NCBI GenBank assembly: GCA_964658305.1
Contig: OZ210884.1
Location: forward strand, 1,860,001-1,924,000
Source: Leptogorgia sarmentosa
Taxonomy: Eukaryota
Direction: 5' to 3'
Length of the DNA: 64,000 bases
Translations under genes and position numbers: made by a program
The notes under the pieces: model-generated
What the model was told of the DNA's origin: nothing
Database searches by the model: none
What the model saw: the letters and a program-made list of their open reading frames with translations, nothing else
Shown here: piece by piece, positions 1 through 64,000 of the stretch
Layout: each line of letters opens with the position of its first letter
Position numbering within the stretch: position 1 is the first letter of the stretch

Positions 1-3000
1 TTGTTCTCAGTAGCTACGAACCAGTGAATTGGGTTCTTAATATACCATCTCACACAACTATCGCAAAAGTTATCCTGGTTAGTAAAGAAATTCCCTAAGG
101 TCAGGGGCGCAGCGAAGGGTATACATTTTGGGGAGTGCGAGATAAGTTTTTGCCGACAAAAGGTCGTGGTTAGGGCGTGTTTTGGGCGTCGACGAACCAC
201 ACCATATTTAATTTTGAAAGGATTATACCATATATAATATCATTGTTGTCAATTTCCTGGACGCTGATTGGCGAAAAAGCTTCAACAACTGTGCAGATTA
301 AACATTAATTGCACGGTTTCGGGCACGCGGTACATTCTAAAAACAAATAAATAAACGCTTATCAACGCTAAAATTCTTGTTTTTTTCGTCATTTATTGTC
401 AACTTTGGACAAAAATGTTTAGTGAACGTGTACTACAATAATATATTATTAATACGAAATTACACTTGTTCTCGAAGTATTAATGGAAAATTGCACTTGT
501 GTTTGGCAAGAAAATTGCACTTGTGTTTTTCCTATACTAATTGGTTGAGAGTGAGAACGATTTATTTTCAAAATACCCGAAACAATTTCTTAAAATACAT
601 GGTAAAATATTGAGGTAACTGCCGAAATAGACAGAAGTGATTTTCATCGTCGCCGCCGAACGGGCTCAGGAGTGGTGGTGCGGCTGTGAATACTGTACTA
701 AATTGGAGGGGTAAAAATTCCCCTGGGAATTTGGAGTGCCTAGATCATCGGAAATGGAACTTTTGGGGTCTCATATAGACGTATCTTTCGTTGATTATGA
801 CATATTCTTACCGAAATACATTTTGACGTTTTCGATCCGATAGCCAAAGTTTTCAGAAATAGCATGTTCACTTAGGCCACCTATTGATTTCACACTCAGT
901 TTGGCGACAACATGTGCCGACGGACATAGTCGATGACATTACGCCCTTGAGTAAGATAGTGCGGTCATATCTATTTTGTTTAAGAGGATATTTTTTTCTG
1001 ATACGCGTATTTTCGGTGCAATATGCCTAAAACGCGAAATCTTCTTGGCTTCTCAAAATGACATTTTTTCTATGATTATTATGTCGATGAAACAGCTTGC
1101 TGTTTGCCAAACCGTGCTTGGGGTTTCAGAAAGTTAAAGGAATATAAAAATTAAGAGCGCCAATAACCGGCCCAACCAGCTGGAAGAATTTGTTTACAAC
1201 CATTCAAGTAACATTTCAACGTGATTTAATTTCTATTAGGCATACTCTTCAAAATCTTTTTACTTTGGTTTGATATCATAAATTATGAAGCCATTTAAGT
1301 TTTATTCTGACATGTGAGAAACCTGAAAATTCAAAATATGAATTTCCACCATGATCTTGACTATTGAGCGCGAAATACGTGACATGGAGAAAATTTTCGC
1401 CTGTATATGTTTGCCGTGTCAATGATAAACGCATCTTGCCGGAGATTCTCCTATGATTTTGTAGTATTTTCATTTGTTTGTTATTATAATAATGTTTTAA
1501 CGTACCATTCCTACCACAAATGACATATATCAATTATTCTCAATATACAAATTTAAAAAAAATGTAATTCTCAACAATATGAGCATATATTCTCTACTTT
1601 ATAATAAAATGGAATGTTAAAATGCTGGAATATGTATTAGTTATAGGTTTCAGTACTTGAAAACTGAATTATTTCTTATCCTTAATTTTTCATGTTATTA
1701 TTTTTTGTAGGTGGCTTACGACATATTAGAAAGTTCGGTCAGCGGTGACGTCAGTCGAGTGAAAAACTTTGAACGAATTGGAATGACGAATTCCGAGTGG
1801 TCTTGTGGATTCGGGAGTGATTTAGGTGGATGCAATACAGTTAAGAATTTGAAGTAAGGAAATAATTAATCTCAGGGCCGCGCATCCATTTTCATGTTGG
1901 GAGGTTCAATTGAATAAAAAAATGTTGATATCACGTGTTTTGCATCGCATCAAAATCGACTGCGACATTTAATTGAAGGTGCGTCAGCATACCTGTTATT
2001 TGCTCTTTTCTGCGCCAACCTTGCGCCGTTTACGTCTTTACATGACAATCGACAAACGAATTCACAAGTTGAAATTTGATGAAGAACAGTAACGCGATGC
2101 AAAGAAATGAGTCGGACCCAGAATATATCAGGGCCGTATTAAGTTTCACAGGGCCAGTGGTATTTGGTGAAGTTTAACTAGGGGCCATGGATATGTTCAG
2201 CTAACCGTACTATTGTGCTGTTCTGGAAAAAATTAAAAGGTTATATTATTCTAGAAAGAATTAAAAGGTCACTATATGCCATATTACTTGGGGGGGGGGG
2301 GGGGGGGGGATAATACTGGTAATACTCACTTGCCGCCCCCCCCCCCCCCCCCGATCGCGCCAGCCCTGTTTAATCTAGGATGTGCTAAACAGGGAAACAG
2401 TTGATATTCATTAGTTATCACGCAGTTAAGGAATACGTTCATGACATCCAATTGCCAAGCTAAGGTAATTTCCTGTAAATATTACAGACAATTTGCTCTT
2501 ATCTCAATTTACTCTTATATTTCGCTTGTTTTTTGATAAAAATTATTCAAAGGCACCGTATTACGTAACAGTGTAAAACAAAATGATGAAGACCTGTTTT
2601 CGGGCGAGAATCAAACCATATTTGTGGTACATCTGGGCCATCTTTCAACCAGTTTCGATCGATTTGTATAAGTTATTATGGCTTGCTTTCACGCAAAAAT
2701 CACGCTTTTGTCTTCCGTCTTCAACTATTGTCGTTTTTTAATGATAAAAATGGGTAATTTCTAGAAAGCTTTTGATGTGACAACAACGAGTTCATCTTAT
2801 AATTGATTAACCCAGAAAGCCAAAAAATTAATTTGAAACATTTTAAAACAAGCTGAGACATGAGCCAAGTACTTAGATATCATTCGGTGTAAAATAAAAC
2901 TTTATTGCAATACACTGCGTGTAAGTGATGGCAGCTATTAATATTTCATGGCCGATATATTTCTCCCCATGGATCCTGACTTTTTCATTTTTCGCAATAT

Positions 3001-3222
3001 ATTATTTTTAGGTGCAGAATTGTTGAACAATTTTCGTCTGGATGATTAAATTATAAAAGGATTTATTGCGGATGATATTGTAAAATTTTCACCTTTATTG
3101 CGTTTTTTTATTTGCCAGACAAATTCATAAAAGTTTTGGAGTAGTGACTTCATTCCAAGGCACTTACAGAAAAAGCCAATGGTCTTTGGAGTTATCCGTC
3201 TTTAACGGGAGTGTAAATAATG
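1..3222 (+). CDS. Gene P module 1 (partial): exons B <1-77, C 1711-1853, D 3119-3222
   Basis: VLSSYEPVNWVLNIPSHTTIAKVIL | VAYDILESSVSGDVSRVKNFERIGMTNSEWSCGFGSDLGGCNTVKNLK | QIHKSFGVVTSFQGTYRKSQWSLELSVFNGSVNN; canonical splice sites. Confidence 0.88.
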
Positions 3223-6200
3223 GTAGGATTATTTTCCCTTACAAAAATACACATGTAAAAACCCACATGTGAAACACATGTGGTTCACATGTGATTCACA
3301 TGTATTTCAGTTGTGCCTTACTAACCAATTGATGCAACTATATTTTTGGAACATGAAGTACTTTAAAGCCGCCTGAGGTTTTTGTCATGGCAACACGAAC
3401 GGAAATTTATATTTCTGTATTTTTTTTAAAACTGTCAAAATATCAGCTTTTATCTTGGTTTTATTGGCATATTTTTTTAATTTGGAGAATCATTTGCTAT
3501 CCGTACGTTATTAGGACTAAGATAAACTTGAATTTGGTGCGAAATACTGCATTTATTTGCATGAAATAAATTACGGCCTTTGATACAAATAGTAAATTAC
3601 GCAAAACAAAAGTTCATTGCCGACAATATATTGACGGCGAACTTATCGGTCCTGTGTGTCAATTCATGGTCGTTTCTTCCACTTTCTCAGCGTTTTATAT
3701 CTTCTGAGAAGGCTTTTCAAGTCTTACAGCATAGATATTGTCTTTGTTTTCGCCTTTCCAAAAGCTTTAAGCCTTTAAAAAGCTTCTTAAAAGCTTTAAA
3801 AAGCTTCTCATGATAGTCCGCCATATTTTTGAGATCAGTGATGACCACCCTTCGACGATGACCCAAAGTGGCGGCCAAATCGAGCAACTTTGGACTCCGC
3901 TATGCTGCCCATTACCCAGGTGCAAATAGCCGTGCGAAATTATTACCCTCGCCCAGGGCTAACGCCCGGACGCGCTTCACGCCGTGGCTCGGGGATGAAA
4001 GTTTAAAATGAGCGACGAGGAGTATTTTGAGAGCGAGTTTTATTACCCAAAGGTTGACAATGAAGGATACGAAACCGTTTTTTGTCAGTTTAACTTTGAG
4101 ATCATTTTGAAAAGCACATAATTATGCCTTATAATAAAAAAACTTACGGACTTCCAATGCCCGGGCTGTGCGGGAAAGTATCAAACCTCAGTTTGATATT
4201 TTCCCGCACAGTATTGCTTTTCCTTAAGAAGACCATTTGTATAATATACGAAAAAATATTTTGCGAATTTGTTTTTCAGGTACAAGCGTAAATACATCTA
4301 TTTTTCCTACGGCTTGGCCAAAGGTTCGAAGAGTGAAATGCTCGTCCGGCTATTGCTCTGGGCAAACTAATATGAAACCTGTTTGTAAAGACGGATACTG
4401 CTACTGCAATGGAAAGGATTACGATTACGATACTTGTTTGCGTGAGTTCTGACGTGGTTGGTTTTAAACACTGAGCTAAAGAATTACTGGAGAGAGTGCA
4501 CGCCCCCAAAAGTTGAAGCCAAAATAATGGCGTGGATTCATGCTTGCCACGTCAGATCCACGCCACTTATTCCTAATTTTCATTGGAGCAACACTGACCA
4601 GAACTAACTTTGAGCCCACTAAAGATTTGTTTTCGCGAAAATATTTTGGTTTTTGCATAATATTTTTCGGTTTTTCTTCCTTTTTTGACATTCTGATATC
4701 ATTTGCTGTCTTCAAGACGACTCAAGAATTGGCGACATCTATTCTAGTTAGTTAAAAATTAAGCGGCACAGATATTCAGAGCTCGAAAATCTCATTTGAA
4801 ACTTGAAAGGTAGTCTCTTTAGAAAATATTTTATTCAATTTTTTTCATAAAAAGGGATTACATTTACTTTTCTGGCTGAAAAAACTCTGCTTTTTTATAG
4901 AACGTTTTTATATCAGCCGTGCAAAAATTCGGCCTATAAGACCGCTGTTGGTCAGTGGAAATTATAAGAGAAACAACAACCAGTGGCGTCAGCAACGGTA
5001 AAATCCGCCATGTTTTTGGCTTCACCCCTTTGTATGGAAATAGTCGAGTGCACTCTCTCCAGTCTTTCTTTAGCTCAGTGGTTTTAAAAAAGTGAATTAA
5101 TTGAAATGTTAGGGCGGGGGGGGGGCGTTTACATTTCTATAGAACCTTTGGTTTTTATGTTATGTCAACAAGAATAAATGATAATGCCCCTCTTTCCTTT
5201 ACCAGCAAGTATTGTGTCTATTACATAACTGTATTAACTTCAAGTAATGAGGTTACCACCTATCTCTAATATCTATTCTATACATAGGATGTCATGATTT
5301 TGCAATATTTCCATCAAGGTCGTAGAAATTATAACAATATCTGTCCGAAAATTCCACCAATTCGTGAAGAAAACAAGCCAAAAAAAATAATATTGAAAAA
5401 GTGTTAATTTTGAAAAGAATTTAACATGAGAATAACACGAAGCAAGACAAGACATGAACATGGAAAGAACGTGACAAGAAAATCACATGAACATCTCATG
5501 AACGTATAGGAAATTCGTGAAAAGATCGAAAATTTCCTATAATATTAAGAAGCTAGTACGGGTTGTTTCCCGGACTTGGCAATTTTATCTATTGCATCTG
5601 CCAACATAATTATACCGAGATAATTAAGTTACAGTTTGTTCGACAAAATTGCACTCATTCGTAAAGTGTTCGTATGTTAACCAAGGCAAACATTTGCATG
5701 TCATCTCGATTAAGACGTTTCAGAAGAGTACGATTAATAGTTTTTCTCTTTTTTGCGTTGCGTAAAATTCTTTTCAGAATACGTTTTTCTTGGATATTAA
5801 ATGATTATTCAACATCCGCTTTCTCGGTCATTTGAACGCCTCGTGACACCGTGACACTTGAATAAACAACTTTTCCTTCCTCTAGCTGATGCTTATGGAT
5901 GTAAAATTGTTGCAAATTCTGATACCACCTTCACTTGTACTCCTGAAAACAGTTCATCAAAGTACGAGGTGCATGTACTGGCTGTGTACGAGGTTATCAA
6001 CAGACGTCCTCCAACAGCTGGTGATTCCAACGTCAATATCATCAGTGGTGGAAAATCCAACAGACCCATTATACTTGTGCTTGTTAGCTACGAACCTGTA
6101 AACTGGGTTCTTAATATTCCACCTGACATTATCATCGACAAAGTTATCCTGGTTAGTACAAAACACGTTAAAGAAGTATCATAGTTTATATGCGGTCATA

Positions 6201-9200
6201 GCTATCTCAAATTTCTAAAAATGTTGACGAACAAATGGCAATAAATTACAGCTTCTGCTGTACCTTCTGCTATCATCTTGTGTTTAATGACTGCCAGCCT
6301 TTCTCAATCACACTACCCCATTAGGGTATTTATTGCATCGTTTTTGGTTTGTAGAATTATTTACTTAGGTCGAATTTTTTTACCATTGTTGGAAACAGAT
6401 TGTAATTTGTAATGTATTTCAAAACAGATCTAGACTGTCATTACAATTTAACACTAAATTTCGAAATTTCACGTAGAAAACGCGCATGAAGAAAACCTAT
6501 TCTTGGCGGAAATGGAACTTTTGGGGTCTCATATAGACGTATATTTTGTTGATTGTCACATATTCTTACCGAAATACATTTTGACGTTTTCGATCCCACA
6601 GCCAAAGTTTTCACAAATAACATGTTCTCTCAAGTCACCCATTGAATTCACACTTATTTTGGCGACAAAAGGTTTCATGTGTCGACGAACATAGTCGATG
6701 ACATCACGCCCTTGAGTATGGTAGGAGGTTGATGTCTATTTTGTTTAAGAAAATTTTTTTTCTAACACGCGTATTTCCGATGCAATATATATGCTGAAAA
6801 TAAACCTGCAATCTTTTTGGCCGGCCAAAATGAAATTTTTCTATTACTCTTTTCTCGATTAAACAGTTTGCTATTTGCAAAACCGTGCTTGGGGAAAGTA
6901 AAAGGCATGAGAAAATAAAATAAAAATTAGGAGCGTCAATGTTCGTATAACCGGCGCAACCAGCAGGAAGACTTTGTTTATAACCATTGAAATGATATTT
7001 CAGACGTAATTTTCTATTTGGCGTACTCTCGAAAATATTTTTACTTTGGTATGGTATCATAAATTATGAACCTATCTAAGTTGGCTTGCCAACTGAGAAT
7101 TCAAAATGTGAGTTTCGATCATCTTGAGTATTGAGCGCGAGATACGTAACATGTAGGAAATCTTCGTCTTAGCTCATAACTTTGCCGTTTCAAGCATAAA
7201 CGCATCTTGCCGTAGATACTCCTATGATTTTGAAGTGTTTTCATTCTTTTGTTATTATAATAATGTTTTAATTTATCATTCCAAGCACAAATGATATAAA
7301 AAATTATTTGTTATTCTCAATATTATTCATGTTATTTCTGTAGGTGGCTTTCTATATATTAGAAAGTTCCGTCAGCGGTGACGTGAGTCAAGTGAAAAAT
7401 ATTGAACGGATTGGAAGGACGAACTCCGAGTGGTCTTGTGGATACGGGAGTGATATAGGTGGATGCAATACAGTTAGGAATTTGAAGTAAGTAAATAACA
7501 GGGGCGCTTGAACTGTGTTTACCAAGTTATTTTGTAAACGAATAATAACTGTTAGTGCATAGGCTCTATACTTTAAAAAAGAATAGCCCTGTAACATCCC
7601 ATTCATTTGACAGACAAATACACAGACTGTTTGGTGTCGTGACGTCGTTTAGAGGCACTTACAGAACAAGTCGATGGTCACTGGAGTTGTCGCCTTTTAA
7701 CGGGACTGTAAACAACGGTACGTTTTTGCATTAATGGATTCAAATTCTCCCACTTTACCGGAACTAACAAGGAGTAGAAAGTCTTCCTTTTCAAAACTGC
7801 TGCAACTTTCTCGAAGTCATTTGAAAATTTTGAAACGAGAACATAGAGAGGAAACGCATTCCCTCCCACCACCGGCCTCCGCCCCACCGTTCGCACCATG
7901 GAAAGTTACAAATTAGTTTAGAAGTATCTAAAGTTGTAACGTAAATAAATTTTGAGTTAAGAATGTGCTATTACACATATTGGGCCTCGAAAGGATAGTT
8001 TTCCTGGAGAAGAATTGGCATCAACACATTATATATATATCTTGTAAAGTTTATTTTTAGGTTCCAACCCAATCACAGAAATCATTCCCACCTCTCGGCC
8101 AACAATTCGGAGACAGAAATGCGGGGGCATTGACAGCAATTGCCCTGAACAATCTGAAGACATGAAAGCTTTCTGTAAAGATGGATACTGCTACTGTAAT
8201 GGGACGGACTATGATTACGACACTTGCCTGCGTAAGTTCTTTAATTGCTTGATTTTCATTGCAAGTTGTTGTTATTACACATGTTTACCATCCTATCCAA
8301 CAGGTACGATCTGTGAGATCAGAGGTTGTCAAAATCGTGCATTTTGTTGCCTGGGGTCGGTTGTATAAAACTCTTAACTATCCGTTTCGTAGTTAAACGG
8401 TAGTTAACTTTGAAATACCCGTTTCTGATTGGTCAATTTTCCCATTTAACTATAGTTAACTTTAACTAGTACGTTTTAATACAACCGGCCCCTGATCTTT
8501 AACCATTTCCGCTAAATCTTACCACGCTTTTGCATTGCTATAATATGACACGAACCAAGGGGAAATAATTATCAAAAGATCTTGAATAGAACTTTAAGAG
8601 AAAATACATCTCAACAACATGAAAACTAGCCGAGGAAAACATCACATTACACTGCAAACATGATGAGTGCATAACAGGAATATGGCGAAGCAAATTATAA
8701 GAACAAACTTCCAAAATTATGTAACTATCGCTTTCTCTGTAACATACCCGGCTGCTGATGCGTAAATATAAACTTTTCTGTTACCCCAGCTAGCTGATGG
8801 ATATGGATGTAAAATTTTTGCAAATTCCGATACCACCTATATTATTTTATTCGACATGCGCTTAATTTCTCGCTCATTTGATCGGCTCCCGACACCGTGA
8901 CACATGACTAAACAACTTTTCCTTACCCTAGCTGATGCATATGGATGTAAAATTGTTTCAAATTCCGATACCACGTACACTTGTACTCCTGATAACAGTT
9001 CACCAAAGTACGAGATTCATGTACTGGCTGTGTACGAGGTCACCAGCAGCCGTTATTCAACAGCAGCAACAGCTAAGGCCATGGTCGATATCATCAATCG
9101 TGGAAAATCCAACAGACCAATTATACTTGTGCTCGTTAGCTATGAACCAGTAAACTGGGTTCTAAATATTCCTTCAGGCGTAACGATCGGCAAAGTTATC

Positions 9201-12200
9201 TTGGTTAGTACAAAATAATTTAAAGATGTTTGACAGTTTGTACGCGGTCAAATCTGCGGGTTTTGAAAGCTAACAATAAATTGCATTAAATTACAAATCG
9301 GACAAATTGTAATAAATTACAGGGGCCCAAAAATAGGTTCTCTCACACTGGGTTTCATCCACCCTTTTAGCTGGCGAAATAATTGCTTAGGCCAGATCTA
9401 ATTTCACCACAGTTTGAAAGAAATTATAATTTGTACTGTACTACAAAAAGATACGAGACTCTCGTTACATTTTAACACAAAATTTGGAAATGTCACAAAG
9501 ATAACGCGCATGAAAAAAATCTTATTTTTGCGATCTTTTACGCAGGAAAATCTAGCAATTAAATTGCAATGCTTATACGCGGAGAGGCTGAGTGTTAAAC
9601 AATTTTCAAAAAGCCAAACAATTTTAATACCTTTATTCTTTTGAAAAAAAAAGATGGATATCCCATAGCCTGAGTACGGCTAAAAAATTTGAATTGGAAG
9701 TCCGAATTACTGAAGCTTGTAACAATCCAGTTTTCGGACGTTCGTGTCAGCTTGAACAAAATTTCTGAAATTAATTACTTTTTTTAAATTGCTCCATATT
9801 TTCACGTGATTAAAAGCCAAGCACTAAAGTAGCTCACATCAACGAACTTGCTAGAATAAAGGATACATTTTAACACTAATTGACTGCCGTAAATACCGAA
9901 GTGTCGTGTTGGCGTTCGCAACGAACACAATGTCCTTAATTTTTTCCGCCCTCATAATTTCAGATATTTTATTTTTCTAGTTTAATTTTTTTAATTATAA
10001 TTCCTGTGCACATCTAGTTAAAAATGTTACGTTAATATTAAATACTTGTATAATTTTCAGTATTTCATGTTATCTTGTGTAGGTGTCTCATTATATAGTG
10101 GAAAGTGCAGTTAGTGGTGATGTAAATAGGGTGAGAAGTATTGAACGAATTAGAACGAAGATTTCGAATTCAGAGTGGGAAACGGGATACGGAAGTGTTT
10201 CTGGCGATGGGGGGACAGTAAAGACTCTCAAGTAAGTAAACAGTAAATTTTTATCAATTTTATCGTTAAATTTGCAAATCTGTAACATCCCATTCATTTG
10301 ACAGACAAATACACAAACTGTATGGAGTCGTGACGTCGTTTAGAGGCACTTACAGAACAAATCGATGGTCACTGGAGTTGTCGCCTTTTAATGGGACTGT
10401 AAACAACGGTACGTTTTTTGCATTAATGGTTCAAATTTTCCCACTTGTGCGGGAAATAACTGCCTAAACCGCGGCTAACAAGGAATGCAAAGTCTTGATT
10501 TTCAAAACTGCTGCAAGTTTCCCGAAGTCATTTGAAAATTTCGAAACAAAAACGCAGAGAGGAAACACATTCCACCCCACCACCCGCCTCCGCCCCACCG
10601 TTCGCTCCATGGAAAGTTACAAATTAGTTTAGAAGTATTATTGTAAGTATTATTAAATAAATGTAATTATTTTGTAACGTAAATAATTTTTGTTTTAAGA
10701 ATGTGTTGTTACACAAAATGTTATTCGAAAGCAAAGTTGCCCTGGAGAACGATTGGTATCAGCACATTTACCTTGTAAATTTTATTTTTAGGTTCGAGCC
10801 CAATCACAGAAATCATTCCCACCGCTTCGCCAACAATTCGGAGACAGAAATGTAGGGGCATTGAAAGCAATTGCCCTGGCCAATTGGGAGACATGAAAGC
10901 TTTCTGTAAAGATGGATACTGCTACTGTAATGGCACGGGCTATAATTACGACACTTGCTTGCGTAAGTTATTTAATTGTTTGATTTTAATTGCAAGTTGT
11001 TGTTATTACACATGTTGACCATCCTATCCAACAGGTACGATCTGTGAGATCAGAACTTGTCAAAATCGTGCATGTTCTTGCCTGATCTTCAAGCATTTCC
11101 GATAAATCTTGCCACGCTTTTGCCATTGCTATAATATGACAAGAACAAAGGGGAAATAATTATCAAAAGATCTTGTTTGAATTGAACTTTACACGAAAAT
11201 GCATCTCAACAACATGAAAACAAGCCGAGGAAAACATCACAGTACACTGCAAGCTTGATGAGTGCATAACAGGAATATGGCGAAGCAAATTATAAGAACA
11301 AACTTCCATGATGATGTAACTATGGCTTTCTCTGTAACATACCCGGCTGCTGTTGCGTAAATTTAAACTTTTTTGTTACCCTAGCTAGCTGATGCATATG
11401 GATGTAAAACCTTTGCAAATTCTGATACTACCTATACTTATTCGACATCCGTTTTCTAGCTCACTTGATCGGCCCCCTACACCGTGACACTTGAATAAAC
11501 AACTTTTCCTTCCTCTAGCTGAAGCGTATGGATGTAAAATTGTTTCAAATTCCGATACAACGTACAGTTGTACTCCTGATAACAGTTCAGCAAAGTACGA
11601 GATTCACGTACTGGCTGTGTACGAGGCATCTGGTACTGCTAATGTCAATATGAACAGCCGTGGAGAATCCAACAGACCCATTATACTTGTGCTTGTTAGC
11701 TACGAACCCGTAAACTGGGTTCTTAATATTCCACCGGACATTATCATCAACACAGTTATCCTGGTTAGTACAAAACACGTTAAAGAAGTATCACAGTTTC
11801 TATGCGGTCATAGCTATCTCAAATTTCTAAAAATGTTGACGAACAAATGGCAATAAATTACTGCAGCGACCTTCTGCTATCATCTTGTGTTTAATGATTG
11901 CCAGCGAAAAAAATAGCCTTTCTCAATCGCACTACGCCATTAGGGTATTTATTGCATCGTTTTTGGTTTGTAGAATTATTTACTTAGGTCGAATTTTTTT
12001 TTTACCAATGTTGGAAACAGATTGTAATTAGTAATGTATTTCATAACAGAACTAGACTTCATGTCATTACAATTTAACACTAAATTTCGAAATTTCACGT
12101 GGAAAACGCGCATAGAAAAAACCTATTCTTGGCGGAAATGGAACTTTTGGGGTCTCATATGGACGTATCTTTCGTTGAATGTGAAATTGATTACCGAAAT

Positions 12201-15200
12201 ACATTTTGACGTTTTCGATCCCACAGCCAAAGTTTTTACAAATAACATGTTCTCTCAAGTTACCTATTGACTACTACTTTGGTTTGATATGATAAATTAT
12301 GAACCTATCTAAGTTGGCCTGCATGCCAACTTAGAAATCAAAATGTGAATTTCCATCATCTTGAGTATTGAGCGCGAGGTACGTAACATGTAGGAAATCT
12401 TCGTCTTAGCTCATAACTTTGCCGTTTCAAACATAAACGCATCTTGCCGTAGATACTCCTATGATTTTGAAGTGTTTTCATTTTTTTGTTATTATAACAA
12501 GGTTTTAATTTATCATTCCAAGTACAAATGATATAAAAAATTATTTGTTATTCTCAATATTATTCATGTTATTTCTGTAGGTGGCTTTCTATATATTAGA
12601 AAGTTCCGTCAGCGGTGACGTCAGTCAAGTGAAAAATATTGAACGGATTGGAACGACGATCTCCGAGTGGTATAGTGGATACGGAAGTGTTTCTGATGGT
12701 TGGGGGACAGTAAAGACTCTCAAGTAGGTAAACAGTAAATTTTTATCAATTTCATCCTTAAATTTGCAAGTCTGTAACATCCCATTCATTTGACAGACAA
12801 ATACACAAACTGTTTGGTGTCGTGACGTCGTTTAGAGGCACTTACAGAACAAATCGATGGTCACTGGAGTTTTCGCCTTTTAATGGGACTGTAAACAACG
12901 GTACGTTTTTTGCATTAATTGATTCAAATTCTCCCACTTTACTGGAACTAACAAGGAGTACAAAGTCTTCCTTTTCAAAACTGCTACAACTTTCTCGAAG
13001 TCATTTGAAAATTTTGAAACGAGAACATAGAGAGGAAAGGCATTCCCTCCCACCACCCGCCTCCGCCCCACCGTTCGCACCATGGAAAGTTACAAATTAG
13101 TTTAGAAGTTTCTAAAGTTGTAACGTAAATAAATTTTGAGTTAAGAATGTGTTATTACACAAATTGTGCCTCGAAAGGATAGTTTTCCAGCTGGAGAAGA
13201 ATTGGCATCAGCACATTATATATATCTTGTAAAATTTGTTTTTAGGTTCCAACCCAATCACAGAAATCATTCCCACCGCTTGGCCAACAGTTCGGAGACA
13301 GAAATGTAGGGGCATTGAAAGCAATTGCCCTGGCCAATTGGGAGACATGAAAGCTTTCTGTAAAGATGGATACTGCTACTGTAATGGGACGGACTATGAT
13401 TACGACACTTGCCTGCGTAAGTTCTTTAATTGCTTGATTTTCATTGCAAGTTGTTGTTATTACACATGTTTACCATCCTATCCAACAGGTACGATCTGTG
13501 AGATCAGAGGTTGTCAAAATCGTGCATTTTGTTGCCTGGGGTCGGTTGTATAAAACTCTTAACTATCCGTTTCGTAGTTAAACGGTAGTTAACTTTGAAA
13601 TACCCGTTTCTGATTGGTCAATTTTCCCACTTAACTATAGTTAACTTTAACTACGTTTTAATACAACCGGCCCCAGATCTTTAACCATTTCCGCTAAATC
13701 TTACCACGCTTTTGCATTGCTATAATATGACACGAACCAAGGGGAAATAATTATCAAAAGATCTTGAATAGAACTTTACAAGAAAATACATCTCAACAAC
13801 ATGAAAACTAGCCGAGGAAAACATCACATTACACTGCAAACATGATGAGTGCATAACAGGAATATGGCGAAGCAAATTATAAGAACAAACTTCCAAAATT
13901 ATGTAACTATCGCTTTCTCTGTAACATACCCGGCTGCTGATGCGTAAATATAAACTTTTCTGTTACCCCAGCTAGCTGATGGATATGGATGTAAAATTTT
14001 TGCAAATTCCGATACCACCTATATTATTTTATTCGACATGCGCTTAATTTCTCGCTCATTTGATCGGCTCCCGACACCGTGACACATGACTAAACAACTT
14101 TTCCTTACCCTAGCTGATGCATATGGATGTAAAATTGTTTCAAATTCCGATACCACGTACACTTGTACTCCTGATAACAGTTCACCAAAGTACGAGATTC
14201 ATGTACTGGCTGTGTACGAGGTCACCAGCAGCCGTTATTCAACAGCAGCAACAGCTAAGGCCATGGTCGATATCATCAATCGTGGAAAATCCAACAGACC
14301 AATTATACTTGTGCTCGTTAGCTATGAACCAGTAAACTGGGTTCTAAATATTCCTTCAGGCGTAACGATCGGCAAAGTTATCTTGGTTAGTACAAAATAA
14401 TTTAAAGATGTTTGATAGTTTGTACGCGGTCAAATCTGCGGGTTTTGAAAGCTAACAATAAATTGCATTAAATTACAAATCGGACAAATTGTAATAAATT
14501 ACAGGGGCCCAAAAATAGGTTCTCTCACACTGGGTTTCATCCACCCTTTTAGCTGGCGAAATAATTGCTTAGGCCAGATCTAATTTCACCACAGTTTGAA
14601 AGAAATTATAATTTGTACTGTACTTCAAAAAGATACGAGACTCTCATTACATTTTAACACAAAATTTGGAAATGTCACAAAGATAACGCGCATGAAAAAA
14701 ATCTTATTTTTGCGATCTTTCACGCAGGAAAATCTAGCAATTAAATTGCAATGCTTATACGCGGAGAGGCTGAGTGTTAAACAATTTTCAAAAAGCCAAA
14801 CAATTTTAATACCTTTATTCTTTTGAAAAAAAAAGATGGATATCCCATAGCCTGAGTACGGCTAAAAAATTTGAATTGGAAGTCCGAATTATTGAAGCTT
14901 GTAACAATCCAGTTTTCGGACGTTCGTGTCAGCTTGAACAAAATTTCTGAAATTAATTACTTTTTTTAAATTGCTACTTATTTTCACGTGATTAAAAGCC
15001 AAGCACTAAAGTAGCTCACATCAACGAACTTGCTAGAATAAAGGATACATTTTAACACTAATTGACTGCCGTAAATACCGAAGTGTCGTGTCAGCGTTCG
15101 CTACGAACACAATGTCCTTAATTTTTTCCGCCCTCATAATTTCAGATATTTTATTTTTCTGGTTTAAATTTTTTTAATTATAATTCCTGTGCACATCTAG

Positions 15201-18200
15201 TTAAAAATGTTGATATTAAATACTTGTATAATTTTCAGGATTTCATGTTATCTTGTGTAGGTGTCTCATTATATAGTGGAAAGTGCAGTTAGTGGTGATG
15301 TAAATAGGGTGAGAAGTATTGAACGAATTAGAACGAAGATTTCGAATTCAGAGTGGGAAACGGGATACGGAAGTGTTTCTGGCGATGGGGGGACAGTAAA
15401 GACTCTCAAGTAAGTAAACAGTAAATTTTTATCAATTTTATCGTTAAATTTGCAAATCTGTAACATCCCATTCATTTGACAGACAAATACACAAACTGTA
15501 TGGAGTCGTGACGTCGTTTAGAGGCACTTACAGAACAAATCGATGGTCACTGGAGTTGTCGCCTTTTAATGGGACTGTAAACAACGGTACGTTTTTTGCA
15601 TTAATGGTTCAAATTTTCCCACTTGTGCGGGAAATAACTGCCTAAACCGCGGCTAACAAGGAATGCAAAGTCTTGATTTTCAAAACTGCTGCAAGTTTCC
15701 CGAAGTCATTTGAAAATTTCGAAACAAAAACGCAGAGAGGAAACACATTCCACCCCACCACCCGCCTCCGCCCCACCGTTCGCTCCATGGAAAGTTACAA
15801 ATTAGTTTAGAAGTATTATTGTAAGTATTATTAAATAAATGTAATTATTTTGTAACGTAAATAATTTTTGTGTTAAGAATGCGTTGTTACACAAAATGTT
15901 ATTCGAAAGCAAAGTTACCTTGGAGAACGATTGGTATCAGCACATTACCTTGTAAATTTTATTTTTAGGTTCGAGCCCAATCACAGAAATCATTCCCACC
16001 GCTTCGCCAACAATTCGGAGACAGAAATGTAGGGGCATTGGCAGCAATTGCCCTGGCCAATTGGGAGACATGAAAGCTTTCTGTAAAGATGGATACTGCT
16101 ACTGTAATGGGACGGATTATGATTACGACACTTGCTTGCGTAAGTTCTTTAATTGCTTGATTTTAATTGCAAGTTGTTGTTATTACACATGTTGACCATC
16201 CTATCTAACAGGTACGATCTGTGAGATCAGAGGTTGTCAAAATCGTGCATGTTCTTGCCTGATCTTCAAGCATTTCCGCTAAATGTTGCCACGCTTTTGC
16301 CATAGCTATAATATGACAAAAAAAAGGGGAAATAATTATCAAAAGATCTTGTTTGAATAGAACTTCACACGAAAATACATCTCAATAGTATGAAAAGAAG
16401 CCGAGGAAAACATCACATTATACTGCTAGCATGATGAGTGCATAACAGGAATATGGCGAAGCAAATTATAAGAACAAACTTCCATGATGATGTAACTATC
16501 GCTTTCTCTGTAACATACCCGGCTGCTGTTGCGTAAATTTAAACTTTTTTGTTACCCTAGCTAGCTGATGCATATGGATGTAAAACCTTTGCAAATTCTG
16601 ATACCACCTATACTTATTCGACATCCGATTTCTCGCTCACTTGATCGGCTCCGGACACCGTGACACATGAATAAACAACTTTTTCTTACCCTAGCTGATG
16701 TCTATGGATGTAAAATTGTTTCAAATTCCGATACCACGTACAGTTGTACTCCTGATAACAGTTCAGCAAAGTACGAGATTCACGTACTGGCTGTGTACGA
16801 GGCATCTGGTACTGCTAATGTCAATATGAACAGCCGTGGAAAATCCAACAGACCCATTATACTTGTGCTTGTTAGCTACGAACCCGTAAACTGGGTCCTT
16901 AATATTCCACCGGACATTATCATCAACACAGTTATCCTGGTTAGTACAAAACACGTTAAAGAAGTATCACAGTTTCTATGCGGTCATAGCTATCTCAAAT
17001 TTCTAAAAATGTTGACGAACAAATGGCAATAAATTACTGCAGCGACCTTCTGCTTTCATCTTGTGTTTAATGATTGCCAGCGAAAAAATAGCCTTTCTCA
17101 ATCGCACTACGCCATTAGGGTATTTATTGCATCGTTTTTGGTTTGTAGAATTATTTACTTAGGTCGATTGTAATTTGTACTGTATTTCAAAATAGAACTA
17201 GACTGTCATTACAATTTAACACTAAATTTCGAAATTTCACGTAGAAAACGCGCATGAAAAAAACCTATTTCTGCATGGCGATTTTTCGCGCAAGGAGATC
17301 TATCAATTCAATTAGTATAGGAAATTACACAGTTCGAGAAGTATTAATGAAAAATTGCACGCGTGTTTGGCGAAATACCGCGAGTGCTTAGCAACGAAAA
17401 AGCTAAGTGTTTATTAAGCAATTTTTAAACAGTTTATCTTTTTGCTTTTGAAAAAAAAGAGACATTTTAGCTAATTACATTTAGCTCGAAAAATACCAGA
17501 CGGTCGTAAGTATCTGGGCTAACTTAATAGGTTCCTTATTTTTAGCGCGCTCATAGTTTCAGACAAATGAATTTCGAACTTTCAAATAAATCGTAATGGA
17601 GTACACGTCTTGTTATAATTTTAATATTTTCTTACTTGTATAATTTTAAAGTTTTTCATATCATCTTGCGTAGGTGTCTCATATACAAAGAAGTTCTGTT
17701 AGAGGTGATGTAAATTTTGTGATATTTTTTGAGCTAACTTCGGACTGGTCTTTCGGATACGGAAGTGATTCTGGTGGAGGGGCGACAGTAAAGACTCTCA
17801 AGTAAGAAGACAGTTAATCTGAAATGTGTTTATCAAATTCAATGATCAACTGAGGCAACCTAGATACAGGACAAAACTTGTACCATTTTATCATCAAATT
17901 CGCAAACCTTAACATTAGATTATTTTGACAGACAAATACACAAACGGTTTGGTGTCGTGACATCCTTTAGAGGTGCTTACAGAGCAAACCGCTGGTCGTT
18001 GGAATTGTCGGCGCCATTCAATGGAACTGGAAATGTTGGTAGGTTTCTGTATTTTTTTTATCTTTTACATTTCATGTAAAATTGTTCATCGCGGAAGAAT
18101 TGTCACAATTTTGATCGCGTTCAGCGGAATGGTAGACACTTATTTCTTTTGAAGCAAATACCTTGTTTGCTGGCCCTGCTTGTTTATAATTTGTTTCTTC

Positions 18201-21200
18201 AAGCTTTAGTAGCCTGTTTTAATTTTTGGTGGTAGGGAAATCTTGCACAGGTTGCAGGCGTAGCGATAAGGTGGCAAACAAGTCGTAATAACGAATTATG
18301 CGAGGAAAATATTAATTGCATCGCCAGAAATCGCGGACTTTGAACTGGGGGATATCGGTTTGCATTGTTGTCCCTTATTATCCTCCGCTATATCTTTTAT
18401 TCACTCTTCGAAATTCAAAATGGCGTCTCGTCGAAAGAGGAGTGTTCCAGTATTAAATTATAACGAATTGAACAATTTATCTTCTGAAATTATTTTTAAA
18501 ACTGGAAGAAAACCAAAATCTTCGTATGAAATATCTGAGATAGTCAGCTTTAAATCCCGCCATTTCAGCAAAACTTTTCGAGATATTTTGAGTACAACAC
18601 AATTACCAGACCTTTGATTATTTACATATCTCAAACAGGAAGTTTCCCCTTGAAGATTGACTTTATAATTAACTTTCAATATTTCTTGCCATGATAAAGA
18701 ATCCGATATTTTAATATTAATTTTAATATTATTAATATTTAATAGTTTCGTGCTTTTTTGTGCAAGATTAAGGCAATATTTATCAATACTGTATGAAATA
18801 TATCATTTTAAACAACGATATTTCCGCTGAACAAAACAATCGAAGTAAATTCACAAACATAAACAAAATATAGGATAAATGGGCTTTAAAACGATGTATT
18901 TCTCGAACTTTTTGGTCCTTTATTGGCCAAAAAATCCTTGTTTGGAAAGCGCGCGTTGGCGGAGCTGTTTAAATTGTTTAATGAGGATGTATTTAAGGCC
19001 AAGTTTTTGTTAAAGAAAAGGAAACATCAGAATTTTAGCCAGGGGTAAGAAAATATATATTTCGACTTCATTTATGTCTATATTTTGTTTTCTATATCAC
19101 ACATTTTTGATACTATGATTGCCTAAGCTTTAACACTTCTTCAAAAGTTGTGGTTTGTAGTGATTTAGCAACATAATCAATTAATGCAATACAAAATGTC
19201 AGGCCTGCAGCGTGTAAATTCGAACTGCAAAAGGAAACATAAGATTTAAGATAATTATTGAAATTACCGTCTAATAGCCATCTTTATAATATATATTTTT
19301 GTCCCAGCATCCCACATTTTTTTTTTCTTTTAATATGTTTGAGATAAATTCGTTCAAAGACAAACAGTAATACATTTTTCTAATATATTTTCCAATATTG
19401 AGATGACTAATGGCCTGGGGCGAGATAGCTAATTAAAATGCGGATGTCCGCGATTTCTGGCGATGGAAATAATAAATTTCCACACAGTCAGGTTGAAAAT
19501 TCAATTAATATCTTATTATGCTGCTGTGATATCAAGTTCGGTCCCCGCCACAATTATGATGTTGAACAACCTCCAATAATATCGTTCGAAGCAGTTGGTA
19601 TATATCCTTCTTTTAATCAAAAATAGATTGCTGTTTCCATTGGACGAACAGGCGAAGATCTTGCCGGATCTCACAAAATCTTACTATATAAGACTTGATA
19701 TAATAACTCGAATAATCCAAAATTGATTTAATTAGAACTATCCCGAGTAGCATGTAGTAATTCATGCTTTAAAACAAGCGTAATTTGGTATGGTTACTAC
19801 GGCAGCTTGTTGTCATTTAGGGCGAGCTTATCATGTTCACAATTTTATTATATGGCTTTGGAAAGGTCTATTCTGATAGGTTGACAGGCGCTCCGTAAGA
19901 AACCATATCCGGAACGTCGACCGTATTTTCTGTATCTGGGCAGGTGTCCCGGATGTCGTTTATTTGGCGAGAAATTTCGCTTAACAAACAGGAAAGACTT
20001 TTGCTTTTTACTTCACTCATTTAAAATTTACAGATACAAATTTCAGAAAAACAAATTGCTTTTTTATTGAACATGTATGTTTACCGTACTGTTATCCACT
20101 GAAACTGACGATATCCGATTTAATTCTGGAGAAATGCATGCATATGCACAAAGACTCAATACAGGCATATAATAAACGTATTATTGACATCGCATGTTCG
20201 GTTGCATTGACCTCGATCCTTCGGTTCGGTCCATATTAAAAAACCTCGGTGTGATATTTCACAGTACAGACCTCACGCTCAGTCAATAACTCATTGTTAT
20301 TTTAACTGTTCCATCCAAACTGATCTATCTACTCCGTTCTGCGAATAGTTATATATATCGATAGTGCGAATTAGTCAGACATATCGTTGGTGTGTATTCT
20401 ACACAATTTGTTTTTTTTTAATTTTATTAATTTTTTTAATACATTTTACATTTTAAGATTTCGTTTTCATTTTTCCAGCTACCACGACAGGCACATCCAA
20501 ACCCACATTCTCAACAACCGCTACTGTCACATCCAAACCCACATTCTCAACAACCGCTGCAGTCACATCCAAACCCACATTTCAAACAACTGCCAAAGTC
20601 TCACCAACCGTCCCTAGAAGGAATTGTTCAAGCGACAGTTATTGTCCCGGACAAACCAGTAGCATGAGAGCTTTTTGTAAAGACGGATACTGTTACTGCA
20701 ATGGCAAAGGATACAATTACGATACTTGTCTGCGTAAGTGGTTTTTTAACAAATTTCTTCTTCGTTATTCACGATGGGAAAGCGTATAGTTTTCTTCAGG
20801 AAGAGGCAGGCCTAAAAGGTGCCAAATATTCATTGTCCAACAACAGGGGATTATTGACACAACGTTGTCGTGATGGACCCCTCTGTAGTAGTGTTTTTTG
20901 CATTGCTCCCGCCCAACAATAGAAAGAAAATTGCATTTTACTCCAGTGACCCTGGCCTCATTCTTAGCCCGTATAAAATGAATGAAACGTTAACAGAAAT
21001 TAAGCGCAAATAAAATTTCAAGGTGAAATTAATATTACTGCGAAATTTAGGGTTCGATGAAATTGACAAAGAACAATAATTTATTACTTACATGATAATT
21101 TATATTGTTACTTAAATTTTATTCAGTGCATGCACTTTCTTAAAATGAGAGACAGAATTACCCAGATACTCCACGACAATATTTTCGCGCCCCGTTTACA

Positions 21201-24200
21201 AGGCACGTTTACACAGGGCAATTCATCTGCGATTTTATGATCGATCTTCTCCTTTTGAGCAATGTTAAGGTGTAGATTACCTGTCAAGGTTGCATCTTTG
21301 AGATTTCATAACTTGGAACAATGATAACTGATTCAGCCTTTCACATCGTTTCAAAAGATAAATCCGACGTAAAAACGAAGAGAAAATAACCGTTGTAAAC
21401 GGGCTTTTACAGAGCGGGATTTGAACAAGTAAACCATGCATTCCACGCTTCGGCAACTGAAGAGTATGCAACAAAATGTAATCAACAGCCGGACCCTTAA
21501 TCCCTACCTCCACTCTTTCACATTTCTGCAACGAAATTTCACGCTGGCTATAATTGTAGTTTTTGAAAAGGTTTGTTTAGAAACAAAATAGTATAAGTAT
21601 ACAACAGAAGATTGTTTTTTCAATGCAATATTTCTTAAAAATTCTTCTATTCTACGAATCAAAATATTTGTACTACGGTAACAAATGCATTTAGCTATAG
21701 CTTATTTATTATTTTACCGGCAAGATAAGATCTTCATAAAAAAGCAGGAGAACAAATTTTGCTAGTAATTGTTGATATGATCATGATGTTCCAAGCACAC
21801 ACGTATGGTAAGAATCATTAACTGAAATGTATTTTGTTTATTATTACCCTAGCTGATGCATATGGATGTAAAATTTTACCTGATGCTAAGACAGCCTTGG
21901 GAACACCACGTTTTACCGGAGGAACGCTCCAGAAAATATACAGTTGTGTTCCTGCAAACAGCTCATCACAGTACGAAGTCCACGTTCTGTCTGTGTACAA
22001 AGTTGCCAACAGACGTTCTTCAGTAACTGCTAAAGCTAAAGTCAATATCGTCAGTCGCGAAAAATCCAACAGACCTATTGTACTTGTTCTGGTCAGCTAT
22101 CGAGCAGCAAATTGGGTCCTTAACATACCATCTAACGTTACCATCAATAAAGTTATTTTGGTGAGTATACGTACATACCCATGTTTTGTATCTTCCCAAA
22201 ATCTTGTGCGATGCTACTGCGTCACTATAACGACGTCCGTTTGCTCTAGTTGATCCTTCAAGAATCCTTCAGGAATTCCCCCGCTATTTTAAAACAGCAG
22301 TTGTACATTTTCCTCATTTTTGTTATATTTTCCACGAGCTTCTTGCATACATTTCCCATCCTGTTTTCCTATAAAAAACCTACAATCGTCTCAAGAAAGT
22401 TGGAAGATTTTTTCAGATCCGGCAAGAGTTAAAATTTTACATGTCAAGTTTTTGGCAAACAAAAGTCTCGAGTAAAACGTAGGGGTGAAATCCTCTAGAG
22501 AAAATGCCGTCATCACAGCAAAGCTCTTCTGATGTTTTTGCACCGTCTTTTGACAATATCGTGACTCAAGAATATACTCAAATAAAAATAAAATAATATT
22601 CTTCTAGTTGCTTTGTCGGAAATATATTACTGAGCTTAGTAAAGATTTTGACGATCGACTACTACTAGTTGCATTAGAACCATTTTTTTCTTATTATATT
22701 TACATGTGTTATATTTACATCAAATTGATCAATCTTTGTGTTGCGATTCGAATCCATTATAATCGAAATAGAAAATATTGTTCATCTGGGGTACACTGTA
22801 TAGGTGAGCCGAAGGTTATACTTATAGACAAATTCGAAATGATACGTAACGTCTTTCTAGGGCGTTTGTTTAGATAACCAATTTAATCACAGTGATGCCT
22901 TTACATCCCGAGTACTTATTATATCACTTGGCAGTGTTATAATGCAAAATTTGCACGTTTTACGGAACAAGAAAAAAGTTACCCATCGGCCATCGCCTTT
23001 TGCGCACTTAGAGTTTAGGGTTCAAGGTCTTTGGAGGACAACCTTTTTTGAATTAGCTGTCAGAATATAAAAAAAACAATCAATAATATTATCTCGTGAA
23101 GAAAGTATATTACCAAGACCCAAAGTGTCTGTCTCTTAATTAATTAAATCGAAAATCAAGCATTCCGCATATGCAAGTAGTCTATGGGCATGGCCAGTAG
23201 AATTCAAACATGAGCTATCTTTTGTTAGGTTATAATCATGCCAATATGTATGTTATCTATCAGTGAAAATATTATCATTTGTAATTTTATATAATTTTAT
23301 TATTTTGTGTTCTTTTATGTGTGTAGGTATCTTTTTATATAACACAAAGTTCCGTTAGTAGAGATCTGGGTCGCGTGAAAAATGTTGAACGAATTGAAGT
23401 AACTGGATCGGACTGGCATTATGGATACGGAAGCGATTCGGGTTGTGGAAGAACAGTGAAGATACTGGAGTAAGTAAGAATGCCTGACTTGGAAAATTAA
23501 GTGTGCTTATTTAAATGTATTTGTACTGAGCACCTTCTAATTAAATGCAATGACAACTTATATCAGCTGAATCAGTTGCGATGTTGCGATGCGTGAAATT
23601 TATCTCAAAAAGCTGATTCATCACAGACCACTGTTAATGCCGTGCTGCTAAAGCGTTGCGCTATATCCGTTGCGCTATTCTCAACAAAAAGAAAACTTCT
23701 TGTGGAAATACATTACAATTCCATCTATCGTATGATCGTTTCGTTTCACGAAAAAAGCAAATTTATCGTTAATACAATGTGTCCCAAAGGAAAAATACTC
23801 TCTGCCATAAACTTCTGTGAACATATAACTTTTACGAATGGTCCAAGTTGCAATTTTTTAGCAGATAGATGCCCAGCGTGACAGCTTCTCTGTTACAAAT
23901 TTTGTTGACAAAATGTTGAAATATAGAATTTCTAGGGAGATTTAAATAGCGAGGACCAAAATTCTCACATGTCTAAGATTTACTTAAATTCGCTTACTGT
24001 TCAGACTTAACATTTGGTGGAATCCAGTTAAATTTTACACATTGTGGATAAATGCGACATATAACAATCTTTTGGGTTGGTTAGAGACATATCGTGACAT
24101 TCTACTGAAACATTTGTGAAACAAATATTTTGGTAATCTTGTTTTTAGTTTGCTAGTGGTACGCTGTCAGAAACAGACACTGCCAGTAGATCTGCCAATC

Positions 24201-25128
24201 AAATTGCTGGATTTTCAATAACCTATACTACTACAAATAGCGTAATAATAAGCAATTTACATTGTTACTTGCCTTCCATCGTACATCAGTCAAATTCTAC
24301 CTATTTTTTGTTCTACAGACAATTGCACGACAGGTTTGGAGTGGTGACGTCATTTTCAGGTACTTACCGAGCCAACGAGTGGTCACTTGTGTTATCATCC
24401 GCTGAGCATGGCGAGAACAAGCCTTGTTGTCAAAATATCGCCTACCTATCAAAGGTCAGTCTAGCATGACATTTTTGAAGTCTACGATTTCTATTTTTCC
24501 TTTCGTTCTCAGACCATCGACGCCCAGAAATAAAAAGTATTCCATTCTTGAGTACAAAAGTACAAAAATCGTGGCTTGACAGAGATATAGTTGGTTTTGC
24601 CATGGAAGTATTTTAATTTTCTGACAGACTATACGACTATTCGAAACAGCTAAATTCTCCGACAAGGGCTGTACTGTATAATAAAAAAAATTAACACCCA
24701 TTATTGGAATTTTTGTGATAGTGCACAAATTTTGCATAAACAGTTAACTGCATAATTATCGCAAGTCTGGCTTTGCAATTGTACTACGTACCTGTTCATT
24801 CATCCAAACTCAATCCATCACATAGAAACTCCGTATTTTAACGAATCAAAAACTCGCCGAAACCCCCGTTGTGATACAAAACATTGAGTTGGGGAAACGC
24901 ATAACAAATTTTTGAGCAGGCAAGGGATTTACTTTTTCGGAAAACAAGTAGCTACCGTTTACGAATGTAAAAAACGCAACGCTGGTTCCTGTTAAACCCC
25001 AGTCAACAGGATATTTGCTGTTTGTTTAGAATTTCCTGAAATTGAAGACACAGATGAGAAGTTTAGAGAAAAAAGTTGAATCGCAGGGTAAGAGAATTGG
25101 AGTCCTCGAAAAGGAGGGAAAGAATTAA
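1..25128 (+). CDS. Gene P (5'-partial, 28 exons in window): large modular, probably secreted protein; at least 7 x [EGF/EB-like Cys cap + betaglycan/endoglin orphan-like domain] + C-terminal coiled coil
   Basis: Hand-spliced; all introns GT-AG with consistent phases and no internal stop. Exons: <1-77, 1711-1853, 3119-3222, 4280-4441, 5886-6151, 7344-7486, 7614-7717, 8061-8231, 8932-9203, 10083-10231, 10305-10408, 10792-10962, 11519-11763, 12581-12723, 12797-12900, 13246-13416, 14114-14385, 15261-15409, 15483-15586, 15969-16139, 16695-16939, 17674-17801, 17932-18038, 20479-20733, 21853-22160, 23327-23469, 24319-24454, 25030-25128 (TAA). Secretion is inferred; the N-terminus lies outside the window. 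Confidence 0.88.
1873..2368. mobile_element. Non-autonomous DNA transposon, hAT-like
   Basis: CAGGG...CCCTG termini; flanks attaatct / tttaatct (7 of 8 match, likely TSD); poly-G and poly-C tracts near the right end. Confidence 0.55.
2730..2945 (+). repeat. Dispersed repeat; second copy near 56789-57020
   Basis: Collinear similarity: aaaaatgggtaa.ttcta, acaacaacgag, aattaatttgaa, ttattgcaataca.tgcgtgt. Confidence 0.6.
4280..7717 (+). CDS. Gene P module 2: exons A 4280-4441, B 5886-6151, C 7344-7486, D 7614-7717
   Basis: A encodes KCSSGYCSGQTNMKPVCKDGYCYCNGKDYDYDTCL; B encodes PDAYGCKIV...EVHVLAVYE...RPIILVLVSYEPVNWVLNIP...KVIL; exon phases 1-1, 1-0, 0-2, 2-1. Confidence 0.9.
4469..5080. mobile_element. 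Non-autonomous TIR element with 8-bp TSD (hAT- or P-like)
   Basis: TIR cactgagctaaagaa..actggagagagtgcac with its reverse complement at the right end; perfect TSD gttttaaa (4461-4468, 5081-5088). Confidence 0.85.
8061..10408 (+). CDS. Gene P module 3: exons A 8061-8231, B 8932-9203, C 10083-10231, D 10305-10408
   Basis: Same four-exon cassette and phases, open frame. Confidence 0.9.
8354..8491. mobile_element. MITE, PIF/Harbinger-like (CWG target)
   Basis: TIR gggtcggttgtataaaac / gttttaatacaaccggccc; CTG on both sides; empty site cctgatc in paralogous introns near 11081 and 16258. Confidence 0.8.
10792..12900 (+). CDS. Gene P module 4: exons A 10792-10962, B 11519-11763, C 12581-12723, D 12797-12900
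   Basis: Same cassette; B is 21 nt shorter (in frame) than in module 2; C is chimeric. Confidence 0.9.
13246..15586 (+). CDS. Gene P module 5: exons A 13246-13416, B 14114-14385, C 15261-15409, D 15483-15586
   Basis: Near-identical copy of module 3 (exon B offset 5182 bp) except in exon A. Confidence 0.9.
13539..13673. mobile_element. Duplicated copy of the 8354-8491 MITE
   Basis: Same sequence at the same intron position in module 5. Confidence 0.8.
15969..18038 (+). CDS. Gene P module 6: exons A 15969-16139, B 16695-16939, C 17674-17801, D 17932-18038
   Basis: A and B copy module 4; C (128 nt) and D (107 nt) are diverged but frame-preserving. Confidence 0.88.
20479..24454 (+). CDS. Gene P module 7: exons A 20479-20733 (with Thr/Ser/Pro linker), B 21853-22160, C 23327-23469, extended D 24319-24454
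   Basis: Most diverged module; D runs on into ENKPCCQNIAYLSK and ends at donor AAG|GTCAGT (phase 0). Confidence 0.85.
20492..20599 (+). repeat. Coding minisatellite, 3 x 36 bp (TSKPTFSTTATV-like)
   Basis: cacatccaaacccacatt... repeated three times at 36-bp period, in frame within exon A of module 7. Confidence 0.9.
25030..25128 (+). CDS. Gene P terminal exon: coiled coil NFLKLKTQMRSLEKKVESQGKRIGVLEKEGKN*
   Basis: Acceptor tttgtttag; phase 0 matches the donor at 24454; heptad register continues across the junction; AATAAA downstream. Confidence 0.8.
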   Translation, partial: NFLKLKTQMRSLEKKVESQGKRIGVLEKEGKN

Positions 25129-25353
25129 GGAAACCAGAAGAGCAAGACGTAGCTAAATAGGGTTAACCATACAGCCGGAGTTTAATGAAAGTTTTTGGTA
25201 ACAAGCCTGTAAAAGGAAACATTGCCTGAATGCGAGCTTAGCGTAATTAGAAAAAATGTTAGCGTCAAGTAAAAAATTGGCTCTTTTGATTTTCCGTTTT
25301 CTTCCTTTATGATTATAGTGTTACGACATAACTTTGTAGAACTACAGTGGATT

Positions 25354-25359
25354 AATAAA
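25354..25359 (+). terminator. Candidate polyadenylation signal of gene P
   Basis: AATAAA about 225 nt after the stop, followed by T/GT-rich sequence. Confidence 0.5.
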
Positions 25360-25908
25360 ACATTCCTAAATTAAAAATCATATTGACTCTTGTTTTTGTT
25401 ATTTGAAATATATTAAAAAAAGCTAGTACTTGAGCCGACTTTAGGCGTTCCTAATATCACAGCAGTAACGGCAGGAGAGCGACAGTTTGATGGGGGCGGG
25501 GAGAGGGGGGGGGAGCGTGAAATCTAGGGTATTGTCGAATAAAGCACGCGACAAAACTAAACTTCGAAAAGTATTCAAGAAGAACCAGCAATATTCTTCC
25601 TATTGTACTTCTCAAAACATAGCTGATATTCTCAAGCGTTCAACGACTGAAAAATTTACTGATATCTTTACATGAAACAAGATTCGACATTCCGACTATT
25701 TGATTAGCTTAGGCAAATTTTGCTTAATTTCGTCACTAGTGAAGATATGGAAAATATCTCTCGGTGTATTTTTCAGTTTCTTACTGTGTATTATATAATA
25801 GATTCATATACCCGTGTTTTGCCGTGCGGATATTTCTGGAACTCATTTAGTACTAGTTTGAATCAATTTCAAAAGATATATTATATCCGTTGAGCAGAAA
25901 ATGAACAT

Positions 25909-26270
25909 AATTAACAATTAGTCGCCTCAGGCTTCGGTGATTACAAGCTCATAGTCACCAAGGCGCGAACTGTCTGTTAAGTAGAAATTCAAGTTTTGTT
26001 TACTTTGCTTATAGTTTGTTTACATAAAATAATCCACGCTCATAACTCACGCTCATGTTGTTGCTTGTTTAACTTTCTCGGGGATGCTTTCTTGTTTAAT
26101 TTCATCAATTTCCTCCTGCGGAACTTCAGCAAACCGAGCGGCCATTTTGAATTTTAATTATGAAAAATGATTATAGTCACTGCCCAGTGACTATAACACC
26201 AGAGACAGCAAATTTTAACCAATCAGATTGCACGAAATGTTATACTAGTCACTTGAAAATTTATACTAAT
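25909..26270 (-). mobile_element. Non-autonomous hairpin element, probably Crypton-derived
   Basis: Remnant ORF MAARFAEVPQEEIDEIKQESIPEKVKQATT* at 26145; ccaatcag and tatactaat at the right end. Confidence 0.6.
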
Positions 26271-26572
26271 TATCAATATAGACCCGCGCCCTCCTGAGTA
26301 ACTTTCTAGCTTTGCGGTCCTGCATGTACCTTCACAGTTTTTATATTAAGCAAACTCAAACAGAATTGACAGGCTACTTTCCGATTATACATATGATTAA
26401 TGGCCATATTTCTTCTTTAATCTGTTAGTTCAAAGTTTCAGATCAATGCCTCGAATTTGGTTCTGATGAGAGTTTTTTCTTTTTTTCCCATCAACTCTTT
26501 TTATATCAACTCTGACGGAAATTACAAAACGAGAAACTGCTGGGAAACACGCCACTCACAGCTGGTACGTTT

Positions 26573-26583
26573 TTTATTTTATT
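26573..26583 (-). terminator. Candidate polyadenylation signal of gene M
   Basis: Overlapping AATAAAATAAA on the minus strand about 130 nt after the stop. Confidence 0.45.
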
Positions 26584-26711
26584 CGAATTTGAGCAATTTT
26601 CACTGCCTGAAATATAATGTTAATTACGTTATTAGATGACAACTATATGCCGATCTCATTTCATTTTTTTAAGAAAAATGTAGCTATGATTGTACCAGTT
26701 ATCTCTAACTA

Positions 26712-27215
26712 TTATCTTTGGTTGTATGTGTGGTTAACATATACATTCCGATCGCGAACAGGTTGATTGTGCTGCATCATTCGTTTTTCTCGCTTTTTAA
26801 GATATCGATCAGCCGCAAACCCTGGAAAATAAATATTAAAGTTTTATTATTTGGCCACAAATCGAGCTAGGATTCGTTGCATTGTAAACATGCGAAAGAT
26901 GCAAACAGTCATGCACTTACAGCTTGTGCACATCTTCGCCATGCATATAGCTAATGCTGATAGTTGCATTAAAGCGAACAAAAAATGTGTATATTAAAAG
27001 TGTGTAATTATAATGCTTTGTCGAATTACCTAGGGCAATCATCAACGGTACCAAAATAAGCATCAGATAATATTCATTTTGGTCAACATCGCTTGAATTC
27101 GTATTCCGTCCATTGTTGTATTCTGTTTTGGTATGAGGAAACAGGTTTAAATTACTGGTAGGTTTCGTTTTCTCAAACCGTGTTGCAGTGCCACAATATC
27201 TGCAATTTGGTAGCA
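26712..27215 (-). CDS. Gene M stalk, transmembrane and cytoplasmic exons (27215-27030, 26956-26921, 26821-26712)
   Basis: Three phase-1 exons join to ...DVDQNEYYLMLILVPLMIAL|ALAICMAKMCTS|WFAADRYLKKREKRMMQHNQPVRDRNVYVNHTYNQR*: about 20 hydrophobic residues followed by a basic cytoplasmic patch. Confidence 0.75.
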
Positions 27216-30200
27216 CTAATAACAATAAAACAATGGCGACATTATACACATATATAGCTAACTCATATAATGAACTCAAGAGACGTTCGTGCACTTTATG
27301 TACACGTGATGTGTAATATATATTGCTTTTTGAATGGTTTGACATTATACGACACACAATTGTATTTCTGATACTTTAACATTTATTAGATTAAATAACT
27401 TGTGTAACGTCGGCGTCTTCACGTTTTGCGTCGAAAAAGTCAAATGTCGCGTCGGCCATTTTGGCTTTTTTGTTTTTAGATCGCATGTATATTTGAGTGC
27501 AATACGGCGAATGCAATACGGCTGGGTATCTGCACTCTGTTTTGCCCTTATATGGTAAAATGACATCATTGTCGTATAATAATTTGAGTTACAACATTAA
27601 CTTATTTAAAATTTGGATTATTGTGTTTCTTCGAATTTGAATGCATTCCGCCCCCAAATAGGGCAAGCAGTTCCGCTTAACGTTAAAATATAGGGAAAAA
27701 CCACCATTCTGACACCCGCTCAAGTCCATCCCGTTTTGCATAGACATCCGTATGCCGCTGTCATCCAACTCTATGTAATCTGGAATGATAACCTTATATA
27801 AACATGCCCATACCAGCCAATAATGGCGGCTTCAAAACTCCAGCGATTGGCGGTGTTTACACACTTAATTCTCATTTTTTACCTAACAAATGGTGGTCCC
27901 GCAAGTTTCAAAGTACATTATAAAAAGCGTTGATGCTTTTTATTTTAAAGGATCGTTTTCTTTTAAAAGGATCGATTATAAAAAGCGTTGATGCTTTTTC
28001 TTTGTAAAGGATCGTAAAATAGACTCGAAGCCTTTCTAGAAAGCCTACAACTACCAAAAAACTAAGGATTTTCGCGCGGTTTTATGCTCGATTTTTCTTT
28101 TGTTTGCTTTATTTCTACCGTAAACAATTTTTTCAAGTTTTATGTATATGATTCGAAAGTATTGTTGTCCTACCATTCTCTGAGATGAAATTGAAACCAT
28201 TCGAGGAAAGAAAAGTGATTAAATTTATCCATTTTCAAACTGTATTTTGGGGGGAATTTTGTTAAAGAGACTGGGGCGACCTACAAAAAACCCCTCATTT
28301 GTGGCTTGAAAGATGGCGGCCAAATTATCATTCCAGATTATTTAGAGTTTAATGGACGCTAAACTCCTTCCACCATTTTGACATCGGTCATAACCACAAT
28401 ATTAATAAGCTACACAGAAATACGTTGAGACATTTTTTATAACACTCATAATAAATTCATAATACTGAAGAGAAGTATTACTTCAAATATCGTTAGACTT
28501 ATATGCTTATAGTTGTATATAATCTCGATCAGACTGTCTTTTATGTTGGGTGATTTGGCGACAAGAACCCCAATAATAAAATATTCAAGTTCCTTTTAGC
28601 GGAAAAAATTGCGGCACTAATTATAATATAAATTAGATCTTCTACTTTGCAAGTATAAATTAAGCTAAAATCCACTAAATTTACTCTGCTGGGTTAGTAG
28701 AAATAGTTTTGGCGTTTACCTATGGAAACCGTTATAAACTTTAGAGAAACTTACAAACATCTCCAGACAACTTCAACGACCATTGGTTTGTCCTGTAAGT
28801 GCCTCTAAATGACGTCACGACACCGTATCGTTTATGAATTTGTCTGAAAAAAAAGATATATGTATCATAATATTTTCCAATTTCGGTATTAAATTTTGAA
28901 ATAATCAACTCATCACGGCAAATTCTTCATTATTCTGCGATGCAAATTTGTGATTTTATTAAGTGCAAATCTGCATTTCCTGATAACCAAACAATTGAGG
29001 ATGCGTGCAGTCCCACGGTTTGGTGATGTTATGTATGCAAATTTATATCAGAGAGATTAGCCAAGCGATGTTTTCGTCTACAATGACGCCAAATGGAAGT
29101 GAATTGAACCGTTATAGCCAATGAAGGGCACGAATTACCCCCTATTGGCATGCGTTATGCCAAAAACATAGCTTGATGCAAATTTTCCATTACAGCCGAT
29201 TTGCCCGCACTGGCAGAGCGAAAATGTTGAATCTTGTGAAAAATTATGATTAATCGCGCCGGCACGCCAGGAAAGTTGAATGTAGTTCAACTTCTATACT
29301 TCTATACTCCGCGCGCGCAAAAGGAGAGAGAAAACGCTCAGATTCGACACCTATAGCAAAATGAAAGTTGAAACATGTTCGCTCCACCCGGGCAGGAAAA
29401 GCTCTCTGTTACCGTGCTCATTGAATGCGAATTGCGGTCAATTTCTAAAGAATTGAATAATAATAATCCTATCTAATTTGCAAAGTATGACCAGATTGTC
29501 GGCCTAGCTTCGCTACTGCCTTTAGGTTTATTTCCGTATTGTTGGATGAGCTTGGCATTATAGTGCCAAGGATGTATTGTTTCTATCTGAAAAGTAATTA
29601 CCAAAAACTAAGTAATTCGCGTGAAGAACATTAGTATTGCGGAACTGCTTGCTTTGAATAGAAAAATTAAATAATTACAAACAGTTAGCTATTTCGTTTC
29701 AGTTATCTTAGCATTTGCAATCCAAGTAAGGGCGTAGTCAGGTGTTGGAGGGTTAGGAAAACATTACTTTTCAGTTTCGGCGTCATGCAGTTTTTCTAGG
29801 AAAATCTGGTCCTGCGCTGCCTCTCCCGAATCCTAAAATTGTATCATGAACCAATTTAGGTTTCAGGGAAAAAATTCATCTGCTTTACTCACTTTAGCAG
29901 CTCGACTGTTCGACCACCATCCCAATCACTTCCGTATCCGGCATCCCAATCGGAACTTCGCGTTCCTTTTCGCTGAACAATTTTCACTTGATGCACGTCA
30001 CCACTGACAGAACTTTCATCAATGTAATAGGAAACCTGGAAAGGAAAAGACAACATACGCGACTCTAATCAGACTTGGTCTGGAAGAAACTTGGACTTGC
30101 ACCGTTATTTTATACGGCGCTTCAACACTACGCCGTAGACTGGTGGCGCTAGCCAGAACGACTATGGGGGGAGGGCAGATCCATATATTCGTAATCCGCA

Positions 30201-33200
30201 TTATCGTTTCGGCTAGGCCACTGCCAAGAATGTTTGAGCAAGTTGATAGCAGAAGCACTTCAGTCACCTGTCTCTTATTAATTAAATCTTATTAATTACC
30301 TTATGAACATTATTAATTAAATTCACAAGTGGTGAATCGAATGCATACAAAATCCGGCATATTAATTTTTTTTACTCATATAATTGCACCAACGCGAATG
30401 CCAATGAAGTAGGTTGGGTTTTCTTCTTAACCAATGATTTCGAAGCTTTTATTATAATTAATAATATGAATAATATCATATATATAACTGAAGGAGTTTT
30501 GACAAAATATACTGATCTATTCTATCGGCTAACATGTCATAATAAGAGGGTCCTGAAGTGGTATAATGGAAATTGGGATATTGTTATTATCGGCCGATGA
30601 AATGGAATTTCATCCACTGGGATATGGTTAGATGAGCAAAAAAGACACCAGAATATAGCAGTGGGATGAATATTTGACTTGGACAGCCACTGAGACGATT
30701 TAAGTAGGGAAATAAGAAATTGAGGGAGGGAAATGGGAATCGGAAACTTCCACTAAGGCTTAGTTGAGACGTCGAACTTTTCATGTGCCGAATCTAATGT
30801 TAAAAACCTAAGTTCTTTGTTTGGGATCGTTTGCATTAGGTTCGGCACATGAAACGATTGACGTCTGGACTGGCCCTAAGGATCCTCTGGTAGCTGGGGA
30901 AACAACATACGTCTTTGTGCGGTATTTTGTACTAACCAGAATAGCTTCATTGATGCTAATATCAGATGGTATATTAAGGATCCAGTTTACAGGTTCGTGG
31001 CTAACGAGCACAAGTACAATAGGTCTTTTGGATCTTCGATGACTAATGATATTCACGCTGGCATTACCGGCTGTCGGAGGACGTCTGTGGAATACCTCGT
31101 ACATTGACAATACGTGAACCTCAAACTGTGGTGAACTGTTATCGGGATTGCAAGTGTAGATTGCATCAAAATTTGAAACAATTTTACATCCATATGCATC
31201 AGCTAGGGTAAGAAAAATGTCTTGATTCAAGATTGAACAGGTAATAAAGAGACATTAAAAAGCGAGCGAGGAATATTGATTTACAGAATGGACCAATTGC
31301 AAAATAGGCAATTTTCATCAAAAGTTCGAAATGCTACAATTCATAACAATAGCGTTAAAGACCATCCCAAAAGTAGTAAATTCCAAAGTTTGGGTGTAAA
31401 ATGTTGTAAAATACGTAAAATATAACCGTGCAAAGCAGGGAAAATTTGTATTACGTGCGTGAATTGCTAAATGAATTAGTTACTTCATTTCGCACGTAAT
31501 ACAAATGTGTACAAATTTGCCAATTTCGCAGGGCTATATGATCCATATTTTACAACATTTCGCAACCACACTTTGCCATTTTACTAATTTTGGGATGCTC
31601 CTTCACGCTATTGTTATGAATTGTACTATTTCGAACTTTTTAAAAATTTTGTCTATAATGCAATTGGTCCATTACACAATGAAAAAGCTTTTTCAGCAGT
31701 AAGTAGCTAATACTAATTGAAGCAAATCGTAATTTGACACGTTTGAGACGTCGTTGGTTAGAGAACGACTTCATGATCAGAGGTGACTACTTTGAAATTT
31801 AAAAATAAAATAATTATTATTCTAATTTTAGCGACAAGAATAAATTAAAATCTATTACAACACTGTCCGAAAAGGCGTCTCGGAAATGACAACAGCAAAA
31901 TTTAGCAAATATTATGACAAGACCATCTAAGACGTGGTGTTTAAATGACGTGCCACGTTCATAGAAGGGCATATAACGTCCTTTTTTACGCTATTTCAGG
32001 ACATCGTTATCGTCACGGCGTGTTCGCTAGATTTCGCTAATATTGAATATTTTGTGGCGATATGTCGTAGAATACGTAAAATTTAGTGGCTCAAAGTTGC
32101 CCATTTTATATTTTACAACTTGCGGAAATTGGGAACTAATGTACGACTATACAAATTTATAACTATACATATATTTATAACTATACATTTGCATTACTGT
32201 GTTAGTATTGCAGCAAGTGATTTAGTTGCCTCACACAGGTTATATTTTACAAAACACCTCATGCAAGCAAACCTTGCAGTTCAGTTAATATTAAAACAGG
32301 CACTGACCAAATTTTGAGAATTTGCAGTGTCTAGATTATCACAAATGCCATGTTCAATGTCTCGTGAGAACTTTGTTAGTTATGCTATGTTTTACTCTGA
32401 ATACATGTTATGACCTTTTTTGAACCACCGTCGCAAGACAACAACATTACATCATCTGGCACGATGTACAGAATCAACCCTTTTGCAATACCATGTCAAA
32501 TTGCTCAATCTGCCTAATCACAATAATTTCTAAGTAAAAAGAACCAACCGACTAAGCAACTTACGTAAACAAGTATCGTAATCGTAGTCTGTGCCATTAC
32601 AGTAGCAGTCCCCGTCTTTACAGAAAGCTTTCATGTCTTCATGTTGGCCAGAACAAAATCTGCTCAAGCATTTCTCGTTGGGGAGGATAGGTGTTGTTCC
32701 GTTGTTACCTTCAAATATAATAAGCCATGATAATGTTTTCATGCTGAAGCCGTCTCATATATATAAATATGCAGTCAAACAGAAATATGTAGACAGTCAG
32801 CCGAAAGCTTGTGGTTTAGAATAGCTTGCGATCCGAAAACGTTTCAATTAAGCTTTATTATGAATACTAGTCGCGGAATCTAGAGTTTGTTTTCAAGGAA
32901 CTTAGCAGGTTTATTTGGAAGCAATTGTTCCCGGGGGGGGGGCTAATTGACCTACGACCTACGCCATAAAGTTCTCACCAATGCTAATGTCTACATAAGA
33001 GTGCAACAGACGTGACAAAACGTATTATAACATATCTGACACATGTTATAGGGTCAAGATTTTTCTGCAAACTCATAACAACTTGTAACATGGCGACTGG
33101 CTCCACACAATTCATGCAAGATAATTAGATTGCAATACAATTTTATCAATCTTATAGCTTCAAGAAGCTTAGTTTGGAAATGATAGTAATTGTCACCTCT

Positions 33201-36200
33201 TTTTTACTAGCAACCTTCAAAAACCGAAGCCTCAAAAAACTTGTTGAAACGCTGCGAGATTTTTTTCTGGACGAAAATAAGTGATTCCCTCTCCTTACCG
33301 AAAAAAACTGACGAATTCTGCTACACTGCCAAAAAACCTACCTTTATCTACGGTCCCGTTAAATGGTGATAACTCCAACGACCATCGGTTTGTTCTGTAA
33401 GCGCCACTGAATGACGTCACAACGCCAAACAATTTGTGGATTTGTCTTGCAAAGACGAAAAATGTTGAAATGTATAAATTTGACAATAAAAGTTCTTTTT
33501 TTGCCTTCAGCTTAATCTTGGATTGTGGCAAAAACGTTCTAGTTTAACTGATTACTTACTTTAGGGTCTTTACTGTATTCCCTCCACCGGAATCCGTTCC
33601 ATATCCAGTAGACCACTCAGAATTTCTCGTTCCAATTAGTTCAATATTTTTCACTTGACTTCCGCCGCCACTAACGGAACTTTGTGCTATATAATAAGAT
33701 ACCTAAAAAGAACAGCAGGTGAACGACTGAAAAATTATAATTTTACACAGGAATTTATGTTTATATGTTAATGCATGCAACAAATCATTATCCCACAAAA
33801 ATTATGCCATCTAAAAGGGAGGTTACAGTCCCTAATGTAAACAAACGGTTTGTTTACATTTTTAGCTGCTATATTTGTAAAATTTGACCGAACTAACTGG
33901 ATATCGGACACTTTTCGGGTTTGTTATACTCCTAAAAGAATATAAACTAGCATTTCAATTAAAAAATGTTTTAAAAATGCAAAATTTGGACAATGTGGTA
34001 CACATTTGTTATGAGCAGAACCGGTGCGCAGAAGCGACTATAACCTGTCTTTAAGAATTCTATGGGATAAAATTGGCTTTAGTGGCAACTGGCAATAATT
34101 ACTAACTGCAATTAAACGAGTTCAAATTTTATTTAGCCTAAAACAACAACTCGAGAATAGACTGGGCGTTTGCTAAAACAGCAATAAAAAACTCCTGACT
34201 ATCTGTGAGACATGCTTAAATTCCCGCGAAGGCAATTTAAATTTCCGTGTCTCGATGGCTTGAACCAAAAACGGGTTTCGACCAATTAGAGCACACGATA
34301 TACACATGTTATAATTATTTTATAATTGTTTTCACCCCTATGTTATACTAACCAGAATAACTTTACTGATGGTAACATCAGGTGGAATATTAAGAATCCA
34401 GTTTACAGGTTCGGAGTTAATGAGCACAAGTACAATGGCTCTGTTGGATTTTTCCCGACTGATGATATTTACTGTAAGTTTCCCAGCTCTTGGTGGGCGT
34501 CTGTTGATAACCTCGTACACAGCTAGTACGTGAATCTCATACTTTGGTGAACTGTTATCAGGAGTACAAGTGTACGTGGTATCGAAATTTGAAACAATTT
34601 TACATCCATAAGCATCAGCTAGGAAAAGAAAGAAAATTGTTCCAGTGATAAATGCTCGTAATCAGCCCAGCAAAAATGCTTTTCGTAGAGGATTCGATCC
34701 TGTCAAGATCTTTTTATGCTCTTCTAATATTCTTGTAACATGTGTCAAACTTGTTGTAATGGGTGTTTAACAAAGTCTGAGGATCAGTGTTATACTGCCT
34801 GTAACAACTTGACAAAAACTTGCTGAATCTTGGAAAGTTTTTGAGACATTTCCTCTCGGAAGTATGTCAAATCGTTAAAATCTCTCAAGTGACCTAACCG
34901 ACTCATTCTTTTACAACGAAGGCCTAACCTGGGACCTTAAGTCGCCGTAACTTTGGGCGACTTTGGGCGACTTTGGGCGACTTTGGGCGACTTAAGGCGA
35001 TTTTAGGGAATAATCGCCAAAATACATGACGATTTAAAGCGACTTAAAACAGTTTAAGGCGACTTAAGACGACTTAAGGTCCCAGGTTGGGCTTCAAGGA
35101 CAATACACAGATTAATTACAATTACTTTTAGTTAAATTTAGCAGGTGAACAACTTACGCAAACAAGTTTTGTAATTGTAGTCTTTGCCATTACAGTTGCA
35201 GTACCCATCTTTACAAAAAGCTTTCATGTCTCCATGTTGGCCAGAACAATAGCTGCCCAAGCACTTCATCCTTCGTACTGTTGCGGTAACAGTGGGCAGG
35301 ATAGCTTTTGTTGTGTTGGTATCTGGAAATATATGAATAATACAAAATAATGTTTAATTTAAATAATAATACAAAACGTTTTTAATGAAATGTGATAGTA
35401 TATCATATCCGATCCGTTTCAAACGGCATTATTTAAAGTCTTATTTACTTCGAAACCCCTCTTTGCAAAATGATGAAAACTTTGAACAAGCAGCGTTAAA
35501 AAACCCTGAAACTTGCCTAATTTTCACATCTGCGGACGATAAAAACGATTGTTGTTCATTTCGGGAAAAGCTGACGAAAAGCTGCTACATTACGATAAAA
35601 CTTACCGTTTTTCTCGGTCCCATTAAAAGGCAACAACTCCAGTGACCATTGGTTTGTCCTGTAAGCGCCCCTAAATGACGTCACTACGCCAAACCATTTG
35701 TGGATTTGTCTGGCGGTTAAGAATAATGTTGCAAATTTAGTAAATATGATAATAAACAATTATTGGATGAGGCTGAGCATGATATCAAGAATTATTCAGA
35801 CCGAGGTCAATGTTATCTGCCGAAGCGAAGCAGAGGCGGATAACATTGACCGAGGTCTGAATAATTCTTGATATCATGCGAAAGCCGAATGCAATAATTG
35901 TTTTATTATACATTTAAAAGAGAGTTCACTTTCATTCAGCGAAGCAAATCTGCTACAGGCCATTGTTTGTTTGTTTGTTTTTTCGCGCGCTTTTAGCTTC
36001 AAGCTTTTGACAGCGCTGGGGCTTGGGCACGAGAGAGTCCAGTAATTTTTTTTTTGGATGCAAGTTCGATCCAAAAAAATAATTATTGGACGCTGATGAC
36101 GTCATCGGCGGAAAATACGTAATAAGTACCGAATACTGAGAATTAGCCGGTGCTTTCTGACCAATCAGGAACGAGAATAAATTTTAAATGTATAATAATA

Positions 36201-39200
36201 AAAGTTATTGTGGTAATTTTTTGCCGTCAGCTAAATCTTCGATTGTGGCAAAAACGTTCCAGTTCAACTGTTCACTTACTTCAGAGTCTTTACTGTATTC
36301 CCTCCACCCGAGTCCGTTCCATATCCGGTAGACCACTCAGAATTTATCGTTCCAATACGTTCAATATTTTTCACTCGACTTACGATACCATTAACAGAGC
36401 TTTCTAGTATATAATAAGATACCTAAGCAACATAAGAAGAACAATAAGAATCAAAATCATTTAACGAGGAAATTTGAATCTATAAGTATTAGGAACTATA
36501 AATTATTGGATGTCAATAGGGACATAGCGACTGGGGAATGTGAGGGGTTTAACTCCACTCCAACTTAAACCAATACATTATATGAAATAAATATAGACAG
36601 AACCAAGACCAAAATTGAGGTAAATCACCGCAAAAGAAGGTCTCCACAAGCAGAACTGAAGACCCAAAAATGCCATTTTCGAAGATCTAGAGACCTCAAA
36701 TTCTAAAATAATTTTCAATCGCTGTTGTCCCTCATAGTCTTCAACTGCACCCGACTGCTTGCGATAATTAAATCACTAATCCCCCTTCCCCACCCACGCA
36801 CACGAAAAAAGCTTCGCTACGTCCTTGCAATCATTATCTTGCAAAAATATTGTAATCTAAAAATTTTTCTTCGATGAAACGGGCTGTAGTAGCAAATGGC
36901 TTTTGGAGGCAGTGTTAGAATTATATAATATGCATTTATTTATGCAGGATAATGCATGATCACGTGATCACTCGACATGTGCTTTTAGAGTTTCTTGTTC
37001 GTTACGCTACTTGTACGTTGTACTACTATTAACTAGAAATACATACATGCAGCAACCCCTCGCTCGTCTTACTAACGTACCAAGACTACAGTCTACATTA
37101 AACTCAATGCACCTATATTCTAACAACATGAAGTACTCAGACATTGTCGTCATAACAACAACACGGCAATTCATATTTTTCCGTATATTTTTTTATAAAT
37201 GAAAAATAATGTAAAAAATATCATTTTTTTAACCTGGTTTTTATAGAATGTTTTTTAATTCGCAGAATATATGTCGCACTAATGTCATTAAACCTAAATT
37301 TGATGTAACATATTCGCATAAGACGTTTTCAAATGTTTTTATTTTTAGGACATTATATTTTTGTTTCATACAAATTTCGTCTTTGAAATAAAACTATTTT
37401 CATAGGTAGCCCAACGCACGCATGATGTAACATTCTGTAGTATAATATGACATCTTATATGTCATATTATACTACGGAATGTTACGTCATGCGTGCGTTG
37501 GGCTACTATGCTATTTTAAGCCAATATTCGCTCGTATTCTTTCCATCTAAAATTCGTTAGTATCTTGAAATACTAAAAAGGCCATCTTACATTTGCAAAA
37601 CGTAAAATTTCTTAAATTAAACTGTAAACAGATTGAATGCGGCTAAACCAGCCATTCATATAAGTACGCGAGAATTTTATATGCAAACAAAACATACGCT
37701 TGTCTTGTATTTCAATCCATTGTCGCTTCTCGTGGATTTAAAATCTCTTTCCAGCATTAATGTCTTCTCAGGAGTCTTTTATAGTCTTGCAACAATAGTC
37801 TTCGTTATTGTTTTCCCCTTTTTAAAGCCTTAAATAGTGTTCGCTCTTCATGATAGTCCATAGGCAGCCCAGTGATCTGGGGTTTTATTATGTTAACTAA
37901 GGTTGAATAGGGCTATTTCATCATCCTTAGTTGTTTATATGCGTGCGCCGACAATACGGTCACTCGCGTATGTAATTAATAGTTATAATAATTGACAATA
38001 ATAATTATAATAATAATTATAACTATTAATTACAATAATTGACAATAATAATTATAATAATAATTATAACTATTAATTACATACGCGAGTGACCGTATTG
38101 TCGGCGCACGCATATAAACAACTAAGGATGATGAAATAGCCATATTCAACCTTAGTTAACATAATAAAACCCCAGATCATTGGGCTGCCTATGGATAGTC
38201 CGCCATATTTTTGAGATCAGTTATGACCACCCACCCTACCTTGACCCAAAATGGCGGCGAACTGACTTTCAACTCCGCTCGTGCGGAATTATTACCCTCG
38301 CCCCGGGCTAACGCCCGGACGGCGCTTCGCGCCGTGGCTCGGGGATAAGGTTCCTTTTCTCAACTTAATATTAAAATATTCAATTATACAAGTTTGGCAG
38401 GGTGATTTGATAATAGGCAGAACTGCGCTATTTAATTCCTTTGTCTCTGTATGGCATGGAGCACTGTTCTAGCATTTTGTTAACAAAAACGTTATATATA
38501 TATACATACATATACTAAAAATACATGATTATGACTTCTAGGCAGGGAGACTGTCATACACCTTTATAGTATTTTTTCACTAACCAGAATAACTTTGCCG
38601 ATGGTAACGCCAGATGGAATATTAAGAATCCAGTTTACAGGTCGGTAGCTAACAAGCACAAGTACAATGGGTCTGTTGGATTTTTTCCGACTGATGATAT
38701 TTACTGTAAGTTTTCCAGCTGTTGGAGGACTACCATAACCTCGATTGATAACCTCGTTCACAGCCAGTACGTGGAGCTCGTACTTTGGTGAACTGTTATC
38801 AGGAGTACAAGTGTATGTGGCATCAGAATTTGCAACAATTTTACATCCATAAGCATCAGCTAGGGTAACAAACAGGGTTTAATTCAAGTGGAGGCGAAAG
38901 TCGAATGCTGCCTTAATACCCAAGAAAATGGGATTTCTGAAAACAATTTTACGTAACCCGAAATGAGCGTCATTTATACCACTACGGCAAAAGTAACGTT
39001 TTCGAACAAAGGTAAACGGAACCCCGTTTTGCTATATATTTTTGCGCCGTTTTTAGACCGATTCGGAGTAGTGTAAACGTATAGTCCTGAAGGCAACATG
39101 CATCAAAATTGACGCAACATATTTTTTAATTATTTGGTAGCATAAAACATTCATCGATTTGCTTTTTTTTGTATTTATTGACTCATGTTTGATGTGGAAA

Positions 39201-39715
39201 TTATCACAATGACGTTGTATATAAAGAAACCGCAAAATCCCAAGAGCTTATTGTTTGTTTCTCGACAATCTAAAATTACTGAAGTCTAGTGAAGTAACTT
39301 GCAGTGCGGCGTTAATTTGAATATCGAGCCGTGGTCAATATCAGCAAAACAAACCAAGTTAAAAAAGTTTGAGTAAATGCTTTATTCGGTCATTCGTAAG
39401 CTCGCTCTTTTAGCAGCCGTAACAAAGATGAGGCGTCACATTTCGATGCATATTAAGTCTGAAGAAAGACATACTGTATGAATATCGACCAATTAATCTG
39501 ACCTATGGAATGCAGGAACACAACTTACGCAAACACGTATCATAATTATAGTCTTTCCCGTTACAGTAGCAGTAACCACTTTTGCAAACAGGCTTCATGT
39601 CACCATAACCAGGACAGTAGTTACGTTGACATCTTGTTTTTTGGCAAGAAACAAGTGCTGGGAAATATTCCAGGGCAATAAAAATCACGACACAGTTGAA
39701 GAAACTTTTTTCCAT
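26712..39715 (-). CDS. Gene M (complete CDS, 15 coding exons, 786 aa): type I membrane protein; signal peptide + 3 x [EGF/EB-like cap + betaglycan/endoglin orphan-like domain] + stalk + TM + short Tyr-motif tail
   Basis: Hand-spliced on the minus strand, all GT-AG, 2361 nt open frame. Exons: 39715-39529, 38859-38585, 36422-36280, 35709-35606, 35322-35158, 34618-34353, 33702-33560, 33445-33342, 32708-32565, 31202-30937, 30035-29893, 28843-28755, 27215-27030, 26956-26921, 26821-26712 (TAA). Confidence 0.86.
28755..32708 (-). CDS. Gene M module 3 exons A 32708-32565, B 31202-30937, C 30035-29893, D 28843-28755
   Basis: Same cassette; D is shortened (QIHKRYGVVTSFRGTYRTNQWSLKLSGDV) with a GTAAGT donor, phase 1. 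Confidence 0.86.
30757..30876. mobile_element. MITE, PIF/Harbinger (Tourist)-like
   Basis: Imperfect TIRs (..gacgtc..ttcatgtgccgaa / ttcggcacatgaa..gacgtc..); TAA on both flanks. Confidence 0.7.
31287..31673. mobile_element. TIR element (aatggaccaattgca termini); relative near 53898-54127
   Basis: Long imperfect inverted arms; a second diverged copy is in the window. Confidence 0.65.
33342..35322 (-). CDS. Gene M module 2 exons A 35322-35158, B 34618-34353, C 33702-33560, D 33445-33342
   Basis: Same cassette, open frame. Confidence 0.88.
34918..35095. mobile_element. MITE with internal 10-bp tandem repeat (gactttgggc)n
   Basis: TIR aacctgggaccttaagtcg / cgacttaaggtcccaggtt; 4 internal decamer copies. 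Confidence 0.7.
35606..38859 (-). CDS. Gene M module 1 exons B 38859-38585, C 36422-36280, D 35709-35606
   Basis: Homologous to gene P exons with identical phases. Confidence 0.88.
35749..36198 (-). mobile_element. Non-autonomous hairpin element, probably Crypton-derived
   Basis: Absent from the paralogous intron 33446-33559; ataataa at both ends; about 150-nt hairpin; remnant ORF MACSRFASLNESEL at 35963. Confidence 0.65.
37401..37510. mobile_element. 110-bp fold-back MITE with 7-bp TSD, P-superfamily-like
   Basis: cataggtagcccaacgcacg...cgtgcgttgggctactatg; TSD ctatttt (37394-37400, 37511-37517). Confidence 0.8.
37859..38193. mobile_element. 335-bp fold-back MITE with 7-bp TSD, P-superfamily-like
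   Basis: Near-perfect inverted arms of about 125 bp starting cataggcagccc; TSD gatagtc (37852-37858, 38194-38200); empty site at 3812-3818. Confidence 0.88.
39529..39715 (-). CDS. Gene M first coding exon: signal peptide + first Cys-rich cap
   Basis: MEKSFFNCVVIFIALEYFPALVSC-QKTRCQRNYCPGYGDMKPVCKSGYCYCNGKDYNYDTCL. An acceptor (ctgcag) lies 16 nt upstream of the ATG, implying a 5'UTR exon; candidate donor CG|GTGAGT at 39888. Confidence 0.85.
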
Positions 39716-42700
39716 GATTCTCGCGTCCTTCCTGCAGAAAAGCATAATAAGTGCATCAAATCACGATTTGACATAGTGAAATGTCCAGTACATCAAATTA
39801 AGCCCCATTTACACTACAAATTTCCCCTGCGCGGTACGGATAATTATTTTCAGTAAGACACGGCAAATCACCCGTTCTGAAACTCACCGTGGTAGAGGTG
39901 CTCGACACGGAAGACAATTTATGCACGGATAACCAAACTTTCAAAACCGATTTTGAACACCCCAGTAGATTTGCACCCCCCGGTTAAAATAACCTGGTAG
40001 CTACAATTTGACCACCCGGTGCTCTTTGTAGAAATGGATACCCGGTCCAAAGCCCTACTAGATTTTAACCCCCTTTAGTTGATTTTTACCCCTTTGTAGT
40101 CGGAGCAAGTTATCCGATATAAAAATAAATACACACAGAAATGTGACTAGAAAACATTGTTTTTTATTTATTAGATATCTAGAAAACACAAACTCACCTA
40201 AAGTAATTAATAACGTATATAACACAAACTCTTTGCGAAATCGGACAGCTTTAGACTTCGGGAGTCTGGGAAATGGCATCACAAGGTTTCGACTGAATCA
40301 GTTAAGTTGTTATCACTTATTGTTTAGAAGCATTGATGGCATGTGCGTTCCTCTGATATTCTATTTCTAGAGCTTTTGTACATGTTATAAACTCATCCGC
40401 TGATAGTCAGCTTTCCTTTTGGATGAGTGATTGTCGTATTGTCTCTTATTTATCAGAAAATTGTGTTTTATAAAATGCCACACTATTATTTGATTAAAAA
40501 GCCGTTAACATTGTTAAATTTACCCGTGGCGTGCAGAAAATAATTGGCGCCTGTGCTATAATTTATCCGAGGCGTGCCCGAAAATTTGTTTAGGGCAAAC
40601 GGAGCTTTATTTTAATGAAACTTTCATTTCTAGACGAACTCTTTGAATATGATTTTCATAAAATCAATGAAGTACATTAATATATTGATATTGTGAACTT
40701 CAGTTACAAAATATGCATGGTAAACATTTTGGGGGGAAAATCAATGAAACTTTGCGAATTTTCTATACAGGGTGTCTCAAAAATGATGTTGTCGTATTGG
40801 ATGTTATTGTGCGTTATATACTAGGCGCATAAACGTAACTTTTACATACCTAGTTACAAAGATGGGAGTCTCAGCTGATAAATAACATGTTTTGTGGGAA
40901 CGATGAAATTTTTCGGTCGAAATCACATTTTTTCATTTCTACCCCGAGTATAAATAGGTGCATAACAAAATGAAGACGCAATCAATCACGAGTATGTCAT
41001 GGCAACAAAGAGCTTAACTCAACCAGCTTACTGATTTTACCAGGATATTATTAATAATTTGAACATATTCAAAACATTTATTAAAGTGAAGTTCGTCCGC
41101 TCCGAGTCCCAGAGGGAGTAAATTTTCAGTACGTTTAGTCCCGATTCTCAAAACTATGTGACTTCGACCGACAATTTTTAGTAACCTCATAGCTACTTGC
41201 TTCGTTACGCCAAAAAATTCGCGAACAAAAAATCTCATTCAACAACTCTCATGAGAGAGATGAGACTGAGACTCTCATTTTTACAACTATGTAAAATTAC
41301 GCCCATATTAATGAAAATAATATTATTTTTATGAATGAGCGCAACAAATGAAAAATATTGCATTTTACCACGAGACGAAGAAATATTAATTTTTGGTCGT
41401 TAACGCAAAATTTTCAACTAATTCTAAAGTTCGTCTAAAAGTGGAAGGTCCAATACTTAAATTAAAATACTGAACATTTACTGCAATAGGAAACGTATTC
41501 CGAGGAACAAAAATGTTTTTATTGTCATTAAATCGTTGTCATAATTATGGCAATCCAAGACGGTATGGAATAAATTACGAAACCTGTCGACGTCAACACA
41601 TAAATGAATATTATGCAAGTGAACATTCCTTTGTAATTGGAATGTACTTCAACTTAATTGAATAATTGCATGCACCAATTATACCTCTGATACGCTCACG
41701 CACAAAGATATTCATCCTTTTATTACTGCCTTTCAAATCCATACGAATCAAACTCAATTTTATATATTTCGCTTTTATTAACCAAGCTAACTTTGGCGCG
41801 CGGAACTACTATAACTATTGCAAAGGTTTTTGATAACGTAACGTAGCTATTTCTATAGGTCGGTCATTTAACCAATCTTGGCGCTGATATACACACAATA
41901 TATAATATCCCGTCATCTACCAGTTATAATATTTGAAAATATAGTCATGTTATTTTTGCGAATATTGCATACTTTTGTTTTAGGCATGGAGAAGTGAGAT
42001 AATCAGATTTTGAATTTGCTTATCTCTTCGCCACAAGCCTATATTGAGCCAAATGAATATTGCGCTGGATATCGTACTATTTCTCCAATGAAATTAAAAG
42101 AAGTGACACCTATACTTACGCAACAAACTGAAATTATTTGTGTCGGTTATAGCTACTTACCGGAATATCAGATGAAGGACTGTACGTATACTTCGGATGC
42201 AGATAATGCTTGCAATTAAGTTTTTTGTTTCAATACATATTTGAGACAAGTTCTTGATAGGCGAAAGAATACAGATATCAAGATTCCTTGTCAGAACTAA
42301 ACAAGTATTATTCAATTGGTGGTTGATTCGCGACGTTGCTCACTTGTCAAAAATCATGTATATTGAATTGTGTAAAGAATTCTGAATAATTAAGAAATGT
42401 TTGTGACGTGGAGGAAATGAATTGACATTAGCGGTTAACAACAGAATTTGTTGGAAGCCACTAAAAGGAAATAAAGACCTTTGAGCTCTGAAGCTATAAT
42501 TATCCTTCAGTTAATGGAACAACCGAATAGTGGCGCTTTTCCGCATCCCGTCGGACAAAATGACAAACCGCACGATTGGCTAAGACGCACTGAACTCTTA
42601 AACATAGACATGTCGACATGTCGACAATTAAGCCTTTCCGTTAAGTTATTGTTATTTTTTAGCTTAAAAGTATCAACGAAAATGAAGTTATGATTTTCAA

Positions 42701-43176
42701 TGAAATGTTCGATATAAATGATTACATGCATAGATTACGTGCAGTGTTATTTTGAGACAAAAAACAATCATGTTATTACAGTGCTGTATTAACTTGAGCT
42801 TGAGTAGGACTTAAACTCTGATTTCCTTGACTTGTAAGCCGCCTTATATCATTAAAATTTGCGTATAGGATACGGCAAGAGACAGGAGCTTCATGAGCTA
42901 ATTGTGAAAAATTTTGAGAGCTGGTATTCCCGCATGAAATTTGCGGATTTTATCTGTGTGATAATACTGAACCGAGCCACCATGATCTATTACCTTATAT
43001 GTCCCCGCGGTAAATTAGGCATTTTGATTTGCAAAAAAGTCATACCTTATACGACGAATAGGATGGAATAGAATGGAATGGATTTTGGACTATTATACAA
43101 AACATGATTCAGTTTTCAAAAATATTGCTTTTGACTTCGAGTCCACCAATTAAAACCACAACAAAACTCTGCAACT

Positions 43177-43971
43177 CTCCGAAAAAGGTTTTCATTTTGA
43201 TTCAACGTTTCGACTAGCTTGCAGTCATGACCAGGAATGACGCAACTAAGAATTACAAAGTTATATATACAAGGTGAAATACGATATCAATTAGTTAAAA
43301 TCATTAGTTCCTTCGAGGCTTTATACATCCATGGTTAAGTTCCGGTCTTTGGCGATGAATATATAGGGATTCTTTAAAGAGTAATACACGCGTACTAAAA
43401 CAACGCGCCCAATTCATAACTATCTACGTACGACACGACCAGTACTAACACCTTCCTCAGCATGAAAAATCGGACTCCTAAAGAGCTACAAAGTTCGGTA
43501 GTTTATAAATTTAGTTGTCCTGGATGTCAAGCTTCCTACATTGGAAAGACAGATCGTTGCCTGATGACAAGATTGAAAGAACATGCCCGAAGTAAAGAAT
43601 CCGAAATCTACCTGCAAACACATAAATGCATGCGAACATTTCCAGTATTATAGGACGCTACTTAATTTTCCTTATACTCTATTTAATTTTCACGAATTCA
43701 CTCGTGAATCAATTATTTACAACAACTGTAAAATTTTAGACAAATCCAGACACTGGTCTTTATTACTCTTTAAAGAATCCCTATATATTCATCGCCAAAG
43801 ACCGGAACTTAACCACGGATGTAAAGCCTCGAAGGAACTAATGATTTTTTACAGATATCGTATTTCACCTTGTATAAAATTATATAACTTTGTAATTCTT
43901 AGTAGCGTCATTCCTGATGATAACTGCAAGCTAGGCGAAACGTTGAATCAAAATGAAAACCTTTTTCGGAG
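43177..43971 (+). mobile_element. 5'-truncated Penelope-like retroelement: frameshifted GIY-YIG endonuclease with inverted pseudo-LTR
   Basis: SSVVYKFSCPGCQASYIGKTDRCLMTRLKEH ... LLFKESLYIHRQRPELN (frameshift near 43610); 43177-43386 is the reverse complement of 43761-43971. Confidence 0.88.
43910..43948 (+). ncRNA. Degenerate minimal hammerhead ribozyme motif in the Penelope pseudo-LTR
   Basis: attc-CTGATGA-taactgcaagctaggc-GAAA-cgtt-gaat; the inverted copy keeps an intact GACT/AGTC stem II. Confidence 0.6.
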
Positions 43972-44809
43972 TGTCCATTGTTCTGTATTTAATAATATAA
44001 AACTACTCAGTGGTAACCGTAACTGTGCAACTCGGTTTTGTACTTAAAGTGCTACTGAAACGAAATTTTCGATCCCTTTTTTTTCCGCTTTAAACAATAT
44101 TTAGGATTTTAGATGAATTTTGATATATAAATGAGCACTGTATGTTGACTGCAAGATAACTAATTTTGCCCTCAAAGTGCGACTTCGCATCCGAACTTTT
44201 TGATCCGCCATATTGGCGCGTGTGACGTCATAAGATGAACACGTCTCGAAGCTTTCTCTATAGATTCTATTGCGCTTGCTGTATTGTCCGTGATCTTTTC
44301 TCGATTTTATTCGGAATGTAAAAGTTTTCTGAACTTAAGATAAAAGTTATATAATTGTAAGAATATACAGAGCAAAAATGTCCAGTAATGAGCGGAATAG
44401 CAGTGTCGGCTCACCAGAAAACGGCAAAACACTTCGTCGGATTTAGATGGCGGTAATAAAGCACATCTGGGTCTCTTTGCACGTAGCATCGCACAAGTAT
44501 ATCTAAGATGACGAACCTTTGCAAGAACCAGGGGGAAATATAAAAGTTGTAGAAGATCCTGATGGTATATTGCTGTGAACATTGGAAGCTAGAAGCGACG
44601 GCACAGTCATTATTGAACAGTGGTACGTTCTCCTTATTTGCGTTGTTTATGTTAATGTAATATGCTAAGTAAGCCCAACATGACAAGCAGATTATTTATT
44701 GCGCATTTGTCTCAGTCTTCTAAGGATAGTTTGAACTCAGTAATATTCTTTTTGTTACTGGAACAGGCCCAAGACTAAAGCTTTATTGGATGATTCATAA
44801 CTCACATTA

Positions 44810-45330
44810 TTATATGGACAGCGGTATTTTATTGGGAACTAAAACACTCGTAGAACTCATACGCCACTACATCCGGGATACGGTGCGCGTATTTTCCGTA
44901 TGTCACGCTTAGGGGTGGCATAACCTTCCCGCCTTTTTCGCTGTTTACAAATGGCTTCTACTTCAAGGTTTGTGAATTTAAGCGAAGACGATATTAGTAC
45001 GTTTTGCGAACAACAAAGCTACAATACTACAATAAACTACAATAAAGCGGTATTTTATCATCTATATTTACTAAAGGCTAATTTTAAAGCCATTAATTGT
45101 CGTGTTTTAGACTGCATGTTTTCATTAAAAGGGTAGTTGTTGTGTATTTGTCACTCTGAATAAGTCCATATAATAAACAGAACATTACACGGTTCGCTCG
45201 AAGATATGGATTTCATGTTCTCGTGGCAAGAACAATATCTCACTCGTTCGCTGCGCTCACTCGTGAGATATTGTTCTTGCCACTCGAACATAAAATCCAT
45301 ATCTTCTCGCAACCGTGTAATATCCTATAT
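44810..45330 (+). mobile_element. Non-autonomous hairpin element, probably Crypton-derived
   Basis: Remnant ORF MASTSRFVNLSEDDISTFCEQQ at 44951; long hairpin at about 45183-45325. Confidence 0.6.
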
Positions 45331-48300
45331 TTATATACATATCACATACCAATTTCATGGATATACATAATAGATATCACATACCAATTGTGCATGAAAA
45401 TTCTGTACACTAACTCTAACATTATTTTTTTAGATATTTAAGAGCTGTTGCCTACACATGTGGATGAATTAATACTTTTTGGGTTTATAATGATGGCACC
45501 AGTTTCACCCTAGAACTCTATTATAGGAAAGAAACCTTCTGAACCGTACCTATTCTCTGGAAATTCCACATTATATACATGTAAATGGCGCTAAACATAT
45601 TGTTTCCCAGTTTGGATGTTGGGTCTGGAATGCCAGTCGAGCCCCAAAGCTCTCGTTATCGCGGGGAGGGAGGGGGGTGGGTGGGGAGGGGGGCGTTTTC
45701 GCCGGGGGTTTGCACTGATTTAAAGTGTTATCATTTTGACATTCGTCCAACCAAGACATGCCACTTTACCAACTCTCTAATCACCAAATGGCGGCGAACG
45801 ACAACGTGAAGGAAAGTAATTTGCTTTCTATTAATACTACACAAAGATGTTTCCACGGTTAGTAATCTCCGAGCCAGGGCGCGAACATAAGTCCGGGCGA
45901 GGGTAATAATTCCCCACGGCCATTTAGACCGACGTAACAGACACCATAGCGGAGTCGAAAGTTATTTCGCCTCAATTTTGGGTAACGGTTCAAAGTTGGT
46001 GGAAGGTCATTATAACACCATAGAAAATATGACACCATAGACTGAGAAAAATAAAGGCTTTCGAAAGGGCAAAAACAAAGACGAAAACTATTGCTGGAAG
46101 ACTATAAAAAAACTCTTCTTGAAAAGCCATGAGAAACAACAATGAATTGAAATGCAAGATATAAGCGTATGTATTTTTTGCATATAACATTTCTCCATAT
46201 TTATTTGAATGGCCAGTTTAGCTTCATTCAAATTGCTCACAGTTTAATTTTCGAAATTTAACCTTTTGTAAATGTAAAACTGCCTTTGTATTTCCAAATA
46301 CCAGCAAACTTTAGATGTAAAAGAATAGGAACGAATATTGGCTTAAAATGGTTTTATTTTAAACACGAAATTTGGGTAAAATAAAAATATAGTTTTCATG
46401 AGGTTAAAACATTTCCAAACCTTTTTATGAGAATATTTTTCATTTAATTTAAGTTCAATGACATATATGTTACATATGTTCTGCAAACTGAAAAAATGAT
46501 CAATAAAAACCGGTTAAAATTTGACATTTTTCCGTTTCAAAAAACATACTGAAAATTATGAATGTCACAATATATTTCATGTTGCTATAGTAGTAAGGCG
46601 AGAGAGGGGGCCGCAGAGGGTCGCATGTATGTATTTCTAGTTGAATTTTAAATTTTGCCTGAATACCCGTTTACACCACAAATTTTCATGGAACGGATTA
46701 TACACAAACAGCGTCAAGAGTTCAGGAATGATAATATGTATAACCTCCGATCAGGAATGATGATACGATTAACCGTTTTGCTGGTTAATATTAATCGCAT
46801 TCTGGTTGGGAAACGGTTGATTATGCTGAGCCATCCTTCTGTCTCGTTGTTTAAGATATTTATCAGCCATAAAACCTGTAAAAAAGTGTTAACGTTTTAT
46901 TATCCAGCTACAACCACGATGAATGTAGAAATTCTCTTAAAGAAGCGCAACATTCAAAAGTTAATTAGGATGCTATACATGATAACAGTGACATACAGAT
47001 GCCAGTGAAAACCACAGCGTAGCAAATAGTACTGGGAGGTGTCGCGCATGTGAGGTAATCGGAATCCGCCTTTTTCAGCTTTGCGCTCCGGAATCTAGGA
47101 AATGAGATCCGGAAGCCAAGAATCTTAGGGATCCGGAATCCAGACTCATGGTAATAATAGAAGGAATCTGGAATCTACTACAAAACTCCAATATTGAATC
47201 CATGGAGAGGATCCGGAGTACAGGCACGAGAATGCCAAATCCGAAGAGCTAGTTATATGGTGACCAAATATCATTATTACATCACTTCCAGAAACTGATA
47301 AATAGCAGCAAAAAATAGGCAGGTTCTTTTTGGATTTTTATAAATTGATCAGCCTGTCACTAGGAACATTATTGTCGTTTGAATTAAATTCATTTTATTA
47401 TGTAGAATGGTTCCAACACGTAATCGGAATTATAACAAGATGAATAATGCTTTACTGAAAACAGTTAGCGATATGTTATTAACTTTATATCAGTACCTAG
47501 TCCAATGATCAACGGGACAGAAATAAAAAACAGGTAATAGAGACGTTCACTGATCGCTTCTGGAAAAAAATATGAGAAAAAAAAGTTAATTACCTGCCTC
47601 CTCCACAGGTGCTTTTATGATTTTAATGCCCGTTTTCCTCTCCATTATTTCGCCGCCACCGGCGAAAAAATTTGACAAAAAAATAATTTTTTTACATTCA
47701 TTCGACACTGAAGAAACTTTTTCCACTTTTGTAGTTGTTGAAAATGTTCATCTTTTGTCTGACTTTCAACTGATAATGGAAAGGTCAACGAACTAAACTT
47801 TTAAGTGGCGAAATCTTTCGCCAGATACGGCGAAATACGTGAGTGGAAAACGTCCTTGATAGAAATCAGTAATTGGCATGGACGGAAATATAGGGATGCG
47901 CCGGAAGTCTTGATGCTAGCTGGAAAGTCGAAGAAGTGCCTGGTGATTACACGGGCGTCGCCAGGTTGTTGAAGCTGGGGGTGAGGACACGGTTAGCATC
48001 GAAGAGGTGATATTTCTATGATGATATTATGTGAGTGAGGGGATTTTGGGGTATACCCCCGAAAAAAATTTTGATTCCTAGGTTCTCTAAACGCTATTTT
48101 TTGCATTTTAAGGCAGGTATATTGATAATCTAAAAGCCACATATCGGAGATTTGTTTCAACAACAAAGGTTGTACAGGCTGCTAAACACCAATTGTTGAT
48201 GATTAACTGGGCACACATTCCAGTAGAGTTTAAAGTTGCTATACTTGTGTATAATGCACGGGAAATGATAATCACATTCGAAATCTGATTATCACTTTGC

Positions 48301-48381
48301 CATGCGTAATACAAAAGTAAACGAAATTTGCAAACCACATTGGGTTAAATGTCGCTTTCCAGTTATAGCCGAAATAAACCA

Positions 48382-48490
48382 GGCACGACACGGCACGGCA
48401 CGGCACGGCACGGCACGGCACGGCAAGGCACGGCACGGCACGGCAAGGCACGGCACGGCACGGCAAGGCACGGCACGGCATGGCACAGCA
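48382..48490 (+). repeat. (GGCAC)n pentanucleotide microsatellite
   Basis: About 21 units with a few GGCAA/GGCAT variants. Confidence 0.95.
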
Positions 48491-62062: not shown

Positions 62063-63649
62063 GTATGTCTTACAGTATGTTTGCTTATGAAGTGCTTCTA
62101 AAAATCATTTACAAATATTGCAAGGTTTGGTTGTAAAAAACGTATATAGCAGCCTTTATTAGGCCTGTCTTTCTTAGGCATAAGTGACACATGCATACAA
62201 GATGTGATCTCACAATTCGCTTTCACAAAAGGTTTTATTTCACATGCAACTTCCTTTTTGCAAGTGGTATATGGGTTTCACGTAGCTAAGATTGATAGAT
62301 TCACATATAAATCACCTGTAATCCGCCACTGTTATTAATTGTGGAATATCCTGCGCGTGCTTCCAGGAATATTTTCAGAGTGGCCGTTACGCTAAAGGAA
62401 AGTCTATATTAGTCATTGAATGGACGAACCAACATGGCTGCCATAGTCGAGATCTGTATTGTAACTTTGTGCTTCAATATCGATGTCAAGAAGACAAGAA
62501 AGACGGAAGTTTGAATGAGCACTCGATGAGAAATGGTAAGAAAGCAAATGCCGTTTGTAACCATATCAGGTGATGGCTGACGAAATTATTCCGACAGGAG
62601 GGAAAAAAAGATTTCAGCCACATTGCGACCAAATGAAAATCTGGCAATGACCGCCATTGCATCAAGTTTGCAACGTTGCAAATGTTTTGCAAATTTACAA
62701 AAAAATTCAGAGAAAATACACTACTAGACTTGTGCTATTGAAAGCTTATTTGCGAAAATTTGAGCCTATACCCTACTCCTCTCAATGAAAAAGGATTTTT
62801 ATTGGCGAAAGTTTTTTTTTTAAATTTGAACATATTTCGCACCCTAAAAAAAACCCACGCAGATTTTTATCGGGTTGCAAACTTAGTACAAATCCATTAT
62901 TTCATCAAACATTCAATTTCAATTGAGTTGAAAATCTTTTCGTTATGCAAATGGTTGCGTAAACCTTTGTTGAATTAAGATACGTGCACACGCTACGATT
63001 TGTCAAGCACGATTCGAAGTCAGGACGACGTAATCGAGTGAGCCCGCACGAGACACTCATATTTCCAGTTACGATTCAATCTTAACGAAATAGAATGACA
63101 GTGTCAGAATTGTTTTTCATATACGCCAGACTATCAATCGTGCCCAAAAAAATCGCAATGTCCAAACGTAGCTTTATCTCGTTTAATAATATACATAAAA
63201 GAATTACTCGACTGTGATTGGTTCATTTCATTGCAGTTAATCCCAAATCACAGTGCAACTTTCAGTAATCACAGTGCAATTTTTTGTAATCACTTTGACC
63301 CAATCAAATTAGAGCTCAAGCTACAGTTTTCATCAAAACAAAATAAACATGGTGGCCGCGTTAAACAAATTAAAAATTGTCTTCGAGTCGAAAATATAGG
63401 TTTTATCTTTCTCTTATGACGGAAAACACTATATCTCAAACAAGACTAACAAAAGTTACGTGTTTGGGCGAATTTTTGAAGCAGTTATCGCTGTAAAATG
63501 GGAAATAAACCAAACAGGAAAACTCTGCCGGTGAAATTTCGCTTTGAGACGTAAGTTAACACAACAATTGTCTCGAATACTTTCATACGAACTATTAACA
63601 AGCAATAGTATGGTTTCTCATGCAATTTGGAATTAACATACACTCCTGA

Positions 63650-63743
63650 GGCCTAGGTTAAACGTCGGACTTTTCATGCGCCGAACCTAATGTTAATGAG
63701 CAAAGTTCTTTGTTTGAGCTCATTTCGACGTTTGACGTAGGCC
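63650..63743. mobile_element. Internally deleted relative of the 30757-30876 MITE
   Basis: Shares acgtcg.acttttcatg.gccgaa.ctaatgttaa and aagttctttgtttg; TGA on both flanks. Confidence 0.65.
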
Positions 63744-64000
63744 TGAGTTTTCCACGCAAAGACCTGAAATAGCACTCGTCCTTCTGACTCGTGCTATTTA
63801 GAGGTCATATTAATAATGCTACTGCACTGCAGCTATAATGCGCCATTCGAAATTGGATAGTTGATATTTTGTGACGCACCTCGTTAATGTCATTTTAATT
63901 GTTTGCCTTGTTGCGACGTCCTGTTTTATTGCACATGGTGGAAAATTCGTAGAATCTGTAGAACTGGCGGAGTGTTTACACACTGTTTGTTTAGTGTTTT

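Follow-up and report, generated by a model that had tools for sequence, protein, structure and literature searches.

In the window analysed here, a stretch of 64,000 nucleotides from Leptogorgia sarmentosa, two paralogous spliced genes, M on the minus strand and P on the plus strand, lie tail-to-tail and are both built from one module, which is predicted to combine a six-cysteine cap with a single endoglin/betaglycan orphan (OR) beta-helix domain in the OR1 order. We consider it about an even bet that the modules of M and P bind, in a multivalent way, a ligand on cell surfaces, in the matrix or on microbes, with P as a likely secreted oligomer.

Two convergent genes built from one module

The stop codons, at 25128 (P) and 26712 (M), are 1,584 bp apart, in agreement with the spacing of about 1.6 kb given in an earlier reading of the letters alone (hereafter, the sequence-only reading), and every exon of both genes was located with AG/GT ends. 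The module occupies four exons, A-B-C-D, with phases 1-1, 1-0, 0-2 and 2-1 in module 2 of P. The earlier statement that none of this is visible in the open reading frame track fails for the large B exons, which appear there as stop-to-stop frames.

1..25128, plus strand: gene P, 5'-incomplete, at least seven modules, then a Cys-Cys and heptad end
1..3222, plus strand: P module 1, partial (exons 1-77, 1711-1853, 3119-3222)
4280..7717, plus strand: P module 2 (A 4280-4441, B 5886-6151, C 7344-7486, D 7614-7717)
8061..10408, plus strand: P module 3 (8061-8231, 8932-9203, 10083-10231, 10305-10408)
10792..12900, plus strand: P module 4 (10792-10962, 11519-11763, 12581-12723, 12797-12900)
13246..15586, plus strand: P module 5, near copy of module 3 (13246-13416, 14114-14385, 15261-15409, 15483-15586)
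15969..18038, plus strand: P module 6 (15969-16139, 16695-16939, 17674-17801, 17932-18038)
20479..24454, plus strand: P module 7, with Thr-rich linker (20479-20733, 21853-22160, 23327-23469, 24319-24454)
25030..25128, plus strand: P terminal coding exon, heptad repeat and stop
26712..39715, minus strand: gene M, type I membrane protein, 774 amino acids, three modules, 14 exons
35606..39715, minus strand: M signal peptide and module 1 (39715-39529, 38859-38585, 36422-36280, 35709-35606)
33342..35322, minus strand: M module 2 (35322-35158, 34618-34353, 33702-33560, 33445-33342)
28755..32708, minus strand: M module 3 (32708-32565, 31202-30937, 30035-29893, 28843-28755), junctions in contigs
27723..28401, minus strand: dead EGF exon in two pieces (28401-28354 and 27758-27723), skipped in the transcript
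27030..27215, minus strand: M stalk and transmembrane (TM) exon, 51% identity to the Paramuricea TM exon
26712..26821, minus strand: end of the M TM segment and cytoplasmic tail, Tyr motifs, stop

The 28 exons of P join into one frame of 1,547 amino acids with a single terminal stop (the alternative frames contain 67 and 117 stops), comprising, within the window, six complete modules and the last part of a seventh. Both a TM segment and a GPI tail are absent from this in-window frame, whose best 19-residue hydropathy (1.89) falls in a beta-strand region. The Cys-Cys is encoded in the last exon of module 7 (24319-24454), and in the heptad register after it 8 of 10 a/d positions are hydrophobic, whereas each of the six alternative registers has 1 to 4; the architecture first described for P, with at least seven modules, no TM segment in the window and a Cys-Cys plus heptad end, was thus recovered. 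P is likely a secreted protein, a reading that depends on its 5' end beyond the window, and likely a disulfide-linked oligomer. The sequence-only reading proposed a trimer; cysteines placed before heptads are compatible with dimers to tetramers (PMC2427018). Of the homologs with a coiled coil, three were examined, and each finishes in a hydrophobic, GPI-like tail, which P lacks, and a homolog search with the last module exon of P yielded none among four candidates. At the 3' end of P, transcript contigs extend to about 25351, and an AATAAA lies at 25354.

The 14 exons of M give an open frame of 774 amino acids with the order already read from the sequence: signal peptide, three modules, stalk (about 55 amino acids between module 3 and the TM segment), TM segment and a tail of about 30 amino acids with three Tyr. 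The segment 27215-26712 is the coding end of M, as had been claimed, and is divided into two exons by a 208-nt intron between 27030 and 26821 rather than forming a single one. Module exons were not detected beyond 39800, on the upstream side of M. The acceptor at 27215 is the lowest-scoring among 40 scored, yet it is the one that the contigs use; an alternative at 27122, equivalent to the Paramuricea exon start, leads to an immediate stop, scores -10 and was rejected. The dead EGF exon was called from weak tblastn matches (E 0.017 and 0.62), and a Paramuricea isoform carries an intact EGF at its position. Partial exon duplicates with good acceptors also occur in the window.

Transcript support, selection and assembly

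Two samples from one study (runs X4 and X5, kind unrecorded) were taken as RNA because their contigs skip GT-AG introns. Junctions 24454/25030 of P and 27030/26821 of M are present in contigs of both, so that the terminal exon 25030-25128 and the 27215-26712 region are expressed, as the sequence-only reading had supposed; junctions 28755/27215 and 29893/28843 of M were found in X4 only. Direct contig support concerns mainly terminal junctions, most upstream junctions of P and M not being directly shown by the matches listed, and contigs break at the borders of P exon B7, with a loose end that matches the end of exon C7. Between modules, dN/dS is below 1 in all 35 measurable pairs (36 in total; median 0.32), and overall the modules show purifying rather than diversifying selection.

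These data bear on the explanation that the arrangement is an annotation or assembly artefact, with P as a repeat array that has decayed or been over-assembled. With introns included, modules 3 and 5 share 98.3% identity, and their exons B, C and D do not differ by any nucleotide; the number of modules counted may therefore stem from a very recent duplication or from the assembly. The partial exon duplicates and the dead EGF exon also agree with an artefact. Continuous open frames, spliced contigs in two samples, a dN/dS of about 0.3 and comparable architectures in Pocillopora, Oculina and Paramuricea argue against it, and we regard it as highly improbable.

Homology of the module to the betaglycan orphan domain

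A profile of 47 homologs searched against 177,635 PDB sequences retrieved only TGFBR3 at E<0.001 (four sequences, best 2e-8), and the top 10 Foldseek rows were all betaglycan or endoglin orphan domains (best E 4.6e-8; next row 0.34). The model of homolog P0032, which is 63% identical to window exon B2, aligned with a betaglycan orphan domain over 154 residues (VIA Z 18.0, rmsd 2.5 A) and superposed on OD1, while the next unrelated structure reached Z 3.5; the OR fold feature tested (beta-helix-like, one alpha helix, two-Cys arm) was found in the P0032 model and the family profile. The likeness to betaglycan suspected from the sequence is therefore one of homology. Both structure models were made on homologs (Montipora and Paramuricea) rather than on the window's own spliced proteins. 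In the Paramuricea two-module model, P0076 (pTM 0.55), the linker at 267-283 is disordered (pLDDT <50), and the match to the whole betaglycan orphan region is colinear over 270 residues with an rmsd of 16.2 A; the predicted picture is one of independent beads strung on linkers rich in Thr and Pro.

Many homologs carry precomputed matches to Pfam PF26060, presumably the TGFBR3 N-terminal domain, and the domain is thus not new to databases. The Pfam version scanned here returned no PF26060 for window exons or homologs, and for nine window exons no family above cut-off; an NCBIfam scan of nine homologs gave nothing meaningful, single-sequence phmmer of P0032 against the PDB only chance rows, and the ESM Atlas only sub-threshold leads (0.75, myxobacterial secreted proteins) with no named match. 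The architecture had not been recognised by the sequence-only reading, which holds for the ZP-free tandem OR form (literature searches covering mainly open-access papers found no prior description) and not for the domain.

Distribution and relatives

The module is found from sponges to amphioxus and is mobile between proteins, standing in animal mosaics alongside C-type lectin, trypsin, SRCR, WAP, sushi, reeler, VWD and TSP1 domains; module copy number and anchor type differ among lineages. Bacteria have the module's core too (92 of 108 stretches; hhalign 99.1%), and a search with the bacterial profile gave one chance row only. Relatives that match PF26060 include XP_058949665.1, KAL9963162.1, KAL9963169.1, CAB4002788.1, CAB4024302.1 and XP_035673048.1; the uncharacterised coral and invertebrate PF26060 proteins, all unnamed or misnamed in databases, have the same module, with 57-81% identity over exon B in corals. 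In Oculina, TM and coiled-coil forms are both present with locus tags 7 apart, the TM form having a long Tyr-rich tail, and one gene model, which begins as one of these forms and finishes with the TM tail of the other, implies same-strand, not tail-to-tail, order. In stony corals the coiled-coil forms finish in a GPI-like tail, unlike P. A module tree (36 rows, one amphioxus row left out) resolved species-level clusters and did not separate TM-versus-coiled-coil orthology. A metagenome scan found two loci among 449 stretches, which are 3-5 kb long (too short for synteny), and one locus (L002) shows the B, C, D exon pattern of the window modules.

Proposed function

We favour multivalent recognition or adhesion over a BMP co-receptor and trap. 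M would bind its ligand at the cell surface and signal or be internalised via its Tyr tail, whereas P, oligomerising through the Cys-Cys and heptads in a matrilin-like manner, would cross-link or soak up M's kind of ligand by avidity, and the indel-prone loops may tune specificity from module to module. M and P might act as the receptor and soluble decoy of the sequence-only reading, whose interpretation as a whole is partly supported. The module core occurs in bacteria, which are not known to have TGF-beta ligands, and this favours binding in a broader sense over a role confined to BMP; the domain mosaics, the lineage-variable copy number and anchors, and the Oculina Tyr-rich tail would point the same way. 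Against recognition stand the fold's sole demonstrated function, the binding of TGF-beta-family ligands (PMC5464963, PMC11865472), the GPI-like tails of the coiled-coil homologs (three of three) and the overall purifying selection on modules.

It is possible, if doubtful, that M serves as a co-receptor without ZP for a TGF-beta-family ligand of cnidarians (BMP or activin type) and P as its soluble high-avidity trap or shuttle. Besides the superposition on OD1, the pair would be a gene-level equivalent of membrane versus shed betaglycan, whose two forms have opposite effects (PMC10381214). Betaglycan's main binding loop and second loop (PMC11865472) align with the module's two variable, indel-prone loops, a correspondence that is weak evidence because loop indels are common in any domain. 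The endoglin OR binds BMP9 via OR1 at ~300 nM, and dimerisation brings this to ~10 nM (PMC5464963), so module chains and oligomers would gain avidity. However, betaglycan requires OD1 and OD2 locked in an arc (PMC11865472), while two coral modules come out as mutually independent in the prediction (pTM 0.55, rmsd 16 A); the betaglycan binding-loop residues are not conserved in coral modules, and modules 4 and 6 of P have a shorter version of the matching loop. The bacterial core is a further difficulty, and since the betaglycan and endoglin ligand interfaces differ, ligand binding need not be ancestral.

A structural role, with P as a matrilin-like cross-linker of the mesoglea or skeletal organic matrix and M tethering cells by module-module contact, is improbable. 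The matrilin-like end of P (Cys before heptads), its 24 N-glycosylation sequons and Thr-rich linkers, and the close linkage of two genes with a common module would suit such a role, but both M and the TM form from Oculina have Tyr tails, which suggest a part in signalling or trafficking.

Origin of the orphan region

The orphan domain owes its name to having no known relatives, and inferences on its origin had drawn on vertebrate structures alone (PMC5464963). Saito et al. (2017) suggested an OR2 ancestor that later underwent circular permutation. The coral module, in contrast, has the OR1 order (arm first). It likely reveals the single ancestral unit behind the betaglycan and endoglin orphan domains, and suggests tandem duplication with arm swapping as the route to the vertebrate orphan region. 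In a more speculative joint scenario, to which we give roughly one chance in four, the module would be the sole surviving ancestor of the orphan region: a bacterial extracellular beta-helix core would have acquired a Cys cap, been dispersed by exon shuffling early in animal history and been BMP-binding already; corals would have built a ZP-free co-receptor and a separate multivalent trap from it, and vertebrates OD1/OD2 by tandem duplication with swapped arms, not by circular permutation of an OR2 ancestor.

A stand-alone, uninterrupted OR version in corals, invertebrates and bacteria makes the origin of the domain testable, and either outcome matters: BMP co-receptor/trap logic is older than the ZP fusion, or TGF-beta co-receptors recruited a general recognition domain. 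Coral biology gains an expressed, lineage-variable family of surface and (likely) secreted proteins, now labelled uncharacterised or misnamed.

Comparison with known systems

Matrilins, which form disulfide-linked trimers or tetramers, are modular chains whose C-terminal cysteines precede a heptad coiled coil, a pattern shared by P; they have vWA domains, whereas the in-window frame of P consists of OR modules, linkers and tail, and the likeness is architectural only.

Betaglycan (TGFBR3; PDB 9fdy, 9b9f, 6mzn) and the module have their sequence motifs in matching order, among them the N-terminal arm's two Cys. Like M, betaglycan has a single TM segment and a short tail (P has neither in the window), and it occurs in membrane and soluble forms, as would M and P if P is secreted, which is likely; soluble betaglycan, however, is a shed ectodomain, whereas P comes from a gene of its own and carries a coiled coil. 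Betaglycan has two intertwined subdomains (OD2 inserted in OD1), while the coral module is one uninterrupted OR unit, and the intertwined, fixed-orientation arrangement was not seen in the P0076 prediction. The coral module adds the six-Cys cap and is present in 3 to at least 7 copies per protein, predicted to be independent beads. A ZP module is juxtamembrane in betaglycan and endoglin; M has the ~55-residue stalk instead, with no ZP match on the stalk exon, and this ZP-free stalk-TM junction is present in a spliced contig.

Endoglin (CD105; PDB 5i04, 5hzw) differs from the coral proteins in the same ways as betaglycan. Its fold matches the module model with Z 11.5-11.8, and its gain of avidity through oligomerisation parallels the logic proposed for the chain and putative oligomer of P.

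Gene organization and expression

Genes M and P are both transcribed, evolve under purifying selection, and have in common a module homologous to the orphan (OR) domain of endoglin and betaglycan. The window has a G+C content of about 36%, and its positions 1-39,800 hold dispersed direct and inverted repeats that correspond to one four-exon unit with uniform phases (1-1, 1-0, 0-2, 2-1); beyond 39,800, no module exons were found within the window. On the plus strand, the 28 exons of gene P yield a single open frame of 1,547 amino acids that begins within one module, of which it holds the end, and continues through six complete ones to a Cys-Cys pair and a heptad exon; no transmembrane (TM)-like stretch was found in this frame within the window. 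On the minus strand, the 14 exons of gene M encode 774 amino acids that run from a signal peptide through three modules and a short stalk to a TM segment and a tail containing three tyrosines. The two stops lie 1,584 bp apart. The sequence-only reading, which had proposed a common four-exon module, stops about 1.6 kb apart, and these same layouts (with at least seven modules in P), is thus borne out. Since modules P3 and P5 are 98.3% alike, introns included, the count of seven in P may be variable or inflated. The window also contains the following elements.

Other features of the window
8790, 11385, 13972, 16561, plus: short duplicates of the exon B start, each preceding the true exon by ~130-140 bp; acceptor scores are strong (10.9-12.6), and reading runs into stops
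37857-38195: inverted repeat in an M intron, its 169-nt arms 89% complementary and separated by 1 nt; read depth marks it as a high-copy element
43420-43954, plus, and 60626-60952, minus: remnants like GIY-YIG endonuclease ends (the first with a weak Pfam match, E 0.015), presumably of Penelope-like retroelements
48382-48491: pentanucleotide tandem array, 22 copies
~59535-59717, plus: hydrophobic leader followed by an Asn/Arg-rich motif, likely the first exon of a gene for a secreted protein; presumably DD3-3-like, with no Pfam match found

Five sequencing runs cover the stretch, none recorded as RNA. Contigs of X1 and X2 are long and run through introns; those of X4 and X5, two samples from a single study, break at exon borders, and we infer that these are RNA runs. 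In the region 24250-30100, the junctions 24454/25030 and 27030/26821 appear in both runs, and 28755/27215 and 29893/28843 in X4; in either run, loose contig ends match the exon C7 end. The terminal exons 25030-25128 (P) and 27215-26712 (M) are present in spliced contigs, the latter split at 27030/26821; that the arrangement is an artefact is very improbable. The exon that X5 joins to 27215 looks like the D exon of module 2 (by eye, they differ at 2 of 28 letters), and two TM-exon variants were seen at 27215-27217 in both runs; this reflects module skipping, alleles, or a further paralog. Across exons B-D, dN/dS was below 1 in all 35 measurable module pairs (median 0.32); the 36th pair, P3 and P5, is identical there and hence not measurable.

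Predicted fold and proposed origin of the module

A 47-sequence profile searched against 177,635 PDB sequences returned four at E<0.001 (best 2e-8), every one of them TGFBR3, with the matches falling in two sequence repeats. Structures were modeled for Montipora and Paramuricea homologs rather than for the window's spliced proteins, and the fold searches bear barely on the six-Cys cap, to which no family is assigned. With the AlphaFold2 model of a single-module Montipora homolog (pLDDT 83.5, pTM 0.75), the best ten Foldseek rows were betaglycan or endoglin orphan domains, and the next row had an E of 0.34. VIA-align matched model residues 70-239 to residues 4-333 of 9fdy_C (Z 18.0, rmsd 2.5 Å, 154 residues), versus Z 3.5 at most for unrelated rows. 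Against a 156-residue chain holding the first repeat core alone, the match begins at model residue 90. The modeled module is accordingly read as one unbroken unit whose arm comes first, which is the OR1 order. In a two-module Paramuricea model (pTM 0.55), the modules were well predicted and the linker disordered; along 270 residues the model follows the entire orphan region colinearly, yet at 16 Å rmsd, and the modules are predicted to be independent beads.

In endoglin, according to Saito et al., OR1 is interrupted behind its first two strands by the inserted OR2, the disulfides are C30-C207 and C53-C182, and an ancestral OR2 is proposed to have duplicated and then undergone circular permutation (PMC5464963). 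In the coral module, both arm cysteines precede its own core, the order found in betaglycan's second sequence repeat. One possible origin of the vertebrate pattern is tandem duplication of a coral-type unit with exchanged arms, which would yield it directly.

C-termini and linkage

After the Cys-Cys pair, hydrophobic residues occupy 8 of 10 a/d positions of the P tail in one register, against 1 to 4 in the others. In matrilins, too, cysteines precede a heptad coil, and dimers to tetramers are formed (PMC2427018); by this analogy P likely oligomerises, the trimer originally envisaged being one of the possible states. Cysteines plus coil recur in three of 11 homolog tails examined (Pocillopora, Oculina, and one unnamed), all ending in a hydrophobic stretch resembling a GPI signal, whereas the P end has none and its transcript continues into the 3' UTR. 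The Oculina coil form and a TM form whose tail is Tyr-rich lie seven locus tags apart, on a contig of equal length, and one RefSeq model fuses them. Linkage therefore recurs in Oculina, but the tail-to-tail arrangement probably does not. In the module tree, sequences cluster by species without revealing orthology.

A second copy of M's TM and tail exons, with intact splice sites, lies upstream of M (47559-47497 and 46875-46769, minus); over 18 aa, its TM exon shares 83% identity with the Paramuricea TM, and no ectodomain exons for it were found within the window.

Distribution and proposed function

An exon B2 search matched 75 of 130 candidates, Paramuricea clavata being the closest named relative (77-81%), which makes an octocoral source of the window likely, followed by Porites, Pocillopora, Oculina, Montipora, Desmophyllum, and amphioxus. 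Many of these homologs carry a precomputed match to PF26060, which we take to be the TGFBR3 N-terminal family. Searching 1.84 billion representatives with a profile gave 893 matches (150 of 893 listed), and the named organisms among 20 looked up were a sponge, molluscs, hemichordates, echinoderms, and amphioxus. In 60 proteins annotated with Pfam, the module adjoins trypsin, TARSH_C, WAP, sushi, LDLR, TSP1, MAM, VWD, reeler, antistasin, SRCR, and EGF domains, with a C-type lectin and kringle in amphioxus. A core that lacks the cap and is often repeated in tandem matches the animal profile at 99.1%; 92 of 108 stretches encoding it come from myxobacteria, cyanobacteria, Nocardia, and proteobacteria. 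Bacterial loci L003-L081 from these groups encode unnamed proteins with single or tandem OR-like cores, and for those scanned, no NCBIfam or Pfam family was found that names them. In six homologs (P0143, P0149, P0151, P0152, P0167, and P0170, one from Patella), the module apparently follows an internal hydrophobic segment, resembling type II membrane proteins.

The modules would bind multivalently, M at the surface with its Tyr tail and P as an extracellular oligomer. Betaglycan forms a two-domain arc that binds TGF-beta through an OD1 loop and another loop from the arm region (PMC11865472); among the window modules, the corresponding positions are indel-prone and the residues not conserved. 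Together with the bacterial distribution and mosaic contexts, this leads us to favour, at about even chances, recognition or adhesion of a non-TGF-beta ligand. The main rival, M as a BMP co-receptor with P as its trap, is possible but doubtful; it draws on endoglin, which binds BMP9 via OR1 with a ~30-fold gain on dimerisation (PMC5464963), and the same loop positions and distribution point away from it towards a non-TGF-beta ligand. A structural matrix role for M and P is unlikely.

Comparison with known systems

No prior description of a ZP-free OR-module architecture was found in the literature searched; in the text available, a coral preprint names a 'Tgfbr3' marker once, giving no detail (10.64898/2026.07.18.739195), and a review credits echinoderms with one TGFBR3 gene (PMC10381214). 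The link between the module and the TGFBR3 domain is already latent in databases, because automatic Pfam annotation touches the homologs. Betaglycan and endoglin combine a ZP domain with an intertwined OR pair, whereas the coral modules have neither (the pair by prediction); M and P thus fall outside that family, yet their mode would resemble that of an avidity-based OR-domain binder.

Follow-up and report, generated by a model that had tools for sequence, protein, structure and literature searches.

Repeated single orphan-domain units of the betaglycan/endoglin type in two neighbouring coral genes

Betaglycan and endoglin carry an orphan domain that binds TGF-beta family ligands. What would a coral do with many copies of such a domain? 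A sequence-only reading of a 64,000-nucleotide stretch of the Leptogorgia sarmentosa genome (contig OZ210884.1; "the window") had noted a repeated domain resembling this one, in an expanded family with no ZP domain. It proposed a TGF-beta/BMP co-receptor and trap, or a fold reused for recognition. We followed up both the resemblance and the proposed roles.

Modules and gene models

The expansion is real and well above what chance would give: the module occurs 10 times in two genes, at least seven copies on the + strand (the window edge truncates the first) and three on the − strand. The features discussed are:

3..25128, + strand: gene 1, 27 exons, 1547 aa, at least seven orphan-domain modules; its 5' end precedes the window
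4280..4441, + strand: exon A of module p1, six-cysteine domain and Ser/Thr-rich linker; such an exon lies upstream of every orphan domain
5886..6151, + strand: exon B of p1, Cys-flanked N-terminal hairpin, first orphan-domain strands, variable loop and SYEPVNW motif
7344..7486, + strand: exon C of p1, middle strands and conserved GYGxDxxGxxT loop
7614..7717, + strand: exon D of p1, helix, then the last two strands (FGVVTSF...WSLEL)
7042..17269, + strand: recent tandem duplication of ∼5.2 kb holding two modules, 95% DNA identity
24319..24454, + strand: last exon D of gene 1, lengthened by a Cys-Cys-containing segment
25030..25128, + strand: predicted last exon of gene 1, coiled-coil-like helix and stop, without a hydrophobic anchor
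26712..39715, − strand: gene 2, 14 exons, 774 aa, with a signal peptide, three modules, a predicted transmembrane helix and a short tail in the cytoplasm
39529..39715, − strand: first coding exon of gene 2, predicted signal peptide and six-cysteine domain
27030..27215, − strand: predicted stalk and transmembrane exon of gene 2, its acceptor picked by frame
26712..26821, − strand: predicted cytoplasmic-tail exon of gene 2, three tyrosines and a basic stop-transfer cluster

Exons B, C and D of p1 have AG/GT borders, phases 1-0-2-1 and a stop-free, in-frame join, forming one repeat. The motifs quoted earlier were found there in the order given, except that the KLF/NRW spelling belongs to other copies; p1 reads LKQIHRLF...TSRWSLEL. 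The B–D repeat stood, but exon A, with the linker and six-cysteine domain of each module, had been omitted, as had the initial Cys-flanked hairpin of exon B, which belongs to the fold. A module is a linker, a six-cysteine domain and a single-copy betaglycan-type orphan domain, with 2–4 N-glycosylation sequons. The six-cysteine domain had no significant match, only weak EGF and scorpion-toxin-like rows at E 0.3–1.2 in the PDB. The GYGxDxxGxxT loop of p1 exon C holds a Cys pair, as it does in amphioxus and some bacterial relatives. A 280-nt contig from run X4 gave a weak hint, its alignment confined to 7343–7486.

Exon borders in gene 1 were our choice among candidates; its 27 exons translate to 1547 aa with no internal stops. 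Its predicted last exon resembles the tail of homologue P0003 (tblastn E 0.001) and has a top 19-residue hydropathy of 0.34. For gene 2, the first coding exon matches the N-termini of homologues P0004, P0032 and P0077, and the stalk/transmembrane exon matches the tail of P0008 (tblastn E 2.8e-8; top 19-residue hydropathy 1.9). A transmembrane helix and short tail are predicted for gene 2 and missing from the gene 1 model. With terminal exons that are predictions in both cases, gene 2 would be a membrane receptor and gene 1 a secreted protein. A paralogous exon pair, noted alongside the tail exon of gene 2, lies at 47559–46769. Neither gene model leaves space for a ZP domain, in line with the sequence-only reading, and the ZP family was absent from 15/15 and 59/59 homologues scanned.

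Homology to the betaglycan and endoglin orphan domain

Sensitivity of the sequence searches depended on profile depth. A single-sequence PDB search gave no match and a 5-sequence profile reached only E 0.045, while the top four PDB matches of a 16-sequence profile (A3) were all TGFBR3, with a best E of 2.6e-6 summed over both repeats. With bacterial sequences added, TGFBR3 fell to E 0.32 and ranked below antibody light chains, whose match we judged to be a chance resemblance on a short motif. Single exons and homologues hit no orphan-domain family in a Pfam copy without PF26060, and none in NCBIfam. PF26060, which we take to be the TGFBR3/endoglin N-terminal domain, is already precomputed as a label on many coral and amphioxus homologues, and therefore the database already ties these proteins to a named family. 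The label says nothing of the coral architecture, and it appears in none of the literature searched.

Structural comparison relied on models of two homologues, P0008 and P0077, with identities to p1 of 77% and 57%, rather than a model of the window protein itself. Their Foldseek top 10 consisted entirely of betaglycan and endoglin. The model of the 57%-identical homologue matched betaglycan at Z 17.2, with an rmsd of 2.8 Å across 155 residues. Z reached 5 or more in 3 of 48,161 chains, each of them betaglycan or endoglin, and the best unrelated fold scored Z 3.6. The predicted fold is a parallel beta-helix-like domain with one helix, and a single unit of a homologue is predicted to fold alone (pLDDT 86). 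The ESM Atlas gave no usable match, and the Atlas model of P0083 was poor. The profile search and the Foldseek comparison favour the orphan-domain call of the sequence-only reading, and the homologue models confirm that the modules carry the betaglycan/endoglin orphan-domain fold.

Against betaglycan (PDB 9FDY, 6MZN/6MZP, 9B9F, 7LBG) the fold agreed at Z 16–17 and rmsd 2.6–2.8 Å over 149–155 residues with 18–21% identity, and motif order and Cys-to-EVH spacing match the coral module. Endoglin (PDB 5I04/5HZW) shares the fold at Z 11.6–11.8 and rmsd 3.3 Å, although sequence searches gave no endoglin match and the coral proteins lack a ZP domain. Its Cys spacings of 22 and 24 (C30/C53, C182/C207; PMC5464963) match the 23–26 of long-hairpin invertebrate units; the BMP9 site of endoglin comprises Q270, I271, S278 and F282. 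The two hairpin-flanking cysteines are invariant in A3, spaced as in orphan domains; a disulfide between them is putative.

The arrangement differs. Whereas betaglycan OD1 and OD2 are an intertwined pair, the coral unit is single and self-contained. A six-cysteine domain precedes each of 3 to at least 7 copies, no ZP domain follows, and linker and six-cysteine domain keep orphan units ∼56–94 residues apart rather than directly adjacent. The GYGxDxxGxxT loop (D in 83% and T in 94% of 77 full-length domains) is extra relative to betaglycan, falling in a gap of the zebrafish betaglycan alignment.

Relatives and variation among copies

Invertebrate homologues combine the module with C-type lectin, SUEL lectin, F5/8, kringle, sushi, SRCR, WAP and antistasin domains, and also Reeler, VWD, MAM, TSP1, trypsin and TARSH_C. 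These proteins comprise type I and type II forms as well as some that seem to be secreted, with named members in sponge, molluscs, echinoderms, hemichordates and amphioxus; molluscs have single-module type II membrane forms. The tail of P0006, a stony-coral homologue, has 11 tyrosines and five YxxL/I/V motifs (shuffle mean 2.0, p 0.03); its ITIM-type count was no higher than chance (p 0.35).

Searching bacterial genomes with the animal alignment found no relatives; a motif scan did find them, as unannotated surface proteins of Polyangium, Okeania, Planctomycetes, Patescibacteria and many betaproteobacteria. Several appear to be surface proteins that carry the domain at their tip. Among 112 motif-found ORFs, 74 score at least 30 bits against the animal profile, where shuffled controls reach 23.8 at most, and with the motif masked 25 keep at least 10 bits (control maximum 5.0). 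Scores on the animal core profile reach at most 68 bits, the YE, SYEP, GY and SFxGxY motifs are common to both groups, and some relatives have the Cys pair of p1. By contrast, they lack the six-cysteine partner domain, and the animal sequences form one clade apart from them. Bacteria are not known to have a TGF-beta pathway. Given the invertebrate and bacterial relatives, the domain is probably an ancient module for surface recognition, not a TGF-beta specialist. A literature search, with most subscription papers outside its coverage, found nothing on invertebrate or bacterial orphan domains.

The nine complete window modules score 185–245 bits against a profile made from other animals and are 60–98% identical to one another. 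Pairwise dN/dS was 0.19–0.47 in 35 of 36 pairs, evidence of purifying selection. Open frames and dN/dS well below 1 rule out an artefact or pseudogene. The loop after VYE, 8–18 residues long, is the most variable 12-column window among window modules (0.72 against a median of 0.30), with a pN/pS of 0.87 versus 0.36 in the core. Positive selection was not found: overall dN/dS was 0.2–0.5, and below 1 even in the variable loop. Exposed loops vary anyway, which weakens this variability as a sign of specificity. Copies p2–p4 lack the conserved Asp, and the hairpin is shortened in eight of the nine (11 rather than 23–26 residues between cysteines). In a quick, midpoint-rooted tree built without vertebrate sequences, which does not give the direction of transfer, window modules and those of the octocoral Paramuricea form a cluster (SH-aLRT 100) that excludes the stony-coral arrays. 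We interpret this grouping as separate expansion of module arrays in each lineage.

Candidate ligands and the origin of the vertebrate pair

We put at roughly one in two the chance that gene 2 is a receptor and gene 1 a secreted, multivalent protein recognising foreign or glycan surfaces, a putative ligand class other than TGF-beta. Gene 2 would show three units on the cell, its short tyrosine-bearing tail signalling or internalising; the gene 1 product would be a secreted protein whose coiled-coil end would join several chains into an oligomer with many simultaneous binding sites. Each unit is predicted to be self-folding, its own N-terminal hairpin closing its own domain. The putative binding site is a family-conserved patch (YE, SYEP, GYGxDxxGxxT) at the ends of the parallel strands, rimmed by the copy-variable loop; only secondary structure suggests that these conserved residues come together in one surface patch. 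The lectin domains among the module's partners hint at recognition, through guilt by association. Recognition was thus the better fit of the two earlier proposals, but "reused" was not, since the evidence points to recognition as the older use.

A TGF-beta/BMP co-receptor (gene 2) with a soluble ligand trap (gene 1), the earlier lead, now seems unlikely. The sole solved relatives do bind TGF-beta family ligands, and by two different surfaces (PMC11865472); the fold can therefore evolve such binding repeatedly. Endoglin binds with a single domain, OR1 (PMC5464963), the very domain that the coral unit resembles in strand order, a membrane form with a soluble form parallels betaglycan, and the animal profile reaches TGFBR3 where a bacterial-only profile does not match it. 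Yet the determinants described for betaglycan in PMC11865472 are an arc of two intertwined domains plus OD1 loop 244–251, with F250 essential, together with OD2 L208/L210/L213 and F49. The coral proteins have neither the intertwined pair nor ZP, and the coral loop aligned with 244–251 differs, lacks an F250 equivalent and varies between copies. Loops differing in length and sequence between copies would make an unusual binding site for a conserved growth factor, the expansion is lineage-specific, relatives occur in bacteria and in protease/lectin mosaics, and a distinct betaglycan, present in single copy, is reported for sea urchin (PMC11239237).

Alternatively, though we think this improbable too, the modules might be spacers or matrix-sticking units in an extracellular protein with a structural or adhesive role, belonging to the matrix, the mucus or the organic matrix of the sclerites. 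Tandem repeats, Ser/Thr-rich linkers, the sequons, the coiled-coil end and purifying selection would all fit, as would fusions to MAM and Reeler and those bacterial relatives that seem to bear the domain at the tip of a surface protein; the partners TARSH_C, VWD, TSP1 and WAP point equally to matrix roles. The frequent length changes of the variable loop and the tyrosine-rich tails of homologues nevertheless suggest specificity and signalling, and the molluscan single-module type II forms are not spacer-like. Least probable, at long odds, is allorecognition-like self/non-self adhesion, in which modules would bind one another between cells, possibly by swapping N-terminal hairpins. Paralogues in a cluster, loop variability and the presence of both membrane and soluble forms would suit it, and exactly this hairpin is exchanged in the vertebrate pair (PMC5464963); modules 60–98% identical under purifying selection, mostly with a short hairpin, would not.

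An earlier study (PMC5464963) presented the orphan domain as a novel fold, only distantly like tubulin cofactor C, with halves that exchange N-terminal hairpins, and derived it from an OR2-type ancestor by duplication and circular permutation. In the single coral unit the strands run in the order of betaglycan OD1 (endoglin OR1). The simplest route to the vertebrate pair is therefore tandem duplication of one unit with an exchange of N-terminal hairpins. We tentatively propose, with the odds slightly against us, that the modules are the surviving single-copy form of an ancient surface-recognition module of bacteria and animals (sponge to amphioxus); that duplication and hairpin swapping gave betaglycan/endoglin, which lost the ancestral pocket and made the variable loop a TGF-beta site; and that the coral proteins are a lineage-diversified receptor/decoy family for a novel class of non-self ligands. 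New here are the unit's OD1 strand order and the resulting duplication scenario, the Pfam label of homologues having existed before. With bacterial relatives, an OR1-order single unit gives the orphan domain an ancestry, and small self-folding proteins make the question of its original ligand testable. For coral biology, this unannotated surface or secreted family offers candidates for microbe, symbiont or self recognition. Homologues in databases are often mislabelled, for example as "myosin light chain kinase-like".

Two gene models built from one module

The window DNA is eukaryotic (~36% G+C), with repeats spaced at about 2.6 kb. In the gene 1 copy p1, exons B (5886–6151), C (7344–7486) and D (7614–7717), which encode the orphan domain, are bordered by AG/GT and can be joined in frame. 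Adding the Cys-rich exon A, which encodes a Ser/Thr linker and a six-cysteine domain, gives a symmetrical phase-1 module of about 220–245 aa. The sequence-only reading had placed these exons exactly; the C-terminal motif it quoted for this copy belongs to sister copies. The following features were modeled:

3–25128, forward strand: gene 1, 5′ end outside the window; 27 exons, 1547 aa, at least seven modules
39715–26712, reverse strand: gene 2; 14 exons, 774 aa
47559–47497 and 46875–46769, reverse strand: transmembrane exon and tail exon, paralogues of gene 2's final two exons

Exon borders of both genes were set by us, and terminal exons were predicted from frame, likeness to homologue tails, and the paralogous pair at 47559–46769. 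As modeled, gene 1 ends in a Cys-Cys segment and then a coiled-coil-like helix, and lacks a hydrophobic anchor. In gene 2, a signal peptide is followed by three modules and a stalk; a transmembrane helix is predicted next, and the tail carries three tyrosines and a basic cluster. When the 40–64 kb part of the window was searched with the profile in six frames, no additional module exons turned up. No orphan-domain exons were found within the window upstream of the 47559–46769 pair, which would be either a remnant or the end of a gene whose remaining exons are of another kind or lie far away. Contigs from sequencing runs X4 and X5, which are not on record as RNA, have high depth over exons and low depth over introns; one aligns to exon C only. 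Exon D is connected to an exon A in these contigs through a GT..AG joint. This joint is a weak hint, because its short side has only 25 letters and lands on a paralogous exon.

Copies differ in several ways. A 5.2-kb tandem duplication (7042–17269, 95% identical) carries two modules, and p2 differs from p4 by two silent and six replacement changes; assembly collapse or haplotype duplication may be an alternative source. Short dead copies of the exon B start, each with its own acceptor, lie ~130 bases before real exons B, at 8794, 11389, 13976 and 16565. Module p6 (21853–22160) is the sole complete one with a long hairpin (25 residues between cysteines), as in other animals; the other eight complete modules in the window have 11. 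Modules p2–p4 (exons C at 10083, 12581 and 15261) have lost the Asp that the family conserves in its GYGxD loop. That loop contains a Cys pair in p1 and in the partial first module, as it does in amphioxus and some bacterial members.

The orphan-domain fold and its strand order

That the repeated domain has the betaglycan/endoglin orphan-domain fold, as first proposed from sequence, is correct. A 16-sequence profile gave TGFBR3 as its top four PDB matches (best E 2.6e-6, summed over both repeats). Models were made of two homologues, P0008 (77% identical to p1 over 193 aa; pLDDT 62) and P0077 (57% identical; pLDDT 86, pTM 0.82). For both, the Foldseek top 10 held only betaglycan and endoglin orphan domains, with the next matches at E 0.38 (P0008) and 1.5 (P0077). 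The P0077 model superimposed on betaglycan with Z 17.2 (rmsd 2.8 Å, 155 residues); of 48,161 chains, those reaching Z of at least 5 were betaglycan (two entries) and endoglin alone, and the next scored 3.6. Profiles including, or made solely of, bacterial members gave no significant match to TGFBR3, which counts against this assignment.

The single unit of the P0077 model, from its first cysteine at 68 to 238, aligned with rat betaglycan 4–333 and zebrafish betaglycan 30–359 (first and last residues only), the span of the discontinuous OD1. With the one-domain chain 7LBG_D, alignment began only at model residue 89. Spacing between the hairpin cysteines was 23–26 residues in 14 of the 15 invertebrate units listed (P0008 has 11), similar to the 22 and 24 of endoglin. 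In endoglin, OR2 is inserted behind strands one and two of OR1, the disulfides being C30–C207 and C53–C182; an ancestral OR2 is proposed to have duplicated and then undergone circular permutation (Saito et al., PMC5464963). These alignments and spacings suggest that the vertebrate orphan region could instead be a tandem pair of such single units with exchanged hairpins.

Relatives in animals and bacteria

With exon B as query, 75 of 130 candidate proteins matched; the best (77–81% identity) were from the octocoral Paramuricea clavata, followed by stony corals and amphioxus. The profile retrieved 1198 cluster representatives (E ≤ 0.001); named clusters among 20 checked came from sponge, molluscs, sea cucumber, hemichordates and amphioxus. 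Many homologues already carry the precomputed label PF26060, which we take to be the TGFBR3/endoglin N-terminal family. Since the domain is known and its homologues are labeled, it is not categorically new; listings of open papers showed none that describes orphan domains that are ZP-less, single-unit, invertebrate or bacterial.

Pfam was run on 59 of the 150 listed among the 1198 representatives (the longer sequences not met before) and on 15 matches from the previous search. Partner domains include lectin, kringle, sushi, SRCR, WAP, antistasin, Reeler, TARSH_C, VWD, MAM, TSP1 and trypsin; none of these 59 + 15 homologues had a ZP domain. By a simple pattern, a six-cysteine unit lies upstream in 44 of 77 full-length domains. 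Homologues include type I, type II and apparently secreted forms; the mollusc proteins P0176, P0182 and P0198 are type II, each with one module at its outer end.

Scanning 185,579 prokaryote genomes for exact motif matches yielded 112 loci. The animal-core profile scored 74 of the 112 ORFs at 30 bits or more (maximum 23.8 among 20 controls with the motif kept and the remainder shuffled), and with the motif masked 25 still scored at least 10 bits (control maximum 5.0). Many of the ORFs resemble secreted or surface proteins that carry the orphan-type domain at the C-terminus; Pfam matches near or above cut-off occurred in 5 of 30 ORFs scanned, all to other protein parts. A quick tree was built from 107 domains, without p4, the truncated first module, or any domain that did not pass a filter on length or motif. 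In it, the 42 animal domains formed one group and the window modules clustered with Paramuricea (SH-aLRT 100 for each). Two long proteins, P0195 and P0216, have 5–7 tandem myxobacterial-type domains with Thr-rich linkers between, possibly a separate transfer into a eukaryote.

Proposed binding surface and function

Betaglycan grips TGF-beta by an arc of OD1, OD2 and linker strands, chiefly through OD1 loop 244–251, where F250 is essential (PMC11865472). In the profile alignment this loop falls on the coral loop after VYE, which is 8–18 residues long and varies more among the modules than any other alignment window (0.72 against a median of 0.30). Its pN/pS is 0.87 vs 0.36 in the core (eight modules pooled); selection on the modules is purifying overall, and comparing the window's modules showed no positive selection. 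Across 77 full-length domains the conserved motifs are YE, SYEP and GYGxDxxGxxT, which follow successive parallel strands in the P0077 model, whereas in betaglycan they are altered or absent. They may form an ancestral binding patch with the variable loop as its rim.

We favor, at a probability of about 0.5, a recognition receptor (gene 2) with a multivalent secreted partner (gene 1), because of this putative patch and rim, the mosaic contexts, the bacterial members and the lineage-specific arrays. The modules are real, but the membership among TGF-beta co-receptors that the sequence-only reading suggested is not borne out: the counterpart of betaglycan's binding loop is the most variable part of the module, and ZP is absent from the homologues scanned. 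A co-receptor or trap is accordingly unlikely, though conceivable because endoglin binds BMP9 by OR1 alone (PMC5464963). Sea urchin has a separate betaglycan gene (PMC11239237). A matrix or adhesive protein seems similarly improbable, and homophilic self-recognition more doubtful still.

Very high-copy short repeats at 4430–5100 and 8350–8470 (depth 100 to 500 times that of the flanks in sequencing runs X1 and X2) are probably miniature transposons. A palindrome at 37857–38195, in a gene 2 intron, has 169-nt arms that are 89% complementary. A GGCAC pentamer array and short frames lie among 48361–48516, 43377–44050 and 60623–60952; by eye, we take the frames to resemble decayed retroelement or GIY-YIG-type pieces.
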